From: a virus
Direction: 5' to 3' (one strand)
Virus genome (UHGV): UHGV-0121358
Length of the DNA: 54,213 bases
In this document: piece by piece, positions 1 to 54,213 of the stretch
How the letters are laid out: the number at the start of each line of letters is the position of its first letter
How positions within the stretch are numbered: position 1 is the first letter of the stretch
Made by a program: the position numbers and the translations under genes
The notes under the pieces: model-generated
The model's input: the letters and a program-made list of their open reading frames with translations, nothing else
Databases searched by the model: none
What the model was told of the DNA's origin: nothing

Positions 1-1392
1 ATGTACCTCACAAAGAACCGTAAAAGGAAGATTATAAAGGTTATTCTTGATTGGGGCTGTCACCATATCGCTTGCGCGCGTCGCCGCCGTCGTTTCTGAT
101 ATAATAAAAGATGATGCGCAAGGGCCATTTTCAACCTGGGGGGTAGCCAGATAAATATAGTCACCAGATTCAACGACGCCACCAGATTTTGGTGCGTATT
201 GTATTGCAGAGGTTATGTAAGTTTCTTCACTTGCTTGAATCGTTGCCTCTACAAAAATCCAGCCCGCAGCTTCATCTTTGTTAACTCGTGCGGTAAGCCT
301 GTCGGCAGCTACACCAGTGATTTCAACCAATAAAGACCGCGTATTAACAATGGCATATCCAAGATTAGATGAAGCGCTGCCATCGAAGGCTTCAAACCTG
401 ATCCTTAACAGGAGTTCCAGATCCGTTTTAAATCTGCACGATGTCGTCACACACTTATTATCGCCTGATACATCGACAGCCCCCGAGGTTGAAACTACTG
501 CCATATTAAGGGCTGTACTTTGCCCAATTAATGATTCATTACAAACAAACTTTCCATAAGTAAAACCAAAACTATCAGTTCCAACCTCAGCGATATTCAT
601 ATTTGCAGATTTACCCCAAGAAGCTGGAGTTGCTGAATTCAACATGTAGTTTGTTCGCTGACCTTCAATCAATAAACCTTCTTTTTCAAATCGTGGCTCA
701 TTAATTTCCGCCGTTTTCAGTTCGCCAGATTTGTTGATATATGTTGCCGTTGATGCGCGACTGAAATTAACCTGTTTATCACTGGCAACCTGAACCACAT
801 TATCACCAATCTTCACTTTTTTATAACCCGGAGAATAGCCCGTAATCATATCCAGCGAATCATTAAAGGGCATCCACACATCCGGCAGAGGCTGTAAAAC
901 ATACGCGTAAGGCTGCGCCGTCTGATTGGCGTATTCGTGGGCTTCGTCTCTGTATGTCTTAGCTGAATCTGCGGCGCTTGTCGCTGTTGTTGCAGCGTTG
1001 GTTGCAGTTGTAGCTGATTCTGATGCTAATTTTGAGGCTGAAATTACATCTTTGTTGTCGCTGAAAAACTCCACAGCGTCCGCTATTTCTGATTCTTTGC
1101 CCTGATAGTAACGCAGTGTTTCTGCAACATCCTGAGCAAGACCATCCACAGAGATCGAATCTGAAAGCAGGATGCTAAATTTAGTCCCAGCCGGAATAGA
1201 CGGACTTGCCGCCGGAGTTACCGACAAACTTGTTGCGCTTTTTACTTCTGTAATTGAGAAAATCTGCACCGGATTGCTAATGGCAATAAGAGTGCAACCA
1301 ACTCTGATCAGAGATAACGCGGCATTGAATTCAGTCCCTGTTCCGGTAACTGTGTTTCCGCTAACGGCTATCGTGCCAGTTGTGTAAATCAT
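1..1392 (-). CDS. side tail fiber protein, 5' portion (gene continues past window start)
   Basis: Own minus-strand translation: ATG at 1390-1392 with GGAG 8 nt upstream; uninterrupted 464-codon frame to the window edge (MIYTTGTIAVSGNTVTGTGTEF...). Lies directly downstream of J, as stf does in lambda. Absent from ORF track because no stop lies inside the window. Confidence 0.55.
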   Translation of the reverse strand, partial: MIYTTGTIAVSGNTVTGTGTEFNAALSLIRVGCTLIAISNPVQIFSITEVKSATSLSVTPAASPSIPAGTKFSILLSDSISVDGLAQDVAETLRYYQGKESEIADAVEFFSDNKDVISASKLASESATTATNAATTATSAADSAKTYRDEAHEYANQTAQPYAYVLQPLPDVWMPFNDSLDMITGYSPGYKKVKIGDNVVQVASDKQVNFSRASTATYINKSGELKTAEINEPRFEKEGLLIEGQRTNYMLNSATPASWGKSANMNIAEVGTDSFGFTYGKFVCNESLIGQSTALNMAVVSTSGAVDVSGDNKCVTTSCRFKTDLELLLRIRFEAFDGSASSNLGYAIVNTRSLLVEITGVAADRLTARVNKDEAAGWIFVEATIQASEETYITSAIQYAPKSGGVVESGDYIYLATPQVENGPCASSFIISETTAATRASDMVTAPIKNNLYNLPFTVLCEVH

Positions 1393-1574
1393 CGCAATGA
1401 CTCCATTATGTTAATTAACGGAATAATTCTACCATTTTGTGATCTGTGTTGCATTTTATGCTTGCACAAAATGTATTTATTGATTTACGTCAATACAATA
1501 AATCATTTACAGTGAATGTAACTTGCCACAATTTATGATGTAAATTATTGGCGTAAAAATAAAAACAATGCATA

Positions 1575-1598
1575 AAAACGGGGCTTATACCCCGTTTT
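1575..1598. terminator. bidirectional rho-independent terminator between J and side tail fiber genes
   Basis: Perfect 9-bp stem AAAACGGGG / CCCCGTTTT with 6-nt loop CTTATA, T-run on both strands; immediately 3' of J stop (1603). Confidence 0.65.
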
Positions 1599-1602
1599 GT
1601 TT

Positions 1603-4600
1603 TTATGCTGTAGTTGATGCGCTGAATGATCCTGTTCCTCTTGATACTAGCATTGTTGGAGAATACAAAGCTGTACAATATGAGTAGCCTTCTGATGCTG
1701 ATGTTTGTGGGCAATATATTTGCCCGGTAATACTTGATGCCGTTAAACCAGAAAAAGCGCATTGCACTGTTAATGTGCATCCACCATAAGGAACGTAATA
1801 TTGAATTGTTTTACTTTTACCTCCGCAACTAAACGTTACGTTATAAGTTGATCTATATTCACCAGATGCTAATGAAATCGTCGCCATAAGCATAACTGAT
1901 TTCCTCAATGGACTATCCGTGCTGTCGTTATATGTGATGGTTGCGTTATAACTTCCGTTATACCCAAGCACTCGATCTGGACCAACCCCCATGTTAGCAA
2001 CATCACCAACAAACGTTTTAGCTTCCACCGTTCCTGTGAATTTACCGCTACTTGCATACACCTTGCCCCTTACAGTTACGTTGTTGAACTCCGCGTTGCC
2101 ATTTTTATCAATCATCCACCCGGCAGATCCTGATGCGTAGTTTGTTGACTGTATTCGCTGTGCAATCTTAGCGGTAGTGATAGCTGCATCTGCAATTTTA
2201 GCCGTCCCTATTGATGCGTCTTTAATAAACGCTTCGCGCACATACATTGCGCCATTGGTGACATAGAAAGGCGATTGATATGTGCCGTTTGCCGCAGTCA
2301 TTAACACGAAGCGATCAACCAGGAAAATACACTGCGATTGAAAGTTAGTCCCGTCACCAGTAAGGCCAAGCGACATACCTGTTGCGTATGTTCTGCCGTT
2401 GCTATCTGTTGCCAGCTTGATTGAATACGACGCATCTACATTACCTTTAAAGTCGGTAAGCGCTTTCGATGTTGTCTCTATAGCGGTTTTGTTCCCGTTA
2501 ACGGTCACTGTCAACTGATCAATTTTGCTTGATAATGCTTCGTCAGCCGTTGCCATAGCCTGCGACCATTCCGTGATGCTTGAATTTACATCTTCGAAAG
2601 ACGCCGAGATCTGGACAAATTTTTCAGCGCTTGATGCCTCGTGATTTGCGAGTGCCGTTGAGACATCCATTATTTTTGCTGAAATGTTTTCATTAATATT
2701 TGCCTCAAGCGATGCTATAGCCTCCGCGCGGGCCTGGGTTTCGTCTGCTATTGCTGTATCGATCCTTGCTATTTCCGCTTTTGTTTTTATCTGGCCTTTC
2801 CTGTATTTCGCCTCAATAACAGTGCCCATCTTGCTTTGCGCTATTGAGTTGTTGATAAGTGCAATCGAGGCGTTTTGCAGACTTGCTTTCGCCTGTTCTA
2901 TCTTGTCGCTGTTTTTATCAACATCACTTTCAACAGAACCAAGCTCCGCGCTGATGCCTGATATTGCCTGTGCGCGGGCGCTTGATTCATCGGCAATCGC
3001 CTGATCCAAGCGTTTAACGCTGGCGTTCGTGCTATTTTCAAGCGTTGTTAAATCAGCCTTAACATCCGTTATTGCGTCGCTTCTTGCCTGCGTTTCATCT
3101 GATATTGCTTTATCAAGGCGGGAAACGCTGGCGTCAGTTTTCTTATCAAGATTGCTTATTGCTGCGTTTACACCGTTAATAGCTTCAGCGCGGGCGCTGG
3201 CCTCGTCAGCAACTGCGCGTTGCACGTTAGAGATTTGGCCTTTAAGGTTGGAATCCATCGTATTCATTTCTGCCGTGATGGTTTCCAGTGATTCCGCAGT
3301 CGCTTTTTTCTCTTCAGCGATAACGTTGTCAATACGGTCAATTTCCGCCTTCGTCTCTGTTCTACCTTTTTTGTACTGAGCGGTAAGAGTTACACGGGTG
3401 TTAGTCTGTGCAAGTGAGTTATTAATAAGAGCAATAGAAGCGTTTTGCAGGCTTGCTCTTGCTTGCGCCAGTTCGCTGTCAACTTTTTCGCTAGATACCT
3501 CCAGCGAGTCTATTCTAGACTCATGCTGTCCAATATCATCGGCGTTTTCCTTAACCTTTTTATAAAGATCTTCCGTTTCTTTTTTAAGTGTATCCGTGTC
3601 AGCTTTTATTGACCCTGTTTCTGTGATTAGGTTGTCAGTAGCAGTTTTAAGGTCATTCGTAGCGCTTTCGATAAGATCGGTGCGGTCGCCAAGATCCTTA
3701 ATATCACTTACCATTCCCTTAAATTGCTCTGAATTCATCACGTCTTTGGTGACGTAATCGGTGATTTCATCAAAGTTTTCTGTTGGCTTGCCTGATGCTT
3801 CAACGAAGTCTGACACACCAAAGGCATTACGCGTGCGCACATAAACGTAATAGGTGTGCCCCGTGTTCATGCCGCCAAAAGTCCACTGATGACCACGCCC
3901 GGTATATTGTGCTTTAGTGGTTACTGATGCCGGATCGGTGATTTGTGTTTCACCTGAGTAATAAAACTCATAACTAGTGTCAGTGGTAAGCGTTGTTCTG
4001 CTGATCGGGTAAACTGTAGCCTGAAATACACCGGGAACCCAGTTAACTCCTACCGGGGCCGCTGGTGCGCCAATAACCAGATCCACAATGCTTTCCGCAC
4101 CCTTCATGCCCGTGTCATTTCTGCCACGAATGCCTAGTGAGTAGTTGCCAGCATCAATACCATAAAAATCATAACTGTAATTCGTAGTTTCGTAGCTTTT
4201 AACTACGGCCCCCTCTGAATTATATACGCGGATTTCAAATGTCAGGCGATGAGTTGTCGTCAGTGTTTCCCATGTTGCGCGGCATTGAACTGTTTCAGAT
4301 CCAATATTTAACACCTTCAGGTTTTCAATGTTCGGTACGCGGAAGTGATTAAGCGTGTCGTTGTTGACCTCAAAGATTGCGCCATTATCTACTACAGCCT
4401 GTTTGTGCGGGTCATGCTGTGATGCCTCTACAGTGTACACGCTATTATTTTCTGTTTCTGCTACGCTGGTGATTCGACACAATACGGGTTTTGCTGCGTT
4501 AGTTGACACAGCAAATACAGTACCGTTACGAATCCATGCCGGGGCGGATGCAAGGGTAATTTTATTTCCGCTAACTCCGGTGATCTGGTGTTTTTTAAAT

Positions 4601-6183
4601 TTGCCATCACTATCAAGCAGGCTGATGGTGTCACCAGGGGCGATATATTCAGAATCAACTTTATCGACCGTGATAACCCTGCCATTGTTTGCCACGATGC
4701 GACCGCCTAAACGAGCGCCTGCGCGGTTATTGTCGAGTATCTCGATAATATCACCAGGGGTGAAGTGAATTGCGTCACGGGCCATTTTAAACGTGAATTT
4801 TGACGGCTCGCGTTTTGCTGTTTCTATCAGCCATTTGCCAGCGCGGTACGCTTGCCCGCGTGACGTGCAACCGAAAGCCTCTAGCGTGGTTTCGTTATAA
4901 CCATCGCGGGCGATCAGTTCATCATCTGCCACATATTCTTTTGATTGCTCCCAGCCGTTTTCTGGGTCAGTCCATGATACGATCACGGCGTTGTAACATT
5001 CTGCAAGCGGAAGGCTTGAGCGAGTAAACGCGCCATCAACGACGTTTGCATTTGTGATGGTGGCAATTGGATCTTGTGGCGCATCAATCATCACGGTAAG
5101 GCGTTGCCCGTCCCATAACGCGATGCCACGGAACATACCTGCGATGTTATCCAGTAGGTCGCGGGCGCTCATTTGCTCCGTAATGTAAGCGTTGAGAGTC
5201 ATGCGAGGTTCAAGGCCACCATAGCCATCATCAACCAACTGATCGCAGTATTGAGAAAGCACATACAAAGCGCCATCATCAACATCAATGTAACCAGCAT
5301 GTCTAGCAAGCCCAAAGCGCTCGTTTTTAACCAGATACCGGAAAATCCACGCAGGGTTATTGGTGTACGCTTTTTTGAATCCACCAAGCCATAAACCCGA
5401 ATATGTGCGCGTTTCTGTGTTGTAGTTATCAGGAACATCAACAATCAGGCCGCGAAGGTGATAGGTACGGGTGGGCGTATCAGTATACTGATCATGGTCA
5501 ATTACAGCGCCAGCCACGGCGGTATGAGGATAAGACAGGTTATCATCTATTATTTCGCTGTAACTACTCCACCGCGTATCATTCCGCAATAGATCGCTGT
5601 TGCTGTCTGCTGTTATGCGACGAACGCGAATATCAAACGGCTTTTCATCAGGCGCGTTGATAACGTGAGCTTCCAGGTATTCACCACTCTGTTTACCAGG
5701 CCCGATTGTAATGTATTTAACAGGCGACCACGTCGATGATAATGATGGCTTAACATCAACCATTAACACAACGGATGTATTGTATTGATTGCCCTTATCA
5801 TCTGACTGAACGAGAGCATCAACACCAAGATTCAACCTGACGCGGGTAACGTTTGGATCTGAAACAGTCCTGATTATTGGCGTGTCGTGAGTTACCTTTG
5901 CGTTGACGATAACGGTTGATTCGATGGCATTAAAACCATTAATCGGCGATTGGTCAGCCGTGCCGTTGCGCCAGGCTATACTAATCCCCGGGATTGATGT
6001 ATTCCCGTTTGCGTCAGTAACAGGTGTGTCATTAAGCATCACATCATTTAGTGGCGCCTTCTGGTTTACCGGACCGTATATCGGCCCTTCGCTGAGAATA
6101 TCTAAAACACGATAAAACTGTTTATGATACAGGTTATCGTTTAATAATACTGGTGTCTTGGCTTTGCCGCCGCCGCTACTCAT
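1603..6183 (-). CDS. J: host specificity / central tail fiber protein J (tip attachment), 1526 aa with expanded coiled-coil middle region
   Basis: Track ORF. N-terminus and several blocks (GPIYGPV, DTPIIRT, WSSYSEIID, RTYHLRGLIVDVPDNYNTETRTYSGLW, FGCTSRGQA, HFTPGDIIEILD) match my recollection of lambda gpJ; sits after I/K/L as in lambda. Confidence 0.9.
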   Translation of the reverse strand: MSSGGGKAKTPVLLNDNLYHKQFYRVLDILSEGPIYGPVNQKAPLNDVMLNDTPVTDANGNTSIPGISIAWRNGTADQSPINGFNAIESTVIVNAKVTHDTPIIRTVSDPNVTRVRLNLGVDALVQSDDKGNQYNTSVVLMVDVKPSLSSTWSPVKYITIGPGKQSGEYLEAHVINAPDEKPFDIRVRRITADSNSDLLRNDTRWSSYSEIIDDNLSYPHTAVAGAVIDHDQYTDTPTRTYHLRGLIVDVPDNYNTETRTYSGLWLGGFKKAYTNNPAWIFRYLVKNERFGLARHAGYIDVDDGALYVLSQYCDQLVDDGYGGLEPRMTLNAYITEQMSARDLLDNIAGMFRGIALWDGQRLTVMIDAPQDPIATITNANVVDGAFTRSSLPLAECYNAVIVSWTDPENGWEQSKEYVADDELIARDGYNETTLEAFGCTSRGQAYRAGKWLIETAKREPSKFTFKMARDAIHFTPGDIIEILDNNRAGARLGGRIVANNGRVITVDKVDSEYIAPGDTISLLDSDGKFKKHQITGVSGNKITLASAPAWIRNGTVFAVSTNAAKPVLCRITSVAETENNSVYTVEASQHDPHKQAVVDNGAIFEVNNDTLNHFRVPNIENLKVLNIGSETVQCRATWETLTTTHRLTFEIRVYNSEGAVVKSYETTNYSYDFYGIDAGNYSLGIRGRNDTGMKGAESIVDLVIGAPAAPVGVNWVPGVFQATVYPISRTTLTTDTSYEFYYSGETQITDPASVTTKAQYTGRGHQWTFGGMNTGHTYYVYVRTRNAFGVSDFVEASGKPTENFDEITDYVTKDVMNSEQFKGMVSDIKDLGDRTDLIESATNDLKTATDNLITETGSIKADTDTLKKETEDLYKKVKENADDIGQHESRIDSLEVSSEKVDSELAQARASLQNASIALINNSLAQTNTRVTLTAQYKKGRTETKAEIDRIDNVIAEEKKATAESLETITAEMNTMDSNLKGQISNVQRAVADEASARAEAINGVNAAISNLDKKTDASVSRLDKAISDETQARSDAITDVKADLTTLENSTNASVKRLDQAIADESSARAQAISGISAELGSVESDVDKNSDKIEQAKASLQNASIALINNSIAQSKMGTVIEAKYRKGQIKTKAEIARIDTAIADETQARAEAIASLEANINENISAKIMDVSTALANHEASSAEKFVQISASFEDVNSSITEWSQAMATADEALSSKIDQLTVTVNGNKTAIETTSKALTDFKGNVDASYSIKLATDSNGRTYATGMSLGLTGDGTNFQSQCIFLVDRFVLMTAANGTYQSPFYVTNGAMYVREAFIKDASIGTAKIADAAITTAKIAQRIQSTNYASGSAGWMIDKNGNAEFNNVTVRGKVYASSGKFTGTVEAKTFVGDVANMGVGPDRVLGYNGSYNATITYNDSTDSPLRKSVMLMATISLASGEYRSTYNVTFSCGGKSKTIQYYVPYGGCTLTVQCAFSGLTASSITGQIYCPQTSASEGYSYCTALYSPTMLVSRGTGSFSASTTA

Positions 6184-6196
6184 GGTTTTTCTCCTG

Positions 6197-6727
6197 TTAA
6201 CTTACAACGTCTAGAGCGTCTCTGTTATTACTTGTGTCTATGCCTAACGACCCGACGTTTGAACCTATTTTCATTTCGCCCAACAGGATCGGCACTGGTC
6301 TACCCTGGCCTACCTTGTTTTCAATGCTGGTGTAGGTGTTATTAGATATGGTGTTATCTTGTGCGCTTTCTGCTGATGTTTTTATCTTCATGTTGCGAGA
6401 CATAAAGATCGAGAACGCAACGCTAACAACCGAAACACCGATCAAAATCCAGCCTACAACGCCAATTCCTGCAATACCGCCTTCCACCACTGGCGCAACA
6501 ATGACAGTAGTCCCGTCCGGGTATTTACTGTTAACCGCTGCTGGCGCGGTCTTTTCGTCATAATCTTTCCCGGCAATTCGTAAGCGCAACGGAGTGCTTA
6601 AAAACGCCTTTTTGAACTCATGATTCTGCGCAACCAGCAAGCCAAGTCCTTGCGCTGGCGTATCAACGTTTAAACACACCTTGCCGTAATATCTTCGAAG
6701 ATTGCCCGTAAATCTAAATTTGAGCAT
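6197..6727 (-). CDS. I: tail assembly protein I
   Basis: Track ORF; position between K and J; C-terminal ILLGEMKIGSNVGS resembles lambda gpI (VLYGEMRVGSRV). Confidence 0.75.
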   Translation of the reverse strand: MLKFRFTGNLRRYYGKVCLNVDTPAQGLGLLVAQNHEFKKAFLSTPLRLRIAGKDYDEKTAPAAVNSKYPDGTTVIVAPVVEGGIAGIGVVGWILIGVSVVSVAFSIFMSRNMKIKTSAESAQDNTISNNTYTSIENKVGQGRPVPILLGEMKIGSNVGSLGIDTSNNRDALDVVS

Positions 6728-7407
6728 TTGTCAGATCTCCATATTGAGTTGGTCTGTCGAACATACGCGGGCCGCATTTGTTCGCGGCGGCTTAACAGTC
6801 CGGCATTGTCATGATGCAAAACAGTGTTATCGCCCAGGTAAATCATCGCGTGACATGGGTCAGCGCCTTTAAACGGCTGGCGGATAATCACATCACCAGG
6901 CTGAATACTTTTCGCGTCAACCATGAAAAACCCGTTCAATGGCAGGTTTTTTATGTACAGGTTTTCCCCACGCAGCCACCATCCGTCGTGGCGTTCAAAA
7001 TCCGGTAGATCCACGCCGCAAAGGTGATAGGCGTCACGAAAAAGCGAGTAGCAGTCTGTTTTCCCGTGCTCAAATTTACGGCCTAACAGGTGCGCCACCG
7101 GGCGGAATTTTCTAACCCTGCCACCGGAACACAAATACCACGGCAGGCCTGAAATAACCTGCTGTTGTCGATCCCGTGCTGACAATACCAACGAATTGTC
7201 AGTATGGGAGTGAAAAACGGCAGTTATAACGCCTAATTCGTCAGCTTTGATATAATCGTCAGGCGAGATTTTAAAGCTGTTGTGCGGCGTTTCAGACACG
7301 TTGGCGCACGGGTAAAAATAATCGTTATCTATCACCAGCCCGCACACTTCCTCGCACTGGTGGGCTGCCGCATAGCGAATCATTTTATCTTCAAGTGCCA
7401 TAATCAA
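6670..7407 (-). CDS. K: tail assembly protein K (JAB/MPN plus NlpC/P60-like)
   Basis: Track ORF; JAMM-like HSHTDNS...S..D motif and Cys/His NlpC/P60-like residues (DCYSL, HHDN); overlaps L stop by 4 nt and I start as in lambda. Confidence 0.8.
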   Translation of the reverse strand: MIMALEDKMIRYAAAHQCEEVCGLVIDNDYFYPCANVSETPHNSFKISPDDYIKADELGVITAVFHSHTDNSLVLSARDRQQQVISGLPWYLCSGGRVRKFRPVAHLLGRKFEHGKTDCYSLFRDAYHLCGVDLPDFERHDGWWLRGENLYIKNLPLNGFFMVDAKSIQPGDVIIRQPFKGADPCHAMIYLGDNTVLHHDNAGLLSRREQMRPAYVRQTNSIWRSDKCSNLDLRAIFEDITARCV

Positions 7408-8108
7408 CCCACCTTACTGGACCCAGGGAAGCACGAAATCGGTAACGGATTCGGGCGTGGAAAACGCAAACGGCAACCGCTAAGGCGGTGGCTGCATTTG
7501 TCCAGCTTTGGATCACTGGTAGATTCGTCTTTATCGGTAGCTACAGGTCCACCACTATATCCGCAACCGTCGCCGCGATATTGCCATTGGCAAACGTCAG
7601 CGAGGATTGTGCGCCCTGGGATAACCGCCTTGTCAGCATCAATTGGCGTTGACAGTTCATATTGCACCTGGTCGGCTGTTTCTTCGCTCATCGCCTCAAC
7701 GACGTAAAAAGACACCGCCTCGATAGATGGATCTGCATCCGGGTTGCCGTTTGGGAAGTTGATGGCGTCCAGGTATTTTACTTCCACCTGGCGGCGTGTA
7801 ACCTTCATTCCTCGCAGGTCGTTGAAATCGTTGTTCATCCCGGTGATTAGCCCGCCAATGTTGGCTACTACCATCTGCGGGCGTGAGTAAACGCCTTCGT
7901 TTTTCATTTCGAAGCCAGTGGCCTCGATTGGGTAGCTGTTGTAAGTCACTCCCTTCCAGATAACCGGGCCGTAATAGCCATTCGCTCCGGAATGGAAGCG
8001 GATAACCTCGCCACCCATGGGCGTGAGGTCTAATTCAAACAAGTCAATGACCGCGCCGACTCCGGCATCGACGGAATCAATAATCATCTCTCTCGGAATA
8101 TTGCGCAT
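7404..8108 (-). CDS. L: minor tail protein L
   Basis: Track ORF 7404..8141 begins at a GTG; internal ATG (MRNIPRE...) has GGTGAG SD. C-terminal CGYSGGP...DKCSHRLSGCRLRF matches lambda gpL (CGYSGPA...DKCSKCLSGCKFR). Confidence 0.85.
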   Translation of the reverse strand: MRNIPREMIIDSVDAGVGAVIDLFELDLTPMGGEVIRFHSGANGYYGPVIWKGVTYNSYPIEATGFEMKNEGVYSRPQMVVANIGGLITGMNNDFNDLRGMKVTRRQVEVKYLDAINFPNGNPDADPSIEAVSFYVVEAMSEETADQVQYELSTPIDADKAVIPGRTILADVCQWQYRGDGCGYSGGPVATDKDESTSDPKLDKCSHRLSGCRLRFPRPNPLPISCFPGSSKVG

Positions 8109-8161
8109 TTTCTCACCTTGTAATTTTGTGATCTGCGTCACGCTAAATCATACCAAAACGG

Positions 8162-8190
8162 TTGATCGCGATTTTTACAATATGTATATT
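8162..8190 (+). promoter_or_regulatory. sigma70-like promoter for plus-strand moron cassette
   Basis: -35 TTGATC (8162-8167), 17-nt spacer, -10 TATATT (8185-8190), directly after the L gene start on the opposite strand. Confidence 0.35.
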
Positions 8191-8206
8191 GTACTCAAAA
8201 GGAAGC

Positions 8207-8392
8207 ATGGTTAACAAAATGGCGCTGAGGTGTGAAATGGATGATAAGGTGTGGAGGTTGACGGTGTTCCTTGCTGATGGCAGGAAAATGACTGTGGCCC
8301 TGTATAAAGATGAAGGCGAGGCACTTACCGACGCGCTCTTACTCGCTGAAGATGAACGCGTTTTGGGGTACAGGATCGAACCTGTCAAATGA
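8207..8392 (+). CDS. hypothetical small protein (moron gene 1); alternative start 8237
   Basis: Track ORF 8162..8392; in-frame ATG at 8207 after AAGGAAG, or ATG at 8237 after GAGGTG. Confidence 0.4.
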   Translation: MVNKMALRCEMDDKVWRLTVFLADGRKMTVALYKDEGEALTDALLLAEDERVLGYRIEPVK

Positions 8393-8404
8393 GAGGTTAA
8401 CGAA

Positions 8405-8755
8405 ATGCAAAAATATAGTTTAGAAATATGGACTGATAAGTGTGAATGGGAGCGCATGGGCCTGTTTGACACATACGCCGCAGCGCGTGATGAAGGTAGT
8501 GAGTTACTTCGCTGTTGGTCTGGCGCTCGTGATTTTGATATTACTCCGGTCCAAGTACCGGACCTGGTGGAAGAGATGAACCCGAAAGATATTAACTTTA
8601 ACGTCAATGTTGAATTTGCAGACTCTATGGATCAGGCTTGCCCTGGTGAAATACACGCAAAAGGTTTTCCGGCTGACGATCCAGAAGCAAAACGAGAATA
8701 CGAAAAAGCTGCGAAAGACTTCTGCATAGATAACCTGGCCGCATTCGATAAATAA
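8405..8755 (+). CDS. hypothetical protein (moron gene 2)
   Basis: Track ORF; GAGAGG SD 8 nt upstream of ATG; no recognised motif. Confidence 0.5.
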   Translation: MQKYSLEIWTDKCEWERMGLFDTYAAARDEGSELLRCWSGARDFDITPVQVPDLVEEMNPKDINFNVNVEFADSMDQACPGEIHAKGFPADDPEAKREYEKAAKDFCIDNLAAFDK

Positions 8756-8764
8756 GGCGGCAAC

Positions 8765-9013
8765 ATGGGGCGGCGCAATCACGGCGATTATGTGTACACG
8801 CTGAAACAGGCCGCCCGCCTCATCGGTTATCATGAGCACGAATTTATTGATTTGCTGATTGAGCGCGGGATACTGTACCAGGTCTGTTTAACGCTGTACC
8901 CGAAAGCGAAATACCTACAGGAAAAGTTATTCATCATCATGACGGATGAAAACCAGGTTAATCATTCATTCGTCACTGATAAGGGATTGACATATTTGAA
9001 GGGGGCGTTATGA
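8765..9013 (+). CDS. hypothetical protein with possible AlpA/excisionase-type HTH (moron gene 3)
   Basis: Track ORF; segment YTLKQAARLIGYHEHEFIDLLIERGIL resembles HTH_17/MerR-type DNA-binding helices (pattern recognition only). Confidence 0.5.
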   Translation: MGRRNHGDYVYTLKQAARLIGYHEHEFIDLLIERGILYQVCLTLYPKAKYLQEKLFIIMTDENQVNHSFVTDKGLTYLKGAL

Positions 9014-9014
9014 G

Positions 9015-9089
9015 ATGTGCGAACATTACGTTCTGGAAATGATCATTATCATTATTGGATTGTTATGCATTCTGCTATCGACACTATAA
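9015..9089 (+). CDS. possible 24-aa hydrophobic mini-protein (MCEHYVLEMIIIIIGLLCILLSTL)
   Basis: Own translation; ATG 1 nt after the stop of the preceding gene, ends 3 nt before the terminator hairpin. Very short, so weak. Confidence 0.25.
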   Translation: MCEHYVLEMIIIIIGLLCILLSTL

Positions 9090-9117
9090 ACCCCGCCGTG
9101 GCGGGGTATTTTTTAAT
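9090..9117 (+). terminator. rho-independent terminator closing plus-strand moron cassette
   Basis: GC hairpin CCCGC-CGTG-GCGGG followed by TATTTTTT. Confidence 0.7.
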
Positions 9118-9295
9118 CGTAGGATAGAAATGCTACTTCTTTGCCATCCCAAGTCGTACAGCCGATATATCCATCACCCATATCATGAAGATACCACGTC
9201 TCGCCGTTATCAGCTTGTACAGTTAGATCATTAATTTCATAGTCGGCAAACAATGTAAAAGCGCCAGTGCGCTCCACTACACAAAAATAAGGCAT
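9113..9295 (-). CDS. hypothetical small protein
   Basis: Track ORF 9113..9325; internal ATG at 9295 preceded by AGGGGAGGGG SD; lies between M and the moron terminator. Confidence 0.4.
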   Translation of the reverse strand: MPYFCVVERTGAFTLFADYEINDLTVQADNGETWYLHDMGDGYIGCTTWDGKEVAFLSYD

Positions 9296-9305
9296 ATCCC
9301 CTCCC

Positions 9306-9659
9306 CTAATTAATAACTTGCTCAAATGTTGCGTTTAGCGTGTATAGCGGTCCGTCTTTAGTCATGCTCCAGCTACGGCAAACAAAAAGCCTTTGCACGT
9401 TATCCATTGACGGCGACCAGTAAAAAGCCTCGACCGCGCCGCGCGCCCTCAAGAATGCTTCCGCCTGGATTGCTACGTTTTCACCATCACCACATCCGGC
9501 GCTACTGCCCTTAAACACCAGGGTGTAGCTATCAAGTAACGGGTTGATACCTTTAACCTGTCTTTGCTCATAACCATCGCCCAGCTTAACAACTGATACG
9601 TCCGGCTCCCTGGTCACGCTGTAGCTTCGTTGCGGCGTCCATCTGAACACTTCCGGCAT
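9306..9659 (-). CDS. M: minor tail protein M
   Basis: Track ORF 9306..9677 begins at GTG; ATG at 9659. FRWTPQ..., GDGYEQRQ and C-terminal FEQVIN match lambda gpM (FRWKV..., GDGYSQRA, FEQVVN). Confidence 0.8.
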   Translation of the reverse strand: MPEVFRWTPQRSYSVTREPDVSVVKLGDGYEQRQVKGINPLLDSYTLVFKGSSAGCGDGENVAIQAEAFLRARGAVEAFYWSPSMDNVQRLFVCRSWSMTKDGPLYTLNATFEQVIN

Positions 9660-9757
9660 AAAACCCCCATAAGTCACATTTTGTATATATCTTTACGCGC
9701 CTCTACGCGAAAAATGAGATCTTAATCACAATGATTATAGCTAGTTTACAAAATGGC

Positions 9758-9786
9758 TTCACATAGTGCGCAACAAGATGTATATA
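9758..9786 (+). promoter_or_regulatory. sigma70-like promoter for second plus-strand moron cassette
   Basis: -35 TTCACA, 17-nt spacer, -10 TATATA; immediately preceded by the recurrent motif TACAAAATGG (9747-9756). Confidence 0.35.
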
Positions 9787-9827
9787 GAAAGCAAGAAGAA
9801 AAGCAGTACCAACGAAGGAGGCCAAAA

Positions 9828-9983
9828 ATGAAACGCTATGTAGTGGTAATGCTGAACAACGCATTCGAACAAGTGGAAATAGCAATCGTTAAGGGCTTCG
9901 ACGACGCATTCAAATACGGTCAATTCATGATGAATGCAAAAGAAGATGAATACCGTGATTTCTTCCTGAAGGCACTCAACTAA
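9828..9983 (+). CDS. hypothetical small protein
   Basis: Track ORF 9753..9983; in-frame ATG at 9828 with strong AAGGAGG SD 7 nt upstream. Confidence 0.5.
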   Translation: MKRYVVVMLNNAFEQVEIAIVKGFDDAFKYGQFMMNAKEDEYRDFFLKALN

Positions 9984-10000
9984 GGATGATGGGGTGAGTT

Positions 10001-10255
10001 ATGAAACTGGTAGCGATTGATAAAAACCTGAAAGTACAGAAAAACGCACAAGACAGGATTATCAAGAAAGGGAAGGAACTGCTTAAAGCATTTTTGAAGA
10101 AAGAGGCGCGCCCCAAAAAGTTACGTGATGGTTATGGCTTTAAATTCGACATCAACCCTGACTGGAGGCTGTTTAGCGAAGACCTAAAAGTCTGGTTAAT
10201 TATCGATCATCTGGAATATAACAGGCACTGTGGAGTCAAAGGGGTGCATAAGTGA
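10001..10255 (+). CDS. hypothetical protein
   Basis: Track ORF; GGGGTGAG SD; basic, no recognised motif. Confidence 0.5.
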   Translation: MKLVAIDKNLKVQKNAQDRIIKKGKELLKAFLKKEARPKKLRDGYGFKFDINPDWRLFSEDLKVWLIIDHLEYNRHCGVKGVHK

Positions 10256-10364
10256 GGTGGGACATGGAGGACGATAAATTCACCTGGCGGGAGATCTGGA
10301 ATATTTGGTTGGTGATGTTCGGCAGTGGTTACGTCGCACGTAACGGAAGATTATAGGAGGAAAA

Positions 10365-10550
10365 ATGATTATTGACGAAACAGAGTTATGTTACGGAGTT
10401 AGGTTAGATCTTGATGAGGATGGTCGGCTATGGATAACCGAACTCATGGGGACTGACACCCTCGTAATTGACAAATCGCAGGCGACGCAACTTATCGCCG
10501 GGCTTCAAAAATTTATAGATGGCACATTTGAGAACGATCAGGAGGATTAA
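10365..10550 (+). CDS. hypothetical small acidic protein
   Basis: Track ORF; strong TAGGAGGA SD. Confidence 0.5.
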   Translation: MIIDETELCYGVRLDLDEDGRLWITELMGTDTLVIDKSQATQLIAGLQKFIDGTFENDQED

Positions 10551-10552
10551 CA

Positions 10553-10840
10553 ATGGATTTAACCGTCATTGGTCACGCACTGGCTGCGGCGGCTATGCAG
10601 GTTGTTATCGGCCTGCTTACTGGTGATTATCTCACTGGCGGCCTGATTGGATGTACATTCTTTTTTGCACGCGAACACACGCAGGCTGAATATCGTTACA
10701 TAGCGGAATTTTGCGGTGGAAAACGGGAAAGAATGCCGTGGTATGGCGGATTATTACCTAAAGCATGGAATATGGCTAGCGTTTGCGACTTCGCCGCACC
10801 TGTATTCCTGTGCTGTTTGATTTATATTCTCACCATGTAA
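10553..10840 (+). CDS. hypothetical membrane protein
   Basis: Track ORF; CAGGAGGA SD; hydrophobic N- and C-terminal segments. Confidence 0.5.
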   Translation: MDLTVIGHALAAAAMQVVIGLLTGDYLTGGLIGCTFFFAREHTQAEYRYIAEFCGGKRERMPWYGGLLPKAWNMASVCDFAAPVFLCCLIYILTM

Positions 10841-10844
10841 AATA

Positions 10845-10865
10845 AAGGCCGCTTATAGCGGCCTT
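10845..10865. terminator. bidirectional terminator hairpin between moron cassette and tape-measure gene
   Basis: Stem AAGGCCGC / GCGGCCTT with loop TTATA; T-rich flank on the minus strand after the tape-measure stop (10870) and moderately T-rich on plus. Confidence 0.55.
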
Positions 10866-10869
10866 AGTG

Positions 10870-13215
10870 TTATTTGCGGCGCGGTTGCAACATCCCGCCA
10901 GGTCTTTGCGATTCCCTTGTTATCATCTTCATTGCTACACGTTCCATTGTTGATTCAAGTCTGCGGCTGTCTTCTTCGCTAAATCCGTTTGTGGTTTGAA
11001 TACTGATACTGACAGGCATACTAAAACCGCCACCGCCGCCAATATCACGACCAGGAATAACCCTGCCGTTCTCGCCTGGGATCATATATTGGTTGCCGTT
11101 AGACGTCTGGAATAGCTCCGGCCTGTTGTGTTCCCCTACGCGGTACATATTGCCACCAATGACGCTACCACCATTAAAGCGACCGCCGCCGAAAATTGAC
11201 GTAGCCAGCGACATGATCGCAGTGAGCGCAGCCGAACCAGCCGCCGCCCAGCTACCGCCAGTTGATGCAGCCGTTGCCGCCGCCGCCGGGGCCGCCGCCG
11301 CCGCGATGCTTCCCTGAGCGGCAACCGCGCTTGCCGTTGTACTTGCTTGAGTTGCCTTGCTTTGTGTTTCCATCATGATCTGATCTGCTATCCAGTCGGC
11401 TGCTATATCAGAAAGTCTGTTGCCAATATTCCCTAGTATATTGCTCCCTAAGTTAGCAAAAACATCGCTCAATGATTGAGTACCGTTAAGCAGGCCGACA
11501 AGCGCATTGCTCATGCCACCTTTAAGGCCATTAACGCAATCACCGATCAGGCCGTTTGTCTGGCTTTGCGCCTGCCATTGCTCCCATTTCAGATCGCGGA
11601 TCTGTTGCTCATAGGCTAACAATGCCTGTTTCTGTTGCGCTTCGGTAGCGCCCAGGTCGATAAGCATTTGCTTACGGACGGCCCATTCATTTTGTACCTG
11701 CTGAATAGGGTCAACCTCGCCTTTAAGCTGATTCATCGGGCTTACTATTTGCGCCCATTTATCACGCAATTCATCTACCGGAATTTGGGCTAATTCTTCC
11801 TTCAGTTCCTTACCTATCCCTTTTTGCGCGGCGCGGTACTCAAGGAGGGTGATTTTACCCTGGGCGAATGCAGCATCAATGGCCTTGCCGTTCTCTAACG
11901 CTTTGCGCATGGCGGCGGCGTCTTTATTGTACTGGTCAGAAACGCTTATACCCTTGTCACCAAGCGTATCCTCTTTGCTTTTCTTGCTGCCACTCTTCTT
12001 ACCCTTTTTAGGCTTATCAACTGGCTTGTCGAATCCGGTGATCTTGCCGTCGTTGGCTTCTGCCTGTTTCTGCATAAACTCATCATAAGCGGCAGTCGCG
12101 TTTTTAATGTCGTTTGCAAAAGTCATGACTTTACCGACTGTAGGGCCGAATTTCTTCTCATTGTTGCTATTTAGTTCTTCCTTGCGCTTATCTACAACCT
12201 CCTTCATCCATTTGTAGGCGTCCATAAGTGCCTTGATTGGCATCACCATTGCGATGATCTTCTCTGCCACCTCGCCAGCCTTCACAGCCACATCATCAAA
12301 CATGTCGATGAATTCGCCACCAGCCGTTTTGAGTGTATCGAAGCAGGTTTTAGCGAATTTAGCGCCCTCACCTAACCCCTTAACGCCTTTTGTGATTAAG
12401 TCGATAGCTGAGACTACGCCATCTGATACGCCGAAAAGATCATCAAGCTGTTCAACAAGACCCATGATTTCGACTTTAAGCTCATTGATAGCCATGCCGG
12501 ATGTGCGCGGCAACTGAGCAAACTGCTCGTTTGTTTCCTGCGTAGCCGCCTGGATTGCGTTAACCATCCTTTCTGCCGTGATCTTGCCGTCCAGCATTTC
12601 GGCGCGGAACTGGCCCATAGATAACCCCATCTGACGGGCCATTGTCTGTACGATGGTCGGGGTGTTTTCAAGTAGGCTGTTAAATTCTTCAGCACGCAGC
12701 ACGCCGCCGTCTATAGACTGGCGGAACTGGCGCATAGAGTTAGACATCTGTTCCGCTGATGCGCCGCCTAACGCCCCCATTTTCTGAATAGTGCCAACCA
12801 GGTTAAGTAATTGCCCTTCCGTAGCTGACGTGTTCTTCAGTGAGATGGCAAGACCTTGCCATAGCTCGCCAGTATCCTTCAGGCTTTGCCCCGTTTCCCT
12901 GGATATTGCTTTCAGGCCGTCGAAAACCCGTCCGGCGGACTCCGCATCGCCCGTAAGCATTTTGATTTTTACGCGAAGCATTTTTGCTTGCTCCGCCATA
13001 TCCATAAATTGGCGCACAGCCTCGGCAGCAATTAGCAAATGGATAACCCTGGTCAGTGCTTTGATGGATGTTTTCAGGGTGTTTACCTGGCGGTCAGCCT
13101 GTTTTGCGCCGCGCTCTATACGGTCAAAGGCCTGGTCTGCCTGTCGTTGTGCAACGAGAAGTTGACCAGTTTTTGCATCAACTTCGTAATAAATTGTACC
13201 TACACTGGTAGCCAT
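10870..13215 (-). CDS. tail tape measure protein
   Basis: Track ORF, 781 aa, largely alpha-helical with Ala/Gly-rich stretches; located upstream of M-L-K-I-J. Confidence 0.85.
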   Translation of the reverse strand: MATSVGTIYYEVDAKTGQLLVAQRQADQAFDRIERGAKQADRQVNTLKTSIKALTRVIHLLIAAEAVRQFMDMAEQAKMLRVKIKMLTGDAESAGRVFDGLKAISRETGQSLKDTGELWQGLAISLKNTSATEGQLLNLVGTIQKMGALGGASAEQMSNSMRQFRQSIDGGVLRAEEFNSLLENTPTIVQTMARQMGLSMGQFRAEMLDGKITAERMVNAIQAATQETNEQFAQLPRTSGMAINELKVEIMGLVEQLDDLFGVSDGVVSAIDLITKGVKGLGEGAKFAKTCFDTLKTAGGEFIDMFDDVAVKAGEVAEKIIAMVMPIKALMDAYKWMKEVVDKRKEELNSNNEKKFGPTVGKVMTFANDIKNATAAYDEFMQKQAEANDGKITGFDKPVDKPKKGKKSGSKKSKEDTLGDKGISVSDQYNKDAAAMRKALENGKAIDAAFAQGKITLLEYRAAQKGIGKELKEELAQIPVDELRDKWAQIVSPMNQLKGEVDPIQQVQNEWAVRKQMLIDLGATEAQQKQALLAYEQQIRDLKWEQWQAQSQTNGLIGDCVNGLKGGMSNALVGLLNGTQSLSDVFANLGSNILGNIGNRLSDIAADWIADQIMMETQSKATQASTTASAVAAQGSIAAAAAPAAAATAASTGGSWAAAGSAALTAIMSLATSIFGGGRFNGGSVIGGNMYRVGEHNRPELFQTSNGNQYMIPGENGRVIPGRDIGGGGGFSMPVSISIQTTNGFSEEDSRRLESTMERVAMKMITRESQRPGGMLQPRRK

Positions 13216-13257
13216 GATTTAACCTCATGCAAAAATGTGATCTGTGTATCTATTTTA

Positions 13258-13297
13258 TACAAAATGGCTTTACTTCAACGACTCCATTTTGTATAAG
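13258..13297 (+). promoter_or_regulatory. promoter-like region with inverted copies of recurrent motif (TACAAAATGG ... CCATTTTGTA)
   Basis: Perfect 10-bp inverted repeat (13258-13267 / 13284-13293) bracketing -35 TTTACT (13269-13274); -10 TATAAG (13292-13297) after a 17-nt spacer; upstream of lipoprotein gene. Confidence 0.45.
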
Positions 13298-13342
13298 GAA
13301 GCCAAAGGGAAAGGTCAGTAAATCAAGTTAGCGTGGTGGGTT

Positions 13343-14002
13343 ATGAAACGGTTAGCAAAAGTGGCAATGATTGCGGCGGTATTGGGTCTGGTTGGTTGCA
13401 ATGAGGATAATGAAAAAGCGCCTATAGTGACCAATCAAGAACAACAAGCATTAGCAGAGAAAAATGCTAAATGGCTTGCAGAACAACAAGCAAAACAAGC
13501 CGCATACGATGCACAGTTAGAAAAAGAAAATGCTGGTAAACAGTGGCTTGTAGTTGAAAGAAAAGATGATATGCAGGACGCAAAAAACGTATTCCTTTTT
13601 GTGAAAGCAGAACAATTCAGCGGAAGTCTTGATGCTTTCCCGACACTGAAGGCACAGGATAAGAATAAACCGGTATTAACAATCGCTTGCCAGGGTAATA
13701 AAACAAAAATGTTCGTAGCATGGTCACACCATGTAACTGACGCCGGGGACACTACTTATATTAACTACCGGATCGGCGTTCACAAAGCTGTAGCTACTGA
13801 GTGGGGGCGGTCAACTAATTATAAAGCTCTTGGATTATGGGATGGCAAAAAAGCCATCCCAATGATTAAAAAAATGGTTAACGAAAAACAATTCATCATT
13901 GAAGTAGTGCCGGAAGCTGGCGACATTGAGAAAGCAGTGTTTAACATTGATGGTCTTTATAACCACATCGACAAAGTGAAAAACGCTTGCAACTGGAATT
14001 AA
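13343..14002 (+). CDS. lipoprotein, function unknown
   Basis: Track ORF; signal peptide with lipobox LVGC (MKRLAKVAMIAAVLGLVGC); opposite strand to flanking tail genes. Confidence 0.7.
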   Translation: MKRLAKVAMIAAVLGLVGCNEDNEKAPIVTNQEQQALAEKNAKWLAEQQAKQAAYDAQLEKENAGKQWLVVERKDDMQDAKNVFLFVKAEQFSGSLDAFPTLKAQDKNKPVLTIACQGNKTKMFVAWSHHVTDAGDTTYINYRIGVHKAVATEWGRSTNYKALGLWDGKKAIPMIKKMVNEKQFIIEVVPEAGDIEKAVFNIDGLYNHIDKVKNACNWN

Positions 14003-14012
14003 GGGGTAAATC

Positions 14013-14387
14013 ATGAAAAACATAATCAAAGCGGCTCTCATTGGTGTTATGGCTTTAGCTCTTACAGGGTGCGCAAGATCAACTGATTTCGTTAAGTTAG
14101 CTGATAAAAAATTGCAAGTTGGAATGACTTGTGAGCAAGTGAATAAAATAATGGGGGAACCACAAAGAATCGAGCATGACGGTAATTATAGTTATCACGT
14201 ATGGTATTCAGTAACCAGCACGATAGGATTTACTTACATGGATGTTGAAGAATTATCCCCTTCAAGGGTTATCGCAAAGTTTGATAACTGCATCCTAAAA
14301 GAATGGAAAGATCGCAGTAAGGCAAAGTCTGTATACAATACAATCACACACAGTTCACCAGGTACAGCAATTAAAGATTTCAATTAG
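14013..14387 (+). CDS. lipoprotein with BamE/SmpA-OmlA-like segment
   Basis: Track ORF; lipobox LTGC; GMTCEQVNKIMGEP resembles the BamE-type motif (pattern recognition only). Confidence 0.6.
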   Translation: MKNIIKAALIGVMALALTGCARSTDFVKLADKKLQVGMTCEQVNKIMGEPQRIEHDGNYSYHVWYSVTSTIGFTYMDVEELSPSRVIAKFDNCILKEWKDRSKAKSVYNTITHSSPGTAIKDFN

Positions 14388-14401
14388 CAAAACGCCCTGA
14401 T

Positions 14402-15088
14402 CTACCGGGCTTTTTCTTGCTCACGATTTTTCATTCTTTCTAGTGCCTTTTTAGCGGCCTCCATTTGCTCGTCATAAGCACGTTTATTTATGTGAATGTT
14501 TGGCTTGCTTCTCTCGTTTCTTTCGTCTGGCGGCGTTTTAGCGCGTACAGCGGCCCTATATCCGGTCATTGTCATATTCCATGCTTCCGATTCTGACAAG
14601 CCCAGGTGAGCAACGGCAGAATAAACGAATTCCAGCACGTTAAAAGTAGGCTTATATTCCCCTTCCCGGATCTCTCCGGCGTCTTCTTCCGGCCCGTCAC
14701 CGATTAAGCCGTGGTACATGCAATGCTGCGCCAGCGTGATAACGTCACTGGTAGGCATCAGTCCTGGTCTTAGCCGTAACTTGCCGGAAGGAGTAAACCT
14801 ACATTCGCCTAATAGCGTGCCTATTTCGTCGTCTGAGCAACATTTCAGGATGTGCATGGACGTTTGCACCATTTCACCATAACACCGCGCCATAATGCGA
14901 TTGCGAAGGTCTGGATCCGCTGGCAATCGTGATGGATATTTGCCACCGTGTATGGTTGCGAAGTATTCGACCAGTTCGCTGTCACTGCCGATTTTAGCCA
15001 TTGCAGCGAAGCAGGGATTAAACACGTACCGCCTGCCGTCTACCACCGCCGCAAATTGTCCCGTTCGAACATGGATCATAGCTGTCAC
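14402..15088 (-). CDS. putative tail assembly chaperone (between tail tube and tape measure)
   Basis: Track ORF; assignment by position only. Confidence 0.4.
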   Translation of the reverse strand: MTAMIHVRTGQFAAVVDGRRYVFNPCFAAMAKIGSDSELVEYFATIHGGKYPSRLPADPDLRNRIMARCYGEMVQTSMHILKCCSDDEIGTLLGECRFTPSGKLRLRPGLMPTSDVITLAQHCMYHGLIGDGPEEDAGEIREGEYKPTFNVLEFVYSAVAHLGLSESEAWNMTMTGYRAAVRAKTPPDERNERSKPNIHINKRAYDEQMEAAKKALERMKNREQEKAR

Positions 15089-15133
15089 CTTAAAAGAAAG
15101 GGGCCAGATGGCCCCGATTGTTAATATTGATTA

Positions 15134-15610
15134 TTATGCTGCTGGGATGTCGCCAACCGTCACCTTGCCAGCACTTGAACACTCAATGGACCAGGTGGAA
15201 ACGTCGTCGTTAGGGTCTTCTTCTTTAAAGGAAGTGCAAAGAAACGGACCTTCAGTCACATCAGCCGGGGAAACAATTTTAAGCCAAACATATGGTTGCG
15301 ATCCGGTTGTTTCGCCTGGGTTAATAACGTGGCGTTTAAGTGCCTTCTGATTATGAATTTCTTCAGTACGGGATACGCCGTCACCTGAGAAAGAAACAGA
15401 TTTGTAAGTGACAAGTGATTCTTTGGTGTAGTCTGCTGATTTATCAGCGGTGGCGTCTGCGGTTTCCCATTCTACGGAAAGCGTTTTGCCGCGCATCATG
15501 CCTAACGCTTTATAAGAGCCGTCTTCAGGTTTCACGTTAGGACAAGCGATAGCGTAGAATACAGCAACGTCGCGGCCTAAAAACGCGCCTTTTTCGCAAG
15601 TCTGAGACAT
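15134..15610 (-). CDS. major tail (tube) protein
   Basis: Track ORF, 158 aa, between head-tail joining genes and chaperone/tape measure; beta-rich composition. Confidence 0.6.
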   Translation of the reverse strand: MSQTCEKGAFLGRDVAVFYAIACPNVKPEDGSYKALGMMRGKTLSVEWETADATADKSADYTKESLVTYKSVSFSGDGVSRTEEIHNQKALKRHVINPGETTGSQPYVWLKIVSPADVTEGPFLCTSFKEEDPNDDVSTWSIECSSAGKVTVGDIPAA

Positions 15611-15623
15611 GTTTAATTACCTC

Positions 15624-16010
15624 TTATCTGGATATGATGGTTTGAAAAGCTACGGTAAAAATAAAGCGCCCTTCTCTTGTCTGCATCGCAGGAATAGCGC
15701 CAACTGGCTTCATGTGTGTAATTTTATCAGTTTTATATTCTGTTAACATACTTTGACGGATGGCGTCGGCAAGGTCTTCCACTTCACTGATATTTGCATC
15801 ATTACGCGCTGAAATAACCAGGATGCGGAAATAATCACGGGTTATTGCTTCTTCACCAGCCGCGCCGCCGTTCTGCTGGATCACGATGTATCTGTCATTA
15901 TTCGAATTACTTCGCTCATTCCAGAAACGGGCCTGCAAAATATAGCCCTCATCGTATCCGTGAGACTGTATCCAGTCTCTTATATTGTCGTAGACTTCGC
16001 TGCGTTTCAT
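15624..16010 (-). CDS. tail completion / tail terminator-like protein
   Basis: Track ORF; position in head-tail joining block. Confidence 0.45.
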   Translation of the reverse strand: MKRSEVYDNIRDWIQSHGYDEGYILQARFWNERSNSNNDRYIVIQQNGGAAGEEAITRDYFRILVISARNDANISEVEDLADAIRQSMLTEYKTDKITHMKPVGAIPAMQTREGRFIFTVAFQTIISR

Positions 16011-16447
16011 ACTTTGTAACCTTCTACAATCTCTTTATAAATATCGTCTGCGTTGTTTGGATCTTCGAATGCCTTGCGCAAAAATTCCGGCTCCGCGTTT
16101 GGATCCCAATATTTACCTTTTCCAGTACCGCCGCCGAATTCAACCCCTTCGCTAGTCTTGCCGAAATGTTCGCGCGGCTGTCCTTTTAATTTACCTGGCA
16201 TATTGTGCACCCATTCAGCATACCTGGCCGTATATCCCAGCCGTAACTGCATACCATCCGCCGTGCTACCTATATACTGAAATTGGCTGTTAATTAAAAA
16301 ACCCGTATCAACTGGGGTCATGTTCGCCGCGAAGCCACCAGCCAGCATCCCTACTCGCCATAACACCTCATGAGTTTTCTTATCTGTGATTTCCTTTAGC
16401 TCCTGCTTTAATCGCTCCCTGACACGTTTAACACCCTTGATAGGCAT
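16007..16447 (-). CDS. HK97 gp10-family head-tail joining protein
   Basis: Track ORF; N-terminus MPIKGVKRVRERL typical of the HK97 gp10-like family as I recall it. Confidence 0.6.
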   Translation of the reverse strand: MPIKGVKRVRERLKQELKEITDKKTHEVLWRVGMLAGGFAANMTPVDTGFLINSQFQYIGSTADGMQLRLGYTARYAEWVHNMPGKLKGQPREHFGKTSEGVEFGGGTGKGKYWDPNAEPEFLRKAFEDPNNADDIYKEIVEGYKV

Positions 16448-16449
16448 GA

Positions 16450-16818
16450 TTAACCCCCTGTCACGATCTTATAATCCGGCGTGTCATTAAACATACTCAT
16501 GTCCCATTCAACGATTCCGGTTATAACGTTGGCCCCGGCCGCCAGCGGGTCGGAAATATCAGCGGTGTTACCAGTAGCAATCATCCAGCCTTTTTCCGGG
16601 CGCTGTACTGGCTGCATATTGTGAAGCAGTTCGGTAAATACGGTTATTGTATTGCTAACCTCATTGCCGTTTGCGTCTGTTGCCGTGCCGTCGGTGCGCT
16701 CCCATGAGCAATCAATCAGGTATGGTGCACCGTATACATCGGAGTTTGTCCAGTCGTCACGCGTTACGGGGTAAATGGTGGCTAACGCCTTGTAAGTGAA
16801 TCGTGATAATTTACTCAT
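16450..16818 (-). CDS. head-tail adaptor / head closure protein
   Basis: Track ORF; size and position. Confidence 0.45.
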   Translation of the reverse strand: MSKLSRFTYKALATIYPVTRDDWTNSDVYGAPYLIDCSWERTDGTATDANGNEVSNTITVFTELLHNMQPVQRPEKGWMIATGNTADISDPLAAGANVITGIVEWDMSMFNDTPDYKIVTGG

Positions 16819-16996
16819 ATCCGTTGCTCCATTTGATGATTCTCGGATGGGTTTCAGCCACGCGCGGGCAAAGAATTACCCATTCACCAGCATCATTGAG
16901 GTAGGCTGCCACCTGTCGCCCGGTGTCTGTCTTCACCCACACGCGGGTAAACAGTTTCGGCAATAGCGGATCCGGTAATGTCAGGTCGTTCCACAT
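16811..16996 (-). CDS. hypothetical small protein
   Basis: Track ORF within connector gene block. Confidence 0.35.
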   Translation of the reverse strand: MWNDLTLPDPLLPKLFTRVWVKTDTGRQVAAYLNDAGEWVILCPRVAETHPRIIKWSNGYE

Positions 16997-16998
16997 TA

Positions 16999-17385
16999 TT
17001 ACATCCTCCCGCTTTTACCTATCCACAGTCCGGCGTGCGCGGTGTTTTCTGGATCTGCTGGAATTAGTTCGGCTGTACAGTGATGTTTATCAAGTGAGTA
17101 AAGCAACGAATAGGCCGCCTTCCATCGTTTGTTGAAATCGACATAGCGGTATGACTGGCTTGCACCGTTCGGACCCGTCTGCGATGAGACGTATTTATCA
17201 GCCTGGCTGAGTCCTAACAGTCCAATCAGATAAAGCTGAATCAATGTTGCAGTGGAGGCCGGATAGTTGGCATCAAGGCATTCATTAACGCTATTTGCCT
17301 GCTCCACCAGCAAAGATAAGATAATGTCTGGCAGGTCAATACCCTGGCTTTCAAGATATTCCCGCGCCTGTTCTGTAGTGACCAT
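16999..17385 (-). CDS. gp6-like head-tail connector protein
   Basis: Track ORF 16999..17421; internal ATG at 17385 with GGAG SD (MVTTEQAREYLESQGIDLP...). Confidence 0.55.
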   Translation of the reverse strand: MVTTEQAREYLESQGIDLPDIILSLLVEQANSVNECLDANYPASTATLIQLYLIGLLGLSQADKYVSSQTGPNGASQSYRYVDFNKRWKAAYSLLYSLDKHHCTAELIPADPENTAHAGLWIGKSGRM

Positions 17386-17402
17386 TTTGTTTACTCCACA
17401 TA

Positions 17403-17431
17403 CAAAAAAAATCCCCGGCATCGCGCCGGGG
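17403..17431 (-). terminator. rho-independent terminator downstream of major capsid gene
   Basis: Stem CCCCGGC / GCCGGGG with loop ATCGC, followed on the minus strand by TTTTTTTT. Confidence 0.7.
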
Positions 17432-17451
17432 AGTTACAGGAAACGTTCTAA

Positions 17452-18504
17452 TTAAGAATTTTTGCCGTAAACGACACCGGAACGGCCTAACATGTCGCAG
17501 GTGATTTGTAAACCTTCGGCAGACATGATTTTGAAGTTATAGTTATCAGTCGGCATAAAGCGCGGTACAGGTACAACGCCAGTAGTCATACCGATCAGCG
17601 GGGTAATGACATCACGGCGGCGCTGATAAGCAATAATTTCATTGCCTTTCAGTGCAAAGGTCTGGCGGATTTCACCTACCGGGGCGAACGGCATAACCGT
17701 TTGCAGCACGCTACCAACGACAGCACCGTTAACGATGTGCGGGCGGGCAAGGTTAGCCATGATTTCAGGTGATACCCACATCACATCATATTTAGCAACG
17801 AAGTTATTGCGGGCCAGAACACCGAATTCACCAACGGTGAAGAAGTCGATCAGTGCGTCAAATCTTGCAGTGGTCAGGTCAGTTGTCAGGGTTAGTTGCT
17901 GGGTGTTTTTGTGGTTTTTAATACCCATAGCCTTATGACCATCAACCTTGATGTTTTCGTTACCGTTCAGATAGAAGTTAACGCGTGCTTTGTTGAATTT
18001 TTTCAGTTTCAGGCGTTGGCTATCAAGTGCAAGGTCGATACCTACAGTATTCAGACCCTGAGCAAGACGCCAGTTGACACCATAACCAGCCGCGAACATC
18101 GGGATCGGGTCGCCATCGCTGCCGTATTCGGTGTGATCAAAGCCGTGTGGCGCTTGACCATCCATAGACATTACGACTTCATCGTTGATGTCGCCGGATA
18201 CGCTGTACATTTTCAGCGTTTTACCGATAGGAAGTACAGTCTGTACAGCCATAAGGTCGTTTACGATCTCGATGCCGATTTCTTCGGTGTTCAGTTCGAT
18301 GATCTGGTTATCAATTTCTTTCCAGAATGATTTTTCAAAACCACCAACGGCGTTACAAGCAATCATTTCAGCGGTCATGTTTGCTTTGTTCGCTGCAATC
18401 ATGGCGTCATGCTGATCGTTGAAGATATTGCGTTGCGCCCACAGTTCATTCCAGTGTGCCTGCATCCGGCTGTTAGTGGCGAGGTTTTCTTTTGTAAAGT
18501 ACAT
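17452..18504 (-). CDS. major capsid protein
   Basis: Track ORF, 350 aa, follows decoration and scaffold genes and precedes a strong terminator. Confidence 0.8.
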   Translation of the reverse strand: MYFTKENLATNSRMQAHWNELWAQRNIFNDQHDAMIAANKANMTAEMIACNAVGGFEKSFWKEIDNQIIELNTEEIGIEIVNDLMAVQTVLPIGKTLKMYSVSGDINDEVVMSMDGQAPHGFDHTEYGSDGDPIPMFAAGYGVNWRLAQGLNTVGIDLALDSQRLKLKKFNKARVNFYLNGNENIKVDGHKAMGIKNHKNTQQLTLTTDLTTARFDALIDFFTVGEFGVLARNNFVAKYDVMWVSPEIMANLARPHIVNGAVVGSVLQTVMPFAPVGEIRQTFALKGNEIIAYQRRRDVITPLIGMTTGVVPVPRFMPTDNYNFKIMSAEGLQITCDMLGRSGVVYGKNS

Positions 18505-18521
18505 GTTTTTCCCCTTTTAAA

Positions 18522-18893
18522 TTAAGCGACGCGAACGCGGATGAAGTCTTCCGCTTCCAGTTTTACGTCTTCCTGGCAGTATGCGACGGTTACATCACCG
18601 ACCTGGATGGCCTGGTCTTTAGTGTAAGTACCCATGGCAACGCGCATTGCAAACTCGCGGCCTTGTTCCACGTAGTCAGCTACAACGGTTTCACCTGCTG
18701 CGATCGCATCGGCAATGGTTTTACCTTCATGAAATGCAGGGTTAACGATATACAGACGTCCTTCTGCGGTTGTTGCTTTGACGAATTTACCGCTTTCCAG
18801 TTTCACCAGTTCACCCGGTTTTAATTCAGCACCAGCGAGGCGGGTTTCTGTGATTGATTTACCATCAATATTTACACGACGAAAACGAAACAT
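18522..18893 (-). CDS. head decoration protein
   Basis: Track ORF, 123 aa, immediately upstream of capsid gene. Confidence 0.5.
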   Translation of the reverse strand: MFRFRRVNIDGKSITETRLAGAELKPGELVKLESGKFVKATTAEGRLYIVNPAFHEGKTIADAIAAGETVVADYVEQGREFAMRVAMGTYTKDQAIQVGDVTVAYCQEDVKLEAEDFIRVRVA

Positions 18894-18909
18894 TGTGATC
18901 CCCTTTTAA

Positions 18910-20238
18910 TTAGAAATAAGTGTTAAAGTCTGGTACTTCGCCTTTTTTACCTTCGCTTGCTGCGTTGGTAGCCATCGGCGCTGCTTTGCCCAGGGATTTA
19001 AACATTGCATCGAGCGCATCACCGCTTAATGCGTTAGCAACAATTTCGCCGTGTACTTTCGCAACTGCGGCGCGTTTTTCTGCTTCTTCTTTATTTGCGT
19101 TTGCTGCAATTTCTTCTTTAATTGCTTTCTGGTTGGTCTGCAATTCTTCTTGGTTGGTCTGTAATTCTTCAACGCTTGCCTGTAATGGTTTTAATGCCTC
19201 TGCTACTGCATTAGCGATATTGGCGGATAAGCCTTCGTTAATTTCTTTTACCAGTTCGGCGCGTTCTTCTTTGGTCAAAGGCATGGGATCGTCCTCCGAT
19301 TTATTGGCCTTAATTTTTTCATTCAGGGAGAAAAGATTAGAAAGGTGTTCAGCGAACTGAGCAAACCATGATTTACTTTCCTCGTTGGTTGCAAGCTCGC
19401 CATTATTGAGAATAATTTTATCAGCCTGTTTTTCGTATGCGCAAACTTGAGCACTTTCAGTATTAGTGGCGATCGTCACTTCTTTATCAGTGAAGTCCAC
19501 CACGTACACATAATCGGCATCAGGGAATAATTCCCGCGCCGCGTCGGTTAATTGTTTCTCAAGCGTGCGGTAGCTGTTTTCTTTCATTGCCACCGCCATT
19601 AACGGTTTCGCCTGGTCAGTATTAACCATCAACCCTACACCCTGTTCAGGTGAGGCTGCTGGCGGCTCATGCAGCAAAATAGCGTCATGGTCGATCGACA
19701 TAATTTTAACAACGCTGTCAGCGCCCTGGGCTTTCATCTCTTCAGTAGCTGGCATACGTTGACGATATACAGCGACGGACGACCAGATAGGATCTTTGCT
19801 TTCACCTTTTTCCAGTGCTTCCAGTCTGCTTAATAATTCGCGGCCTTGTTCTGAATGGCTGGCGGTTTCCACATCCACCCATTTTTCCACATAAACACGG
19901 TTGCCGCGTAATTCAACGTTTCTGTTCCACGCCCCACAAAAACCAGTGTTTAATCCTTCCGGGCTAAATGCGGAAACAAATTTACCGTCAACGGTAGGAT
20001 GACCCAGCGGGGCGAGTGTCCCCTCCAGTGACTGGTAATTAGCGATAATTTCAGCTTCAGGGTAATATTCCCGATTCATAACGATGTTAAATGGTAACGT
20101 GTAGGACGGGACGACAATATGTTCCCGCCCGTTATACGTTTCCCGGCGGATGGTATTAGCGGTTAATTTGGTATTAACCTGAATCAGTTCTTTACTCACG
20201 GTTTTACTCCCAATCTTCGCCATATTTAGCGTGCGCAA
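18910..20238 (-). CDS. prohead scaffolding / maturation protein (coiled-coil C-terminus)
   Basis: Track ORF, 442 aa, between morphogenesis and decoration genes; C-terminal heptad-like Glu/Lys/Ala-rich region. Confidence 0.5.
   Translation of the reverse strand: MRTLNMAKIGSKTVSKELIQVNTKLTANTIRRETYNGREHIVVPSYTLPFNIVMNREYYPEAEIIANYQSLEGTLAPLGHPTVDGKFVSAFSPEGLNTGFCGAWNRNVELRGNRVYVEKWVDVETASHSEQGRELLSRLEALEKGESKDPIWSSVAVYRQRMPATEEMKAQGADSVVKIMSIDHDAILLHEPPAASPEQGVGLMVNTDQAKPLMAVAMKENSYRTLEKQLTDAARELFPDADYVYVVDFTDKEVTIATNTESAQVCAYEKQADKIILNNGELATNEESKSWFAQFAEHLSNLFSLNEKIKANKSEDDPMPLTKEERAELVKEINEGLSANIANAVAEALKPLQASVEELQTNQEELQTNQKAIKEEIAANANKEEAEKRAAVAKVHGEIVANALSGDALDAMFKSLGKAAPMATNAASEGKKGEVPDFNTYF
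19130..19171. repeat. 21-bp tandem duplication inside scaffold gene
   Basis: TGGTTGGTCTGCAATTCTTCT / TGGTTGGTCTGTAATTCTTCA (2 mismatches), encoding EELQTNQ twice. Confidence 0.6.
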
Positions 20239-21148
20239 CCTTATAGTTTTCTTGCGCCCGATCTAATATTCGTTTGTTTAATATGTTACCGTCTTCGTCA
20301 ACCAATACGGTAATCGTGCTACATTTGCAGTTAATTGAATTTGGGGATCTGCTCCACCATTCGCGCTGCTCATCTATGGTGTATGTTTTCCCGTGCCGCT
20401 GCGCGTGCGATAGCCTGGTAGTCGGTGACAATGCCGAAATGTGCATTTGCATGGTGCGCAGATTAAGCTCTTCTGTCGCCGCTTCTGCCTCATCCATACG
20501 CGCTGTGCGTAACGCTGTGCATATTTCAGTTCGGGCAATACGTTTGCACCTGTATAGCGGCAATTGCGTTTCCTGCTGCAATGTGCGCGCTATTTCCAGT
20601 GGATTTAAACCACGGGCCATCCCTTCGGTTAATCGTCGGGCCATATCCTTCTTGATCTGTGCTGTTAGCCCGCGCATTTCCTCAAATACACGGGTACGAA
20701 CAAGGGCAAGGCGCGTGCGGTAAGTCGTACTTGATAGCACGGCGGATACATCAGGATAAGCGCTTGAGTAAGTAACAGACTGGTTGGCAAGGTTGGCGTA
20801 CTCCTGTGCCGTGCCGCGCTGATATGCCACCTTCACGTATTCCTGCCAAAACCAAAAACTTTCCGGGTCGGTTAGCTCGAATATCTCATCAATCATGTCG
20901 CTGGCGTCCTCCAGCATGTCGTGCAATTCATCCATGTAAATCTGGAAGGTGTATTTTTTATTAACAGCCAGGCTATATTGTATTCTGTCCAGTATGGCGA
21001 TATACGGATCTGCAACTTTCTTCAGGCAGGCTTTAAAACGCTTAATAGCACCAGACCGTAACTTCCATGTCATGGTCGGGTCTTCGGTGTTAGATGGCAT
21101 TATCGCGGCTGGAGGTATTCGCCTGATTATCTTCTTCACCTTCATCAT
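20204..21148 (-). CDS. head morphogenesis protein (Mu gpF / SPP1 gp7-like); true start may be 21100
   Basis: Track ORF, follows portal; overlaps portal 3' end; alternative in-frame ATG at 21100 or 21073. Confidence 0.65.
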   Translation of the reverse strand: MMKVKKIIRRIPPAAIMPSNTEDPTMTWKLRSGAIKRFKACLKKVADPYIAILDRIQYSLAVNKKYTFQIYMDELHDMLEDASDMIDEIFELTDPESFWFWQEYVKVAYQRGTAQEYANLANQSVTYSSAYPDVSAVLSSTTYRTRLALVRTRVFEEMRGLTAQIKKDMARRLTEGMARGLNPLEIARTLQQETQLPLYRCKRIARTEICTALRTARMDEAEAATEELNLRTMQMHISALSPTTRLSHAQRHGKTYTIDEQREWWSRSPNSINCKCSTITVLVDEDGNILNKRILDRAQENYKVAHAKYGEDWE

Positions 21149-22460
21149 CGTCTTCCTCTTCCGTTTCCACTACACTGGCAGGGCCGTCGTATCCGGCAGC
21201 CTCGCGGATTTCGTCACCGCTAAATATTTCTTCACCAGTAGCCAAACAAGCCTGATTGATTTGTGCCATCTTGTCTGCGGCTTCCAGTAGCTCTGCTTTG
21301 GTCATGGCGTTCAGGTCGTCCCATATAACCGATACGTCAATTGGCATACTGATAAGGCGGAGATCTGCCATCTTGCGGAATAGATCCTCAAGCTCACCGC
21401 CGATTTCCTCCCTGCGGGTCATGCAGCGGCTGTTGAAGTAACGCAGGTCTTCGGTTGATGCGCGTTCTCCCTGCTGGTTCCCAACCAAGATGCGGGTTGG
21501 AATATCAACACCAGCGGCGGCGGTTTGCAGGTTTACGTCATAGGTTGATGACGGGTCAGATACGGCAGTAACCAGCGGGCTTACTGTCGCACCCTGTAAC
21601 GCCATCATTACGTCATTACCCTTATTCATTTCAGCCGTAGCCTCATTGAATCTTTCGCGTAACTCTGTAACGTCGCAATCGTATGTTGCAGCCAGGGAAC
21701 GGAAGTCAATCTCTTTATCGAACGAAATGGCAAGCTGACGCGCTGCGTTTTTCAGGAATGATTCACCACTACCGCCTTCCACTTTTTCCAGTGATACGAA
21801 TGCGTTGTAGGAAGGTTCAAGGAAAGCGATGACATCATCAGAATAGTCGCCAAAGATGAATATGCGGTCAGGGTGGATCTTTCTGGCAATGGTCTTACTG
21901 TTAATGCGTTCTTTGTATTCCCACCACGTTGGCAGGCCATAGTTTTCATTATCCGGGTTTTCTTCGAAGTCCTTCGGTGTAAGAGCGCCAGCCCACACAG
22001 GGGTAAATTTTGCAATGCCTACGCCTTTTGTCACTGGCTGATCCCACGGCTTGTTATCTCTGATATGAATTAACAGACCAGAGTAACGACCAATGAGGCG
22101 GCGGCGATCACATTCAGCAACAGTGCGCCAAAATCTGTTGTTAAATTTCTTCTTGATTTCTCTTTCCCACGGTGTTTCCTTTTTCGCTTTCTCGTCTTCA
22201 GTTCCTTCAATCATCTTTGGCTTGGTGCGCCAGCAAGTAGTAACAATCTTTTCTACAGCACCGTGAGCGATGCCGCCGCGTCTGTACAGTTTGTATAGAT
22301 CGTGATACGTGATCTCTTCTTTAAATCCGTATTCACTCCACGCAGCATCACGTTTGGCATCTATCCCCATAGTGAACGGATGTGCCGCTGCATAGCGGGC
22401 AAAGGCCGCCTGTCGTTGTGACAAGGCAGCATTAACCGCCAGTTCTATATTAGATGGCAT
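21090..22460 (-). CDS. portal protein
   Basis: Track ORF 21090..22481; ATG at 22460 with AGGAG SD; ~456 aa with acidic C-terminal tail; directly downstream of terL. Confidence 0.8.
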   Translation of the reverse strand: MPSNIELAVNAALSQRQAAFARYAAAHPFTMGIDAKRDAAWSEYGFKEEITYHDLYKLYRRGGIAHGAVEKIVTTCWRTKPKMIEGTEDEKAKKETPWEREIKKKFNNRFWRTVAECDRRRLIGRYSGLLIHIRDNKPWDQPVTKGVGIAKFTPVWAGALTPKDFEENPDNENYGLPTWWEYKERINSKTIARKIHPDRIFIFGDYSDDVIAFLEPSYNAFVSLEKVEGGSGESFLKNAARQLAISFDKEIDFRSLAATYDCDVTELRERFNEATAEMNKGNDVMMALQGATVSPLVTAVSDPSSTYDVNLQTAAAGVDIPTRILVGNQQGERASTEDLRYFNSRCMTRREEIGGELEDLFRKMADLRLISMPIDVSVIWDDLNAMTKAELLEAADKMAQINQACLATGEEIFSGDEIREAAGYDGPASVVETEEEDDDEGEEDNQANTSSRDNAI

Positions 22461-22538
22461 AATGTTTACTCCTGAATACATGTTTACGCGTTGCTACGCG
22501 AAAAATAGAAAAACTTGTGGGTAGTTGTGAGTCAGATT

Positions 22539-24053
22539 TTAAAATCCGCGCAGGCGCTTCGGTAACATGAGGCCCATCGCCTGTGGCTGGCTTAGTTCGG
22601 TAATGCCCCATACCATTGCGTCCATACGGTCAGGGGATTTTTTTGCGGTAGCTGGCACGTATTCCATCATTTGATTTTCCAGCGTGTACAGCTCACCAGT
22701 GTGGGCTACTCTGCCCTGTGCATACAGTGCAGATATTGGTTCAGCGCGGGCGAATTTGCCTTTGCTTGCGTGTACCTTAACAATGCGGCCTTTGAATCCG
22801 GCATTGCGTAGCGTGGCCTCTGCCATTTCACCGCCCTGGTTTGTTTCGATAACTATCGCGTCAGCTTCATGGATGTTGTAGGCGTTCATTGCTGCTTGCG
22901 CCCAGTCATTAGGTGACATGCGGCCTGAGTAGTCACCGTCTACTGAATACTGAGCATTCTTGCCACCACCATAAGCGGAACAGGCTACAATCCCTGTTTC
23001 GTCTGACTCATCAGATGATGTTGTCGCCGGGTCGATGGCTATCACCGTGCGAATTTTCTCCTGCGTTATCTGCATCATGTGCGCGGCGGTTATCATCGCT
23101 TCAGTCCACAATGCGCCCTCTTGATCGAACTTGCGCGGACACTGCATATATTGAGCTTCGAATGTTCGGCGATGTGATTTAAGAGTTGATTCATCTTTAT
23201 CACTATGCTTATGCAACCATAGCCAGCCATCCGGCAGGTTGTGAGGAACAGGAATAGCAAATTTGTTTTCCGGGTACAGATCCCAATAGTCAAGACTGTT
23301 GTCGATCTTCACTGGCAGGCAAAGGTGATGCCATTTCTCACCACTACCGCCACGTAACAGGTAGCCGGATAAATCATCGTAGTGGATACGCTGCATGATG
23401 ACGATCACTGGCGTTGTTTGCACAGCCAGGCGCGAAGAAAGCGTGTCGTTGTAATTGGTATTAACCTGCTTTCGCACCACATCAGAATAAGCGTCAGCTG
23501 GTTTCAGGGGGTCATCAATAATCATTGCGCCGTTAAACCCAGGTTCCATGTACCCGGCGCGGAACCCTGTCACCTGTCCAAGCGATGACGTCGCATACAC
23601 GCCGCCACCCTGAGTGGTCCACCACAGGTTTTTCGCGTTCGAATCGTTGCGCATTTGCATAGGCCACAATTCCTGATATTGCGGCATCGTGATTATGTTT
23701 CTTGTCTCTGAGGAATTAAGCAAGGCGAGTCCGTGTGAATACGATACATGCAGGAATCTGGTGCGGGGTTCTATTGCGAGGCAGCGGGCCATCATGTGAA
23801 TTGTGGCAATCATTGTTTTGCCATAGCCCGGTGGGATGTTGATTATCAACCTGGTGATTTCACCATTAATAACTCGTTGTAGCGTATCGGCAATTATTCT
23901 GTGATGACGCCCAACCAAAAAGTCCTTGCCAACCTGTTGCTTATAAAAGTAGGAACTAAAAAACAAAGGTGCTGATATGTCTTTGGGAGCACAACCTTTA
24001 ACACACAACCCCCTTAGAACCTCTCTGTCAATCTTTGTCGTCGCAGTCTCCAT
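22539..24053 (-). CDS. terL: terminase large subunit
   Basis: Track ORF, 504 aa; Walker A-like PPGYGKT near N-terminus; follows terS with 26-nt overlap. Confidence 0.9.
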   Translation of the reverse strand: METATTKIDREVLRGLCVKGCAPKDISAPLFFSSYFYKQQVGKDFLVGRHHRIIADTLQRVINGEITRLIINIPPGYGKTMIATIHMMARCLAIEPRTRFLHVSYSHGLALLNSSETRNIITMPQYQELWPMQMRNDSNAKNLWWTTQGGGVYATSSLGQVTGFRAGYMEPGFNGAMIIDDPLKPADAYSDVVRKQVNTNYNDTLSSRLAVQTTPVIVIMQRIHYDDLSGYLLRGGSGEKWHHLCLPVKIDNSLDYWDLYPENKFAIPVPHNLPDGWLWLHKHSDKDESTLKSHRRTFEAQYMQCPRKFDQEGALWTEAMITAAHMMQITQEKIRTVIAIDPATTSSDESDETGIVACSAYGGGKNAQYSVDGDYSGRMSPNDWAQAAMNAYNIHEADAIVIETNQGGEMAEATLRNAGFKGRIVKVHASKGKFARAEPISALYAQGRVAHTGELYTLENQMMEYVPATAKKSPDRMDAMVWGITELSQPQAMGLMLPKRLRGF

Positions 24054-24543
24054 GAGTATTGTACTCCTTATTCAGGTTATCGATTATCTCAAGGACAGTA
24101 GTCTGATTTACTTCTACCTGGACGGGTGCTTCTTCCTTGTTACCGACGATCTCCTGTGTGACGCGTTCGCCGTATTTACGCGGTTGCAGTTTTGCCAGTA
24201 ACCATTTACGAGTTTCAATCATCAGTTGATGGCGGCGGCATTGGTCTTTATCGGTGTTCTCCGCTGCGTCTGCTATGTCGATAATCTCATCAGCCAATAT
24301 CTCAAAACCGATCTCCTTCGCGCGCATGTACATGTCCGAGAACTCCGGCACGTCTCTGAACCATTTAAGGATTGTTGAACGCGCAGGCATATCAGGCATC
24401 TTCGAAATTTTGTTAATACTCTGACCGTCCGCCACCAGCTCACAGATTTCTAATGCCTTTTCTTCGGTATAACCATGCGGACGGCCCGTCTTTTTGGCTG
24501 CTGGCTTTTTATCGTCAGCATTTGCCTTTTTAGTGCGGGCCAT
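24028..24543 (-). CDS. terS: terminase small subunit
   Basis: Track ORF, 171 aa; basic N-terminus (MARTKKANADDKKPAAKKTGRPHGYTEE) with HTH-like segment; immediately upstream of terL. Confidence 0.7.
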   Translation of the reverse strand: MARTKKANADDKKPAAKKTGRPHGYTEEKALEICELVADGQSINKISKMPDMPARSTILKWFRDVPEFSDMYMRAKEIGFEILADEIIDIADAAENTDKDQCRRHQLMIETRKWLLAKLQPRKYGERVTQEIVGNKEEAPVQVEVNQTTVLEIIDNLNKEYNTHGDCDDKD

Positions 24544-24553
24544 AATTCACCTC

Positions 24554-24697
24554 TTAATCATCTTTACCAAATCTTAATTTAAATTCATTCATCATCTTTT
24601 CTACTTCCTGTTCGGAAAGATAGATGGTTTCATTATTTTCTGCTGAATCAAGTGCCTTTCTTATTTCATCTGCTATTTTTAGTTCTTCATCGTTCAT
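24554..24697 (-). CDS. small acidic protein (47 aa)
   Basis: Track ORF 24554..24838 truncated to ATG at 24697 with AAGAGGTGA SD (MNDEELKIADEIRKALDSAENNETIYLSEQEVEKMMNEFKLRFGKDD). Confidence 0.4.
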   Translation of the reverse strand: MNDEELKIADEIRKALDSAENNETIYLSEQEVEKMMNEFKLRFGKDD

Positions 24698-24708
24698 ATC
24701 GTCACCTC

Positions 24709-24792
24709 TTAATATTTGTTGATGATATATACGCAAGCTACAAAACTTGCGCAGTATGTTAAAACTTCCAACCAGTCGAACAGCTCTTTCAT
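24709..24792 (-). CDS. mini-ORF P9, 27-aa hydrophobic peptide (MKELFDWLEVLTYCASFVACVYIINKY)
   Basis: Own translation; AAAGG SD 7 nt upstream; stop TAA lies in the SD region of the next gene. Confidence 0.35.
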   Translation of the reverse strand: MKELFDWLEVLTYCASFVACVYIINKY

Positions 24793-24801
24793 TGTTTACC
24801 T

Positions 24802-24846
24802 TTATGCGAAGAAAACGATAACGACTAACAACGTGCATATAGCCAT
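24802..24846 (-). CDS. possible mini-ORF P10, 14 aa (MAICTLLVVIVFFA)
   Basis: Own translation; no clear SD; may be a decayed array member. Confidence 0.15.
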   Translation of the reverse strand: MAICTLLVVIVFFA

Positions 24847-24862
24847 AATTAAGAAGTCACTG

Positions 24863-24937
24863 TCAGACGTTGATAATCACCCCAATAATAATTAACGCAA
24901 CGGTACACACGATCAACATAATATCAATAGCATTCAT
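24863..24937 (-). CDS. mini-ORF P8, 24-aa hydrophobic peptide (MNAIDIMLIVCTVALIIIGVIINV)
   Basis: Own translation, verified codon by codon; AGGTGA SD 5 nt upstream. Confidence 0.45.
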   Translation of the reverse strand: MNAIDIMLIVCTVALIIIGVIINV

Positions 24938-24945
24938 GCGTTCAC

Positions 24946-25014
24946 CTATTGAGTTAACGCGATCATGGTAAAAACAATCGCAACGATCAGGAAAAAGAAA
25001 TCAAGCCATTTCAT
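24946..25014 (-). CDS. mini-ORF P7, 22-aa hydrophobic peptide (MKWLDFFFLIVAIVFTMIALTQ)
   Basis: Own translation; GGGAGATG SD; ATG overlaps stop of P6 (ATGA). Confidence 0.45.
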   Translation of the reverse strand: MKWLDFFFLIVAIVFTMIALTQ

Positions 25015-25091
25015 TTTTTCATCTCCCGGTATACGTCCACAGCAATAACCACAACTACAGCCACCAGCAATAGCATCTCATATGCGTTCAT
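25011..25091 (-). CDS. mini-ORF P6, 26-aa hydrophobic peptide (MNAYEMLLLVAVVVVIAVDVYREMKK); alternative start 25076
   Basis: Own translation; start overlaps 3' end of P5; AGGTAG SD-like. Confidence 0.4.
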   Translation of the reverse strand: MNAYEMLLLVAVVVVIAVDVYREMKK

Positions 25092-25185
25092 TGACACTAC
25101 CTATAACCAGACCAATGATGATAATTACGGCTACTACGCAAAACATCATCCCGCACATAATCGCCAGTAATTCGAATATATCCAT
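25078..25185 (-). CDS. mini-ORF P5, 35-aa hydrophobic peptide (MDIFELLAIMCGMMFCVVAVIIIIGLVIGSVNERI)
   Basis: Inner part of track ORF 25078..25290; ATG at 25185 with AGGTGA SD 5 nt upstream. Confidence 0.45.
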   Translation of the reverse strand: MDIFELLAIMCGMMFCVVAVIIIIGLVIGSVNERI

Positions 25186-25193
25186 GCCGTCAC

Positions 25194-25268
25194 CTATACA
25201 ACATTCTTCCACCAGAAACAGATAATGACGGCGACCAACGACCACCAGATGAGATCGTAAATATTCAT
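25194..25268 (-). CDS. mini-ORF P4, 24-aa hydrophobic peptide (MNIYDLIWWSLVAVIICFWWKNVV)
   Basis: Own translation; GAAGG SD-like 8 nt upstream. Confidence 0.4.
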   Translation of the reverse strand: MNIYDLIWWSLVAVIICFWWKNVV

Positions 25269-25279
25269 GGTGAATACCT

Positions 25280-25354
25280 TCAGCTTTCAATGAGTATCAT
25301 GATCGCCAGCCATACAGCGACGCAGACAGAAAGGATAATTAGCGGGTCAATCAT
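25280..25354 (-). CDS. mini-ORF P3, 24-aa hydrophobic peptide (MIDPLIILSVCVAVWLAIMILIES)
   Basis: Own translation; GGGGTGA SD 6 nt upstream, overlapping the stop of P2. Confidence 0.45.
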   Translation of the reverse strand: MIDPLIILSVCVAVWLAIMILIES

Positions 25355-25359
25355 ATTTT

Positions 25360-25464
25360 TCACCCCACCAAATACTTGATATATACGTTTATCAGCGCAA
25401 CTATAATAGAACCCACAAGAAACACAGAAACGCCGATTAATCCGGCGATGATGTAAGCATCCAT
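25360..25464 (-). CDS. mini-ORF P2, 34-aa hydrophobic peptide (MDAYIIAGLIGVSVFLVGSIIVALINVYIKYLVG)
   Basis: Own translation; weak SD, but ATG lies 4 nt after P1 stop (translational coupling). Confidence 0.4.
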   Translation of the reverse strand: MDAYIIAGLIGVSVFLVGSIIVALINVYIKYLVG

Positions 25465-25468
25465 AATA

Positions 25469-25537
25469 TCAATGTCCGTATATCAAGATCACAGCGGCAG
25501 CTATGCCAACAAATACGCCTAACAGAAAAGTAAACAT
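25469..25537 (-). CDS. mini-ORF P1, 22-aa hydrophobic peptide (MFTFLLGVFVGIAAAVILIYGH)
   Basis: Own translation; GAGAGGG SD; ATG 2 nt after the stop of the upstream 190-aa gene. Confidence 0.45.
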   Translation of the reverse strand: MFTFLLGVFVGIAAAVILIYGH

Positions 25538-25539
25538 AA

Positions 25540-26112
25540 TTACCCTCTCTTAAAGCTCATAACGCGCGGTACAAGCGCCTCTTTTGCTTTCGGCTTACGT
25601 TTGCCTTTCTTAGCTGGTTTTTTCTCTTCTTTCGGCTCCTCTGCCTGTTCTGCTGCATCAGTCGCCTGCTCTGCCTTTTCTAACGCCTGCTCAACGACTT
25701 CAGCCGCCTGCATCGCTGTGATCTGTGCTTCGTTTGATTCAGCCAGGATTGGGAAGAATGCGTCAAAGATACGTCCAACCATGTAAGCGTAAGTCTCATT
25801 CGCAGGATGAGTAGGATCAGTGGTCGCCACGACGCCTACATCACTTAAAACGTGGAATGTAGTGTGAGCGCATTCATGGACCAGCGTTCCAGTCTCATTG
25901 TTGAATACTGCGATCACGTAGAAATTACCGCCGGTCTCACCAGTACAGGTTAACGTCAGACCGCCAGCTAGTTCGAAATCAGGTTCGATTGGTATTCCGG
26001 CCTTTTCGCAAAATTCATAGAACATCTCGCGGGTCGGGCAAAAGAAAACGGTTGTATGCTCAAAGAGCGGGACTTTGAATTGAGGCAACTTAATGCCTTT
26101 AGCCTTAGCCAT
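25540..26112 (-). CDS. hypothetical protein with HExxH motif (HECAH) and Lys/Ala/Glu-rich C-terminal tail
   Basis: Track ORF, 190 aa; GGAG SD; motif LVHECAHTTFH; low-complexity basic tail. Confidence 0.6.
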   Translation of the reverse strand: MAKAKGIKLPQFKVPLFEHTTVFFCPTREMFYEFCEKAGIPIEPDFELAGGLTLTCTGETGGNFYVIAVFNNETGTLVHECAHTTFHVLSDVGVVATTDPTHPANETYAYMVGRIFDAFFPILAESNEAQITAMQAAEVVEQALEKAEQATDAAEQAEEPKEEKKPAKKGKRKPKAKEALVPRVMSFKRG

Positions 26113-26381
26113 CAGAATAATCTCCTGTCTGGTTTGCTTTTACTTCCTGTTTATACAGCGGCAGGAATGACATAAAACACTGAGAACGGCGCTTCATCAG
26201 TACCGTTTCCAGAATTTTATAAAATTGGTGAATGGCGCTTTCTTCTACCCAGGTAGCGCCCGACCTGTTAATGGGACTGTTGATCCGGTATTACGTGTTT
26301 TTGACTATTCCGCCGTCGCTCGCGGGAAGGATTGACCCGGTTATGGCTGGCTGGCAGAAACGGCGACACGTCCACGCGCTG

Positions 26382-26870
26382 TTATTCTTTGCGTAAGCAC
26401 TGCGTATTGATGTAGTCCTGCAATCCGGTGATCTTCGCGTCTTTTTCTTTTAATTGTTCTCTGAGGGATAGATAAGCCGATTCAGCGTCTGGAGTGAGTC
26501 TACAGGTGGCTCCATCAATGCGGCTGGCGGTTCCGGTATTGTCGAGCAATCGCACTGGTTCGGCGTTGACGTGCAACCGGATAGCGCCGCTATCAATACC
26601 AGTGCGCAGATCGGCAATGTCAGATCTGATAGCTTTAATCTCATCGTGATACCTCTTATCAAGTTTTGACAGTTCGGCGTTTCGCTCCTTCATCTGCTGA
26701 ATAGTGTTACTTGCCGTTTTCAGTGCGCCTTTCGTTACCGTGACTTCTTCCTGTAACCTTGCCGCCTCACCCTGGTAATAACATGTTACGGCGGTCAGTC
26801 CGGCAATAATGCAAACAACAGCGGCGATAATTAACGCCTTCACCTTGTCCACGTTTCCCCCCATTCGCAA
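26382..26870 (-). CDS. Rz: i-spanin Rz
   Basis: Track ORF; N-terminal TM segment then coiled-coil; follows endolysin; contains embedded Rz1 frame. Confidence 0.75.
26450..26644 (-). CDS. Rz1: o-spanin Rz1 (embedded in Rz, alternate frame)
   Basis: Track ORF 26450..26662; from ATG at 26644 gives [24 protein letters not shown]... with lipobox LSGC and Pro-rich mature region. Confidence 0.65.
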   Translation of the reverse strand: MRLKLSDLTLPICALVLIAALSGCTSTPNQCDCSTIPEPPAALMEPPVDSLQTLNRLIYPSENN

Positions 26871-27331
26871 ACGGCATATTCAACCTCGCGGCGGTTTACC
26901 AGGCCTTGCCACTTCTTACCGCCAGCGTATACCCAGCGTTTAAGCTGTGCGCACGCTTCTGATTTCTTGCCGTCATTGAGTAGTTTTAGTAAGGTTGATG
27001 TTTTGAAGTTGGTAGCGCCTACGTTATAGGCGAAGGAATAAAGTGCAGCGCGGGTAAAATCTGATATTTCGACTTTGATATATGGGTCAATCGCTTTTGC
27101 GGTCTTGTGTAGATCTTTATTTAACAAAGCATCGCATTCTGATTGCGTGTAAGTCTTACCAAGCATGATGTCTTTTCCGACGTGTCCATAACATATCGTG
27201 TAAACACCGATGACATCTCTGTACGGCTTATACTCAACGCCTTCAAGATCTTTTATCATCATCCCCGCAATAGCGATCGCCCCACCAGCCGCCGCCGCAA
27301 TAATCTTATTTTTCAGCGATTGGCTAATCAT
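26840..27331 (-). CDS. SAR endolysin (phage-21 R21-like lysozyme)
   Basis: Track ORF 26840..27412; ATG at 27331. N-terminal signal-anchor ([13 protein letters not shown]) then [21 protein letters not shown]...[11 protein letters not shown]...LLNKDL...NPYIKV...[14 protein letters not shown] closely matches my recollection of phage 21 R21. Confidence 0.85.
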
Positions 27332-27332
27332 G

Positions 27333-27533
27333 TTACTTATTCCCCATTCGCGCGTCGTGTTCCTCTTGCGCTCGCTTGTTCTCCTGTGATTTGAAGTAAT
27401 AATTAACGGCAAATGTGCCTACGGTTGATAAGATACCCACAAAGACGGCAATATCATTGATGGTTATCGCGCCGAAAAAAGCAGTTACGGCCCCAGTCAC
27501 ATACGCACATGCCTCCCGTATTCTGTCGAACAT
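27333..27533 (-). CDS. holin (pinholin-like, two TM segments)
   Basis: Track ORF 27333..27578; ATG at 27533 with GGAGGT SD; 66 aa, two hydrophobic segments and charged C-terminus, paired with a SAR endolysin. Confidence 0.75.
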
Positions 27534-27550
27534 AGATTTACCTCCAACAA

Positions 27551-27575
27551 AGCAAAAACCCGGCGCGTGGCCGGG
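27551..27575 (-). terminator. rho-independent terminator immediately upstream of holin (tR'-like)
   Basis: Stem CCCGGC / GCCGGG with loop GCGTG, followed on the minus strand by TTTTTGCTTTG. Confidence 0.65.
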
Positions 27576-27638
27576 CAATTACAATTTCGCATTGTTAGGA
27601 AATATTTTAATCTATTTGTTTTTTATGCGCGATTATGG

Positions 27639-27836
27639 TTACAAATCACCAACCTTGCGCCAGTATCTATGATTAACCATCGTGATAACTTCTTTCGCTG
27701 TCATAGGTAAAAATGGCTCATGCCACCGATCAAGACTACCGAGGCGCATCAAAACGTGCTCACCTTCGAGGCGGTAATAAGCTCGCGTAGCCAATGACTG
27801 ATAAACGCCATCATATTCATGGTCGCTATTTCCCAT
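27639..27836 (-). CDS. hypothetical protein
   Basis: Track ORF; co-oriented with late operon; no recognised motif. Confidence 0.4.
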   Translation of the reverse strand: MGNSDHEYDGVYQSLATRAYYRLEGEHVLMRLGSLDRWHEPFLPMTAKEVITMVNHRYWRKVGDL

Positions 27837-28068
27837 TTTTACGCTCCTTAATGGCTCGCCTGATTTGCTCTGCCGTAGCGTCGAAGAAAGCGATAAACAC
27901 AGTCACAGGCCAAAAAGGAATCTCAAGTCCACCATGTTCGGCACCGCTAAACTTAATAAAACATGACATCAGGATCGCGCCAGCGATATAAAGCAAAACA
28001 GTCACAGCAATAAGGCATTCAATCATAATCATCGTCCTCGTCGTCATGTTCAGCCATGAAATCATCAA
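27826..28068 (-). CDS. hypothetical membrane protein
   Basis: Track ORF; two hydrophobic segments. Confidence 0.4.
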   Translation of the reverse strand: MMISWLNMTTRTMIMIECLIAVTVLLYIAGAILMSCFIKFSGAEHGGLEIPFWPVTVFIAFFDATAEQIRRAIKERKNGK

Positions 28069-28273
28069 CGTCGCGGTAAGTTATCGGCGGGATGTATTCG
28101 AAATCATCAGAATCAAGACCAAGCGTCCTGCTGTCGCCATCGTCATCAATCGTATTCATCCCTAACTCACCGAAAGGACCGTATCCAATGTGGCCCAGGT
28201 ATTCGCAACCAGTCGTAAAGCCAGGGTATTCACCTTTACACCTGATTTTGTATACCTTATTTGATGCGCTCAA
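28019..28273 (-). CDS. hypothetical protein, acidic C-terminus
   Basis: Track ORF; Asp/Glu-rich tail (EHDDEDDDYD). Confidence 0.4.
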   Translation of the reverse strand: MSASNKVYKIRCKGEYPGFTTGCEYLGHIGYGPFGELGMNTIDDDGDSRTLGLDSDDFEYIPPITYRDVDDFMAEHDDEDDDYD

Positions 28274-28580
28274 TTTTAATTCCCCCTTCTTCTCCTTCAG
28301 TCATTTTATATTCTGCCACTAGTTCAGCTCCAACCAATCCCACATCAGCATTAGCTATGCCAGGGAACGCCAGATAGGCAAAAATAAGGCTTTTAATTCT
28401 ATTCAGGTCTTCAAGATGGTCTGCATTAAAAGGCGGTTCAGATACGTGAAAGCATTTAACGTGCGCATCGTCTTCAGTAGCTACACGGAAACATACGCCA
28501 CGTTCACCTGCGAATTGTCCAATTTCTTTATCTTCTGGAAAATTGCCACGAAAAACCTTAACGCTGATAAACTTAGACAT
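28257..28580 (-). CDS. hypothetical protein
   Basis: Track ORF; tightly packed with neighbours. Confidence 0.45.
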   Translation of the reverse strand: MSKFISVKVFRGNFPEDKEIGQFAGERGVCFRVATEDDAHVKCFHVSEPPFNADHLEDLNRIKSLIFAYLAFPGIANADVGLVGAELVAEYKMTEGEEGGIKIERIK

Positions 28581-28603
28581 TTATTATTCCCCTTCGTAAT
28601 AAA

Positions 28604-28903
28604 TTAAAACTCCGCACCAGGTAAGCTACGCGCTTTATTTATAACATCTTGTTTTAACAATAATAGTGAGTGATAATGCATGTTAAACATGCTGCAAAGT
28701 GGCGTTTCACTATTTTCTGACTTAATTTTGAATAACTGGTTTGCAGTAAAAATCATGTCGTCGTCTGTTATGTATAACCAGTCTCCGCGCTTGCCAACTA
28801 CAACATGAGATTTTCCCCAACTGTCTTTAAATTCATAATCGCAGAAGGCATCACCTTTAGGCACTTCAACAAAACAGCACGCAATGAATTTATCGCTTTT
28901 CAT
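28604..28903 (-). CDS. hypothetical protein
   Basis: Track ORF 28604..28972 truncated to in-frame ATG at 28903 (MKSDKFIACC...). Confidence 0.4.
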   Translation of the reverse strand: MKSDKFIACCFVEVPKGDAFCDYEFKDSWGKSHVVVGKRGDWLYITDDDMIFTANQLFKIKSENSETPLCSMFNMHYHSLLLLKQDVINKARSLPGAEF

Positions 28904-28975
28904 GATTAAACCCTTCTGGCTTGATGGGGTCATTTGCCCCACTGGTTCGCATATCTTCCGTGAAAGTAACATTAA

Positions 28976-29227
28976 TCAGAAAACACCTTTATAATCGACA
29001 GTGTATTTTGCTACTAATTTCCATTCACAATAGTTTTCCATGTCGCGCGGTTGCCAGCCTTTCATGCCTACCGCACTCCGCGCACCGTGACGACGATAAT
29101 CATCGTTATAGTCAGCTATGCACCACGGCTGAAGTACAAACATATAATTGGCCTCGTTAACCAGGATCGCCATCTGCTTTCCTGTTGCCTTATCTTTCGC
29201 CCGGAAATAACTTACCCTGATTTTCAT
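28976..29227 (-). CDS. hypothetical protein
   Basis: Track ORF. Confidence 0.45.
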   Translation of the reverse strand: MKIRVSYFRAKDKATGKQMAILVNEANYMFVLQPWCIADYNDDYRRHGARSAVGMKGWQPRDMENYCEWKLVAKYTVDYKGVF

Positions 29228-29438
29228 TTTTAATTACCTCAATCAACATTTCTTCTTCCAGGTTAGCCGGACGTTTACGAAATATCCCGGCAAAAACCAG
29301 ATCGTCGAGTAGGTCTTTACGCTTAAATAACCACTCCTTCATTACCATCCCGTCGTCGCTGCGATATACAACGCCGTTTTTCAAAAAATAAAAAGTGTGG
29401 GTATTCGTCTGAAGGTATAGATCTTCGTAAACGTCCAT
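29190..29438 (-). CDS. hypothetical protein
   Basis: Track ORF 29190..29537 truncated to in-frame ATG at 29438 (MDVYEDLYLQ...). Confidence 0.4.
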   Translation of the reverse strand: MDVYEDLYLQTNTHTFYFLKNGVVYRSDDGMVMKEWLFKRKDLLDDLVFAGIFRKRPANLEEEMLIEVIKNENQGKLFPGER

Positions 29439-29442
29439 GATA

Positions 29443-29670
29443 TTAACCCTCGACCACTTGCAGCCCGCGCCCCTTGTCGCCAACGAAGTCACCCAGGCTG
29501 AACGTATACGACCACGCCGGATTGATGTAATGATCATCAGCGCCAGCGGCGATTAAATCAGCACCGTTAATCATGCAAGTGACATCATCGCTATGAACGA
29601 CATTAACGACCTTACCAACAACCTGTTTCAATGACGGATAACCGTGATCGTGCAAGAATTTGACTTTCAT
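29443..29670 (-). CDS. hypothetical protein
   Basis: Track ORF. Confidence 0.45.
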   Translation of the reverse strand: MKVKFLHDHGYPSLKQVVGKVVNVVHSDDVTCMINGADLIAAGADDHYINPAWSYTFSLGDFVGDKGRGLQVVEG

Positions 29671-29672
29671 CT

Positions 29673-29951
29673 TTACCCCTTATAAGTAACAGCATCAGAG
29701 ATCAACAACACCGCCAACATCTCACCGTCATGTAACGGATCTGGAATACCAAAAAATATATCGCTTTTACTGTCAGGCACTACTACGCGCATATTGCCTT
29801 GTTTATCTTCATGTACGAACCACGGCTTTTCGTGTGGCTCAAACATTCCAAAAAGCAATTTAAGATCTATCTCTTCACCCTTCGTGAATAACGATACATC
29901 CGTTGTAGCGATAACTAACGCTTTCTGATCTGCTGTTTTCTTTGTTCTCAT
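29673..29951 (-). CDS. hypothetical protein
   Basis: Track ORF; stop/start overlap with next gene. Confidence 0.45.
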   Translation of the reverse strand: MRTKKTADQKALVIATTDVSLFTKGEEIDLKLLFGMFEPHEKPWFVHEDKQGNMRVVVPDSKSDIFFGIPDPLHDGEMLAVLLISDAVTYKG

Positions 29952-30226
29952 TCTTCTGTCCCCCAGCGCTCAATGCTGATTAAAAAGTCCCGGATAGCGT
30001 GGCGCTCGTAGCGCGTTGGTTTACGCTTGCGGTATATTTTGAAATCGAACCATTCTTTTTCCTGCTCGAAATCCAGATCGTAAGCAAGCGCCTCAATGTA
30101 TCCGCATTCGTGATACTGGTATGCAACGCCAGCACGAACAAAAAAGCGGGTTTTATCCCGCTTGTGCTCATAGATACGCATATTTACCCCGTTATGCAGT
30201 TGTGTAGCTGTCAACCAGCTTTTCAT
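29948..30226 (-). CDS. hypothetical protein
   Basis: Track ORF. Confidence 0.45.
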   Translation of the reverse strand: MKSWLTATQLHNGVNMRIYEHKRDKTRFFVRAGVAYQYHECGYIEALAYDLDFEQEKEWFDFKIYRKRKPTRYERHAIRDFLISIERWGTEE

Positions 30227-30422
30227 CTTTCATTCTGGCAAGCTGGTCGATGTTCATCGTGTAGCCGCCATCGGAGAAAAGCAATTCCGCCGCTGCGCGA
30301 CGAAAAGCAATATCATCGTGGTTGCGTGTCCATGTAGCGATCACAACGCGTTTCCCGTTAGTGGCGAACATAGACAATTCATTATCAACTACGTCGATAG
30401 CCTGCCAGATTTTTAGCTCCAT
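30192..30422 (-). CDS. hypothetical protein
   Basis: Track ORF. Confidence 0.4.
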   Translation of the reverse strand: MELKIWQAIDVVDNELSMFATNGKRVVIATWTRNHDDIAFRRAAAELLFSDGGYTMNIDQLARMKDEKLVDSYTTA

Positions 30423-30778
30423 GATTTACCCCCGTAAATTTTGAATAATTCCCGTGCCTCCTGATCTCCAAATATCTTCATATGCAGGTCATGCAGTCGT
30501 CGCATTGTGCGGAAGCGCGGTCTAAATTCCTGACTTCGTTTAATGTATTTACCGCCAATTGAATAAATATGCCCGTATGCATACCATCTGTTTCCTACCC
30601 ATATGTCATATTCTTTGCCTTCGTAATTAAATTTGATTGTTAGCTCCCCGAATTCCATTATTAACCCTTTGTCGAGGATGTCATTAAGCATTTCGTCCCA
30701 TTCTTTCAGGAATGGTTGCTGATAAAAACCGAAAAGCGTATTTGCAGCGTGGCAAAGGTAATCAATGATTATTTGCAT
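30413..30778 (-). CDS. hypothetical protein
   Basis: Track ORF. Confidence 0.45.
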   Translation of the reverse strand: MQIIIDYLCHAANTLFGFYQQPFLKEWDEMLNDILDKGLIMEFGELTIKFNYEGKEYDIWVGNRWYAYGHIYSIGGKYIKRSQEFRPRFRTMRRLHDLHMKIFGDQEARELFKIYGGKSWS

Positions 30779-30782
30779 ATTA

Positions 30783-30998
30783 TCACCACATCATATAATA
30801 AACGTTATCGTTAGCTACTTCGTCGGCTCGTTCTTGTGTTAATAGCGGCGCACTTTCCATAAAAGCATCAAAATAATGCCACTTATAAACAAGCATACGC
30901 GCCCATTTGCGGCGCTGGCGCTTATTGTGTCGCAGATCATCAAAAGCCTTTAACGCTTTGTCATACGCCCTTACCAGGCGTTTACGGTTACTTTTCAT
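30783..30998 (-). CDS. hypothetical basic protein
   Basis: Track ORF. Confidence 0.4.
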   Translation of the reverse strand: MKSNRKRLVRAYDKALKAFDDLRHNKRQRRKWARMLVYKWHYFDAFMESAPLLTQERADEVANDNVYYMMW

Positions 30999-31203
30999 TT
31001 TTCACCCTTCCTATTTCCTTGATCTCAATATTGCGCAACCGGACGTCGCACGGCGTTTCAGATTTACCAGTAAGCGCCAGCGTCAGGTTTTCAGGTGTCG
31101 TGTAAAGAATTATCTCTTTACCAGTGCTAAATTTAATTTCTATGCGGATCTCGTTTTCATCACCGCACAATACGCGGCTAATTGACAGGCCAGCTTTTTT
31201 CAT
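30988..31203 (-). CDS. hypothetical protein
   Basis: Track ORF. Confidence 0.4.
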   Translation of the reverse strand: MKKAGLSISRVLCGDENEIRIEIKFSTGKEIILYTTPENLTLALTGKSETPCDVRLRNIEIKEIGRVKNEK

Positions 31204-31231
31204 TGCTCAACAAACCTTAAAATCTGTATTG

Positions 31232-31516
31232 CTAGTAAATATCACACTTTATTGCGAATACCTTCACCGGATCAGGGCCGAATAGTGGATGTTGAATCAA
31301 CTTGATTTCGTACCCCATGTAAGGCAATACGATAATCCGGTCTTTCTCATCATCCGATGGATAACCCCATTTAATGATTAATCTTGTGTACTCCCGCCCC
31401 TCCAGGCGTTTACGCCAGTATTCATTGTAAAGCCGGTATTCCTCAACCTTCTTCCCCGCCCGGATAGCGTGGAAGTATTCTCCTTTTAAATTCAAATGCA
31501 GGTGTTTATTTGCCAT
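31232..31516 (-). CDS. hypothetical protein, possibly ASCH/DUF3850-like
   Basis: Track ORF 31232..31549 truncated to ATG at 31516 (MANKHLHLNLKGEYFHAIRAGKKVEEYRL...); family guess from motif memory only. Confidence 0.4.
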   Translation of the reverse strand: MANKHLHLNLKGEYFHAIRAGKKVEEYRLYNEYWRKRLEGREYTRLIIKWGYPSDDEKDRIIVLPYMGYEIKLIQHPLFGPDPVKVFAIKCDIY

Positions 31517-31853
31517 CACTATCACCCTTAAAATATTGCTCAAGCGCACGTTTGACGTTCATTTCACGCTGATAATTGTTATCGCCGTAGATTGCGGCTG
31601 CCGATACGTGATCGATAATTTGCTGTAATAAATCAGGATGAATTTTTATTTTTTCATCAAGGACAATGCGCTCTGGTTCTTGCGCTACGGCGTTATCTTC
31701 AATAATTTCTATCTCACCACTACCACCGCATCGCGGACAAACAAACTTATCGCCTTGATACAGAAGGAGGCCGCAGCCTTTTTCAGTCTTAACAACCATG
31801 CCGTCGTCGTCGCAGTTTTCGCAATATAACCAACCGATATTAATCATTTTCAT
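31506..31853 (-). CDS. zinc-ribbon protein (CxxC...CxxC)
   Basis: Track ORF 31506..31913 truncated to ATG at 31853 with AAGGGG SD; CENC-x19-CPRC. Confidence 0.45.
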   Translation of the reverse strand: MKMINIGWLYCENCDDDGMVVKTEKGCGLLLYQGDKFVCPRCGGSGEIEIIEDNAVAQEPERIVLDEKIKIHPDLLQQIIDHVSAAAIYGDNNYQREMNVKRALEQYFKGDSDGK

Positions 31854-32040
31854 TGTCGCCCCTTTTATAGATATGCACTGGCTTAACAGGGATGGCGGGC
31901 AATTCGCCATCATTTAACGCGCTTGCCATACCCAATATTAAGCGCGCTTCAGCACCAGTGACTTTTTTTACAACATGCGCCGCCTGTTTTATCTTCGAAT
32001 AAGATAACGGCAAACTGATCGTTTATTTCCAGTTTATCCA

Positions 32041-32763
32041 TCATTCACCTCGCGTCACTCGTTTAATTTCGTTATCAGCCCGCGCCTCTTCTTTGAACAA
32101 TTCAGCGATGGCGTCTTCATAGAAAACCCGGTATTTTTTCCACCATGTTGATCGGCTTACCGGAAATACAAGCTGATTAACCGCACGCCGGACAAGATCT
32201 ACAGGGAAACGCGAGTACCCGCGCCCGCCGCAATGCTGGCACGTTTTGAACACTGGCATTTCCGCTGCTTCACTGGCTGCTTTATCCGGTATCTCGCCGC
32301 GCCCTTTGCATCGTTTACAATGATTGCGAACTTTTCCATGCCCCTTGCATTTTTTGCAAAGGTGTTTTTCTCCGTAGTCGTCAAACGTAAATTTATATCC
32401 GCCGCAATCCATACAAGTTTTTTCTGTCGCGGCACTCTGGCAGTAATCCCGAAACGCGAAAACGGCAACAAGAATAATAAGATCATTGCGTTTGTCCTCG
32501 TCCAGCTCCATGACGTATTCGTAATCTTTTGCCATAGCTCTTAAACGCTCTGTAAGCAAAACTACGGCCCTGTGTTTTTCGGCTTGCGATAGTTCCATCT
32601 TCCCTAAAAAAGCGCTGTAACCAAGCTCTACGCGCGATTGCGCCATACCTGCAGCGGTTAGCGCATCAGTCGTATTAAGCGCATCCGGGGATGTGCCCCG
32701 GCTTTCGTCTGATAATCGCGGTGATTTGGGAAAGTGGAATTTCAGAATGGATTCTAAATTCAT
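32041..32763 (-). CDS. Q: late-gene antiterminator Q (lambda Q family)
   Basis: Track ORF; N-terminus MNLESILKFHFPKSPRLSDESRGTSPD...AAGMAQS and C-terminal Cys-rich motifs (CKRCKGRG, CQHCGGRGYSRFP) match my recollection of lambda Q. Confidence 0.8.
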   Translation of the reverse strand: MNLESILKFHFPKSPRLSDESRGTSPDALNTTDALTAAGMAQSRVELGYSAFLGKMELSQAEKHRAVVLLTERLRAMAKDYEYVMELDEDKRNDLIILVAVFAFRDYCQSAATEKTCMDCGGYKFTFDDYGEKHLCKKCKGHGKVRNHCKRCKGRGEIPDKAASEAAEMPVFKTCQHCGGRGYSRFPVDLVRRAVNQLVFPVSRSTWWKKYRVFYEDAIAELFKEEARADNEIKRVTRGE

Positions 32764-32945
32764 TATTTCCCCCCGTAACGAGCAATAAGTTGTTTACGAT
32801 CAGAAATAGACTGGACTAACTTTTTCTCAAGCTCTTTCAATGCAAGCAATTCGCGCATATGAAAAGCCCGGATTTGTCGGACTGTAGCTAAATCATGCTC
32901 ATCGCGCTGAATATCTATTTGCAGATCTTTAACTTCGTTTTTCAT
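32763..32945 (-). CDS. hypothetical coiled-coil protein
   Basis: Track ORF; overlaps neighbours by 1-4 nt. Confidence 0.4.
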   Translation of the reverse strand: MKNEVKDLQIDIQRDEHDLATVRQIRAFHMRELLALKELEKKLVQSISDRKQLIARYGGK

Positions 32946-33349
32946 TGCTCACCCCACATATTAGTCGCGTATTCGTCAATATCCGGTAGTAGGTCGCCGC
33001 GTTCGCGGATCTTAATAAACAAGCGTCCGCCTTTTACCTTCCGGCAGCGGACAATTTTTATTGAGTCAATTTGTCCATCATCTTTCCAAAATCCGGCATA
33101 AGTAAGGCTGTCAAATAGGCATTTAGGGATATTATCAAGATCCCTGGTCCGGTTATCAGGCGGCGCGGCATAAATGGCGATTGCCAGTCGGCAAGACAGG
33201 TTAATGTCTAGATTTAATAATTCGATGATGTCTTTTACTTGTTCCCGGTATTCCTTCCCCACTTCGCTGATATAGTGAAAACCCCGTGAATGTCGGTAAT
33301 AGCGGTTATTCGATGGCGGGTAAGGCAGGCTAAAAGTATATTCATTCAT
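32942..33349 (-). CDS. rusA: Holliday-junction resolvase RusA
   Basis: Track ORF; LPYPPSNNRYYR...RDLDNIPKCLFDSLTYAGFWKDDGQI matches the RusA family signature (E. coli RusA LPWPPSNNRYYR). Confidence 0.85.
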   Translation of the reverse strand: MNEYTFSLPYPPSNNRYYRHSRGFHYISEVGKEYREQVKDIIELLNLDINLSCRLAIAIYAAPPDNRTRDLDNIPKCLFDSLTYAGFWKDDGQIDSIKIVRCRKVKGGRLFIKIRERGDLLPDIDEYATNMWGEQ

Positions 33350-33951
33350 GCTGCCTTTCTCCTTAAGGCGTCCAATTTCGCCTGATAGATGTTTATTAGC
33401 TCCTTACATTCTGCGATCGTCCATTTATGCGTATCATTGTTGTTTTCCAGTGCTACCACCCTTGCGAGGCCAATTTTTCGAATCAGTGCCGGGCGATACC
33501 CTCCGATGCTGCCGTCTAGTGTCTGGTTGCAGTGCCTACATTGCTTATGGCAATTATCCTCGTTGAAGCGAAGGTGTCCGGCGGCGGCTACCGTCCTGTA
33601 ATGACCTGCATCCCACCCGCATTGCTCACCGTAGTAAGTCCCGCAAGATATACACGGCAAGCGCGCGTCACGTTCGCGAATATAGGCGTTAAATACATTT
33701 TGAACTTGTTTGATCCAATAACTACGCGGATTTAACTGTTTACGCTTCCGGTTGCGTTCTTCCCTCTGGCTATCACGGCGTTTCTTCCGCTCCATAGCCT
33801 TCATAGCCTTCTCACGGTCGCGGCATAGCTGGTCAAACTTCAGTTCTTCCAGACATTCATCGCTGCACCACGTTTGATTGTGATATTTAGGCTCAAAAAA
33901 AACGCCGCAGCATTTGCAACGGCGTCTTATTGGTTTCTTAGGGTTTTGCAT
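33346..33951 (-). CDS. ninG: NinG (Rap) recombination protein
   Basis: Track ORF 33346..34041 truncated to ATG at 33951 with GGGGTGG SD; RRRCKCCG...PRSYWIKQVQ...FNAYIRERDARLPCISCGT...WDAGHYRT...HKQC...WTIAECK matches lambda NinG as recalled. Confidence 0.85.
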   Translation of the reverse strand: MQNPKKPIRRRCKCCGVFFEPKYHNQTWCSDECLEELKFDQLCRDREKAMKAMERKKRRDSQREERNRKRKQLNPRSYWIKQVQNVFNAYIRERDARLPCISCGTYYGEQCGWDAGHYRTVAAAGHLRFNEDNCHKQCRHCNQTLDGSIGGYRPALIRKIGLARVVALENNNDTHKWTIAECKELINIYQAKLDALRRKAA

Positions 33952-33965
33952 AAAAACCACCCCGA

Positions 33966-34142
33966 TTATTCTTGATTCTCTGTTTCGTTCAGCCTTTCGG
34001 CGTGTCCAGCCCTTAGCAAGCGATCTACGCATTCGTTGCACTCGTTACATTCTCCCTTCTTCGTGCTGCATACACTGCACATTGCACGCATGACACTTTC
34101 CCGTTCATAGTCGTCATGCCATTGGTAATTCTCAAAAGACAT
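33966..34142 (-). CDS. ninF: NinF-like Cys-rich small protein (58 aa)
   Basis: Own translation (below track cutoff); AAGGAGAGAG SD; MSFENYQWHDDYERESVMRAMCSVCSTKKGECNECNEC...; RESVMRAMCSVC resembles lambda NinF (KESVERALTCANC). Confidence 0.5.
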   Translation of the reverse strand: MSFENYQWHDDYERESVMRAMCSVCSTKKGECNECNECVDRLLRAGHAERLNETENQE

Positions 34143-34302
34143 AATGCTCTCTCCTTTTTCAGGTGATTTTTACGCATTTCAGCGTTACCGGATTTTTAAA
34201 GAGCATTTTGTTTGTTTGAAGTATACAAAACGGATACATGCGAACAAACAATAAAGCGCCATTATGTGATCCGCATCACACAATGACGCCATTTTGTAAA
34301 CA

Positions 34303-35067
34303 TCAATCCGGTAAAACGCGGTTAAGAGTAGTCCGCGTGATTGCCCGGTCATTAGCCAGGAATACAGCACGGGCGAATCCTCGCGGCGTGAGTGAGCGGA
34401 TCATCTTAGTGCGCTTCGACTTCCCGCCTAACTTCGCGTGCTGCTTACTATCTTCCCACTCATCAGGCATTGGTACAGGCCGAAATAGCGGCTGTTTAAA
34501 TCCGTTGCCGCACCAGATACAAGTTTTCTTCGTGTAGGCGTCGCGGTCGGCGATGTATTCCGGGAAAGCTGGATGCTTATCATCTTCCGGCAGGTAGCCA
34601 CCGTAAGCGCACGGATTAAAAATGAAATCCGGCTTACGCCATAACGTTGACAGTGCTCCAACCGGGTTTTCCACCATCCACGGGACGTGGTACATGTCAG
34701 CAAGCGTTTCTACCAGTTTTGCGTTGTATGCCGCCTTCTGCTGGAAGTAAGGATCTTTTTCACGCTTGCTTGAAAACCAACGAGCGCCGGACACCGCAAG
34801 ATCGTCGCACGGAGGAAAGCCCAGGATAATGTCAGGATCTGGATAAACAGACAATTCAGGGGAGAACATTACCAGGAAATGGCTGTCAATCCATACGTTG
34901 ACATATTCAATGTTAGGATGAATGATCTTGACGCCTTCATAATCGCCATGATTAGCGCCGTCATAATTGAAACAATAACACTTATAGCCAGCGTCGGCCC
35001 AATCTTTAACGGCGTACCCGCTGCCGTCGTACAGCGACCACACCACCCAATTTCTAAGCCCACTCAT
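34303..35067 (-). CDS. C5 cytosine DNA methyltransferase-like protein (noncanonical PCD motif)
   Basis: Track ORF; motif-IV-like GFPPCDDLAVSG and motif-VI-like VENPVG; 254 aa is short for a C5-MTase. Confidence 0.5.
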   Translation of the reverse strand: MSGLRNWVVWSLYDGSGYAVKDWADAGYKCYCFNYDGANHGDYEGVKIIHPNIEYVNVWIDSHFLVMFSPELSVYPDPDIILGFPPCDDLAVSGARWFSSKREKDPYFQQKAAYNAKLVETLADMYHVPWMVENPVGALSTLWRKPDFIFNPCAYGGYLPEDDKHPAFPEYIADRDAYTKKTCIWCGNGFKQPLFRPVPMPDEWEDSKQHAKLGGKSKRTKMIRSLTPRGFARAVFLANDRAITRTTLNRVLPD

Positions 35068-35639
35068 TTCCTACCCTCGAACGTAAAATAGCGACGAATG
35101 ATGATAGTGATCACCGTTACAGCCGCCATTTTTGAGATGAATTGCATAGCTGATATTTCCGGCATAAATGCCATAAACGATAGCGTGGGAAAAATTAACG
35201 CATCACCAATGGCGGACGCTATATTCGCAGGCCAGCGTTTTGAATCGAAATCGCCAGGTAAAATCCGGTAAACACCGCCAGAAATAAGCGCACCGGAAAC
35301 AACCGCGACGAATGACGCGATCGCCACCATCCCGGCATCGTAGTTTATCAGCACCGTGATTGCGCCAGCGGCGGCGCATGTTGTAGCCGACCATTTCAGG
35401 CCGCCGTCATATAACAGGAAGTCACGGATCATCATATTGACGCACACGGCGGCTACCGTGGTGATCGGAATTACCCACGGGCCGCAGTGGTTAACAATAA
35501 GGTTAATGATCACGAAAACGGCGACATAAATGCAGGCCAATAACCTGTCAATTGTCACCCTTTCCATTTTTATGATACCCCGCCGCGCGTAGTAGTGATT
35601 CGTTATCACACTTACCATCAAGCCTGTTTGCAAGGACAC
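35064..35639 (-). CDS. integral membrane protein, unknown function
   Basis: Track ORF; several hydrophobic segments; start uncertain (M1, M8 or M25). Confidence 0.5.
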   Translation of the reverse strand: MSLQTGLMVSVITNHYYARRGIIKMERVTIDRLLACIYVAVFVIINLIVNHCGPWVIPITTVAAVCVNMMIRDFLLYDGGLKWSATTCAAAGAITVLINYDAGMVAIASFVAVVSGALISGGVYRILPGDFDSKRWPANIASAIGDALIFPTLSFMAFMPEISAMQFISKMAAVTVITIIIRRYFTFEGRK

Positions 35640-35705
35640 TATTTAGCGTTACCTTGCTGCTGGCGATTAAGTCGCCTGGTATTGAGGCATTCTTACAGCC
35701 GCAAT

Positions 35706-36056
35706 TTAACGGTATATCAAAACAGCCCGTTTCTTTCTTTGGGCTTCCTCCCGCTCCGTTAATATTTGCTCCGCTTTTAGCGCGTTATAGCTAATCAAAT
35801 CAATTAGCGTGTCTGTCGGATCTGATTTATTGCTTAAAATGGCCTCTAAACGCGCCTCCTTGAGACAAATTAGCAGATCCCATACATCAAGCGGGGTTAA
35901 ATCTGCTCCCTTCTTAGCGTTGTAAATAGTGGCTATTTTTGGCGCTGATTTTTCCTCTTTTTTGTCGTAGCCGTTTTGTTTACCTCTTTGCTCTATGGTT
36001 TCCGCTGCAAGTCTCAATAAATCTGCTGCCTTAGTCATTATCTGCACCTCTTGCAT
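35706..36056 (-). CDS. hypothetical protein
   Basis: Track ORF; overlaps 3' end of methyltransferase gene. Confidence 0.45.
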   Translation of the reverse strand: MQEVQIMTKAADLLRLAAETIEQRGKQNGYDKKEEKSAPKIATIYNAKKGADLTPLDVWDLLICLKEARLEAILSNKSDPTDTLIDLISYNALKAEQILTEREEAQRKKRAVLIYR

Positions 36057-36570
36057 ATAGCTCTTTACGTGTTATCTGCGTGAAAATACATTCATGTCTG
36101 CACCGTGGATGCCAGATCAAGAACAAGCTCCCCTTATTGTTTCCGCTTGCTGGTTTACCCGTCGCGGCATTAATAAACGCCAGCCGCCCGCGCGTGATTA
36201 ATCGGCATTCATTTGCCGTCTCCACGCCGTTCATAAACCAACTAACAGAAGTGTCGGCTGGCAATAACATTACACAGCCAATATGATTTCGGTGGTGTTC
36301 AAACGCCGCCTTATCAACGAATGGTCCCGGATTAGAATATGGTGGATTCATCCAGACATATTCACCAGGCATCGCCACCGCTCCCCACGGGTAATTAAGC
36401 GTGTTCATTTCTTCGGTTATATATCGCGGAACTAATGCATTTGCCTTGTTTGCCGCCACGTCCGCGACGAATTCGAATTCCCGATCCATTCCTCTAAAAA
36501 CAGGTTTCGGCGTCTGCCATAGGTCTTTTATTTCTTTCGGCGTATGACTGCCGCCGTAATCATTTTTCAT
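36031..36570 (-). CDS. phage N6-adenine DNA methyltransferase (Dam-like)
   Basis: Track ORF; NPPY catalytic motif (VWMNPPYSNPGPF), size ~180 aa typical of small phage Dam-type MTases. Confidence 0.7.
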   Translation of the reverse strand: MKNDYGGSHTPKEIKDLWQTPKPVFRGMDREFEFVADVAANKANALVPRYITEEMNTLNYPWGAVAMPGEYVWMNPPYSNPGPFVDKAAFEHHRNHIGCVMLLPADTSVSWFMNGVETANECRLITRGRLAFINAATGKPASGNNKGSLFLIWHPRCRHECIFTQITRKELYARGADND

Positions 36571-36580
36571 TGCGTCCCCC

Positions 36581-36814
36581 TTAGAAATAATCCTGCTCCG
36601 TCCCCCAGCGGTTATTCAGATACCCCACCAACCACACAAAACGCTCAATGCTGATTAGCGGGGCGACCTTGCGATAATGCTTGTCGAGTATCAGCCGCGT
36701 GGCTTTATCGCTGTAGCCGTTCTTCTCTACCTCCGCTTTGCAGGCCGAAAGCGCGGCGCGGGCGGCAGTCTTTACGGCGTTAAATTGCGGCTCTGACATA
36801 TTGAATAAGGCCAT
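36581..36814 (-). CDS. hypothetical protein
   Basis: Track ORF 36581..36973 truncated to ATG at 36814 (MALFNMSEPQF...). Confidence 0.4.
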   Translation of the reverse strand: MALFNMSEPQFNAVKTAARAALSACKAEVEKNGYSDKATRLILDKHYRKVAPLISIERFVWLVGYLNNRWGTEQDYF

Positions 36815-36818
36815 AGGA

Positions 36819-37070
36819 TCACCATGTGTCAGTCCAATCCGGCGCGGCAGTCCAGCAAAAACCAATGAATGCGCTAACAGCCAATAAAGCGCGGGCTGCA
36901 AAAAGAATATTCCCAATGTCGTTAAATTCAGGAAGCGACCACGTAATAAACATAGCCCCCAGCATAATAACACCGATAACAGTCAGGGCCGCCAGGAAAA
37001 CAAAAAGCGTAGCCAAAAGCCACGCCCCCAACCAGTTAAAAAAGCTCTTAAGCATTTTAAACGTCCTCAA
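36819..37070 (-). CDS. hypothetical membrane protein
   Basis: Track ORF; three hydrophobic segments. Confidence 0.4.
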   Translation of the reverse strand: MRTFKMLKSFFNWLGAWLLATLFVFLAALTVIGVIMLGAMFITWSLPEFNDIGNILFAARALLAVSAFIGFCWTAAPDWTDTW

Positions 37071-37260
37071 TTACCCCGCCTTTCACGCGCTCTTTAATAT
37101 CCCATACGTGAGGCTTGCATATTTCTTGATAGTAGTGATCCGGCCTGCTGCCGAAATACCATTTGCCATCCATATAAAAATAAACGCCAGAAAAATTTCC
37201 TGGCGCTGCCTTTGTTGCTGCTTCTGGAATTTTCCATTCCATGTAATGTTTAAATTTCAT
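37057..37260 (-). CDS. hypothetical protein
   Basis: Track ORF. Confidence 0.4.
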   Translation of the reverse strand: MKFKHYMEWKIPEAATKAAPGNFSGVYFYMDGKWYFGSRPDHYYQEICKPHVWDIKERVKGGVIEDV

Positions 37261-37444
37261 GAGTTTTTAAATAACCTCTTCTGAATGCTTTGATGTAAAT
37301 TCCTAATCTCCTTATATGTTGAACGCCATCAATAAGACGTATTAAATAAATCGCTCCTTTTGCGTCAGATACAAATCTACACCCGAAACCAATGCCAACT
37401 AATTTTAGGCTATCAGGTATTCGATAATCAGTTTCTTGTTCCAT
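37250..37444 (-). CDS. hypothetical protein
   Basis: Track ORF. Confidence 0.35.
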   Translation of the reverse strand: MEQETDYRIPDSLKLVGIGFGCRFVSDAKGAIYLIRLIDGVQHIRRLGIYIKAFRRGYLKTHEI

Positions 37445-37542
37445 ACATTACCTCATATGGTATTCAATAAACCACCTGATAAACAGGTATAAGGCAATAA
37501 AACCCCAGAAACAGCACATATAAAACAATGTATCGTCCATAA

Positions 37543-37818
37543 TTAAGCCTCAATAACACCGTAATCAAACGTGCCTAAATACCGTTCGATACTTACAACC
37601 TCAATACCATCAATACACCGTTTCCACACAGACACCTGGCTTTCATTTTCTCTGAAGTGCATATTAGAAAGCACTTCATCGGCTGGATAGTCTTTCCCGG
37701 CGACGTAGGCATCGTGACCTACGCCACCTTCTACGCAATAAAGCATCAATTCGCGTTCCATTTTTGCTTCCTCCGCACCGTAAACCTTTTGATTTCGGCT
37801 TACAAAACGGATATACAA
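37543..37818 (-). CDS. hypothetical protein
   Basis: Track ORF; start uncertain. Confidence 0.4.
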   Translation of the reverse strand: MYIRFVSRNQKVYGAEEAKMERELMLYCVEGGVGHDAYVAGKDYPADEVLSNMHFRENESQVSVWKRCIDGIEVVSIERYLGTFDYGVIEA

Positions 37819-37860
37819 TCACAATACAAAATGTATATTTATGTGATCGGAATTACTCGG

Positions 37861-38481
37861 TTAATGCAGTACACGTTTTCCCTGTTCAGGCGTCGGCTGT
37901 GCGTTTTTCCGTGCGTAATTAAGCACAGCGATAGCCGCCTGTACGCCGAAATCATTTGCACGCATATCATTGCCAACCATTTCACCGTAAAACAATGGCA
38001 TGAGCGCTTTTACTTCTTCCTCTTTGTGGCCTTCCTCAATGCATTTCTGCAACATCTTAACCTCAAAGATATTTTTCATCAGGACGCGCATAGAATGCAG
38101 TGAAACACTACCAAGCTGTTCCTTGTTCAACGGGAAAATGACAGCACTTCCGAACGCGAGCGGATCAACCTCTTCCGGCACTGGTACGCGTCCGAATTCT
38201 TCCTCCATGCGCTTCACAAAAGTAAGAGAGAATACATAACGCGCTACCGATGTTTTTTCTTCCATACTTAAAGACACGTAATCGCGGATTGACGCACCCA
38301 TCACAATATCAACAACCTGTAGCGCCAGATTCAAATCAGCGTCATACGCGCCAGCTTCCATATCTTTCAATACTTCGTGATAATCTTTAATTTCCACTTC
38401 GTGAAAGTTTGCATCATCTGTATAGCGAGTGATCAACATACCTTCATTACCGAGAGAGTAAGCTGTTTTGATGTCGTTCAT
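37861..38481 (-). CDS. hypothetical protein (206 aa)
   Basis: Track ORF. Confidence 0.5.
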   Translation of the reverse strand: MNDIKTAYSLGNEGMLITRYTDDANFHEVEIKDYHEVLKDMEAGAYDADLNLALQVVDIVMGASIRDYVSLSMEEKTSVARYVFSLTFVKRMEEEFGRVPVPEEVDPLAFGSAVIFPLNKEQLGSVSLHSMRVLMKNIFEVKMLQKCIEEGHKEEEVKALMPLFYGEMVGNDMRANDFGVQAAIAVLNYARKNAQPTPEQGKRVLH

Positions 38482-38494
38482 GATATTTATCCTT

Positions 38495-38827
38495 TTATAG
38501 TGGGTGATGCCATTTCATTTCAGTTTCTGAATTAAACGGGTTTCCTTCGCTTGAAAGGAATAAATCACGCTCCCGTTTCAGTTCTTCCGGGCTTATTTCT
38601 ATTTCATCAATCTGACCGAACGATCCCGGCATCATTCGTTTTAAATCAGATAGCGGACGCATAAGGCCGCAGCCGCGTAACAGCATATCGACCGCGAATT
38701 GTCTACGTCCGCCAGCGTCATTGAAGCGCCGCGCCCAGGGCACAACCACGATCCGGCGTTCGAATTCGATAAATAGTGATAGCTTGTTTGTTTCGCTATC
38801 ATATGCTTTATGGAATTTAATTTTCAT
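38495..38827 (-). CDS. hypothetical protein
   Basis: Track ORF. Confidence 0.45.
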   Translation of the reverse strand: MKIKFHKAYDSETNKLSLFIEFERRIVVVPWARRFNDAGGRRQFAVDMLLRGCGLMRPLSDLKRMMPGSFGQIDEIEISPEELKRERDLFLSSEGNPFNSETEMKWHHPL

Positions 38828-39008
38828 TTAACACCTCAACATATTGTTCAAGATGCCATTGACCCACCTCATCATCTTCCTCGTCAAATAATGTTACCTG
38901 ACCACCAGGCCCAAAAGAAAAGGCAGCTATGATAAATTTATACCCATACCACGTACGGATCTTTTCGCCGCCTTTTAAATCTTTAACTTTTACCAATTTT
39001 ATAGCCAT
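38817..39008 (-). CDS. hypothetical protein
   Basis: Track ORF. Confidence 0.4.
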   Translation of the reverse strand: MAIKLVKVKDLKGGEKIRTWYGYKFIIAAFSFGPGGQVTLFDEEDDEVGQWHLEQYVEVLNEN

Positions 39009-39271
39009 ACGCCGAACATCCCATTCAGTCCGGCGAACAATTTCCGCCAGTGGTCTTCAACATAAGCCCGGAACGGCTTAACGCGAACGTTACGGGCCTT
39101 CAGTTCGATCTTGTCAAAGAAGCGCGGCTCTATAATTGTTCCGTCCAGATATTTAACCAGGATCGGACGCTCAAGATCGTTATATGTCTTATTCAGCACA
39201 ACCAGACCAGGGTCTTTACGGTATTCCGGGAGCACGACCAGATCACCCGTTTTGATATTCATGAATGGCAT
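38999..39271 (-). CDS. hypothetical protein
   Basis: Track ORF 38999..39274 (GTG) with ATG at 39271; ATG overlaps stop of upstream mini-ORF. Confidence 0.45.
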   Translation of the reverse strand: MPFMNIKTGDLVVLPEYRKDPGLVVLNKTYNDLERPILVKYLDGTIIEPRFFDKIELKARNVRVKPFRAYVEDHWRKLFAGLNGMFGVWL

Positions 39272-39387
39272 CACATCACCCCGCCGATATAGCTAATAAT
39301 TGCCGCAGTCGCGCCAGCTATTACCACCATGAAGACGAAAGCGACCACATAGAAAACAGCCTTGACAGTATTTTTGTCGACTCGCAT
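39271..39387 (-). CDS. possible 38-aa membrane mini-protein (MRVDKNTVKAVFYVVAFVFMVVIAGATAAIISYIGGVM)
   Basis: Own translation; GAGG SD 6 nt upstream; below track cutoff. Confidence 0.3.
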   Translation of the reverse strand: MRVDKNTVKAVFYVVAFVFMVVIAGATAAIISYIGGVM

Positions 39388-39394
39388 ATAAACC

Positions 39395-39502
39395 TCACAT
39401 GTCAGTAATCAGCTTAACAATCGCCACAGTGATATAGAGTGACGCACTAAGGTAAACAGCCGCCACAGCAACGGCGGCGGATAACATTGCAATCTTTTTC
39501 AT
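39395..39502 (-). CDS. possible 35-aa membrane mini-protein (MKKIAMLSAAVAVAAVYLSASLYITVAIVKLITDM)
   Basis: Own translation; GGAGGGTGG SD; ATG overlaps stop of upstream gene (ATGA). Confidence 0.3.
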   Translation of the reverse strand: MKKIAMLSAAVAVAAVYLSASLYITVAIVKLITDM

Positions 39503-39750
39503 TTGCCACCCTCCGCAATGAACTTATCAAGCCATTTGTTATTAGCCAGCCGTTCGGCATCTTCGCCAAATGATTTACGTTCGCTTAATTCCTTGCGCGT
39601 CGGGAAAGGCCATTTATCGTGCCAGCCCGCCGACGTTTCGAATTCATAGTTATCGCCACCGAATTCGACAAATACATCACCATCGTCTGAGGTTTCCGCA
39701 GTCCCCTGAAAACCGCGCCCGTTATTTTCGCTTAATGTTGTAGCTGTCAT
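39499..39750 (-). CDS. hypothetical acidic protein
   Basis: Track ORF. Confidence 0.45.
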   Translation of the reverse strand: MTATTLSENNGRGFQGTAETSDDGDVFVEFGGDNYEFETSAGWHDKWPFPTRKELSERKSFGEDAERLANNKWLDKFIAEGGK

Positions 39751-39762
39751 GGTAATACCTCA

Positions 39763-40041
39763 TTAATCGTTAATAACCTTGCCCATACGCCCGCGATATT
39801 TGCGCATTCGTGGATCAACATATTCAGGCCACTGCATATCATCAGTTTTCTGTAGCGGGTAAGAACTCGCTCGCCAGTTGTCAAACCAGATTTGCTTCGC
39901 GTACAGGTCACTAAATCTTTTCGCCATTCGATCCGCTGCCGTGCCGCATAAAAAAAGCCCGCGATCGATTTGATCGCGGGCTTCTTTTAATACTTGCTCT
40001 TTTGTTCGTGGTTGCGGTGGCGGTTTTAGACAATCACTCAT
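39763..40041 (-). CDS. hypothetical protein
   Basis: Track ORF 39763..40173 truncated to ATG at 40041, 16 nt after the SSB stop. Confidence 0.4.
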   Translation of the reverse strand: MSDCLKPPPQPRTKEQVLKEARDQIDRGLFLCGTAADRMAKRFSDLYAKQIWFDNWRASSYPLQKTDDMQWPEYVDPRMRKYRGRMGKVIND

Positions 40042-40057
40042 CGCTAACACATTGATT

Positions 40058-40477
40058 CTAAAAAGGAATATCGTCGTCGAAGTCCATCGGAGGCGGATTA
40101 TTCCCGTTATTATTCTGCTGCTGCGGCGGCGCTTTCTGCTGCTGTCCTTGCTGCTGGCCTTGTTGGTTAACATTCATGAATTCAAATTCATTAACCGCCA
40201 CTTCTACCGCAGTCCCCTTCGTGCCGTCGTTCCGGTCATATTGCCGAACATCCAGGCGACCGCTTACCACTATTTTTCCACCCTTGCGGATATGTGGCGC
40301 TAATTTTTCCGCACGCTCACCAAATACCAGGCAAGTGATCCACATTGTCCGCTTGTTATCACCGTAGCCATTCGTTACAGCTAACGGAAAACTACCAATC
40401 GCTTTACCGTTTTGCGTGTAGCGAACTTCCATGTCGTTTCCGATATTCCCGCCCAGCGTAATTGAATTCAAACTCAT
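40058..40477 (-). CDS. ssb: single-stranded DNA-binding protein
   Basis: Track ORF; OB-fold-like N-terminal region, Gln/Gly-rich linker and acidic C-terminal tip DFDDDIPF characteristic of SSB. Confidence 0.85.
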   Translation of the reverse strand: MSLNSITLGGNIGNDMEVRYTQNGKAIGSFPLAVTNGYGDNKRTMWITCLVFGERAEKLAPHIRKGGKIVVSGRLDVRQYDRNDGTKGTAVEVAVNEFEFMNVNQQGQQQGQQQKAPPQQQNNNGNNPPPMDFDDDIPF

Positions 40478-41121
40478 TAACCCATCTCCCCGTTAAGCTC
40501 TGCGACCCGGATGTCATAAACATCTTTTGCCTTGATTCGATGTTCCGATCCTTCCGGTAGTAATTTCCAGCATTTGCCAAATATTTCACGCAGCTTGTTA
40601 GCGTCCTGCGCTTTCGCTGCTGCATCACAGAAACGTGCTAATACTTCATCAGGATTTGGCGGCGCTTTCTTCTGCTGCGGTTGTTGTTTTGGTGGGTTTT
40701 TCTGTTGTCGCGGCTGCTGGCCTGTCTGCTTCGCGTAAGCATCAGTATCAGGATCGCGAGCATCATCTATACAGAATAAACCGTTCAAAGCATATTTACG
40801 CGCGTAACTTGATGTTGCTCCTGTTAGCTGGCTGGCGTCCATACCCTTCTTGTTTTCTTCCTCCCTGGCATAAGCAGTTACCGCTATTACGTCTTCACCG
40901 TCGCTTAGCGTCGCCGTTGCTTTCACATAATAGCGATTGCCGATCAGGACAATTTCATCACTAACAGTCAGCGTGATATTTTGAAGCAGTGGTTTAACCG
41001 CCTCTAAAATATCCTCCGCCGACCTGTAATTATATCCACCAAAATTATTACGCTGATTTTTCGGCGCGTTCAGCGTTTGCTGAATCGTCCATAGCTTTTT
41101 ATGTAACTCTGTTTTCACCAT
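40477..41121 (-). CDS. erf: Erf single-strand annealing recombinase
   Basis: Track ORF; blocks LNAPKNQ, EDILEAVKPLL, DEIVLIGNRYYVKATAT, AREEENKKGMDASQLTGATSSYARKYALNGLF closely match my recollection of P22 Erf. Confidence 0.85.
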   Translation of the reverse strand: MVKTELHKKLWTIQQTLNAPKNQRNNFGGYNYRSAEDILEAVKPLLQNITLTVSDEIVLIGNRYYVKATATLSDGEDVIAVTAYAREEENKKGMDASQLTGATSSYARKYALNGLFCIDDARDPDTDAYAKQTGQQPRQQKNPPKQQPQQKKAPPNPDEVLARFCDAAAKAQDANKLREIFGKCWKLLPEGSEHRIKAKDVYDIRVAELNGEMG

Positions 41122-41267
41122 TTAATCTCCCGTGCTGTTAACACTATGTATAAGGCTTTATTCGCGGCGCTCCACATTTCGGCATCGTGAAGCATTTCCG
41201 CTACTGCCAGTTTGAATTGAAGCGCCTGAATAACCATAATGTCATCTCCGGATGTTTACATTTTGTA

Positions 41268-41558
41268 TTAATGGTAGCGGACTTTATCCAGGGGTTTTTC
41301 CCCTAAATGGCGTGGTTGCGTTGCGTGGTAGTAGCTGCCGCTTTCATTTTCCGTATACCATTTTACTGATCCTTTGCGACGTTCTTTAATGCTATTTGGT
41401 TTGCATCTTTCCTCGTTTGCAAATCGAATAGCTTTATCCACATTGTCTGTTTTATTGATTGCAGGTGATGATTTTCTTTCGTTTTCTCTTTTTATCCTTC
41501 TGCGTTCCCTGGCATTCATTTTGCTATCACATTTACCATATATAATTGTAACGCTCAT
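41268..41558 (-). CDS. N: N-like transcription antiterminator (P22 gene 24-like)
   Basis: Track ORF; GGAG SD; N-terminus MSVTIIYGK...NARERRRIKRE with arginine-rich motif resembles P22 gp24 (MTVITYGK...AKTRRHERRR); nut-like site upstream. Confidence 0.7.
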   Translation of the reverse strand: MSVTIIYGKCDSKMNARERRRIKRENERKSSPAINKTDNVDKAIRFANEERCKPNSIKERRKGSVKWYTENESGSYYHATQPRHLGEKPLDKVRYH

Positions 41559-41614
41559 AATCTGATCTCCGTATATCCTTGATGATACTTAATAAAAAAT
41601 CATCTTCGTTAATT

Positions 41615-41652
41615 GCCGCACTTCCAGCGGCTGACCAGATTGTTAATGAGCG
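41615..41652 (-). promoter_or_regulatory. putative nutL (boxA-like CGCTCATTAA plus boxB-like hairpin)
   Basis: On minus-strand transcript: CGCTCATTAA (41652-41643), 11-nt spacer, hairpin GCCGC-UGGAAGU-GCGGC (41631-41615), between pL candidate and N start. Confidence 0.4.
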
Positions 41653-41906
41653 GCTTAACATCTTTCAACTAATCCCGCAATCATCGCCGTTCCCGGCGTG
41701 ACCTTGCTCACTCCAAGCAAGCTGACTCGTCGCCTTGCGTGCGGTTTCGTGGGGGATGTAACGCTTTAAACACCCCATGCGCCTTGTTATCAGTGCCGCT
41801 TTCGGTCCCCCATCGGGGAGTTACTCCACGGTTGACAAGGTGTTAAGCCTGATTTTTAAAGTGCCAGGAAGTTGCTTTTGTTACCTGCGCCCTTCCTTTG
41901 ACTCGC

Positions 41907-41935
41907 AATATACGCCCCGTAAAACATCGAGTCAA
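41907..41935 (-). promoter_or_regulatory. candidate early-left promoter pL
   Basis: Minus strand -35 TTGACT (41935-41930), 17-nt spacer, -10 TATATT (41912-41907); recurrent motif TACAAAATGG abuts the -35 on its upstream side. Confidence 0.45.
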
Positions 41936-42035
41936 TCCATTTTGTATACTTTTTTAAAATATTTTATATGCCATTGATATTTAAATAATAAATAACGTTT
42001 TCTGTTTACGTTTTGGTGTTTTCCAGGCAAAGAAA

Positions 42036-42053
42036 AGCCGCCATTCGGCGGCT
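42036..42053 (-). terminator. rho-independent terminator after repressor gene
   Basis: Stem AGCCGCC / GGCGGCT with loop ATTC; T-rich tract follows on the minus strand; 6 nt downstream of cI stop. Confidence 0.6.
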
Positions 42054-42058
42054 AATGT

Positions 42059-42706
42059 TTATGGCAGGTTTACGATCTTCGCATCAACCACCACGCCTAT
42101 AATTTTTGATTCTGGATTCATAGGGATTGGCGGATACAGCGGATTGAGCGAACGTAAAAGCCTTTGACCTCCATCAATAATCAACTGTTTAAACGTCGGT
42201 ATCTGCCCTTCCTCAAGCTGGGCTATAACCAGTTTGCCGTCAATAGCTGGCGCGTGCGGGTCCACAAGTATCATCGTCCCCGCCGGGATGCTCAACCCCT
42301 GCGGCGCGTTCATTGATTCACCTTTGGCAACCAGCCAGTAACTGTCATCTGAACAAATAACGCTAGTCGTAACGTGTCGTAATGCTGAACGCCTTGCGTC
42401 ATCCATATTGTTTACTGTGTCCTTCCAGTCAATAACCGGGTAACTACCTAAATCACGCGGCGGCACGGCCTGAAGTGTATTAGAAACAGAATCATCAATG
42501 ACCATGCCATCATGTGTAACAGTAAACTGCCGACGACCAAGCTCGCGCATAATCCGCGCAATATCTTCAAGATTTGGCTCTCGGCGACCGTTCAGCCAGT
42601 GTGACAGGCCGCCTTTAGTTATCCCCATACGATCCGCGAGCGAATCCTGGCTCATGCCCTGCGCCCGCATGAGCTGCTTTGCTAAGTCATACCATTTTGT
42701 TTTCAT
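42059..42706 (-). CDS. cI: cI-type repressor (HTH_XRE N-terminus, LexA/S24 peptidase-like C-terminus)
   Basis: Track ORF; N-terminal HTH (QDSLADRMGITKGGLSHWLNG), C-terminal S24-like region with conserved Ser (GESM) and Lys (PTFKQL); divergent from replication operon. Confidence 0.85.
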   Translation of the reverse strand: MKTKWYDLAKQLMRAQGMSQDSLADRMGITKGGLSHWLNGRREPNLEDIARIMRELGRRQFTVTHDGMVIDDSVSNTLQAVPPRDLGSYPVIDWKDTVNNMDDARRSALRHVTTSVICSDDSYWLVAKGESMNAPQGLSIPAGTMILVDPHAPAIDGKLVIAQLEEGQIPTFKQLIIDGGQRLLRSLNPLYPPIPMNPESKIIGVVVDAKIVNLP

Positions 42707-42736
42707 GTCGCTACCCTATAACCTCAAAAAGTTTGA

Positions 42737-42820
42737 TGCAAGTCACAAAACGTGTATTTTAAGCCTTGATCTTAAAATTCCATTTTGTAAACTTGCAGAC
42801 AAGGTAAGGCCATACTTGCA
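42737..42820. promoter_or_regulatory. candidate operator region: three copies of heptamer ACTTGCA/TGCAAGT
   Basis: TGCAAGT at 42737-42743; ACTTGCA at 42791-42797 and 42814-42820, each followed by CAAGG; in the cI / right-operon intergenic region. Confidence 0.35.
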
Positions 42821-43011
42821 AAGACGCAAGGAAAAAGATAACGGAAGGCACAAAAAGGCACTTACCTTATGCTCTTTAAAAATCCGGTGTCGCTGCGAAG
42901 CGAAAAACAAATATCACGCAACGGCGGGATCTGTTGAGCGGTCAGTCACTGCTATCTAATGCTAATGGGATGCCCGCCCGCGCGTTCACTCTAACCATAG
43001 GAGAAAATGCG

Positions 43012-43269
43012 ATGAGTATAAACATGATTAGTAAAGCATGGAACGTAAAACTTAATAGCCCGATTCAAAAACTTGTCTTAATGGCTCTGGCTGAAAAGGC
43101 AGATAACAAAGGACGGGTACATGATGCATCACGCAAAGAAGTAGCCGCAATGTGTGAACTTCCTGTTCATACGGTACATGATGCCTTCGCCGCGTTAATG
43201 GATAAAGGATTTGTTTGTCGTCTTGATGCATTCAGTGATGTCTATGTAGTGATGTTGCCGGAGGGATGA
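43012..43269 (+). CDS. HTH DNA-binding protein (first gene of rightward operon)
   Basis: Track ORF 42934..43269 truncated to ATG at 43012 with AGGAG SD; KLVLMALAEKADNKGRV...SRKEVAAMCELPVHTVHDAFAALMDKGFV resembles HTH domains of replication initiator N-termini. Confidence 0.55.
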   Translation: MSINMISKAWNVKLNSPIQKLVLMALAEKADNKGRVHDASRKEVAAMCELPVHTVHDAFAALMDKGFVCRLDAFSDVYVVMLPEG

Positions 43270-43272
43270 TCT

Positions 43273-44325
43273 ATGAAGTGGTTTAAGCATGACAGCGATG
43301 CGAACCGCGATGAAAAACTTCAAAACGTTTTGTTAGATTATGGCCTGGAAGGGTACGGGCTTTATTGGTATTGCCTCGAACTAATAACTTATGACGTAGA
43401 TCAGCACAATCTGACTTTTGACCTACGACATGACGCGAGAATCATTGCGCGAAACGTCGGATCGACTGAAAAACGTATAGAAGAAATGATGAAATACTTC
43501 ATCGAAATTGGTTTGTTTGAATGTTCTCAAGGCCACATAACTTGTTTAAAGTTATTGAAAAGGCTTGACCAATCAATGACTTCTAAAAGCGCGTACAGGG
43601 CCGCCATAAACACAGCTAAGGAGCAATTAAAATTAGAAAAGTTAATCAATCCAACACAAAAAGGTCATGATAGGGTCATGACCGGGTCAGGAAAGGGTCA
43701 TGAATTAGAATTAGAAGTAGAAGAAGAAAGAGAAAAAGATATATACACTTCGTGTATTGTCGAAAATGAACAAAAAATGGTCAATCATGATGGCGTAAAC
43801 GAAGCGGCGTTGCGTTGCCTGGCCTTCTACAACGACAAGGCAGGATGCAAATGTCGTGATGCGAAGCCATTCATCGAACTACTGACAGAAACAAAAACAC
43901 GTAAAGCGTATACGGAGGATGAGATCACATTAGTGATTGAGTGGGCTTTAACGCAATGGCGTAGCCGTGGTGGAACACCTAAGCCTATCAATATTTGCCG
44001 GGTAACTAAATTTGATGGGTATCTGACTGATGCTGAACAATGGCGCAAACTGTCAGCCACTGCAAACGCTGCCGACGTGGTGGAAGCATTTAACAGCACG
44101 TTTGACGGCCTGTTACCACCTGTCGAACTGGATCGGGATCTTGAACGCAAGATCTATGCGTTCACTGACTACCTGAAAGACAAAAGCATTAACGGCTTTG
44201 TCGCCTACTTCGAAACATTCAAAAACACGGCTTCAGATTTTTACTTCGGCAATGGCTTCACAGCGACACTTGATTTCCTGCTTAAACCAAAAACGCTACG
44301 CGACACACGCGCAGGCGCTCTTTGA
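43273..44325 (+). CDS. replisome organizer / replication initiation protein (DUF4373-like N-terminus)
   Basis: Track ORF; N-terminus MKWFKHDSDANRDEKL...YGLEGYGLYWYCLEL matches the Lin1244/DUF4373 pattern as I recall it; followed by helicase gene. Confidence 0.7.
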   Translation: MKWFKHDSDANRDEKLQNVLLDYGLEGYGLYWYCLELITYDVDQHNLTFDLRHDARIIARNVGSTEKRIEEMMKYFIEIGLFECSQGHITCLKLLKRLDQSMTSKSAYRAAINTAKEQLKLEKLINPTQKGHDRVMTGSGKGHELELEVEEEREKDIYTSCIVENEQKMVNHDGVNEAALRCLAFYNDKAGCKCRDAKPFIELLTETKTRKAYTEDEITLVIEWALTQWRSRGGTPKPINICRVTKFDGYLTDAEQWRKLSATANAADVVEAFNSTFDGLLPPVELDRDLERKIYAFTDYLKDKSINGFVAYFETFKNTASDFYFGNGFTATLDFLLKPKTLRDTRAGAL

Positions 44326-44458
44326 CCAACCACGATTCGCAAAAATCCAAAATTACCCACAAAACAACCTCACCAGCGAGCTAAAACACGCATGGTGCTA
44401 CGATTGCATATCTTTAGCTATTTAGCTCGTTATAGAGCGTTTTAGAGAGGATTTTAAA

Positions 44459-44560
44459 ATGGACGGTAAACACGTTTTCGCCCTGGCCTTTGCCATCGCT
44501 GCTGCAATCGCTGTTAACGTCGCTTTGTTCGGCGGTTTGTTCCTTCTTATCAATCCATAA
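44459..44560 (+). CDS. possible 33-aa hydrophobic mini-protein (MDGKHVFALAFAIAAAIAVNVALFGGLFLLINP)
   Basis: Own translation; GAGAGGA SD 8 nt upstream. Confidence 0.3.
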   Translation: MDGKHVFALAFAIAAAIAVNVALFGGLFLLINP

Positions 44561-44713
44561 CCTTCATACCAGCCTGTAAATCAAAAATTAGCCACCTGAG
44601 AGCGCCTCTGACGCAATAAGACACTGCAACCTGTGCAAACGGGTTACGCGGTGGGATTTTTGCGTTGTAGCACGTCTGAGGCGTTATATATAAAATTAAG
44701 AAAAGAGGTACAT

Positions 44714-45769
44714 ATGATTGCCACTTATCATGTGAAACTAAATTGTAAGGACACGCAATTACTATCTGTTAATAATCTTGTTTCTGAACTTGAAATCGAT
44801 AGGCTTAAATCATTTGTTAAATACTCTGATCTTTACGGATTTGAGGAATACAAGGATTTTATTATTGATGGTGATGATGTGTATATCACACCTATAACGT
44901 TTATTAGATTCGTTACACCTGGTAAATATAGACATTATGAATATAATGAAAATTGGGTTAAGCCAGTTATTGAATCTTGTGGATTAGTTGATTTACAAGA
45001 TGTGTTTAATAAATATTCAAATAATACCAGAAAAGATAGTCCTTATGCTTATAATTATGTTTTATGGTGTAACAACTATGTTGAAACTAGTGATACTCCC
45101 GGGCGATGCTCTGTGTATGTGTCAAAGGAAGATGCTGAAAAGTATAAAAAATGGTTGTTCGTTACTCGCGGAGTATCAATAGAAAAACTATGGGTAAGGT
45201 TGTTTCATTCAAGCGATATTGCAGATCCAGATACGTTTTTAAATGAACATCTTAATAATGATGAGTTTACCATTGATTTAAATATTGAATATTTTACAGT
45301 TAAAACAAATTATGGATATGAAAGATATATTAGCGATAAGATAGCGGAAAAGTATCATACATGGGGTCAAAATAAAGGTCTTAGTAATAATTTTGAATGC
45401 GGTAATTATAACGACATAGAAAACTTTATTGAATTAAAAAGCGACAAGAATGTAATTGAGGAAATAAAAAGGGAATGTGACGAGAAATTATCAGAAATGA
45501 GTTATAATTGTAAAAATATGATTAGGAAGCGTTATGAACATGCTGGATTAACTATGTACGAAAAACTAAAAGGAGTTAAATTAATAAGGCAATATCCTGT
45601 TAATGTTGCTGGCAACAAGTATTTTATTGATGGCTACGATCTTGTGAATAATATTGCTGTAGAAATTGATGAATCACATCACAAACGGCAAGCAAAAAGC
45701 GATGCGATAAGACAAAAACGCATTGAGGATTATTTGGGGTGCAAGTTTTTTCGTTGTGCTATATCCTGA
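44714..45769 (+). CDS. AT-rich moron protein with C-terminal Vsr/DUF559-like PD-(D/E)xK endonuclease motif
   Basis: Track ORF 44633..45769 truncated to ATG at 44714 with AAGAGGTA SD; strongly AT-rich codons; C-terminus YFIDGYDLVNNIAVEIDESHH...D..R...I...LG..FFR. Confidence 0.6.
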   Translation: MIATYHVKLNCKDTQLLSVNNLVSELEIDRLKSFVKYSDLYGFEEYKDFIIDGDDVYITPITFIRFVTPGKYRHYEYNENWVKPVIESCGLVDLQDVFNKYSNNTRKDSPYAYNYVLWCNNYVETSDTPGRCSVYVSKEDAEKYKKWLFVTRGVSIEKLWVRLFHSSDIADPDTFLNEHLNNDEFTIDLNIEYFTVKTNYGYERYISDKIAEKYHTWGQNKGLSNNFECGNYNDIENFIELKSDKNVIEEIKRECDEKLSEMSYNCKNMIRKRYEHAGLTMYEKLKGVKLIRQYPVNVAGNKYFIDGYDLVNNIAVEIDESHHKRQAKSDAIRQKRIEDYLGCKFFRCAIS

Positions 45770-45803
45770 TGTATACAAAATGTAAACCTGAGGAATTAAC
45801 ATT

Positions 45804-46922
45804 ATGTCGCAAAGAAAAATCAGCGATGAGCAATTGATCGCTGAATATAACAACGGTTTAACGTACAAGCAGATTGCTGAAAAATATGGCATGTCAAAAC
45901 GCAATGTCGAGCGCCTGGGCGCAAAACTGGCGAAACGTGGTTTATTATCAACACGCCGCGCTCCTGGTTTTGGCGTCAATGGCGAGTCGTTGCTAGTCGA
46001 TAAGAACGGCAATGTTATCATGCGCTGGATTAAAACAGCCCGTGACCGCGAAGAAATGGAACAGCTAATGGAAGCGGCCCGCGACGCTTTCACTGATGAA
46101 ATACCACGCGCGGAGGCTGTGCCAGTGCCTGAAATTGATTTTCAAAAAAGCCTGGCACTTTATCCGGTGTTTGATCTGCATATCGGGGCGCTTGCTCATA
46201 AAGCTGAATGCGGTGAGAGCTACGATACTGGGATCGCTGAGCGCGTGTTGAATGACTTCTTTGACTACGCTGTTGGCGCTGCTCCGATGTCTGAAAAAGC
46301 TGTTTTACTTCTCGGCGGTGATGTGCTTCACACTGACGGCCTGTTACCAGTGACGCCATCAAGTAATCACGTTTTAGATTGTGATTCACGCTACGCAAAA
46401 CTGGTTTATGTGGCGATCCGGTCGGTCCGGCGTGCGGTCGGGAAGATGTTACTAAATCATAAGGATGTCGAGATCCAGGTATTATCCGGTAATCACGACC
46501 AATCAGGTATGATCTGGCTACGTGCTGCGCTTGCGGCTTTTTACGAAGATGAGCCGCGCGTGACTGTTGACGTGTCACCTGCCATTGTCCACCACACACA
46601 GTATGGCAAAACATTCCTTGCTTACCACCACGGGCACACTATCAAAAAGCCGGAAAATTTATTGTCTGCTTGCGTAGCTGACTGGCGGGAGGATTTCGGA
46701 AGGTCTGTGGCTGTTTACGCTCACACTGGACATCTGCACCATCAATCAGTTGTTGAAACATCACTTGGAATAGTTGAGCACCACGGCACATTAGCTGGCA
46801 AAGACGCATATTCAACTAATGGCGGCTGGCGGTCGCGGCGTCTGGCAGCGGTGATTATTTACAGCCCGGATCATGGGGAAATTGGGCGCTTTGTTTATTA
46901 CCCTGAATATTCCATTTTGTAA
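45804..46922 (+). CDS. HTH-containing calcineurin-like metallophosphoesterase
   Basis: Track ORF; GAGGAA SD; N-terminal HTH (LTYKQIAEKYGMSKRNVERLGAKL); phosphoesterase motifs DLH, GGDVLH, GNHD, GH-H. Confidence 0.65.
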   Translation: MSQRKISDEQLIAEYNNGLTYKQIAEKYGMSKRNVERLGAKLAKRGLLSTRRAPGFGVNGESLLVDKNGNVIMRWIKTARDREEMEQLMEAARDAFTDEIPRAEAVPVPEIDFQKSLALYPVFDLHIGALAHKAECGESYDTGIAERVLNDFFDYAVGAAPMSEKAVLLLGGDVLHTDGLLPVTPSSNHVLDCDSRYAKLVYVAIRSVRRAVGKMLLNHKDVEIQVLSGNHDQSGMIWLRAALAAFYEDEPRVTVDVSPAIVHHTQYGKTFLAYHHGHTIKKPENLLSACVADWREDFGRSVAVYAHTGHLHHQSVVETSLGIVEHHGTLAGKDAYSTNGGWRSRRLAAVIIYSPDHGEIGRFVYYPEYSIL

Positions 46923-46940
46923 ACCGGAGGCAATAACATA

Positions 46941-48362
46941 ATGGTAACTGAGCAAATAAACTCACTACGGCAGGAACGTGAAGCGTCAGTTATCGGCGGG
47001 CTACTGTTAGGTGGCCTTACTCCTAACGCGCAAGATGTTCTCGCCACACTTGATCCTGAAGTGTTCACGATCCCGCTTTATAAACGTGCGTTTGAAGTTA
47101 TCCGGGCGCAAGCCAGAAACAGAAATCTTATCGACGCGTTATTGGTTGGCGATGAGATTGGCAATGAAAACTTTGTACCGCTAATGCAAACGGCACGATC
47201 GTGCCCTTCTGCTGCCAACCTGAAAGGATATGCGCAACTACTACAGGAAGAACACCAGCGTCGGCAAATGCTGGAACTAATGGAAGACATTCGCTACAAG
47301 CTGGAAACAGGGACGCTTGAAGTCGTCAGGGAGACGATGAAAGATTTTGATTCCCGGTATTCAAAATTAAAGGTAACAAAAGATCAAATTATCCCGGTGC
47401 TGTTGCGCGATGCGGTCCAGGAATACACGGAAGTGTTAAGTAAACGCATGGAGTGTGGCGTGAACTCTGACAACATCAAAACAGGGATTGACCCACTCGA
47501 CGAAATGTTAGGCGGCATTAACGCTACTGATCTGGTGCTTATCGCCGGACGCCCAGGGTCTGGTAAATCGGCGTTGGCGTTGGCAATTGCCCGCGCGGCG
47601 GCTGAACGCCCATACCCTGGAGGCGAAGGTCAGCGGGTCGGCGTTTTGCTGTTCACGCTTGAAATGTCGCTCGATCAGATGACTGAACGCGCTATCGCTG
47701 GCGCAGGGAACTTGTCAACGGATTGCTTACGTAATCCGGTAAAACTGGATGACGAAGGATGGGCGCACGTTGCCCAGGGAATGAGCGCACTTGCTGATCT
47801 CGATGTGTGGATTGTTGATGCATCACAGTTAACTGTCGAGGAAATACGCGCCACAACTGAACGAATGAAGCAGGATTATCCCAACCTGGGTATGGTAATG
47901 ATTGACTACATCGGGTTAATGAAGCTGGCTAAGGCAGAACGTCACGATCTCGCTGTAGGGCAATTGTCGTGGTCATTGAAAATGATGGCGAAAGAATTGC
48001 GCGTACCAGTGGCGGCGCTGGCGCAATTATCCCGCCGCGTCGAGGAACGACCGAACAAGCGACCGAACAATTCTGATCTGCGCGATTCCGGCAATCTTGA
48101 ACAGGACGCAGACCGGATCATCATGGTATACCGCGACGGCTACTACAACGAACAATCTGTTGCACGCGAATACATGGAGATTATCGTTTCAAAAAACCGT
48201 CACGGAAAAACCGGGACTGTTTACCAGCGTTTTGACGACAACGGCAACATATTACCGTGTGACCAGGCCCGCGCGGCGTCAGCTTGCATCCAGTCAATGC
48301 AACAACGTCCGGCGGTAAGCCGATTCTCGCCACGAAACAACCAGAATAAAGCATCTTTTTAA
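46941..48362 (+). CDS. replicative DNA helicase (DnaB family)
   Basis: Track ORF; GGAGG SD; Walker A GRPGSGKS, Walker B-like VMIDYIGLM, and C-terminal motifs typical of DnaB-type helicases. Confidence 0.9.
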   Translation: MVTEQINSLRQEREASVIGGLLLGGLTPNAQDVLATLDPEVFTIPLYKRAFEVIRAQARNRNLIDALLVGDEIGNENFVPLMQTARSCPSAANLKGYAQLLQEEHQRRQMLELMEDIRYKLETGTLEVVRETMKDFDSRYSKLKVTKDQIIPVLLRDAVQEYTEVLSKRMECGVNSDNIKTGIDPLDEMLGGINATDLVLIAGRPGSGKSALALAIARAAAERPYPGGEGQRVGVLLFTLEMSLDQMTERAIAGAGNLSTDCLRNPVKLDDEGWAHVAQGMSALADLDVWIVDASQLTVEEIRATTERMKQDYPNLGMVMIDYIGLMKLAKAERHDLAVGQLSWSLKMMAKELRVPVAALAQLSRRVEERPNKRPNNSDLRDSGNLEQDADRIIMVYRDGYYNEQSVAREYMEIIVSKNRHGKTGTVYQRFDDNGNILPCDQARAASACIQSMQQRPAVSRFSPRNNQNKASF

Positions 48363-48441
48363 TTAACTTGAGCAAACGGCTTACCGGAAAGTTTACCGCT
48401 TTCTGGTGGCTGTTTTCGCGCTTAAATTGAGGCTAAAAACA

Positions 48442-48999
48442 ATGAGCATTGAACTTGAAACAAAAATTATCAACATCCTTGAACTGGATGGCATCGACAC
48501 AATGCAGCAGTTACGCCAGAAAACAGGATTATCAGCGGAATATGACGAAGCAGGATGCTTGCCTGAGACAATTAAACACTTAATCGACACTGGCATTGTC
48601 GAGCGTGTATATACATATTTCGGACCACGCCGCCGCTTGCTTGGTTATCGGATTAAATATTTGTATGCACAACGTCGCGATCGTGTGGCGGCGTTATTTA
48701 GTGACTACAGCGTCAAAAAGCGTATGCGTGACATTAGCGCTGAAACAGGTATCCCGTGGAATTATCTTTCGCGCACCCTGCGTTTAATGGTGCTTGATGA
48801 GACACTTTGCATTGATACAAATAAACATGGCCTTAATTTTTATTCACTGTTTAAACCTGGGCGCTTCGGTCACGCTAATGATCTTGCATTTGATTTTGAC
48901 AGCCGCCTGAATGAATACCGGAAAAATAACGGCCTGCTGCCGGATAAACCAGTATTTGAGATCGAAAAACTTAATGGTGAAACTGGATTGGAATTATGA
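48442..48999 (+). CDS. hypothetical protein
   Basis: Track ORF 48406..48999 begins at GTG; in-frame ATG at 48442 with GAGG SD. Confidence 0.5.
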   Translation: MSIELETKIINILELDGIDTMQQLRQKTGLSAEYDEAGCLPETIKHLIDTGIVERVYTYFGPRRRLLGYRIKYLYAQRRDRVAALFSDYSVKKRMRDISAETGIPWNYLSRTLRLMVLDETLCIDTNKHGLNFYSLFKPGRFGHANDLAFDFDSRLNEYRKNNGLLPDKPVFEIEKLNGETGLEL

Positions 49000-49202
49000 G
49001 ACGTGTAATCTTTTATTTAGTTGAAACATTCATTGATGAATCACATTTCCGTTTCCCATGCAATTCTTGCGGCGCGATGGTTTATACACCGCCACTAATG
49101 CGGAAATATAAACACGTAAAATTTAACCGGTTTTTTGTACCAATGCGTGATGCACTGCGCGCGCTGCGCGGTGAATTACGAAACACAATGCGTATTGTGT
49201 GA
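48996..49202 (+). CDS. hypothetical small protein
   Basis: Track ORF; start overlaps previous stop (ATGA). Confidence 0.4.
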   Translation: MRRVIFYLVETFIDESHFRFPCNSCGAMVYTPPLMRKYKHVKFNRFFVPMRDALRALRGELRNTMRIV

Positions 49203-49211
49203 GGTGGCGTT

Positions 49212-49409
49212 ATGGATAAGGAATTAGATTTAACAGTTGAAGACCTGAGCACGATTGCGGAATACATGCGCGGCGATGATCCTGATCGTCCTGTCGTCGT
49301 TGATATGAAAAAACTAAAAAACGACCATATGGCTAGTTCAAGGCTCATTTCTTTATGGGCGATCATGTATGCGCGTGCACCGCGTGAAAATAGTAACGGT
49401 GTATCATGA
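49212..49409 (+). CDS. hypothetical small protein
   Basis: Track ORF; GAGGTGG SD. Confidence 0.4.
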   Translation: MDKELDLTVEDLSTIAEYMRGDDPDRPVVVDMKKLKNDHMASSRLISLWAIMYARAPRENSNGVS

Positions 49410-49837
49410 AACAAATTAGATTTGAAATAGTTAATGACGCTGTGAAAGAAAATGCTATCAGGCAGATAATGGAAATACAGCCTGATAGCAAAAGCCCGCT
49501 GATAATTACCATCCAGGAGAAAACCCGCTCGCTGAGTCAAAATGCGTTGCTTTGGGCGCTGTTAACCGACATTAGCGATCAGGTTAATTGGTACGGTAAA
49601 AAGCTATCGCCGGAAGACTGGAAATCGGTATTCACTGCCGGGCTTAAAAAATATGGCGTCGTCCCTAATTTGGATAAATCAGGCTTTGTTGTGCTGGGAA
49701 CGTCAACCAGCCGGATGAGTAAATCAGAATTCAGTGAACTAATAGAACTGATCTACTCGTTCGGCGCGGAACATGATGTTCAATGGTCGGGTGATACGAA
49801 ATTAAATGATGAATTCATAAAACGCTGGGGGCAATAA
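49406..49837 (+). CDS. ninB: NinB (Orf-family recombination mediator)
   Basis: Track ORF; blocks FEI...QNAI, ITIQE.TRSL.QNALLWA, VFTAGLKKYGVVPNL, GFVVLGTSTSRMSKSEFSELIELI match lambda NinB as recalled. Confidence 0.85.
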   Translation: MKQIRFEIVNDAVKENAIRQIMEIQPDSKSPLIITIQEKTRSLSQNALLWALLTDISDQVNWYGKKLSPEDWKSVFTAGLKKYGVVPNLDKSGFVVLGTSTSRMSKSEFSELIELIYSFGAEHDVQWSGDTKLNDEFIKRWGQ

Positions 49838-50013
49838 TGGTTAGTTATTACATGGCTAGATCAACGGGGATTTTGTACAAAATAGATCGCCATACGGTGT
49901 ACTACTTCAATAATCAAGCGAATGAATGGCGGGAATGTTTTTCTAAGTTTAAATCTGAAATAGAAAACAACCATGAATATTACATTAAGGTTGACAATGT
50001 AACCGTGGCGTAA
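49837..50013 (+). CDS. hypothetical small protein (58 aa)
   Basis: Own translation (below track cutoff); ATG overlaps NinB stop by 1 nt. Confidence 0.35.
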   Translation: MVSYYMARSTGILYKIDRHTVYYFNNQANEWRECFSKFKSEIENNHEYYIKVDNVTVA

Positions 50014-50027
50014 TTGAGGATAAATAA

Positions 50028-50684
50028 ATGAGTGAATCTAAAGCAATTGGCGTGATTAGCCATCGCACTAACCCTGAATGCTACCCATCGTTTGAAGTAT
50101 CGACATGCAGGGAAGAATATAATTTTGGATCATGTTATTTGGTTGGTGTTCGCGCTGATCGCGACACTTATTCTGTTATGGCGGCAAGCTGGAAGTTTGA
50201 TAAATATGCCAATTTATCTAATAAAGATGATGATGGCATGAATAAAGAAAGTGAAATCATTGACGAATTAATCGAAGATGAGCGGCATGATTGCGATACG
50301 CCAGAAGTTACGGAATGGATGGCAGGAGAAAAGCCTCCATGCGGAGTATGGCTTGAGCTTCTAGATCCTGTCGATGGTCGGAAATATGTTATTCTGAAAT
50401 ACAAGTATATAAGTGATCGCCTTGCTCTTTTTGTAGAAATGGATGCGCCTGATTTTGAACAAGCCGGGGAATGGAAGCATTTCGCTCATAAGTTGTATGT
50501 AGATCCGAAAGAAAAAACACTGGCTGAAATTGCGTTTGCACTTGCTACTAAGGTTATCGGCGAAGATGCTGCAAAAGAAATTGATTTTAACCGCGACAAC
50601 GAATTTTCGTGCGATTATCGCAATATGGCGCAAGCTATTATAGACGGATGTATAGGACACGTTGAATATACGGGTGGTGAATAA
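50028..50684 (+). CDS. hypothetical protein (218 aa)
   Basis: Track ORF; GAGGA SD. Confidence 0.5.
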   Translation: MSESKAIGVISHRTNPECYPSFEVSTCREEYNFGSCYLVGVRADRDTYSVMAASWKFDKYANLSNKDDDGMNKESEIIDELIEDERHDCDTPEVTEWMAGEKPPCGVWLELLDPVDGRKYVILKYKYISDRLALFVEMDAPDFEQAGEWKHFAHKLYVDPKEKTLAEIAFALATKVIGEDAAKEIDFNRDNEFSCDYRNMAQAIIDGCIGHVEYTGGE

Positions 50685-50902
50685 TGGATAAGATCGGGAC
50701 AATACTTATTAATCGTGAGCAAGTGCAAAAAATGTTAGGCGGGCTTAGTAAGTCCGCCTTTTTTAAGCTCGTTAAAAAATGGAAAGATTCTGGAACTCCT
50801 TTTCCTGAACCTGTTAAGGGGATGCCAGCATTAAAGCGCGGCGGATCTCTTTACCGTTATCAGGACGTTATTTCATTTTGTAAATCAATGGGCTTCATGT
50901 AG
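50684..50902 (+). CDS. AlpA/excisionase-like small DNA-binding protein
   Basis: Track ORF; INREQVQKMLGGLSKSAFFKLVKKWKDSGTPFPEPVK fits the AlpA/Xis HTH pattern; 3' end overlaps the integrase 3' end on the opposite strand. Confidence 0.55.
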   Translation: MDKIGTILINREQVQKMLGGLSKSAFFKLVKKWKDSGTPFPEPVKGMPALKRGGSLYRYQDVISFCKSMGFM

Positions 50903-52059
50903 TAATCAGCCAGTTTATTCATCGCCTCGATTTGTTCCCTCACATAGTCATACTGATCATATATAGCCATCATTCCCGCCAGTTTATGACCTAAAACCTT
51001 TTCGGCTACGTGTGGCGCAATGCCAAGCGCTGAAAGGTTTGTCCTTACAGTGCGGCGCAGATCGTGACATGACCACGACTCGCCGCCCATCCTTAGCATT
51101 AAATCCCTTGCAGCTGTTTTCGGCACGCTCCTGTCTACCGCTTCATTCCTTCCAGAAAGCACGGGAACGAAGATAAAATTAAAGCCGTGCAAATCCATAG
51201 CCTCACGCAATAAATCAACGCTAACTGCGGATAAACCGCGTTTAAACTCGTTTCTGTTCTTACTCAATGCGCCAGGAACGGTCCACACACAATTATCAAG
51301 ATCAAAATGCTCGCGTTTTGCGTTTGTTAGTTCGCTTGTTCTGCATCCGGTGAATATAATCAGCTTCATCAATATCTGATTTAGCCGCGCCATTTTTGAA
51401 CTGTCTATAATGCTGATTAGATGGTGAATTTCTTGTATTGATAAAACTCGCTTCCTTTGCGCCGGGTTTTTCCCTACATCCTTCACGCGTAGCAACGATA
51501 TGTCGTCACGCTCCACGCGGCGGCGGCGCATGGCATATTTTATAACCGCCTTCATCCTGTTTAAGACTATTCCGGCCTGAACGGGTGCGCCACCATTAGC
51601 AACCTTTCTAAAAATCCCCTCCCACATTATGGCGTCCATATCATCGACGATATAGCTACCGCATGGTCTGACAATATGCTTACTTAGCATCGCCTCGACT
51701 TGCTTATAGTTGACCATGTTTCTTGCCTGCGGTGATTCCATGTACTCCCTAACAATATCTTCAATCGTTGCCCGTGTAGTAACGCGGGACAAGTGCATTC
51801 TTTTTACGATCGATGGATCTCGCCCTGAGTTTAATACCTCCTTATGCTCCGCCACCGCCGCGCGGGCTTCTTTGAGTGTTATTTCTCCGTAAGTGCCAAT
51901 CTTCATCCGTCGCGGCTTGCCGTTGAATCGGTAGCGATACTGAAAAGATATAACGCCGCGCGGGCTTATCCTGGCAGACAATCCGCCCGCGTCCGGGACT
52001 TCTTCCGGGCCGTCATATGGCTTGCCGTGGATGTTTCGTAATTTGGTATCTGTAAGCAT
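50860..52059 (-). CDS. int: tyrosine integrase (P4-type)
   Basis: Track ORF 50860..52107; ATG at 52059 gives MLTDTKLRN... typical of P4-like integrase N-termini; C-terminal R...HDLRRT...Y catalytic region. Confidence 0.85.
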   Translation of the reverse strand: MLTDTKLRNIHGKPYDGPEEVPDAGGLSARISPRGVISFQYRYRFNGKPRRMKIGTYGEITLKEARAAVAEHKEVLNSGRDPSIVKRMHLSRVTTRATIEDIVREYMESPQARNMVNYKQVEAMLSKHIVRPCGSYIVDDMDAIMWEGIFRKVANGGAPVQAGIVLNRMKAVIKYAMRRRRVERDDISLLRVKDVGKNPAQRKRVLSIQEIHHLISIIDSSKMARLNQILMKLIIFTGCRTSELTNAKREHFDLDNCVWTVPGALSKNRNEFKRGLSAVSVDLLREAMDLHGFNFIFVPVLSGRNEAVDRSVPKTAARDLMLRMGGESWSCHDLRRTVRTNLSALGIAPHVAEKVLGHKLAGMMAIYDQYDYVREQIEAMNKLADYYMKPIDLQNEITS

Positions 52060-52105
52060 AATTTGGTCACTATTTGGTACACACATTTTATGCATGGATA
52101 GTATC

Positions 52106-52198
52106 ATGATAGAAAACGATATGACACGATAGAATAAATATTTCTTTTAGAATCAATATGAAGCGGTGACGATGTGACACGATATGAAATGATAGAAA
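52106..52198. repeat. direct repeats upstream of integrase (candidate arm-type sites)
   Basis: ATGATAGAAA at 52106-52115 and 52189-52198; TGACACGATA at 52122-52131 and 52175-52184. Confidence 0.4.
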
Positions 52199-53413
52199 TG
52201 GCGTTATCCGCTTATCGGTTAAGCCGGTAAGTTGAGTGATAAACGCCATGTCGACCATCTGGTCATCCATCAGCGAAACAGGGGTAGCCATGAGAATGTT
52301 CCTCCGGATGTTGTTAAACCAGCCGGTGTGGTCATGAAAACAGCGCGCCACCTTCACTGGCATAACAACCGGGGAGAAACGTAAAAAATAATCGGGAATG
52401 TGGCTGTCCGGAGATAAACGGGGGGATTGCGATGGCAGAGCCGTAGCGGAATCCCGGGGGGTTGTTGCGAAAAGATGCTTCCGCACGCACGCGCGATAAA
52501 GGAGGGAGGACTTTCGTGAGACAAGGGGAAAACTAGCGTTCTGATAATTGCAGAGTTGTTTTCGGAGGTGGTTACAGTGAGTCAGCCCGTTCCTGGCGAG
52601 GAGGAGACTGATATCACCGATGGGATAAGGCTGTCTGATTGGTATTATAAATATAAGAAGTCATCAGAGAGTAACGTAAAGGATTTGCCAGAGTAAGCTA
52701 AGAGAGTAAATCTCTCCGGTAACAGAGCGCTGTGAAGCATTCTGTATCAGAGTGCAAATACATGAACGCTGATGCGTAAAATCAGCAGTGACACGCCAGC
52801 TCCCCCTGTGCCCATTCCTGTATAAGACATGAACTGAGCGTATTAATGCTCCTGCCCTGAGACTGAGCCGGTGAGTGAGGGGCTGAGAAATCCCTCTTGA
52901 CACTGCTCTAACCAGAAATACTTCCCCGGTTGTTGCGGTGCGTCCGGATCCCCGATAACGGAACACTAAGGCTGTATTGCGGGACACCGGGTAAGTGGCA
53001 GCCTGTAATGTGTTCTGTCAACGCCAGAAAAAATGATTTTTCACACGCGTTATAGACTCACTCCTGTGGACCTGGAAGCCCGTAACTCTGCGGTTGCCCA
53101 CCGACTGACGGAACTGACCGCAAACTTTACGAGTGCGTGCAGGGCTTCAGTCTGGTCACCTGAGCGTTCGGTAACGGAGGCGCGGGCGGTAATAGACTGA
53201 TTTTCAGGTATTACCGGCTTACGGCGTGTGGTTGATATTGAGGGGCTGTGAGTTTCGCGTATTTGTCAGAAACCCAGACGAGTTTTCCTGTATGGGACGA
53301 AATAAGGCAGCGGCAATACCTGGAAAAATTTAATATGGTATGAAGGAGAACCTGTCGGTTACGCTTAATATACCCGGTACACTGTCAGCTCAGGGGATAC
53401 ATGAACCGTTATC

Positions 53414-53614
53414 TCACCAGCTACACAGTATATACACACTGACGCTGACAGTAGTCAGCAGGACCACAATAATCAGTGCCAGCAGTATGGTAACGATACG
53501 GTCTGTATTCCGGTAATAGCCGAAGGGGTCGACAGAACCACAATACGGGCAACACACTGTATTATGAGTAATCGCGTTTCCACAGTCCCTGCACTTCTTT
53601 TTGCGTATCACCAT
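53414..53614 (-). CDS. small zinc-ribbon membrane protein
   Basis: Track ORF 53414..53617; ATG at 53614 with GAGGAGGG SD; CRDCGN...CPYCG then C-terminal hydrophobic helix. Confidence 0.4.
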   Translation of the reverse strand: MVIRKKKCRDCGNAITHNTVCCPYCGSVDPFGYYRNTDRIVTILLALIIVVLLTTVSVSVYILCSW

Positions 53615-53813
53615 CACTCCCTCCTCACAGCCTTACCCGTAACCGGTTTTTTACATTAAAAAAACAACGCTGAAAATTCAACCGTCAGTCCGGAGACGAC
53701 CGTTCGGGTTATCACAGAGTGCCTGAGACAGTGTCCTGCCGGAGGTCACCTCAGGGGCTCTGCGCATTTTTTACGACGTGGTTATTCCGTATGAACCATA
53801 CGGAGATTTAACC

Positions 53814-54213
53814 ATGACCTACAAATACAACCCCTTCTGGCAGCAACGTATTCGTGAGACGGTGCGGCACGCACTGAATGTTCATCCCCGCCTGACGGCA
53901 TTGCGGGTTGACCTGCGTTTCCCGGATGTACCGGCAGCAACGGACGCAGCTGTGATATCCCGCTTCATCAATGCCCTGAAAGCCCGAATCGACGCTTACC
54001 AGAAACGTAAGCATCGGGAAGGTAAACGCGTGCATCCCACAACCCTGCATTACGTCTGGGCCCGGGAGTTTGGGGAGTGCAAAGGTAAAAAACACTATCA
54101 CCTGATGCTGCTGGTCAACCGGGATACCTGGTGTCGTGCCGGCGATTACCGCGCTCCGGGATCACTGGCCGGGATGATTAAACAGGCGTGGTGCAGTGCC
54201 CTGGGAGTGGATG
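53814..54213 (+). CDS. YfjJ/YagK-family (inovirus Gp2-type) protein, 5' part (runs off window end)
   Basis: Own translation from ATG at 53814 with GGAG SD: MTYKYNPFWQQRIRETVRHALNVHPRLTALRVDLRFPD..., resembling E. coli cryptic-prophage YfjJ/YagK proteins as recalled; no stop before window end. Confidence 0.55.
   Translation, partial: MTYKYNPFWQQRIRETVRHALNVHPRLTALRVDLRFPDVPAATDAAVISRFINALKARIDAYQKRKHREGKRVHPTTLHYVWAREFGECKGKKHYHLMLLVNRDTWCRAGDYRAPGSLAGMIKQAWCSALGVD

Follow-up and report, generated by a model that had tools for sequence, protein, structure and literature searches.

A long, repeat-built shaft in the J protein of an mEpimmI-like Escherichia coli prophage and its possible role as a refolding rod

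The gene for the central tail fibre protein J in the virus genome UHGV-0121358 raises the question of what a tail-tip protein much longer than that of lambda has gained, whether this gain sets it apart from related phages, and what the additional sequence may contribute to infection. The whole stretch of DNA that was analysed, referred to here as the window, comprises 54,213 nucleotides. A preliminary description, made from the letters alone, had noted that J exceeds lambda gpJ, which is borne out (1526 aa vs 1132 aa), and that the extra length forms one helical stretch, which likewise holds: the stretch is flanked by the FNIII/Ig domains on one side and the tail-tip fibre domain on the other, is modelled as helix by AF2 and carries coiled-coil periodicity. 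The long shaft built of repeats is real but normal for the published mEpimmI group, and its outline is already contained in PMC11893012. The features of the locus are listed below.

1..1392, minus strand: side tail fibre gene, first 464 codons, continuing past the left end of the window (translation)
1603..6183, minus strand: gene J, central tail fibre or tip attachment protein, 1526 aa plus stop codon (ORF translation)
1606..2031, minus strand: variable C-terminal receptor-binding domain (RBD), aa 1385-1526, 142 aa (group alignment)
2032..2526, minus strand: beta-prism, the central straight fibre (Phage_Tail_Tip domain), aa 1220-1384 (Pfam, AF2, Foldseek)
2527..3750, minus strand: expanded alpha-helical shaft (AHS), aa 812-1219, 408 aa, the "insert" of the preliminary description
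2527..2670, minus strand: distal helix leading into the prism, a block conserved in the group, aa 1172-1219 (group alignment)
2671..2925, minus strand: module A', second duplication copy, with a head (LQNASIALINNSIAQSKMGTVIEAKYRKGQIK) and a 36-aa repeat at 1138-1171, aa 1087-1171
2926..3234, minus strand: three tandem 36-aa repeats, consensus VSRLDKAIADETSARAQAISGVNASISTLESKTDAS, aa 984-1086 (HMM, dot plot)
3235..3495, minus strand: module A, first duplication copy, with a unique head (LQNASIALINNSLAQTNTRVTLTAQYKKGRTE) and a diverged 36-aa repeat at 948-979, aa 897-983
3496..3708, minus strand: acidic heptad-repeat zone with units of the LKTATDN type, aa 826-896 (alignment, periodicity 3.5)
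3751..6183, minus strand: conserved tail-tip cone part, with the hub domains, FNIII-A, Ig_J and Ig_J_second, aa 1-811 (Pfam)
6197..8141, minus strand: upstream tail-tip assembly genes, I-like (6197-6727), K-like C40 peptidase (6670-7407) and L-like (7404-8141) (ORFs, synteny)

Domain organisation and genomic setting of J

Hub homology, domain order and gene position identify J as a lambda-like tip attachment protein, or central tail fibre. Comparison with lambda gpJ (8IYK) by phmmer gives E = 1.7e-180, and five gpJ domains are found by Pfam search, with matches to FNIII-A (aa 88-214), Phage-tail_3 (335-492), Ig_J (609-707), Ig_J_second (709-811) and PF09327 (1234-1381, E = 4e-39). Domain coverage thus ends at aa 811 and restarts at aa 1234; a Pfam search of the shaft alone returned no family match, generic coiled-coil families appearing only below threshold. 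The resulting order is two FNIII/Ig domains, helical shaft, beta-prism and C-terminal RBD, and a Foldseek search with the beta part retrieves the central tail fibre of lambda (8XCJ/8XCI) at E = 1e-7. What had been called an insert proves to be the existing AHS domain (lambda residues 809-861) in expanded form, with no foreign segment; the interval first proposed for it, 2500-3500, takes in most of the repeat region but falls short of the whole shaft (2527-3750). Similarly, the receptor-binding region had been put at about 200 aa, a figure to be replaced by a variable part of about the last 142 aa with a conserved beta-prism of about 165 aa before it.

J is placed directly after L, K and I, in an order syntenic with the annotated genes of mEp013 and of E. 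coli prophages. The side tail fibre gene on its other flank is 96% identical in DNA to genes annotated as side tail fibres (H48). In its product, the first 156 aa are homologous to the adaptor domain of Klebsiella-phage depolymerases (7VYV/7LZJ); a search against solved structures also matched a GTA head-spike fibre and no pyocin side fibre, and Pfam returned nothing for this part.

On sequence grounds, the window is assigned to an E. coli prophage of the mEpimmI group (mEp021-like). Its positions 1-25000 align to mEp010, mEp044, mEp554, mEp013, mEp021 and MagusPhagus at 86-87% identity, with 76-83% of the query covered. The structural module is syntenic with that of the group across some 20 kb, at a DNA identity of about 86-87%. 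The J protein of mEp013 is 88% identical to the window J over the full length, with the same module set and the same shaft length of 450 aa when measured between the same anchors. Shaft lengths within the group are all given between these common anchors, by which the window-type shaft counts 450 aa, the figure from the domain map being 408 aa. The locus also departs from its relatives in gene content: no exclusion lipoprotein gene follows J in the window, this neighbouring gene being deleted, and the HNH gene that mEp021 and mEp515 carry upstream of J is absent from it. The exact J protein is present on five independent contigs and was not found among NCBI-sourced entries.

Shaft modules and length polymorphism in the group

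Across the shaft region (aa 812-1233), the composition is dominated by Ala (14.5%) and Ser (10.9%), followed by Thr, Asp, Glu and Ile at 8.5% each, with Pro and Cys at 0. The hydrophobic periodicity peaks at 3.5 in the heptad zone, which has a negative net charge, and at 3.6 in the repeat zone, the latter value arising because each 36-aa repeat equals two 18-residue (7+11) units. The heads of the A modules are the sole net-positive stretches of the otherwise acidic shaft. With an HMM built from 68 distinct units, five copies of the 36-aa unit were located in J, at aa 948-979, 984/989-1019, 1020-1055, 1056-1091 and 1138-1171; the third tandem repeat accordingly overlaps the beginning of module A', ending at aa 1091.

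The internal duplication reported in the preliminary description is genuine, but it is part of a larger repeat system that includes the five 36-aa copies and the heptad zone upstream. Its copies, aa 897-967 and 1087-1157, give a single long diagonal at offset 190 in the self dot plot, in which the tandem repeats add offsets of 36 and 72. Within the copies, QARASLQNASIALINNSLAQ at aa 907-926 (window 3406-3465) corresponds to QAKASLQNASIALINNSIAQ at aa 1097-1116 (window 2836-2895), and KAEIDRIDNVIAEE at aa 945-958 to KAEIARIDTAIADE at aa 1135-1148. A BLASTP comparison of A with the second copy gives E = 9e-21, so that the duplication is far beyond chance. The two segments of about 60 aa had been described as near-identical and about 150 residues apart; both exist, but A and A' share 54% identity over 68 aa and approach identity only in the first 20 aa (18/20), and the spacing is 190 aa from start to start, leaving 120 aa between the copies. 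An alignment of the underlying DNA extends over only 59 nt, with 80% identity, which rules out recent slippage or recombination between the two copies and leaves them too diverged to be collapsed or expanded in assembly.

Length does not set the window J apart from its relatives: the 17 J proteins examined from the group are all long, at 1350-1914 aa, and the window J ranks lower-middle. According to PMC11893012 (Front Microbiol 2025), mEpimmI J proteins differ in size and contain "repeats of different length" that precede a conserved stretch and then a variable terminus; an alignment of six proteins shows that the window J matches this pattern, with a conserved N-terminus, a variable repeat region, a conserved stretch and a variable terminus. 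The identity of aa 1-811 is 89-98% across the group, and the J alignment diverges past about aa 1380. In 16 J proteins, shaft lengths of 282 to 859 aa were measured, which correlate with the length of J (r = 0.96), while the number of A modules varies from 0 to 2 (one in 8 of the 16 scored, none in 1) and that of 36-mers from 0 to 13. The shafts of mEp515, mEp010, mEp021 and the prophage of strain 190, for example, measure 439, 651, 773 and 859 aa, and in the aligned heptad zone mEp515, mEp021 and mEp010 have between 0 and 5 additional units of 7 aa. The A' variant is common only to the window J, mEp013 and N25 among the 17 proteins. These length data derive from annotated phage and E. coli records, homologue searches with the shaft and with A' plus prism having yielded only fragments below 760 aa. 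The precomputed family PF28217 was seen on some shaft homologues.

What separates related phages is chiefly how many copies of each module they carry, which makes shaft length polymorphic in the group: the shaft varies by whole modules on a constant hub and, in several cases, with a constant RBD. The same length and repeats in every homologue, the outcome that would speak against the preliminary description, were not what was found, since J proteins of the group vary both in length and in the repeats they contain. The window J is best regarded as a new allele of a known J type, for which variation in size and the presence of repeats have been published before.

The RBD type of the window is common to prophages of strains N25, M1/5, LP-26 and GN04592 (85% identity), and shares 40% identity with that of mEp013 and 20-44% with those of other group members. 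Of the mEp phages tested, 4/6 need LamB and 2/6 OmpA, and mEp013 is a LamB user. An effect of the repeat region on host range, as first suggested, finds no support here: one RBD type occurs with shafts of 450, 579, 615 and 651 aa.

Predicted structure and possible roles of the shaft

The monomer of J was modelled with AF2 at two alignment depths, pTM being 0.38 in both models. With a shallow MSA (13 sequences), helices were predicted at 819-938, 943-1128 and 1135-1222 (pLDDT 72-91), broken at KGRT 939-942 and at KGQIKT 1129-1134; with a deeper MSA (80 sequences), a single helix spans 1088-1216, mostly with pLDDT above 90, and runs through A' without the second break. In the deeper model, strands begin at aa 1220 (1220-1228, 1231-1243 and 1249-1261), so that the helix directly precedes short prism strands, as in F7-type fibres. 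Both runs predicted the shaft as helix only, with no beta state. As a straight parallel coiled coil, the shaft would be about 61 nm long.

A second line of evidence comes from a fold-switch motif, SxSxxMxxLxS, whose definition is taken from a single 2026 preprint (PMC12874032). Counted in either orientation, it has 18 matches in aa 915-1226, compared with 4.5 +/- 2.1 in shuffled sequences; none of 1000 shuffles reached 18, and none of 1000 register-preserving shuffles reached the observed count, although the 18 matches are not independent because they are located in homologous repeats. The density per 100 aa is 4.3 in the shaft vs 0.4-0.9 in the hub, the tape measure and the side fibre, and the matches alternate between forward and reverse with 15/21-aa spacing. 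In the same preprint, a switch from coiled coil to prism is described for the F7 pyocin fibre and predicted for 21 of 24 siphophage fibres, and mEp390 and HK639 are named. Moreover, residues 964-1062 of the F2 pyocin fibre align to J 1129-1229 in one HMMER domain (E = 4e-26, 94.6 bits), a score that may come mostly from the adjoining prism; over the 300 aa of shaft upstream of this alignment, no match to a pyocin was found.

The reading preferred here, held with a probability of roughly 0.7, is that the region is an expanded AHS of a trimeric central tail fibre, built of stacked modules and probably forming a metastable, refolding rod of about 60 nm. The shaft has grown to about 408 aa, compared with 53 aa in lambda, by the stacking of acidic heptads, two A modules and five 36-aa repeats. 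Three chains would form a parallel coiled-coil rod of about 60 nm, so that the prism and RBD sit far beneath the tip of the tail, and this rod would be metastable, as in F-type pyocin fibres and, in miniature, lambda. Once the receptor is bound, the rod would turn into additional layers of beta-prism, with one beta-hairpin per 36-aa repeat, and the fibre, now several-fold shorter, would draw the mouth of the tube up to the outer membrane and cause the tip to open. By the pyocin analogy, the rod may thus act as a spring-like element that refolds during infection. [quoted passage not shown]

The foremost alternative is a passive spacer, in which a stable trimeric coiled-coil rod would set the reach of the RBD past side fibres, O-antigen or capsule without refolding, and bending would open the tip as in lambda. 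The coiled-coil features of the shaft and the helix-only AF2 models agree with this, as does the finding that 53 aa suffice in lambda (PMC11101478); a roughly three-fold variation in shaft length on the same hub, and the occurrence of one RBD type with 450-651 aa, are also what a tolerant spacer would allow. Against it stand the enrichment and alternating orientation of the fold-switch motif, the alignment of the distal shaft to the pyocin shaft, and the fact that even the short lambda shaft turns partly beta on receptor binding; in addition, with a rigid rod of 60-120 nm that neither bent nor collapsed, the mouth of the tube would remain far from the membrane. On balance, a purely passive rod is considered rather unlikely.

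A further proposal, which fits a refolding and a passive shaft equally, treats the A modules as landmarks, such as places where the shaft kinks or where the side tail fibres, encoded just downstream, would dock. Pyocin side fibres attach at a shaft kink, and the Gly955 kink of F2/F7 anchors three side-fibre trimers (PMC13455828, PMC12874032). In J, the breaks of the shallow AF2 model fall exactly at KGRT and KGQIKT, the positive charge of the A heads is unique within the acidic shaft, and the side fibre gene adjoins J. Nevertheless, this role is judged improbable: the helix of the deeper model is unbroken through A', group members have 0, 1 or 2 A modules, the charge polarity is reversed relative to the pyocin site, and the side fibre N-terminus resembles the Klebsiella-phage depolymerase adaptor and matches no pyocin side fibre.

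Considerably less probable still is a folded-back bundle, in which the chain would reverse at each A module (down, up, down) and the fibre would therefore be thickened in antiparallel fashion instead of lengthened. Such a fold could be read from the first AF2 model, whose breaks at both A modules delimit helices of 120, 186 and 88 residues, and it has a parallel in the Ur-lambda side fibre, a six-chain folded-back coiled coil; the published electron microscopy (PMC11893012), reporting a capsid of about 60 nm and a tail of about 130 nm, makes no mention of a long tip fibre. However, the prism and RBD would point the wrong way in proteins with one A module (8/16) or none (1), the helices are unequal in length, the A' break disappears with the deeper MSA, the pTM is 0.38 in both models, and the shafts of F2 and F7 pyocins are parallel three-stranded coils. 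Finally, an assembly artefact or a J pseudogene decaying in a defective prophage, for which the proneness of repeat-rich genes to assembly errors and the loss of the adjacent exclusion lipoprotein gene might be adduced, is rejected as having a negligible chance of being true, given an intact ORF of 1526 codons, the recurrence of this architecture, again with a shaft of 450 aa, in prophage N25 and in mEp013, a phage that forms plaques, and the occurrence of the exact protein on five independent contigs.

The extra length of J lies in an alpha-helical shaft, a domain now implicated in both triggering and powering envelope penetration by non-contractile tails. The group provides a natural length series: on hubs that hardly differ, shafts span 282 to 859 aa, and with one and the same RBD type they span 450 to 651 aa. 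If the fold switch is true, these phages constitute a natural experiment that links the length of the shaft to its reach, to the energy it stores and to infection through thick surface layers; if the shaft is a spring, the series could serve to test conformational energy and fibre contraction against repeat number in a non-contractile tail. The modular shaft also offers a practical template for the engineering of fibre length.

Comparison with pyocin, lambda, T1 and HK97 fibres

The central fibres of the F7 pyocin (PMC12874032) and of the F2 pyocin PyoF10 (PDB 25VF, PMC13455828) resemble J in having a long three-stranded alpha-helical shaft before a beta-prism. Residues 964-1167 of the F2 protein align to J 1129-1336, the distal part of the shaft included. 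The pyocin shaft has about 163 aa, and tandem 36-aa repeats are not described for it, whereas the 408-aa shaft of the window J is clearly repetitive. The receptor-binding parts of the pyocin are separate proteins, while the RBD is fused in the window J. The fold switch and side-fibre docking are demonstrated in the pyocin; for the window J they are proposed by analogy.

Lambda gpJ has the same domain order as the window J, namely hub, FNIII-1/2, AHS (809-861), beta-prism and RBD (PMC11101478). Its residues 1-857 align to J 1-850 and 838-1002 to J 1228-1400, with about 380 aa of J skipped; the shaft measures 53 aa in lambda and about 408 aa in the window J. The 36-aa repeats, the A modules and matches to SxSxxMxxLxS are absent from lambda gpJ, and alignment detects no similarity between the two RBDs. 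On LamB binding, lambda residues 809-861 convert partially to beta-sheet (PMC11101478), and the authors of the F7 study regard lambda and T5 as being without the same extensive switch (PMC12874032).

The T1 central fibre gp33 (PDB 9L9P, PMC11945409) and HK97 gpJ are also J-like and longer than the lambda protein, with an overall identity to the window J of about 30%. Their shafts are much shorter than that of the window J, within proteins of 1172 aa (T1 gp33) and 1296 aa (HK97 J). The C-terminus of the T1 fibre is unresolved, having only been modelled, at about 37 nm (PMC11945409); residues 850-976 of gp33 align to module A' and the helix that follows it, including the IADETQAR motif. HK97 J, like the window J, displays an alternating pattern of fold-switch motifs, in its case with a 32-aa period.

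J and the site of its enlarged shaft

The J protein of the window, a tail-tip or central tail fibre protein of the lambda gpJ type, is encoded by an intact open reading frame and contains a central region, aa 811-1234, to which the Pfam search assigns no domain.

Layout of J
window 1603-6183, minus strand: J open reading frame, 1526 aa
J aa 88-214: FNIII-A_GpJ (Pfam)
J aa 335-492: Phage-tail_3 (Pfam)
J aa 609-707: Ig_J (Pfam)
J aa 709-811: Ig_J_second (Pfam)
J aa 812-1219: shaft, 408 aa (our placement)
J aa 1220-1384: beta-prism (our placement)
J aa 1234-1381: Phage_Tail_Tip (Pfam)
J aa 1385-1526 (window 1606-2031, minus strand): receptor-binding domain, RBD (our placement)

The alignment of J with lambda gpJ (PDB 8IYK; E = 1.7e-180) splits into two blocks, J 1-850 with gpJ 1-857 and J 1228-1400 with gpJ 838-1002, and approximately 380 residues of J are therefore without a lambda counterpart. 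These residues occupy the exact site of the short alpha-helical shaft (AHS) of lambda, residues 809-861, in a protein ordered as hub, FNIII-1,2, AHS, beta-prism, and RBD (Ge and Wang 2024, PMC11101478). Window positions 2500-3500, at which a coiled-coil insert with an internal duplication had been proposed from the sequence alone, correspond to J aa 894-1228 and cover most of the lambda-unmatched region; the proposal stands in substance, except that what is seen there is the standard alpha-helical shaft in expanded form instead of an insert. The 408-aa shaft would be about 61 nm long if, as we infer, it packs as a parallel coiled coil.

Repeat modules and helical character of the shaft

The shaft is rich in Ala (14.5%) and Ser (10.9%), with Thr, Asp, Glu, and Ile at 8.5% each, and contains neither Pro nor Cys (J aa 812-1233). 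The two segment pairs quoted in the preliminary description are present, namely QARASLQNASIALINNSLAQ at J aa 907-926 with its counterpart QAKASLQNASIALINNSIAQ at aa 1097-1116, and KAEIDRIDNVIAEE at aa 945-958 with KAEIARIDTAIADE at aa 1135-1148. A self dot plot displays a diagonal over aa 897-967 at an offset of 190, with further offsets of 36, 72, 82, 118, and 154, and the repeat is real, since BLASTP of the first unit recovers the second at E = 9e-21. The observation was thus sound, while its details were overstated: the copies, described as near-identical, share 54% identity across 68 aa, with a close match in just the first 20 residues (18/20). In the DNA, no more than 59 nt can be aligned, at 80% identity; the duplication is old, and a recent slip is rejected.

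An HMM of a 36-aa repeat (consensus VSRLDKAIADETSARAQAISGVNASISTLESKTDAS), trained on 68 distinct units from the phage group, finds five copies in J.

Repeat features of the J shaft
J aa 826-896: acidic heptad zone, with 7-aa units of the LKTATDN type, upstream of the A modules
J aa 897-983: A, first copy of the duplicated shaft module
J aa 948-979: 36-aa repeat 1, diverged (HMM)
J aa 989-1019: 36-aa repeat 2 (HMM)
J aa 1020-1055: 36-aa repeat 3 (HMM)
J aa 1056-1091: 36-aa repeat 4 (HMM)
J aa 1087-1171: A', second copy of the duplicated shaft module
J aa 1138-1171: 36-aa repeat 5 (HMM)

Because HMM copies fall inside both duplicated segments, each segment is a bipartite module composed of one common 36-aa repeat and a characteristic head, roughly 45 aa long, with the pattern …LQNASIALINNSxAQ…YKKG/YRKG…. 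Elsewhere the shaft is acidic, and a net positive charge is confined to the heads (J aa 908-955, window 3319-3462; J aa 1100-1147, window 2743-2886).

Hydrophobic residues recur with a period of 3.5 in the heptad zone and of 3.6 across the 36-mers, the latter fitting 36 = 2 x 18 = 2 x (7+11), a spacing that would suit a nearly straight helical bundle. In an AF2 monomer model of J 800-1240 (13 sequences; mean pLDDT 73.5, pTM 0.38), helices span 819-938, 943-1128, and 1135-1222, with breaks at KGRT 939-942 and KGQIKT 1129-1134, one per A head, whereas a model of J 1087-1400 (80 sequences) contains a single unbroken helix at 1088-1216, mostly with pLDDT > 90, followed by strands from aa 1220; owing to this disagreement, the breaks are not robust. 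Each head has one Gly (G940, G1130), located where the first model interrupts the helix. The beta part of the AF2 model finds its match in the open-state central tail fibre of lambda (8XCJ/8XCI, E ~1e-7).

Length variation and mosaicism in the mEpimmI group

Within its first 25 kb, the window shows 86-87% identity, over 76-83% of that length, to mEp010, mEp044, mEp554, mEp013, mEp021, and MagusPhagus, members of the mEpimmI group of mEp021-like E. coli temperate phages and prophages (Front Microbiol 2025, PMC11893012). The top match of J is mEp013 (88% along the full length), and 35 of the 5426 complete E. coli genomes carry a related J gene. Among 17 J proteins, six from phages (including that of the window) and 11 from prophages, length ranges from 1350 to 1914 aa. 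The shaft, measured between fixed anchors (the end of the second FNIII/Ig domain and the first prism strand) in the 16 proteins that possess both, ranges from 282 to 859 aa and correlates with total length at r = 0.96; by this measure that of the window is 450 aa. Each J carries 0, 1, or 2 A modules and 0-13 36-aa repeats. Length and repeats are thus not uniform across the group, but the singularity implied by the preliminary description fails as well: shaft expansion is a trait of the group, already known in outline from the statement that its J proteins 'display a different size' (PMC11893012), and the J of the window lies in the lower-middle of the range. The A' module exists in two forms, of which that of the window (…SKMGTVIEAKYRKGQIK…) is common to mEp013 and the prophage of strain N25 only, the other being 73-79% identical to the first copy.

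Shafts even longer than that of the window exist. When the shaft core (aa 897-1217) was compared by HMMER with a full set of 1.84 billion representative proteins, 101 matched at E <= 1e-3, of which 4 reached E <= 1e-30; the matches include the public-metagenome J-like proteins P0093 (1922 aa) and P0098 (2411 aa), in which Phage_Tail_Tip starts as late as 1769 and 1999, so that their shafts would span about 950 aa or more. The UMNK88 prophage of E. coli encodes the one J (1680 aa) without the prism-start anchor motif, and downstream of it lie two additional small hypothetical genes and a cor gene; Ecol_244 has the same downstream arrangement, and its J almost ends at the prism, with a C-terminal tail of 9 aa. 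Both may be variants with a separately encoded RBD.

Compared with mEp013, the hub of J is 96% identical and the shaft 92%, against just 40% for the last 142 aa; these residues share 85% identity with the prophages of strains N25, M1/5, LP-26, and GN04592. J is accordingly a mosaic of an mEp013-type hub and shaft with an RBD type seen solely in uncharacterised prophages. The shafts of these four prophages measure 450, 579, 651, and 615 aa; since one RBD type pairs with shafts of 450-651 aa, shaft length and RBD type assort independently, which counts against the shaft determining receptor choice. LamB is required by mEp010, mEp013, mEp044, and mEp554, and OmpA by mEp021 and mEp515 (PMC11893012).

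Between the J stop and the side fibre start (window 1393-1602), an intact superinfection-exclusion lipoprotein gene is absent; mEp013, N25, and most group members carry an 81-82 aa lpp or cor gene on the opposite strand at this gap, and a remnant encoding 9 aa of the N25-type Lpp C-terminus is located at window 1502-1528, plus strand. The side tail fibre gene (window 1-1392, minus strand) extends past the window edge. Over its N-terminal 156 aa, the encoded protein shows homology to the adaptor domain found in capsule depolymerases of Klebsiella phages (7VYV, 7LZJ; E = 3e-28), and residues 210-455 have a weak resemblance to the RcGTA head spike fibre (6TB9); the distal parts differ among relatives, being annotated as a head spike fibre domain or a pyocin knob/S74 peptidase. 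The junction of the I-like gene with J (window 6184-6196) lacks an HNH endonuclease gene, unlike mEp021 and mEp515, which have a 188-aa HNH open reading frame there. At the other end, the part of group prophages that matches window 44000-54213 carries a tyrosine integrase annotation, and a 415-aa open reading frame lies at window 50860-52107 (minus strand). About 3766 of the 5426 E. coli genomes share part of window 44000-54213, which would be consistent with a junction of prophage and host DNA close to the right end of the window.

Possible fold switching of the shaft

In lambda, the AHS flips by about 180 degrees upon LamB binding, and parts of 809-861 become a beta-sheet atop the prism (PMC11101478). 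In the F7 pyocin, cell contact converts a three-stranded coiled coil, 163 residues long, in the J-like central fibre completely into a triangular beta-prism, followed by tip opening and tape measure ejection, and prism-blocking mutants assemble but do not kill (PMC12874032). The same preprint, the one source of the motif definition, describes a per-strand motif, SxSxxMxxLxS, and predicts the switch for 21 of 24 siphophage fibres.

This motif matches J 18 times, always inside aa 915-1226. Composition shuffles of J yield 4.5 +/- 2.1 matches, and 18 was reached in 0/1000 of these and in 0/1000 register-preserving shuffles (7, 11, 18, or 36 residues). The density is 4.3 per 100 aa in the shaft, versus 0.4-0.9 in the J hub, the 781-aa helical tape measure, and the side fibre. 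Forward and reverse matches alternate at spacings of 15 and 21 residues, so that two antiparallel strands, which we read as a hairpin, would form from each 36-aa repeat. A coiled-coil-to-prism switch of the J shaft, by analogy with these relatives, is thus plausible rather than proven on the motif analysis, in which the matches sit in homologous repeats, and on the alignments with F2 pyocin and T1 gp33 given below. Switching of about 300 aa would convert a coil of about 45 nm into roughly 17 strands forming a prism of about 8 nm, with each helical residue taken as 0.15 nm, each strand as 0.48 nm, and each chain as one meander. That the copy-number-variable shafts of the mEpimmI group act as giant fold-switch springs is tentatively proposed, with a probability of roughly 0.35.

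Both AF2 monomer runs return the helical state only, which, together with the tolerance of length change, also fits a shaft serving as a passive spacer, a mere rod; such a rod leaves the motif pattern unexplained, as well as how the tube would reach the membrane past 60-120 nm of it. Alternatively, the A modules may be kinks or docking sites for side fibres, for which the F2 pyocin, in an independent structure with the same long shaft as the F7 pyocin and side fibres docked at a Gly kink (PMC13455828), offers a precedent and with which the positive charge of the heads agrees; the side fibre N-terminus, however, resembles the depolymerase adaptors and gave no pyocin match. A bundle folded back at the A modules, suggested by the break points of the J 800-1240 model, clashes with group members having one or zero A modules and with the continuous helix of the J 1087-1400 model. 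Metagenome and Logan assemblies contain the exact J protein, whose cluster has two members and lacks NCBI-sourced entries; the presence of the protein on five independent contigs, the intact reading frame, and a plaque-forming phage of the same architecture exclude an artefact or a decaying J.

With regard to known systems, lambda gpJ has zero motif matches, and HK97 J has the same alternating pattern with a period of 32 aa. F2 pyocin residues 964-1062 align with J 1129-1229 inside one HMMER domain, most of whose score may stem from the adjoining prism, and T1 gp33 residues 850-976 align with module A'.

Follow-up and report, generated by a model that had tools for sequence, protein, structure and literature searches.

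Between tail genes L and M, the window (the whole stretch of 54,213 nucleotides that was analysed, from a temperate, mEp021-like (mEpimmI) E. coli phage) carries on the opposite strand a predicted promoter, genes A, B and C, a gene for a small membrane peptide and a hairpin terminator. In general terms this cassette is an accessory operon of a well-known type, though itself uncharacterised. About even credence is given to the fuller reading that it is an autonomous operon of the moron type, which was acquired at the L-M junction by an ancestor of the mEp021-like phages and has been kept since. That it is expressed from the prophage, as morons are, and directed to the membrane is our best guess from the sequence. 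The first-pass annotation had described a self-contained opposite-strand unit, and this description is borne out by the promoter, the tight operon, with gaps of 12, 9 and 1 nt (A-B, B-C and C-peptide gene), and the terminator; all of the elements that it had listed were found at or near their assigned positions. The features are the following.

7404-8108, minus strand: tail gene L (PF05100, E 1e-71); 234 aa in relatives, probable start ATG 8108.
8127-8142, no strand assigned: CRP-type box TGTGATCTGCGTCACG, 9/10 core positions, centre about -62.5 from the predicted start.
8154-8161, plus strand: upstream promoter element CAAAACGG at about -37 to -44, directly next to the -35 hexamer.
8162-8190, plus strand: sigma-70-type promoter TTGATC-17-TATATT, 9/12 matches in the scan, hexamers conserved.
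8176-8193, no strand assigned: perfect 8+8 inverted repeat TACAATAT-GT-ATATTGTA, spanning the -10 hexamer, candidate operator.
8210-8223, plus strand: 13-mer GTTAACAAAATGGC in the 5' leader of the cassette, +13 to +26.
8237-8392, plus strand: gene A, 51 aa, GAGG ribosome-binding site, soluble beta-beta-alpha-beta domain.
8405-8755, plus strand: gene B, 116 aa, phrog_38567, two domains.
8765-9013, plus strand: gene C, 82 aa, stand-alone KilAC/ANT domain (winged helix-turn-helix).
9015-9089, plus strand: peptide gene of family i, MCEHYVLEMIIIIIGLLCILLSTL, 24 codons, single-pass hydrophobic product.
9090-9107, no strand assigned: intrinsic terminator hairpin ACCCCGCC-GTGG-(G)GCGGGGT, stem kept and loop varying in relatives.
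9113-9295, minus strand: p60, 60 aa, 10 nt downstream of M, phrog_3249, dN/dS 0.08, in all relatives.
9306-9659, minus strand: tail gene M (PF05939, E 9e-28); 117 aa in relatives, probable start ATG 9659.

[quoted passage not shown] The base composition of the cassette is unlike that of its neighbours, with a G+C content of 0.43-0.48 against 0.50-0.53 in the flanking tail genes L, K and M, a modest difference. In the nearest outgroup found, Erwinia phage 49, L is 69% identical, M and L overlap and the cassette is absent, as it presumably also is from the L-M junction of lambda. The overlap of M and L in Erwinia phage 49 marks the cassette as an insertion, for which its lower G+C content was also counted. 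The insertion proposed by the first-pass annotation therefore stands as DNA that is extra relative to lambda and Erwinia phage 49, but it is not sporadic: the comparison of presence and absence at the junction, which the annotation had suggested, places the cassette in all of the about 50 family members. Genes A, B, C and p60 and a small membrane peptide gene occur in unchanged order in every one of these mEp021-like phages and prophages, and on such comparisons the cassette is an old insertion that is fixed across the family. A cassette that is core rather than variable is unusual for morons, and this was counted against the best explanation. The KilAC-like gene was counted as a core gene in a manual analysis of mEp021-like phages (PMC11893012); the supplements of that paper contain nothing on the cassette genes.

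All four cassette genes are under purifying selection (dN/dS 0.04-0.20). The A and B proteins evolve 4-5 times faster than the tail proteins, with alleles of both genes reshuffled among relatives. Across the cassette the minus strand is open over 79 to 183 codons, depending on the relative, and these stretches therefore are not conserved genes; the ORFs at 8143-8607 and 8504-8839 on this strand were rejected as genes on the same ground of open length. The small proteins that occupy the variable slots of relatives gave no informative match to a Pfam family or a PHROG.

The promoter of the first-pass annotation, TTGATC-17-TATATT, was upheld by its conserved hexamers and by a composite signature, not by its scan score alone. 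The -35 hexamer TTGATC (8162-8167) is separated by a 17-nt spacer from the -10 hexamer TATATT (8185-8190), with transcription predicted to start near 8197. Promoter-scan matches in the region numbered 6 against 5.9 expected, so that such a match alone is not above chance. Among 37 distinct relatives both hexamers are invariant, with the sole exception of C/A at the last base of the -35, and the spacer, constant in length, is free to vary over its first 4-5 nt. The adjoining CAAAACGG element is kept as CAAAA[C/T]GG in relatives, and the composite signature CAAAAYGG-N23-25-TATAW occurs at 6 sites in the window against 0.02 expected. The cassette has in this predicted, conserved sigma-70-type promoter a promoter of its own whose signature is significant genome-wide, and which is, as far as sequence can tell, a member of a phage-specific class. 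One promoter of the class lies just downstream of the repressor gene (41944-41908) and is probably an early lytic promoter, so that the CAAAAYGG class need not be active in the lysogen, a point counted against the best explanation.

Several further elements surround the promoter. CRP-type boxes number 5 in the window against 1.8 expected, and in that of the cassette a variable 6-nt spacer separates TGTGA and TCAC, which are conserved in nearly all 37 relatives (one has CCAC). Where a relative has one base more, the centre of the box moves to about -63.5. The classical class I centre for CRP is -61.5, with other positions at -72.5 and so on, and the displacement of the box from -61.5 was counted against the best explanation. 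The inverted repeat over the -10 has one mismatch in about half of the relatives (ATATTTTA) and has no second copy elsewhere in the window. The candidate repressor operator CTTGC-N6-GCAAG is confined to the immunity region, with none in the cassette promoter. The leader 13-mer is nearly invariant in relatives; when up to 2 mismatches are allowed, it has 9 sites, against 1.44 expected. It recurs in the immunity region, so the cassette may be wired into the phage's own circuit, which was likewise counted against the best explanation. Judged by eye, it fits none of the IHF, LexA, TyrR, ArcA, CpxR and Fis consensus sequences.

The first-pass claim of three small genes with Shine-Dalgarno sequences was right in that A, B and C are real, and only the start of A had to be moved, to 8237, giving a protein of 51 aa. 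The 76-codon ORF from 8162 that had stood for gene A is an artefact of ORF definition, the true coding sequence being 8237-8392; phrog_29559 matches residues 26-76 only of this ORF, and 51 aa is also the length of A in the annotations of mEp021 and MagusPhagus and by PGAP. Gene A has a dN/dS of 0.19 and an identity of 38-100% among relatives. Alignment divides B into a variable beta-beta-alpha-beta domain (residues 1-50) and a conserved, Cys/His-containing domain (residues 58-116). In the AF2 model of B, pLDDT is about 95 at residues 1-50 and 44-60 for the remainder; this poor modelling of the C-terminal half and the lack of a defence-system model match were both counted against the best explanation. 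The two proteins are linked by hhalign (probability 77%, E 1.9e-5) and by a fusion of A to B in one relative, L059, from which the separate A gene is absent. On this evidence from sequence, A is a paralogue, a free copy, of the variable N-terminal domain of B.

The C-terminal domain of B also occurs alone, without the N-terminal domain, in T5-like contigs. Its gene adjoins a small membrane peptide gene in three such contigs, where the neighbours are PhoH, T5orf172 and a Dam-type methylase, and lies one gene apart from a membrane peptide gene in a phage with a Mu-type portal. These neighbourhoods link the domain to the peptide, and their occurrence in virulent T5-like phages, which was counted against the best explanation, means that a role limited to lysogeny is not required. 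A search of 1.84 billion representatives with the B profile returned only 14 proteins, each either a member of this same small family or a fragment of one. A search of PDB chains with this profile gave nothing significant, and its best hits, a methylase (E 0.27) and HepS (E 0.44), were treated as chance. A Pfam sequence search of A and B found no family, DUF7336 included. NCBIfam and PADLOC searches gave nothing for any cassette protein, and PADLOC-DB 2.0 at E up to 0.1 held no defence match for A, B, C, the peptide or p60. The first-pass statement that no product belongs to a recognised family holds for A, B and p60, which match only PHROGs of unknown function, but not for C.

Gene C encodes a KilAC domain. 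It matches PF03374 with 28.7 bits (gathering cut-off 25.3), residues 10-79 falling on profile positions 23-102 of 108, and PF03374 matches were already precomputed on its homologues. Residues 12-82 align with the C-terminal domains of Ant/Rha proteins from Vibrio, Cronobacter and Stx phages. C is without an N-terminal AntA/AntB, Bro-N or Rha domain and does not have the architecture of an Ant/Rha/Bro antirepressor. The AlpA-type helix-turn-helix suggested earlier was correct as to fold class (a winged helix of MerR/excisionase/AlpA type) but not as to family, which is KilAC/ANT, PF03374; the Phage_AlpA profile (PF05930) gave no sequence match for C. A sequence search of PDB chains with C found nothing significant.

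The 24-aa hydrophobic mini-ORF proved to be a real gene. An AGGGGG ribosome-binding site precedes it by 8 nt, its 8 distinct versions all have exactly 24 codons and a hydrophobic product, its variable sites number 5/2/12 at codon positions 1/2/3, and its dN/dS is 0.15. It is translationally coupled to C, and its product is a bare transmembrane helix with no lipobox. A Pfam search of the peptide found no family, YebO included. Every relative fills the peptide slot, either with family i or with family ii, the latter with or without family iii, and a small single-pass peptide gene precedes the terminator in relatives of every layout seen. Among relatives, no co-variation was found between the peptide family and the variant of the B C-terminal domain, and homologues of family ii peptides gave no further genomic contexts. 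No sign of an antisense RNA was found at the peptide gene, with Rfam giving only a sub-threshold match on the terminator.

The strong terminator of the first-pass annotation was likewise recovered as a factor-independent terminator of the cassette's own. Its conserved stem has 7 bp, 6 of them G-C pairs, with a 4-nt loop, and is followed by ATTTTTT, so placed that the T-run is strong on the plus strand and weak on the minus strand. The 60-aa minus-strand gene reported beyond it, p60, is real, being present in all relatives under the constraint listed above. It is a late-transcript gene on the tail-gene strand, outside the cassette, and has homologues 40-50% identical in Rtp/T1-like lytic phages.

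Three of the 6 sites of the CAAAAYGG class head three opposite-strand cassettes of the tail module, at L-M, at M-H and upstream of H. The products of the sister cassettes include a ParE-like toxin with a small upstream gene and a BamE-like protein, which is a lipoprotein candidate. A2, the first gene of the M-H cassette, was considered as a relative of A and B and has no detectable relationship to them. Sister cassettes that have the same promoter class and carry functions fitting for a lysogen support the moron-type reading. Lipoproteins of the mEpimmI phage group exclude superinfecting phages (PMC11893012).

According to the moron-type reading, the conserved phage-class promoter would give a transcript of about 0.9 kb, predicted to cover A, B, C and the peptide gene and to end at the hairpin. 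Transcription of the operon would occur in the repressed prophage or at an early stage of infection, probably stimulated by cAMP-CRP. Late in infection it may be silenced by Q-modified RNA polymerase, which would come from M and p60, read through the hairpin and pass antisense across the cassette to L-K-I-J; this idea is prompted by the position of the Q antiterminator gene (PF03589, 32041-32763) on the late-gene strand. A, B and the peptide would act jointly at the inner membrane, and the expected effect would be on incoming phages, as in superinfection exclusion, or on the envelope. C might act on the palindrome over the -10 and so regulate the operon, or dampen the SOS response as the KilAC protein AriS of Listeria does.

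Prophage expression has to be weighed against an early lytic role, in which the cassette would be a counter-defence or host-takeover module, turned on directly upon infection or induction, kept off by repression in the lysogen and silenced by antisense transcription at the late stage. This alternative is possible and deserves serious weight, but is on balance doubtful. Its promoter signature is common to the probable early promoter beside the repressor gene, the B C-terminal domain and the peptide stand among early-region genes in virulent T5-like contigs, and the fast evolution of A and B with reshuffling of alleles fits an arms race; the N-terminal fold, moreover, is like that of many phage proteins of 50-60 aa that are typical of early regions. 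However, the ParE-like toxin and the candidate lipoprotein of the same-class sister cassettes represent functions that are usually expressed in lysogens, the CTTGC-N6-GCAAG operator is missing from the cassette promoter, and no known anti-defence family was matched.

The linkage of the B C-terminal domain with a peptide across phages is also what would be expected of a cognate pair, and, in line with the regulator/toxin speculation of the first-pass annotation, the cassette might be a toxin-antitoxin or abortive-infection unit, with the peptide as membrane toxin, B and/or A as neutraliser and C as regulator. In its favour are the size (20-49 aa) and hydrophobicity of the small single-pass peptides, which are like those of type I toxins, the presence of a helix-turn-helix protein in the operon and the ParE-like toxin of the neighbouring cassette. 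Yet three unrelated-looking peptide families alternate without a matching change in the B C-terminal domain; an acidic N-terminus and the lack of basic ends set the peptides apart from type I toxins, in which basic ends are common; their gene, with its good ribosome-binding site, is coupled to C and shows no sign of an antisense RNA; and neither PADLOC nor Pfam gave a toxin or antitoxin model. Such a unit is quite improbable. It is more improbable by far that the genes, lying on the opposite strand by chance, serve as accessory factors of tail assembly or of the tail tip. Their location at the L-M junction and their occurrence throughout the family would agree with this, whereas their strand, their own predicted promoter and terminator, the absence of the cassette from Erwinia phage 49 and lambda, which have the same tail genes, the DNA-binding-type KilAC domain of one product and the occurrence of the B C-terminal domain and peptide among non-structural genes in T5-like contigs all argue against it.

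We know of no earlier study of the genes embedded in the mEp021-like tail operon. The mEp021-like phages, first described as a group in 2025, are reportedly frequent in the human gut (PMC11893012). If expressed from the prophage, the cassette would provide E. coli lysogens with a conserved added function, possibly responsive to nutrients, and would bring with it a new and small protein-peptide module, also present in virulent T5-like phages. For the question of how a Q-dependent late operon can coexist with three convergent cassettes that it has to cross, the promoter class offers a practical handle. A bolder joint reading, unlikely as a whole, is that the three tail-module cassettes form one co-regulated, cAMP-CRP-tuned prophage regulon, defined by a new promoter element (CAAAAYGG at about -40) that some regulator would read, and that the B C-terminal domain and the peptide of 24-49 aa constitute a new membrane system of two components. 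Its specificity modules would be A and the N-terminal domain of B, both variable, and the system, common to temperate and virulent coliphages, would decide phage-phage competition by exclusion or counter-defence.

Parts of the cassette have counterparts in known systems. As in lac and class I CRP promoters, a putative box of lac quality, TGTGA-N6-TCACG, lies about 62 bp upstream of the predicted start of a promoter with imperfect hexamers; unlike in lac, its centre is 1-2 bp off -61.5 and an extra phage-specific CAAAAYGG abuts the -35. The N-terminal fold of B, and that of A by homology, is like that of DUF7336-like phage proteins of 50-60 aa, on which it superposes with a TM-score of up to 0.84 normalised to the target, at a Foldseek E of only 2e-3 or weaker and with no Pfam sequence match. 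An isolated KilAC domain is active alone in AriS of Listeria, where it inhibits the SOS response (PMC9043618). C resembles AriS, P1 KilA/Ant and the Rha- and Bro-type antirepressors in matching PF03374 above the cut-off and differs from these ANT/KilAC regulators in having no N-terminal domain, at most 30-40% identity to characterised members and a place in the tail module rather than in a regulatory region.

The moron at HK97 gene 15 was reportedly described by Juhala et al. in 2000 and Cumby et al. in 2012. Its product, gp15, encoded in the tail operon, is a small inner-membrane exclusion protein, which the prophage produces and which keeps the DNA of superinfecting phages from entering (PMC3594210). 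Like gene 15, the cassette is extra DNA in a lambda-type tail operon with its own (here predicted) promoter and terminator and a small membrane protein; unlike gene 15, which is one gene, it consists of four genes on the opposite strand and is fixed in a whole family. The cor genes of phi80, N15 and mEp167, llp of T5 and Lpp of mEpimmI phages protect the lysogen or the infected cell against phages that use the same receptor (PMC11893012). The cassette is like them in carrying small genes, here predicted to be envelope-directed, in or beside the tail genes; in contrast to these lipoproteins, which block an outer-membrane receptor, its peptide is a transmembrane helix accompanied by three soluble partners.

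The opposite-strand unit between tail genes L and M (the cassette) appears from sequence comparison to be both an insertion and a core feature, being extra DNA relative to an outgroup and yet universal within its phage family. A near-identity search assigns the region to the mEp021-like (mEpimmI) temperate siphophages of E. coli, with mEp021, mEp010/013/044/515/554 and MagusPhagus among the matches at 87-88% nucleotide identity, and the IMG/VR contig L007 is identical to the window around the cassette. A 2025 paper presented the mEpimmI phages as a new clade of family rank that is common in the gut (PMC11893012). The relevant features are as follows.

1603-6183, minus strand, tail gene J
6197-6727, minus strand, tail gene I
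6670-7407, minus strand, tail gene K
7404-8108, minus strand, tail gene L
8162-8190, plus strand, promoter TTGATC-17-TATATT (promoter scan)
8237-8392, plus strand, gene A, 51 aa (phrog_29559; start annotated in relatives, ATG after GAGG)
8405-8755, plus strand, gene B, 116 aa
8765-9013, plus strand, gene C, 82 aa, a stand-alone KilAC/ANT domain
9015-9089, plus strand, 24-codon membrane-peptide ORF, ribosome-binding site AGGGGG
9090-9107, plus strand, terminator, a G+C-rich hairpin followed by ATTTTTT
9113-9295, minus strand, p60, 60 codons, just past the hairpin and 10 nt after M
9306-9659, minus strand, tail gene M
10870-13215, minus strand, tape-measure gene H
32041-32763, late strand, Q-type antiterminator (PF03589)

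The nearest L protein outside the family, that of Erwinia phage 49, is 69% identical, and that phage lacks the cassette, its M and L genes overlapping by 4 nt, so the cassette is evidently extra DNA relative to Erwinia phage 49. The same holds for lambda, whose L-M junction has no cassette. The relatives compared comprise 51 loci, 45 of them from IMG/VR contigs and 6 from annotated records, and all save one truncated match carry A, B, C, p60 and M in identical order. The insertion at the L-M junction proposed by the first-pass annotation thus stands against the outgroups but not as a variable trait within the family, and the KilAC-like gene was counted as core in a manual analysis (PMC11893012). 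Variable cargo is found at two points. Seven loci have an extra gene between B and C; in six of these it encodes about 77-84 aa, and the seventh has an insert resembling an HNH/AP2 homing endonuclease. The distance from C to the terminator is 102 to 800 nt. Homing-endonuclease-like genes of the HNH type, with or without AP2, lie within these cassettes at L028:4354-4820, L058:5576-6112 and L053:4518-5237.

All three small genes, the 24-aa mini-ORF, the terminator and the minus-strand 60-aa gene of the first-pass annotation were located. The dN/dS ratios (Nei-Gojobori) are 0.19 for A, 0.19-0.20 for both halves of B, 0.04 for C, 0.15 for the 24-codon ORF and 0.08 for p60, with 0.04 for L and 0.06 for M; such low values for the five small ORFs (0.04-0.20) indicate that all are real genes. 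Constraint on A and B is 4-5 times weaker than on the tail genes, and that on C is on par with L. Synonymous divergence of C is also low (dS 0.28 versus 0.5-0.97 in A, B, p60, L and M), suggesting either extra nucleotide-level constraint or repeated recombinational homogenisation. The last 8 codons of C change allele in step with the type of the downstream peptide gene. The terminator stem (ACCCCGC/GCGGGGT) is retained in most relatives with a variable loop (GTGG, GCGAA, TTCGC, TTCTC, TCCG). The G+C content falls to 0.43-0.48 and the GC skew flips sign across the cassette. A 76-codon ORF from 8162 was rejected as gene A, since it is merely the longest open frame and both phrog_29559 and the relatives' annotations begin at the GAGG-preceded ATG; minus-strand open frames across the cassette were set aside because their open length is not conserved among relatives.

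The sigma70-like promoter claimed earlier is present, although as a scan match it is not above chance (6 found versus 5.9 expected in the region), and its backing comes from the relatives. Among 37 distinct L-A spacer versions both hexamers are fixed except for the last -35 base, while the 17-nt spacer is free to vary in its first bases. The octamer CAAAACGG directly adjoins the -35, and the composite signature CAAAAYGG-N23-25-TATAW occurs at 6 sites in the 54-kb window versus 0.02 expected, shuffles giving at most 1. This signature is the strongest evidence that the predicted promoter functions. The sites are:

8154-8189, plus strand, L-M cassette
9749-9785, plus strand, cassette between M and H, CAAAATGG-C-TTCACA-17-TATATA
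13260-13296, plus strand, third cassette upstream of H, TTTACT-17-TATAAG
mirror image of the 13260-13296 site, directed toward H
37803-37838, plus strand, between two early genes, antisense
41944-41908, minus strand, near-consensus TTGACT-17-TATATT, 113 nt downstream of the repressor gene

Each of the three opposite-strand cassettes of the tail module is headed by this signature, which shows that they share one common build. The site at 41908-41944, which is bordered by the inverted repeat TTGACTCG/CGAGTCAA, is probably an early promoter toward the N-like gene. The site at 37803-37838 lies in a 42-nt gap and has no downstream ORF, and could therefore be a source of antisense RNA. A candidate CRP-type box, TGTGATCTGCGTCACG (8127-8142), centred at about -62.5 from the predicted start, matches 9/10 core positions, a quality equal to that of the lac CRP site, and its half-sites are retained among relatives with a variable spacer. 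The leader contains the 13-mer GTTAACAAAATGGC (8210-8223). This 13-mer (GTTWACAAAATGGC) occurs 9 times in the genome versus 1.4 expected (8210, 9744, 13255, 17381, 34288, 35970, 41936, 42779, 46911), mostly in intergenic positions that include the immunity region, and overlaps the CAAAAYGG element at several sites. A perfect 8+8 palindrome, TACAATAT-GT-ATATTGTA, unique in the window, spans the -10. Elsewhere, a perfect CRP core, TGTGATCCGCATCACA (34265-34280), between the NinG gene and its upstream neighbour, is bracketed by inverted TACAAAAYGG copies (34224-34298), a three-part layout also seen in the M-H region (9676-9756).

The two other cassettes of this build are composed as follows.

9715-10865, plus strand, cassette between M and the tape-measure gene
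9715-9730, weak CRP-type box
9828-9983, 51-aa gene, candidate antitoxin
10001-10255, ParE-like toxin gene (PF24732, E 8e-11)
after the ParE-like gene, 34-, 61- and 95-aa genes
10845-10865, bidirectional terminator
13237-14387, opposite-strand cassette upstream of H, with a 219-aa VasI-like protein (PF11319) and a 124-aa lipoprotein candidate with a weak BamE match

The first resembles a toxin-antitoxin pair accompanied by variable cargo. The promoter of the second sits within the inverted repeat TACAAAATGG-N16-CCATTTTGTA. Lipoproteins of the mEpimmI group block superinfecting phages (PMC11893012), and 13237-14387 may correspond to their described Lpp locus for superinfection exclusion.

Protein B consists of two halves, a variable N-terminal one (residues 1-50, predicted beta-beta-alpha-beta, pLDDT about 95) and a highly conserved C-terminal one (residues 58-116, poorly modelled, pLDDT 44-60), which contains SMDQsCPGEIHaKGFPADDPeAKREYEKAAKDFCIDNL with C79 invariant and H84 and C107 nearly so. 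The N-terminal domain aligns along the full length of A (hhalign probability 77%, E 1.9e-5), and in locus L059 a separate A gene is absent and a 172-aa protein has two N-type domains and the C-terminal domain, a Rosetta-stone-type fusion that argues for A and B working together. Many phage proteins of 50-60 aa, some of them named DUF7336, have a similar fold at borderline scores, and a Pfam sequence search gave no family match. The B family appears very small, since a full-sensitivity profile search of 1.84 billion representatives returned only 14 proteins. Met58 (8575-8581), the nearly invariant first residue of the C-terminal domain, has GGAAGAG upstream, and stand-alone versions in other phages begin exactly at its equivalent; internal initiation releasing a free C-terminal domain is thus possible. 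RefSeq (PGAP) names A a 'transporter' (L004:2594-2749, L005:2594-2749, L006:2597-2785), which looks like an annotation error because A is a soluble 51-aa beta-beta-alpha-beta domain with no transmembrane segment. Homologues of p60, 40-50% identical, occur in virulent Rtp/T1-like coliphages (Rtp, Jk06, Rogue1 and others), and p60 is a widespread small phage protein rather than a family-specific one.

At least one single-pass peptide gene immediately precedes the terminator in every relative layout seen. The peptides fall into family i (24 aa, as in the window), family ii (38-49 aa, MKIEVLALIIMGLIVFGVHA...) and family iii (20-26 aa, MDKVIENVLVVAGAIAIVYAFLN), with families i and ii mutually exclusive, whether or not iii accompanies ii. 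In three T5-like contigs a 47-aa family-ii peptide directly follows a stand-alone B C-terminal domain (56-60 aa) and the pair adjoins a T5orf172 gene, and in a 58-kb phage with a Mu-type portal a distant homologue of the domain is followed one gene later by a small transmembrane peptide. Recurrence of this pairing in unrelated genomes suggests a joint action of domain and peptide. The T5orf172 neighbour, together with the HNH inserts, hints at the way in which the modules move.

The reading given about an even chance is that the cassette is a prophage-expressed, membrane-directed accessory operon, with much less confidence in any exact activity. It draws on HK97 gp15, on the ParE-like and BamE-like/VasI-like functions of the sister cassettes, which would make sense in lysogens, and on convergent late transcription. 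As a Q-type antiterminator is encoded on the late strand, Q-dependent late transcription could read through both hairpins (10865-10845 and 9107-9090) and then run antisense across the cassettes into L-K-I-J; on the minus strand, the promoter scan also found a weak promoter-like match at 8217-8188. With transcription convergent, the cassette would be on while late transcription is off and silenced once it is on.

The main rival, a module acting early in the lytic cycle in counter-defence or host takeover, is less probable, at roughly one chance in four. It is favoured by the occurrence of the promoter signature at the probable early promoter next to the repressor gene, by the presence of the domain-peptide pair in virulent phages and by the fast evolution of A and B. 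Less likely still is a toxin-antitoxin system, which we consider improbable: among the relatives there is no covariation between the C-terminal domain variant of B and the peptide family, and this speaks against a tightly cognate toxin and antidote. A tail-accessory role is very unlikely.

In the literature and databases searched, a four-gene opposite-strand operon fixed across a phage family, the phage-specific promoter class CAAAAYGG-N23-25-TATAW, the stand-alone KilAC domain of this operon and the domain-membrane peptide pair common to T5-like phages are undescribed. Moron-like units within tail operons are, as a kind, well known, and HK97 gp15 is a precedent for prophage expression directed at the membrane.

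Follow-up and report, generated by a model that had tools for sequence, protein, structure and literature searches.

What is the 10-mer TACAAAATGG, which recurs beside promoter-like sequences in a temperate Escherichia coli phage of the mEpimmI group (mEp021, MagusPhagus)? In the window, that is, the whole 54 213-nt stretch of DNA that was analysed, the original prediction had placed six copies, and all are present (at 9747, 13258, 13284, 34289, 41937, and 42780), along with a seventh that it had missed (46912-46921, minus strand). Seven exact copies, counting the opposite-strand form CCATTTTGTA, compare with 0.20 expected, and none of 100 shuffles reached seven; with one mismatch allowed there are 22 matches against 5.6 expected. 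The k-mer enrichment check that had been proposed, run as an unbiased scan of the window, returned TACAAAATGG as the top 10-mer and TACAAAATG as the top 9-mer (13 versus 0.76 expected, P ∼ 2e-12). Sequence comparison points, with a probability of roughly 75%, to the 10-mer being the core of a 17-bp operator for Rep, the lambda-CI-like repressor of this prophage.

The 10-mer appears to be the middle part of a 17-bp pseudo-palindrome, GTWTAC-AAAAY-GKnnnn, of which the best copies are GTATACAAAATGTAAAC and GTATACAAAACGGATAC. Of its two halves one would be strong (GTWTAC) and the other degenerate (ideally GTWWAC), with 5 bp of conserved A-rich spacer between them; TACAAAATGG takes in this spacer together with the three strong-half bases before it and the two weak-half bases after it, and the extended consensus given previously, CCATTTTGTAWA(C), is correct. 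A search of the window for the 17-bp pattern GTWTACRWWWYGK gives 10 exact matches versus 0.28 expected, and 25 versus 8.1 when one mismatch is allowed. Intergenic DNA holds about 19 of these sites, which span 45 kb and ∼8 promoter regions. A crude ORF caller places 12 of the 19 site centres in the non-coding 11% of the window; the other seven fall under doubtful ORF calls which, compared with the mEp021 annotation, comprise four spurious ORFs and three over-extended starts. Most sites are strongly asymmetric, with a conserved A-tract spacer, and are more extreme in this than those of lambda, which counts against reading them as CI operators.

The proposed binder is the product of rep (42059-42706, minus strand), a CI-like prophage repressor gene with Pfam HTH_3 and Peptidase_S24 matches. 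Residues 15-208 of Rep match the lambda repressor structure 3bdn (E 1.4e-20), the protein shares 90-100% identity with the Rep proteins of mEpimmI phages, and it is a full-length homologue of lambda CI and the homologue of gp15. Rep021 confers immunity and may recognise different operators, the published account going no further on operators (PMC11893012).

In the immunity region, predicted early promoter P_E (TTGACT-17-TATATT, 41907-41935, minus strand; 10/12 in the promoter scan) stands ahead of nutR1 and the N-like gene, its hexamers invariant and its spacer variable among relatives. Operator O_E1 (TTTTAC-GGGGC-GTATAT, 41908-41924, minus strand), found by half-site scan, is centred at about -16 of P_E, and O_E2 (GTATACAAAATGGATTG, 41933-41949, minus strand), which contains the 10-mer at 41937, lies 25 bp away at about -41. 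The block AAAAAGTATACAAAATG of O_E2 is invariant in 33 distinct relative sequences, and at the O_E1 position relatives carry TTTTAC or TATCAC with GTATAT invariant. An operator-like site that matches GTWTACRWWWYGK exactly (GTTTAC-GTTTT-GGTGTT, 42004-42020, plus strand) lies ∼112 bp upstream of the P_E start, keeps CCAAAACGTAAAC in all relatives, and reads CCAAAATGTAAAC in one. The earlier labelling of these promoters as pL and pRM-side needs correction: the minus-strand promoter at 41935 is preceded by the rep terminator, which separates rep from the same-direction N-like operon, and it would drive the N-like gene.

On the other side of rep, operator GTTTACAAAATGGAATT (42776-42792, minus strand; 10-mer at 42780) is centred at about -16 relative to P_L, or about -78 counted from the rep start, and reads TACAGAATGG or TACATAATGG in some relatives. 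A weaker operator (42738-42754, plus strand; minus-strand reading ATACAC-GTTTT-GTGACT), with TTTTGTGACTTGCATCAAA invariant in relatives, is centred in an OR2-like position, 40 bp before the rep ATG, and together the two sites form the arms of a 27-nt imperfect inverted repeat. The putative P_L (TTGATC-16-TAAACT, 42766-42793, plus strand), both hexamers of which persist in relatives (TTGAT or TTGAC at -35), would serve nutL, with a nutL-like boxB at 42871-87, and the replication operon. Sequence and conservation suggest a P_RM-like rep promoter (TTGCAT-17-TAGGGT, 42713-42741, minus strand), from which the rep mRNA is probably leaderless; in distant homologues a TATAAT stands 6 nt ahead of the rep ATG. 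The copy at 42780, previously placed near the cI start, is indeed 74-83 nt upstream of the rep ATG, but it overlaps the -10 of the replication-operon promoter and does not serve the rep promoter.

Three opposite-strand cassettes in the tail region have predicted promoters with such sites. P_mc (TTTACT-17-TATAAG, 13269-13297, plus strand) carries operator TTATACAAAATGGCTTT (13255-13271, plus strand; 10-mer at 13258), centred at -41, and 25 bp away its partner TTATACAAAATGGAGTC (13280-13296, minus strand; 10-mer at 13284), centred at -16 and reading TTATACAAAATGTATTC in many relatives. The cassette (13343-14387) encodes a VasI-like protein and a small lipoprotein-like ORF (Pfam); this promoter/operator module is kept among relatives, whereas the downstream cargo differs. 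P_mb (TTCACA-17-TATATA, 9758-9786, plus strand), with TTCAC and TGTATAYAG conserved and the spacer variable, has operator GTTTACAAAATGGCTTC (9744-9760, plus strand; 10-mer at 9747) centred at -41 and precedes a cassette (9828-10840) with a 51-aa ORF, a ParE-like toxin (ParE_like match), and two further ORFs. At P_ma (TTGATC-17-TATATT, 8162-8190; promoter scan 9/12), the palindromic operator TTTTAC-AATAT-GTATAT (8173-8189) is centred at -16. The putative internal promoter P_R2 (TTGTTC-16-TATACT, 34220-34247, minus strand; scanner score 8/12) lies just upstream of nutR2 (34188-34204), with TTGTT and TATACT conserved in relatives and the intervening bases partly variable. The near-palindrome GTATACAAAACGGATAC (34221-34237, plus strand), mostly GTATACAAAATGGATAC in relatives with TATCCRTTTTGTATACT invariant, is centred at about -16 of P_R2, and operator GTTTACAAAATGGCGTC (34285-34301, minus strand; 10-mer at 34289) lies at about -80, just upstream of terminator t4 (34255-34290). 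The latter copy had been described as upstream of NinF/NinG, and it does sit between a dcm-like gene and ninF.

Other copies lie away from clear promoters, and at five or six sites, including 41254-70, 45771-87, 46908-24, and 9672-88, no promoter was recognisable. Operator-like site ATATACAAAATGTGACT (9672-9688, minus strand) is ∼20 nt upstream of the start of minor tail protein M, and GTTTAC-ATTTT-GTATTA (41254-41270), at an offset of +1439 conserved in relatives, separates the N-like gene from the next gene. The best palindrome of the window, GTATAC-AAAAT-GTAAAC (45771-45787; 12/12 half-site matches, pattern matched on both strands), lies between two replication-operon genes, and operator GTTTACAAAATGGAATA (46908-46924, minus strand), with the seventh exact 10-mer at 46912, overlaps the stop codon of the gene that precedes the helicase gene and is kept in nearly all relatives. 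Two tandem operators, GCTTACAAAACGGATAT and CAATACAAAATGTATAT (37798-37838, plus strand; centres 24 bp apart), occupy the gap between gp25-like and gp26-like genes; a plus-strand promoter-like match there (37812-39) is doubtful because its -35 is not conserved. The convergent gap between a lipoprotein gene and a tail J-like gene holds a weaker pair, GATCACAAAATGGTAGA (minus strand) and TTGCACAAAATGTATTT (plus strand), at 1428-1477.

Site centres fall at about -16 and/or about -41 of eight predicted promoters, among them both early promoters, the rep promoter, the internal one ahead of nutR2, and the three of the tail cassettes. Six promoter-like regions have a centre at -16, namely five promoters plus the doubtful match at 37812-39, and this match together with four promoters makes up the five regions with a centre at -40 or -41. 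Copies centred at -16 cover the -10 region, as at P_L (42776-92), P_R2 (34221-37), P_mc (13280-96), and P_ma (8173-89), which is a repressing position, and operators centred at -41 overlap the -35 by 3 bp. This geometry is partly circular, in that predicted -10 hexamers at -16 overlap the half-site GTATAY, which is itself -10-like. The three hexamer pairs of the original prediction are present, each with a 17-nt spacer (TTCACA 9758/TATATA 9781, TTTACT 13269/TATAAG 13292, and, on the minus strand, TTGACT 41935/TATATT 41912); only the last passes a consensus promoter scanner, at 10/12. The other two fail because the last -10 base is not T, yet in relatives their hexamers are conserved and the spacer variable, a typical promoter footprint. 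P_L, P_R2, and P_RM all score under the scanner threshold.

We propose that in a lysogen Rep dimers would occupy the operators and, at P_L, P_E, P_R2, P_ma, and P_mc, would keep RNA polymerase out through the sites centred near -16. Pairs 24-25 bp apart (P_E, P_mc, and 37798-37838) could bind Rep cooperatively, as at lambda OR1/OR2, with Rep near -41 helping to occupy the adjacent -16 site. At the rep promoter, and perhaps at P_mb, Rep might alternatively stimulate transcription, as CI does from OR2.

The sites keep their positions in 75 related loci: 44 immunity-region loci hold 346 cores versus 25.8 expected, and 31 tail-region loci hold 133 versus 16.7, at conserved positions in both sets, and in alignments of relatives the site is invariant while adjoining spacers vary. 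Because close relatives share most genes, finding the motif together with Rep within the group does not alone exclude another core protein. In the sister phage group P0012, Rep is 55% identical with an identical helix (ITKGGLSHWLNGRREP), the top k-mers and the P_E arrangement are the same, and cores number 9 versus 0.7 expected per 20 kb; an ordinary HTH_3 gene there replaces the gp14-like gene. On this comparison the motif appears to follow Rep and not whichever gene occupies the cro position. Rep homologues of 38-55% identity, from a sister phage group and five other genera and with related recognition helices, have three sites each with core TAC-N5-GTA or TAC-N5-GG, like the sites here. These lie between the repressor gene and a Cro-like HTH gene that diverges from it, the canonical intergenic location, and this points to the CI-like Rep as binder. 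These loci are L046-48 and those of Citrobacter (L161), Enterobacter (L163), Serratia (L166), Vibrio (L165), and Shewanella (L164) prophages; in the five genera the comparison covered the canonical three rep-cro sites, plus the promoter just downstream of rep in Citrobacter, where further sites occur. The middle Citrobacter site is TAATACAAAATGGAAC, the Vibrio sites include TACATAATGG and TACACAATGG, and those of Shewanella are TGTAC-N5-GTACA, with helix TPGGMGHW instead of TKGGLSHW. No obvious cro gene is present in mEpimmI phages, so that canonical switch logic is only presumed here.

A different phage protein may be the main binder, either the gp14-like winged-helix protein of O type or a regulator of Cro-like or antirepressor type that has escaped recognition, although we consider this unlikely. 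Cro shares CI operators in lambdoid phages, which in principle leads one to expect a second binder; strong asymmetry and mixed direct and inverted pairs at 24-71 bp would suit a monomer or a flexible dimer, and the gp14-like gene places a DNA-binding domain at the cro position. Against this, the motif persists in the sister group that lacks that gene, the predicted origin repeats (GGGTCATGA, four copies, 43663-43703) differ in sequence, and the same core marks the repressor/cro region of Rep homologues in five other genera; a protein merely sharing Rep's operators would, moreover, leave the identity of the element unchanged.

The original prediction was right that one signal is common to the immunity promoters and tail-region cassettes and that the repressor may bind it, and Rep is the likeliest binder, but its other suggestion, a host protein, fares poorly. 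The motif is rich in A and T and spans -37 to -46 at three promoters, CRP-like sites are close by (about -60 to -70), and it may resemble OmpR-site sequences (ACATTTTG), all of which would fit an alpha-subunit UP element or the site of an OmpR-like or CRP-associated regulator. Yet no core occurs in 826 kb of enterobacterial phage DNA from 49 out-group phages that have related tail genes, where 12.5 were expected; the motif tracks the repressor lineage and not the host, which makes a host factor very improbable. Copies are also found in either orientation, at -16, and at promoterless gene junctions, the exact 10-13 bp identity among sites goes far beyond what UP elements need, and the half-site becomes GTAC in Shewanella along with the repressor recognition helix. 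Nor does a free-standing upstream element or activator site suit a 10-mer that belongs to an operator running 3 bp into the -35 and has equally good copies at -16. Equally improbable are structural or recombinational repeats, that is, hairpin or cruciform inverted repeats such as terminators, or 'boundary sequences' at mosaic junctions. Inverted pairs do fold (z -4 to -5.7 at 13250-13300, 42735-42800, and 34215-34305), copies lie at gene boundaries, and module 13236-13297 is kept while neighbouring cargo varies; but single copies are unstructured (z +0.3 to +1), the 42735-42800 pair is upstream of both predicted starts and would thus be transcribed from neither P_L nor P_RM, no copy matched an Rfam family, and the 24-25 bp centre spacing and fixed -35/-10 register are left unexplained.

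As a Rep operator, the element is of an ordinary kind, and what is unusual is that it has ∼19 copies, at ∼8 promoter regions over 45 kb, where lambda has the usual two loci with six sites. Rep, like lambda CI, is a full-length HTH and S24 homologue, and the sites resemble OR/OL in being 17 bp long, with one well conserved and one degenerate half, and 24-25 bp from their neighbours. The site ∼40 bp upstream of the repressor gene start corresponds to OR2 at PRM, other sites cover early-promoter -10 regions, and the repressor mRNA is leaderless in lambda and probably here. In contrast to lambda, the half-site is GTWTAC where lambda has TATCAC, a conserved A-tract forms the spacer, rep runs in the same direction as the N-like operon with a terminator between them, and cro is not recognisable. 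Phage P1 offers a parallel for operators scattered round a genome under one repressor: its C1 immunity repressor has many dispersed 17-bp operators, several asymmetric, single or paired, at many operons, but C1 is unrelated to CI/LexA-type repressors, its operator sequence is unrelated, and P1 is a plasmid prophage. The stoperators of cluster A mycobacteriophages (L5, Bxb1) are likewise short asymmetric repressor sites, numerous, mostly in short intergenic gaps, and in some cases far from promoters; they are bound by a monomeric two-domain repressor in a single orientation relative to transcription (PMC9283540, PMC6550527), whereas the sites here go with a CI-like repressor, have mixed orientations, and lie mostly in promoter register.

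The exact 10-mer TACAAAATGG occurs seven times in the window when both strands are counted (9747+, 13258+, 13284−, 34289−, 41937−, 42780− and 46912−), compared to a mean of 0.20 among shuffled sequences, none of which (0/100) reached seven. The original prediction, which counted six copies, was right about the recurrence and overlooked the copy at 46912−. Allowing one mismatch gives 22 copies (5.6 expected), and the enrichment check proposed with that prediction was borne out: in an unbiased k-mer scan of the window with a Markov background, this is the top 10-mer, and TACAAAATG is the top 9-mer (13 versus 0.76). Common variants are TACAAAACGG (34224 and 37801), TACAAAATGT (9676, 37825, 41258 and 45774) and CACAAAAYG (1432, 1466 and 42745). 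The window sites take the form of 17-bp pseudo-palindromes, GTWTAC-AAAAY-GKnnnn, with the two-fold form GTWTAC-N5-GTWWAC and the ideal GTATAC-AAAAT-GTATAC; the 10-mer then spans the innermost three bases of the strong half, the whole spacer, and two bases at the start of the weak half. In most copies just one half is good and the symmetry is correspondingly weak, and the flanks alone contribute little information to site definition. A simple palindromic operator search of the two immunity-region gaps found nothing in common except the motif itself, and the full site was recognised only through comparison with the operators of distant homologues of Rep, the CI-like repressor. Both halves are perfect (12/12 half-site positions) in GTATACAAAATGTAAAC at 45771–45787, and 11/12 positions match in GTATACAAAACGGATAC at 34221–34237, where most relatives have GTATACAAAATGGATAC; a further site, TTTTACAATATGTATAT, lies at 8173–8189. 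Exact matches to the pattern GTWTACRWWWYGK number 10, compared to 0.28 expected, or 25 compared to 8.1 with one mismatch allowed.

The window DNA is 84–94% identical to that of Escherichia phages mEp021, mEp010, mEp515 and MagusPhagus, the temperate siphoviruses of the ‘mEpimmI’ group, which are reportedly as frequent as lambdoid phages in the human gut (PMC11893012). Rep021, the gp15 product, is a CI-like repressor conferring immunity, and Gp17 is an N-like antiterminator that works at three nut sites, of which nutL lies upstream of rep, nutR1 lies upstream of gp17, and nutR2 belongs to the nin region (PMC11893012). That paper describes the repressor, the antiterminator and the nut sites, with no operator or promoter mapping, and the signals annotated in the GenBank record of mEp021 are ribosome-binding sites and terminators only. 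In the window, rep occupies 42059–42706(−), followed on the same strand, after a terminator, by the N-like gene (41268–41558). The replication operon runs rightward (+) from about 42934, and a long minus-strand operon holds the recombination, nin, Q, lysis and structural genes. Embedded in its tail region are three small plus-strand cassettes (∼8219–9013, 9828–10840 and 13343–14387). Searches for Rfam families and tRNAs found none.

By its sequence features, the element is of an ordinary kind, a predicted CI-type operator, with an unusual distribution: ∼19 sites at ∼8 promoter regions, including those of the tail-region accessory cassettes. Its size, within the 14–18 bp or so expected, and its pseudosymmetry are those of a CI/Cro-type immunity operator. 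As in that class, sites lie at early and repressor promoters (41908–41949 at P_E, the early promoter of the N-like gene; 42776–42792 at P_L, the promoter of the nutL/replication operon; and 42738–42754, ∼40 bp upstream of rep), and neighbours are spaced by about two helical turns, which would permit cooperative binding; site centres are 25 bp apart at P_E and at P_mc (the promoter of the third tail cassette), 24 bp apart in an operator pair at 37798–37838, and 38 bp apart in the rep/P_L region. A candidate cognate repressor gene adjoins the sites, its product having HTH_3 and Peptidase_S24 domains and matching the lambda CI structure 3bdn over its whole length (E 1.4e-20).

Repressor homologues are accompanied by homologous sites in the same location. 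Three prophage loci encode a repressor 38% identical to Rep that shares the N-terminal arm MKTKWYDLAK and has a similar recognition helix, and these loci carry AAGTATACATAAAGTAGA, AAGTATACAGATTGTCTG and AGGTATACATAACGTATA in the gap that separates the repressor gene from a divergent Cro-like gene. The rep–cro gap likewise holds three sites, with the core TAC-N5-GTA or TAC-N5-GG, in Citrobacter (TAATACATAACGTAC, TAATACAAAATGGAAC and AAATACGGATTGTAAT), Enterobacter, Serratia, Vibrio (TACATAATGG and TACACAATGG) and Shewanella; seven homologue groups have three such sites, in a locus comparison that omitted P0035 and P0036, Rep homologues with no contig on record. The Shewanella sites are TGTAC-N5-GTACA and the recognition helix there is TPGGMGHW, not TKGGLSHW, such that site change tracks helix change, in a sample too small for statistics. 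A protein search with a 98-aa N-terminal fragment returned fragments only. In a sister group (found via P0012) with the same genome plan, Rep is just 55% identical overall yet has an identical helix-turn-helix (ITKGGLSHWLNGRREP), and an ordinary HTH_3 gene replaces the gp14-like gene. The top k-mers of this group are CCATTTTGT and TTTTGTATA, with 9 cores (the TACAAAAYG-type centre of the site) compared to 0.7 expected per 20 kb, and the same site abuts the −35 of its early promoter. The motif therefore tracks the DNA-binding domain of the repressor, rather than the host, the tail genes or the gene in the cro position. The factor linking these promoters is thus probably the repressor, which retains the single shared factor of the original prediction, there suggested as possibly the repressor, and replaces its upstream activator or UP element with a predicted operator; judged by the positions of these operators, most of the promoters would be repressed.

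Copies are positionally conserved in the immunity region of 44 IMG/VR loci (346 cores compared to 25.8 expected) and in the tail region of 31 loci (133 compared to 16.7), and MagusPhagus has 17 cores at equivalent positions. An out-group of 49 phages with related minor-tail genes (L082–L130, 826 kb, 51% GC) has none, compared to 12.5 expected, although this lack of TACAAAAYG may not be true avoidance, as many of its loci are probably interrelated. When viral contigs were searched for TACAAAATGG-N5..35-CCATTTTGTA, the matches outside mEpimmI were just isolated hairpins in unrelated AT-rich viruses, and a literature search for the 10-mer matched only primers and unrelated eukaryotic sequences. 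By the immunity-region, tail-region and out-group comparisons, the motif is specific to this phage lineage. Alignment of 41907–41949 shows the block AAAAAGTATACAAAATG and both promoter hexamers invariant and the promoter spacer variable; at 9744–9786 the site, TTCAC and TGTATAYAG are kept, again with a variable spacer; and at 13236–13297 the entire module is kept though the downstream genes differ among relatives. In mEp021 and the relatives L026–L043, in which Rep has Leu rather than Arg at residue 26, the copy at 42780–42789 reads TACAGAATGG or TACATAATGG, while all their other operators retain TACAAAATGG; this association may be merely a lineage marker.

The −35 and −10 hexamers originally named beside copies of the 10-mer are present at their coordinates, and a consensus scanner passes only the pair at 41935, which belongs to P_E. 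With start points set 7 nt after the −10 hexamer, P_E (−; TTGACT-17-TATATT, start ∼41900) has sites centred at −41 (41933–41949), −16 (41908–41924, TTTTAC-GGGGC-GTATAT) and −112. The other immunity-region promoters are predicted from sequence and conservation; P_L, the rep promoter and P_R2 (the promoter directly before nutR2) score below the scanner threshold and are proposed because both hexamers are conserved in relatives. Sites are centred at −16 (42776–42792) and −54 of P_L (+; TTGATC-16-TAAACT, start ∼42800), at −40 (42738–42754) and −78 of the rep promoter (−; TTGCAT-17-TAGGGT, start ∼42706, probably leaderless), and at −16 (34221–34237) and −80 (34285–34301) of P_R2 (−; TTGTTC-16-TATACT, start ∼34213), where terminator t4 sits between the two operators. 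The tail cassette promoters, all on the plus strand, are P_ma (TTGATC-17-TATATT, start ∼8197, centre −16), P_mb (TTCACA-17-TATATA, start ∼9793, centre −41) and P_mc (TTTACT-17-TATAAG, start ∼13304, centres −41 and −16). This regularity is partly built in, since the −10 hexamers at −16 sites overlap the −10-like half-site GTATAY. A plus-strand antisense promoter suggested by the scanner at 37812–37839 was rejected because its −35 is not conserved.

Sequences resembling boxB at 42871–42887(+), 41848–41864(−) and 34188–34204(−) correspond to nutL, nutR1 and nutR2 of mEp021, GCTCTTTAAAAATCCGG occurring twice and GCACTTTAAAAATCAGG once. All three lie 25–90 nt downstream of an operator-bearing predicted start, a pairing that would account for the third nut site, which would serve transcripts from P_R2.

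One alternative, a UP element or host-factor site, is contradicted by several of these results. A UP element would be a degenerate A/T-rich stretch between −40 and −60 with a fixed orientation, general in strong host and phage promoters; the copies instead have exact 10–13 bp identity, occur in both orientations, lie also at −16 and at non-promoter junctions, and are confined to this lineage, with none in the 826-kb out-group, and in Shewanella the half-site changes along with the recognition helix. The copies might alternatively be hairpins, but good folding is confined to inverted pairs (z −4 to −5.7) and is absent from single copies, and in the rep/P_L gap both predicted starts are downstream of the pair. 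A role as start-codon context or mini-ORF, the motif containing ATG, was rejected because the ORFs following it have just 2–10 codons, the ATG at 9753 was rejected as the cassette start near the 9747 copy (the true start is 9828), and the motif as a −35 element (TTTACA) has no −10 at the right distance.

A second phage protein may share the predicted Rep sites, as might be expected of an immunity operator; the gp14-like protein has an O-type winged-helix domain. Origin iterons bound by O-like gp14/gp13 were rejected as an identity for the motif, because the clustered repeats (GGGTCATGA, four copies) differ in sequence. In distribution, the operators of P1 C1 are one of the closest parallels to the predicted Rep operators. 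Mycobacteriophage stoperators (PMC9283540, PMC6550527) are another; the window sites, though numerous and asymmetric like those of the cluster A mycobacteriophages, lack both defining features, single orientation and a monomeric repressor, being mixed in orientation and having a presumably dimeric Rep, as its S24 domain is homologous to the lambda CI C-terminal domain.

Sites lacking a recognisable promoter (41254–41270, 45771–45787, 46908–46924, 9672–9688, 42004–42020 and a pair within 1428–1477) occupy gene junctions, several directly upstream of a Shine-Dalgarno sequence; candidate functions are looping, roadblocking and the control of unrecognised promoters. Three genes have a similar leader, TGTAAAC..GGAG..ACAT(T/A)ATG (41223–41266(−), 45771–45806(+) and 46912–46943(+)), that begins within an operator and places a half-site 2–6 nt upstream of the Shine-Dalgarno.

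A wider reading, tentative and with a probability of roughly 0.3 for its three roles jointly, would make Rep a genome-wide prophage regulator rather than a two-locus switch. Rep would repress three early promoters that each have a nut site of their own downstream; it would subject the opposite-strand ‘moron’ cassettes of the tail region to immunity, P_ma and P_mc being silent in the lysogen and firing upon induction, and P_mb and the rep promoter being stimulated from a lone −41 site; and its high-affinity junction sites (45771, 46908, 41254 and 9672) would serve as roadblocks or looping anchors. This last role, if true, would mean that a coliphage repressor of the lambda CI family had independently evolved a function like that of stoperators. 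The predicted operator and site census provide a testable wiring diagram for mEpimmI, whose operators and promoters we did not find described in the literature: the pairing of each early promoter with a nut site would explain the group’s need for a third, and rep would be autoregulated and probably leaderless. Its unusual part is that the immunity repressor apparently controls the tail accessory cassettes, which would then not be constitutive lysogenic-conversion genes. If this is confirmed, expression of moron-like cassettes in lysogens should no longer be assumed, and dispersed repressor regulons would be known to reach the lambda CI family.

The P_mb cassette, which has the −41 operator only, contains a ParE-like toxin gene at 10001–10255(+), preceded by a 51-aa ORF (9828–9983) that could be its antitoxin. 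PADLOC and NCBIfam found zero defence-system matches among cassette proteins. At 13236–13342 and in relatives L051–L081, the promoter/operator module is kept ahead of at least four different cargo sequences, and looks like a fixed regulated slot for swappable accessory genes.

The rep start (42704–42718(−)) is without a convincing Shine-Dalgarno, and the −10-like TAGGGT ends 6 nt before the ATG, the same distance at which distant Rep homologues have TATAAT; the rep mRNA is probably leaderless, like that of lambda cI. The first gene of the rightward operon (42934–43269(+)), in the cro position, encodes an O-like N-terminal winged-helix domain (phrog_4617); mEpimmI phages lack a recognisable Cro-like HTH_3 gene, and the sister group (L158–L160) has a 75-aa HTH_3 gene in this position. 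Four 11-bp direct repeats, GGGTCATGA(nn), at 43663–43703 within the gp13-like replication gene are probably the origin iterons, located within the initiator gene like those of lambda.

CRP-like sites (TGTGA-N6-TCACA, 0–2 mismatches) lie at 8127–8142, 9715–9730 and 13236–13251, which puts them near −62, −70 and −60 relative to the three tail cassette promoters, and at 37842–37857 beside the 37798–37838 operator pair; the TGTGATC part is kept in relatives, except at 9715–9730. The tail cassettes may additionally be cAMP-CRP responsive. As the real signal in place of the motif, such sites were rejected, showing no enrichment overall (26 compared to 23 expected). The stem of terminator t4 (34255–34290(−)) holds a perfect CRP consensus palindrome, TGTGATCCGCATCACA; among relatives the stem is conserved and the loop variable. 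Four of the best five CRP matches adjoin operators, one of these four being the t4 stem.

What the first reader, a model, noticed from the sequence alone, without database searches (positions are those of the whole stretch)
9747..10866. Second opposite-strand moron cassette between tail genes M and tape measure
Four plus-strand genes (51, 84, 61 and 95 aa) with strong SD sequences, preceded by the recurrent motif and a promoter-like element and followed by a hairpin terminator, sit between M and the tape-measure gene. The last encodes a hydrophobic, probably membrane, protein. Two independent insertions flanking the same small tail gene suggest this junction is a hotspot for accessory cargo.
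Basis: partly seen in the sequence, partly recalled or inferred. Interest (0 to 1): 0.55.

Follow-up and report, generated by a model that had tools for sequence, protein, structure and literature searches.

The report
Accessory gene cassette inside phage tail operon
A small operon of five tiny genes sits backwards between two tail genes of an E. coli prophage; it is an ordinary "moron"-type accessory cassette whose first two genes are fixed in this phage family and whose remaining genes are swapped freely between relatives.

Summary
Window 9828-10840 (+) carries real, tightly packed genes with good ribosome-binding sites. A conserved promoter-like module precedes them and a stable hairpin (10845-10865) follows, abutting the stop codon of the tape-measure protein (TMP) gene. 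There are five genes, not four: a conserved 30-aa micro-ORF (10264-10356) was missed.

The window is a phage of the mEp021/mEpimmI family.
- **Conserved part:** p51 and p84 are near-universal in the family (p84 in 31/31 and p51 in 29/31 loci anchored on tail gene M). p84 matches Pfam ParE_like.
- **Variable part:** the segment between p84 and TMP is hypervariable, with 31 versions of 86-1476 nt built from a pool of mini-genes.
- **Hotspot:** outgroup phages with a related tail have TMP and M abutting, or carry unrelated cargo there. The junction is therefore a true hotspot.
- **p95:** it belongs to an unannotated family of small three-helix membrane proteins (437 clusters). Elsewhere these often lie just after tail-fibre or tailspike genes.
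- **Toxin-antitoxin reading:** weak, because p84 survives intact without p51 in two relatives.
- **Promoter:** it is a paralogue of the early promoter upstream of the N-like gene. Whether the cassette is expressed in lysogens or early in infection is unresolved.

Verdict: a new member of a known kind, of modest interest.

The parts
9306..9659 (-). Minor tail protein M (flanking late gene); its true start is ATG 9659
   Evidence: Pfam PF05939 at E 9e-28. The start was set from the alignment of relatives and the in-frame ATG with a GGGGG ribosome-binding site.
9676..9685 (-). Inverted copy of the recurrent box (TACAAAATGT on the - strand), in the conserved intergenic region
9715..9730 (+). CRP-like dyad TGAGA-N6-TCACA, centred about 70 nt upstream of the predicted transcription start
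   Evidence: One of 5 sites in the window with at most 1 mismatch, against 1.8 expected. TCACA is invariant and TGAGA is kept in 10 of 12 relatives, while the 6-nt spacer varies.
9747..9756 (+). Recurrent box TACAAAATGG, abutting the -35 hexamer
9758..9786 (+). Promoter-like element: TTCACA, 17 nt, TATATA
   Evidence: It is colinear with the scan-called cassette-1 promoter at 8162-8190 and with the early promoter at 41946-41890 on the - strand. TGTATA and TTCAC are invariant in 12 relatives.
9828..9983 (+). p51: 51 aa, acidic (pI 5.1), conserved across the family, function unknown
   Evidence: phrog_29810 at E 9e-40. Variable columns by codon position 9/14/42. 90-100% identical in all 7 cultured mEpimmI phages. 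No Pfam, PDB, NCBIfam or PADLOC hit.
10001..10255 (+). p84: 84 aa, basic (pI 9.9), member of Pfam ParE_like (PF24732)
   Evidence: PF24732 at 42.2 bits against a cut-off of 24.4, E 8e-11. phrog_1525. Variable columns by codon position 23/22/69. PGAP names it 'ParE family toxin-like protein' in E. coli genomes.
   Evidence: It has a GAGGTG ribosome-binding site. It is conserved and intact in 17 of 19 distinct versions, with a stop in one allele shared by L015/L028/L045/L046 and decay in L017. Variable columns by codon position 17/17/27.
10365..10550 (+). p61: 61 aa, very acidic (pI 4.05), flexible module with two subtypes in the family
   Evidence: phrog_13627 at E 5e-10. A second subtype, 42-51% identical, is the last gene before TMP in many relatives.
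10553..10840 (+). p95: 95-aa three-helix membrane protein with a conserved polar motif (H8, R40-E41, Q44-A45, R58, W72, P83)
   Evidence: phrog_1443 at E 2e-36. The family has 437 clusters at 50% identity. AlphaFold2 model pLDDT 95.8. Invariant residues from alignment A4. Hydropathy.
10845..10865 (.). G+C-rich hairpin, a bidirectional terminator shared with the TMP gene
   Evidence: Every relative keeps a hairpin here, and the hairpin type travels with the last cargo gene.
10870..13215 (-). Tape-measure protein gene (flanking late gene)
   Evidence: 781-aa ORF. Annotated as tape measure protein in relatives. Pfam TMP_3 in L055.

Best explanation
This is an autonomously transcribed accessory operon, a moron-type unit. 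It is embedded antisense in the late tail operon of an mEp021-like (mEpimmI) temperate coliphage, between M and the tape-measure gene.

**Shown.**
- There are five real genes.
- The regulatory region is conserved and has a sigma-70-like promoter module.
- The hairpin terminator is shared with TMP.
- The 5' pair (p51 and the ParE_like-family p84) is fixed in the family.
- The 3' slot is hypervariable. Mini-genes (p30, a 49-aa ORF, a 56-58-aa ORF, two p61 types, p95, an HNH endonuclease, zinc-ribbon proteins) are gained, lost and decayed there.

**Inferred.**
- The unit is transcribed from its own promoter, independently of late transcription. Expression is most likely in the lysogen and possibly responsive to CRP.
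- Antiterminated late transcription running through it in antisense would silence it during lytic growth. This is the logic of a 'noncontiguous operon'.
- The products serve host- or prophage-benefit functions rather than virion assembly.
- p95 probably acts at the inner membrane, on superinfection exclusion or envelope/receptor modification.
- p51 and p84 have a family-specific role that is still unknown.
For: **Coding status.** PHROG hits for all four ORFs and third-position bias in substitutions.

**One unit.**
- Gaps between genes are 2-17 nt.
- The intergenic region holds the promoter module.
- The terminator is stable.
- G+C is 0.443 against 0.51 in both flanking tail genes.

**Extra DNA relative to a related tail module.** Outgroup loci have TMP|M gaps of -1 or 8 nt, and none holds any cassette gene.

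**Hotspot.**
- There are 31 distinct versions of 86-1476 nt.
- An HNH endonuclease is inserted in L055 and mEp515.
- L019/L020 carry a microhomology deletion.
- Outgroup phages carry unrelated cargo at the same junction, some of it on the opposite strand.

**p95 moves between phage types.** It lies after an S74 tail fibre in a P2-like prophage, after the tailspike in a P22-like one, and after the side tail fibre in lambdoid phages.

**Precedents.**
- HK97 gp15 lies next to the tape-measure gene and encodes an inner-membrane exclusion protein (PMC3594210).
- phi80 taiEcA is an opposite-strand gene interrupting the Q-dependent late operon. It is expressed in the lysogen and reduced when Q drives late transcription (PMC11364771).
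Against: - There are no expression data.
- The promoter module is a paralogue of the early promoter upstream of the N-like gene (41946-41890, - strand). Its TACAAAATGG box is also the main element shared with the control region of the cI-like repressor gene. The cassette could therefore be repressed in lysogens.
- p51 and p84 are present in essentially all family members. That is not 'more DNA' within the family and hints at a conserved phage function.
- The -10 hexamer (TATATA or TATACA) is weak by consensus, and the generic scan did not call it.
- No function could be assigned to any product. There are no PADLOC, NCBIfam or PDB hits, and no informative fold match.
Confidence: 0.55

Rival explanations
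1. The cassette is an early, repressor-controlled accessory operon rather than a lysogen-expressed moron. Its promoter carries the same box as the early promoter and the repressor-gene control region. It would therefore be silent in the prophage and fire immediately after infection or induction. The products would act in host takeover, anti-defence or early exclusion.
For: - The four promoter modules align without gaps from the TAC box to the -10 region. One of them precedes a boxA-like sequence and the homologue of gp17, the N-like antiterminator (gp17 and nutR1 described in PMC11893012).
- The 16-mer AAGT(A/T)TACAAAATGGA is the strongest element shared between the two immunity-region control regions (D1).
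- Two inverted copies sit in a 61-bp palindrome just upstream of the cI-like gene (I1).
- At cassette 3 the box forms an inverted pair spanning -35 to -10.
- Cassette 1 encodes a KilAC antirepressor-like protein.
Against: - The spacing between box copies is inconsistent (7, 16, 25 and 55 nt). This does not fit one dimeric operator.
- The box sits at -46 to -37 and is A-rich, so it fits a proximal UP-element subsite equally well.
- The cassettes have CRP-like sites that the early promoter lacks.
- Cassette 3 encodes lipoproteins, and p95-type membrane proteins are typical prophage-expressed functions.
- The repressor's operator has not been defined experimentally in the literature held here.
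Confidence: 0.3
2. p51 and p84 form a type II toxin-antitoxin pair of the ParDE kind. It would stabilise the prophage or abort superinfecting phages. p51 would be the labile acidic antitoxin and p84 the basic toxin.
For: - p84 passes the Pfam ParE_like gathering threshold, and PGAP names it accordingly.
- The gene order is small acidic protein (pI 5.1) followed 17 nt later by a basic protein (pI 9.9).
- The pair is co-inherited in 29 of 31 loci.
Against: - Two independent relatives (L009 and L010) have p51 cleanly deleted, yet p84 is full-length, 95-96% identical, and placed directly after the promoter with a ribosome-binding site.
- p51 is 100% identical where p84 is only 62% identical, so the two do not co-vary.
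- There is no PDB relative.
- p51 shows no antitoxin-type domain.
- There are no homologues on 72,556 plasmids.
- PADLOC gave only a non-significant hit at E 0.018.
Confidence: 0.15
3. The conserved pair p51-p84 serves virion or tail assembly, for example as a chaperone or regulator of tape-measure or tail-tip assembly. It would then be a core phage function that merely happens to be on the other strand.
For: - The pair is near-universal in the family, and its regulatory region is more conserved than many coding positions.
- It lies in the middle of the tail assembly genes.
Against: - It is on the opposite strand, with its own promoter and terminator.
- It is absent from outgroup phages that use a homologous M/L/TMP module.
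- p51 is dispensable in two relatives.
- The main text and the two supplementary files held as text for the mEp021 paper do not mention gp65-gp68. That is absence of evidence only.
Confidence: 0.07

Closest known systems
HK97 gene 15 moron (Juhala et al. 2000; Cumby et al. 2012, as reviewed in PMC3594210)
   Same: It is small accessory DNA inserted in the tail operon directly beside the tape-measure gene, with its own promoter and terminator and deviating G+C. Its product is a small inner-membrane protein, as p95 is predicted to be.
   Different: HK97 gp15 is a single gene and a YebO-family protein. Here there is a five-gene operon on the opposite strand. p95 has no YebO or any other Pfam hit. 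The 5' pair is fixed in the family. Exclusion activity has not been tested.
phi80 taiEcA/atiEcA 'noncontiguous operon' (PMC11364771)
   Same: Gene(s) transcribed against the direction of the antiterminated late operon that they interrupt. This offers a ready mechanism for mutually exclusive expression of cargo and late genes.
   Different: There is no sequence relation. Tai is about 26 kDa and sits upstream of the packaging module. No counter-defence partner is identified here, and antisense silencing is only inferred.
ParDE / RelBE-type type II toxin-antitoxin modules
   Same: p84 belongs to Pfam ParE_like. A small acidic gene lies upstream of a small basic gene in one operon.
   Different: The upstream partner is dispensable in nature (L009, L010). 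No antitoxin domain is detectable, no similarity to canonical toxins was found, and there are no plasmid homologues.
Receptor-blocking or exclusion genes encoded next to receptor-binding protein genes (Cor of phi80/N15/HK022, as described in PMC3594210; T5 Llp, from my own knowledge)
   Same: In other phages, p95 homologues sit immediately after tail-fibre or tailspike genes. That is the classic position of such genes.
   Different: Cor and Llp are outer-membrane lipoproteins. p95 is a three-helix integral membrane protein with a conserved polar cluster. In this window it lies beside TMP, not beside the fibre gene.

Membership tests
Moron (Hendrix/Juhala definition, as given in PMC3594210) | Extra DNA between genes that are adjacent in related phages | tested here: met
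   Outgroup loci with M 66-72% identical have TMP|M gaps of -1 or 8 nt and carry none of the cassette genes. Within the mEpimmI family only the 3' half varies.
Moron (Hendrix/Juhala definition, as given in PMC3594210) | Own promoter | tested here: inconclusive
   A conserved TTCACA-17-TATATA module is paralogous to three other promoter-like modules. The generic scan did not call it, and there is no transcript evidence.
Moron (Hendrix/Juhala definition, as given in PMC3594210) | Own terminator | tested here: met
   Hairpin at 10845-10865, about -17 kcal/mol. A hairpin is retained in every relative.
Moron (Hendrix/Juhala definition, as given in PMC3594210) | Base composition different from the surrounding genes | tested here: met
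   G+C is 0.443 for the cassette (p51 0.404, p84 0.412). The flanks are M 0.510, TMP 0.508 and L 0.523.
Moron (Hendrix/Juhala definition, as given in PMC3594210) | Expression from the repressed prophage | not testable with these tools
   This needs lysogen transcriptomics or reporter assays. The promoter box shared with the immunity region makes the outcome uncertain.
Pfam PF24732 ParE_like | Score above the curated gathering threshold | tested here: met
   42.2 bits against 24.4. Residues 19-75 cover model positions 2-67 of 67. Precomputed PF24732 hits on the homologues.
Type II toxin-antitoxin system (ParDE-like) | Toxin with a RelE/ParE fold | tested here: inconclusive
   The AlphaFold2 model is poor (pLDDT 50), showing a long helix and then four short strands. 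Foldseek found nothing. hhalign against canonical toxins matched no better than shuffled controls.
Type II toxin-antitoxin system (ParDE-like) | Obligate cognate antitoxin gene adjacent to and co-inherited with the toxin gene | tested here: not met
   L009 and L010 lack p51 but keep an intact p84. p51 is 100% identical where p84 is 62% identical.
Type II toxin-antitoxin system (ParDE-like) | Growth inhibition by the toxin, neutralised by the antitoxin | not testable with these tools
   An expression experiment is needed.
HK97 gp15 / YebO-type superinfection exclusion protein | Sequence membership in the YebO family | tested here: not met
   p95 has no Pfam family at E up to 0.1, and 27 family members have none at E up to 1 apart from scattered weak, inconsistent hits.
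HK97 gp15 / YebO-type superinfection exclusion protein | Small inner-membrane protein encoded beside the tape-measure gene | tested here: met
   Three-helix model with pLDDT 95.8 and hydrophobic segments at about 3-25 and 74-95. The gene ends 29 nt from the TMP stop codon.
HK97 gp15 / YebO-type superinfection exclusion protein | Blocks DNA entry of superinfecting phage | not testable with these tools
   Phage challenge assays are needed.
Noncontiguous operon | Gene(s) in the opposite orientation inside an operon, so that the operon transcript is antisense to them | tested here: inconclusive
   The geometry is met: TMP and M are on the - strand and the cassette is on the + strand between them. 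Read-through of the bidirectional hairpin by antiterminated late transcription is assumed, not shown.

The most novel reading that the evidence does not exclude
The three opposite-strand cassettes threaded through the tail operon (8162-9013, 9828-10840, 13343-14387) would form one family-wide regulon. Each is driven by a copy of the early-promoter module with the TACAAAATGG box, which is also present in the repressor-gene control region. Each also has a CRP-like site at a class-I position (about -62, -70 and -60). The prophage repressor (or Cro) and host catabolite status would then jointly decide when accessory cargo is made. Convergent transcription with the antiterminated late operon would make cargo and tail expression mutually exclusive. 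The conserved p51-p84 pair would be the fixed 'driver' of a slot into which mini-genes are shuffled.
Probability: 0.2. Interest if true: 0.6.

Novelty: new member of a known kind. Interest (0 to 1): 0.35.

Why it matters
Morons in tail operons have been known since HK97, so the category is not new. Three details are useful.

1. The mEpimmI family is reported as common in the human gut. It carries three antisense cassettes in its tail module that the family's description paper does not discuss in the text searched. They share one promoter module with an early promoter.
2. The slot between p84 and TMP is a natural library of interchangeable mini-genes of 30-170 aa. That makes it a compact place to look for new exclusion, defence or anti-defence functions.
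3. p95 defines an unannotated, widespread family of small membrane proteins. It has 437 clusters at 50% identity, spread from Enterobacteriaceae to Sphingomonas and Desulfovibrio. It has an invariant polar motif, and in phages it repeatedly sits next to receptor-binding protein genes. It is a good candidate for a conserved lysogenic-conversion or exclusion mechanism.

Tried and rejected
**Structure and remote homology**
- The p84 AlphaFold2 model from a shallow alignment reached only pLDDT 50. Foldseek against PDB then gave only noise.
- phmmer and hmmsearch against PDB found nothing for p84, p51 or p95.
- The afdb50 library was unavailable.

**Family libraries**
- NCBIfam returned nothing.
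- PADLOC returned one non-significant hit.
- Pfam returned nothing for p51, p30, p61 or p95.
- Rfam returned nothing above threshold for 8000-14500.

**Wider searches**
- p84 has no relatives on plasmids.
- p84 has no relatives in GTDB species-representative genomes.

**Literature**
- A search for PF24732 found no paper.
- The mEpimmI paper's main text and the two supplementary files held as text do not mention gp65-gp68.

**Ideas rejected or left open**
- That the ORFs are spurious. Codon-position bias and PHROG hits rule this out.
- That p61 and p95 form an obligate pair. Each occurs without the other.
- That the 76-aa extended ORF from ATG 9753 is the real p51. The extension is out of frame in several relatives and lies upstream of the predicted transcription start.
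- Defining the repressor's operator from repeats in the immunity region. The spacing of box copies is inconsistent, so this remains unresolved.
Full report
**What the window is.**
- The tail region is on the - strand: K 6670-7407, L 7404-8141, M 9306-9659, and the tape-measure protein (TMP) gene 10870-13215.
- DNA and protein matches place it in the mEp021/mEpimmI group of temperate coliphages. This is a Nus-dependent, non-lambdoid family described in PMC11893012.
- IMG/VR contig IMGVR_UViG_3300045988_111075 encodes all eleven query proteins of the compared region at 100% identity to the window.
- Parts of the cassette occur in 34 of 5,426 complete E. coli genomes at megablast sensitivity. Only 4 of these carry the whole of it.

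**Checking the observation.**
They have AGGAGG-type ribosome-binding sites and gaps of only 2-17 nt between them.
- Each hits a PHROG family: p51 phrog_29810 at 9e-40, p84 phrog_1525 at 1e-19, p61 phrog_13627 at 5e-10, p95 phrog_1443 at 2e-36.
- Across relatives, variable alignment columns concentrate at third codon positions: 9/14/42, 23/22/69, 6/2/17 and 6/4/29. No sequence has an internal stop. These are genes under purifying selection.
- A fifth gene was missed: a 30-aa ORF at 10264-10356 with a GAGGTG ribosome-binding site. Its peptide is highly conserved and intact in 17 of 19 distinct versions. It carries a stop in one allele shared by four loci and has decayed in another.
- The hairpin at 10845-10865 is stable and scores as a terminator on both strands. 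It lies 4 nt after the p95 stop and 4 nt before the TMP stop.
- No Rfam family matches the region at its gathering score. The only hit below E = 1 is Pseudomonas sRNA P9 at 9039-9109 (22.9 bits against a gathering score of 43, E 0.15), which I take as chance.

**The 'recurrent motif' and the promoter.**
- TACAAAATGG is enriched in the window, with 22 hits at up to 1 mismatch against 5.6 expected.
- A 38-nt composite that joins this box to TGTATA occurs 5 times against 0.01 expected. These copies lie in front of all three + strand cassettes of the tail module (8151, 9747, 13258) and at 41946-41909 on the - strand.
- The four modules align without gaps. Each has the box, then one base, then a -35 hexamer (TTGACT, TTGATC, TTCACA or TTTACT), then 17 nt, then a -10 hexamer (TATATT, TATATT, TATATA or TATAAG), then a shared CAAAGGAA-like start region.
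- The generic scan called only the cassette-1 copy. Overall it found no more promoter-like sites than in shuffled sequence. The evidence for a promoter is therefore paralogy and conservation, not the scan.
- In 12 relatives the M-p51 intergenic region is strikingly conserved. TTCAC, TGTATA and the box are invariant or nearly so.
- Upstream lies TGAGA-N6-TCACA (9715-9730). Its half-sites are conserved while the 6-nt spacer varies, which is the signature of a dimeric factor site such as CRP. It is centred near -70.
- Cassette 1 has TGTGA-N6-TCACG near -62, and cassette 3 has TGTGA-N6-TATCT near -60. Sites of this kind are only mildly enriched in the window, 5 against 1.8 expected, so I treat CRP control as a hypothesis.
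- The fourth module (41946-41890, - strand) precedes a boxA-like sequence and the homologue of gp17, the N-like antiterminator (PMC11893012).
- The box is also the strongest element shared with the control region of the cI-like gene (42706-42059, - strand). There, two inverted copies lie in a 61-bp palindrome.
- The box could therefore be a proximal UP-like element, since it occupies -46 to -37 and is A-rich. It could equally be a site for the phage repressor or Cro. I could not decide. The answer determines whether the cassette is lysogen-expressed or early.

**Synteny.**
- Thirty-eight IMG/VR loci were fetched with p84, and annotated relatives were added. Together they show p51+p84 followed by a segment of 86-1476 nt before the TMP stop. 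There are 31 distinct versions of this segment.
- The segment is assembled from a small pool of modules:
  - p30;
  - a 49-aa ORF;
  - a 56-58-aa ORF;
  - two p61 subtypes;
  - p95, which is present in few relatives, frameshifted in L015, and reduced to a 24-aa remnant in L019/L020;
  - an HNH endonuclease in L055 and mEp515;
  - zinc-ribbon proteins in mEp021.
- L019/L020 arose by a deletion across the microhomology TGGAATATGG.
- Every version keeps a hairpin just before the TMP stop, and the hairpin type travels with the last gene.
- To remove ascertainment bias I re-sampled with M as the anchor.
  - All 31 loci with M at least 82% identical have p84, and 29 of them have p51.
  - The 49 loci with M 66-72% identical have none of the cassette genes.
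  - In that outgroup TMP and M either abut (-1 or 8 nt) or are separated by unrelated cargo. Examples are a 70-aa same-strand gene with its own terminator, a 79-aa or 132-aa opposite-strand gene, and a 33-aa hydrophobic peptide.
- The junction is therefore a genuine hotspot. But the p51-p84 pair is ancestral to the family, not a recent insertion.
- Cassette G+C is 0.443, against 0.51 for M and TMP.

**The proteins: p84.**
- It passes the Pfam ParE_like threshold, 42.2 bits against 24.4.
- Beyond that label I could not confirm a ParE/RelE relationship:
  - the AlphaFold2 model is poor;
  - Foldseek, PDB searches and hhalign gave nothing;
  - there are no homologues on plasmids or in GTDB representative genomes.
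- Two relatives have lost p51 cleanly while keeping an intact p84 directly behind the promoter.
- p51 stays 90-100% identical while p84 ranges from 60% to 90%.
- These points argue against p51 being an essential, co-evolving antitoxin.

**The proteins: p51 and p61.** Neither has a detectable domain.

**The proteins: p95.**
- It is a confident three-helix membrane protein with pLDDT 95.8.
- Its invariant residues are H8, R40, E41, Q44, A45, R58, W72 and P83.
- Its family has 437 clusters at 50% identity, nearly all 90-120 aa. It has no Pfam family and no informative fold match.
- It spans Enterobacteriaceae, Aeromonas, Comamonas, Sphingomonas and Desulfovibrio.
- In other phages it sits in these positions:
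  - after an S74-type tail fibre in a P2-like prophage;
  - after the tailspike at the end of a P22-like prophage;
  - after the side tail fibre plus a 92-aa ORF in lambdoid phages.
- Of ten further upstream ORFs examined, two have Peptidase_S74, one Tail_spike_N and one an Ig-like domain. One, in Sphingomonas, is the host ligA gene.
- p95 is thus a mobile accessory gene that favours the neighbourhood of receptor-binding protein genes. This fits an envelope-level function such as exclusion or receptor modification. That is an inference.

**How it most likely works.**
- The unit is transcribed from its own conserved promoter and stops at the hairpin shared with TMP.
- It lies antisense inside an antiterminated late operon. 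Late transcription should therefore collide with it or produce antisense RNA against it. This was proposed for phi80 taiEcA, which is expressed in the lysogen and reduced when Q drives the late operon (PMC11364771).
- The nearest positional precedent is HK97 gene 15. It is a moron beside the tape-measure gene that encodes an inner-membrane exclusion protein (PMC3594210).
- I put 0.55 on the moron-type accessory operon reading in the broad sense. Within that, lysogenic expression is only somewhat more likely than early, repressor-controlled expression.

**Verdict.** This is a new member of a known kind. Its interest is modest and rests mainly on three things: the shared promoter module, the mini-gene shuffling slot, and the unannotated p95 family.

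Noticed in passing
window 10264-10356 (+): A conserved 30-aa micro-ORF (MEDDKFTWREIWNIWLVMFGSGYVARNGRL) lies between p84 and p61. It has its own ribosome-binding site. It is intact in most relatives, pseudogenised in a few, and not annotated in the RefSeq relatives examined.
   Followed up: partly
window 8162-9013 (+) and 13343-14387 (+): Two further opposite-strand cassettes lie in the tail module, each behind a copy of the same promoter module. The first ends with a KilAC-domain antirepressor-like protein of 82 aa. The second encodes two proteins with lipoprotein-type signal sequences: 219 aa (annotated TagO in a relative) and 124 aa.
   Followed up: partly
window 41890-41946 (-) and 42737-42797: The promoter upstream of the N-like (gp17) gene is a paralogue of the cassette promoters. 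A 61-bp palindrome with two inverted TACAAAAYG boxes lies just upstream of the cI-like repressor gene. The 16-mer AAGT(A/T)TACAAAATGGA is shared by both control regions, which makes it a candidate operator.
   Followed up: partly
window 34224-34298: A perfect CRP-type palindrome (TGTGATCCGCATCACA) is flanked by inverted TACAAAAYGG boxes. It lies between a methyltransferase-like gene and the next - strand gene, near where the literature places nutR2.
   Followed up: no
L019 2233-2313 and L020 (IMG/VR relatives): A deletion joins the p30 start to the last 24 codons of p95 across the 10-nt microhomology TGGAATATGG. It is a snapshot of cargo decay.
   Followed up: yes
L092, L103, L094, L110, L136 (outgroup phages, TMP|M junction): Unrelated small cargo genes occupy the same junction in phages whose M is about 70% identical. 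They include a 79-aa and a 132-aa opposite-strand gene, a 70-aa same-strand gene with a terminator, and a 33-aa hydrophobic peptide.
   Followed up: partly
L056 3210-3794 and L057 3213-3788 (lambdoid phages 1H12 and PhiR40_1): In lambdoid phages the p95 homologue is preceded by a conserved 92-aa acidic ORF directly after the side tail fibre gene. In phage 1H12 the sitABCD manganese transporter genes follow it.
   Followed up: no
window 9113-9325 (-): A 70-aa ORF lies downstream of M on the late strand (phrog_3249). It is conserved in relatives as a hypothetical protein (mEp021_70). Cassettes 1 and 2 therefore flank two late genes, not one.
   Followed up: no
window 1-25000 (relatives): Relatives annotate an 'anti-CBASS protein Acb1 family protein' and a 'head spike fiber domain' protein among the structural genes. 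This is another accessory function embedded in the late region.
   Followed up: no
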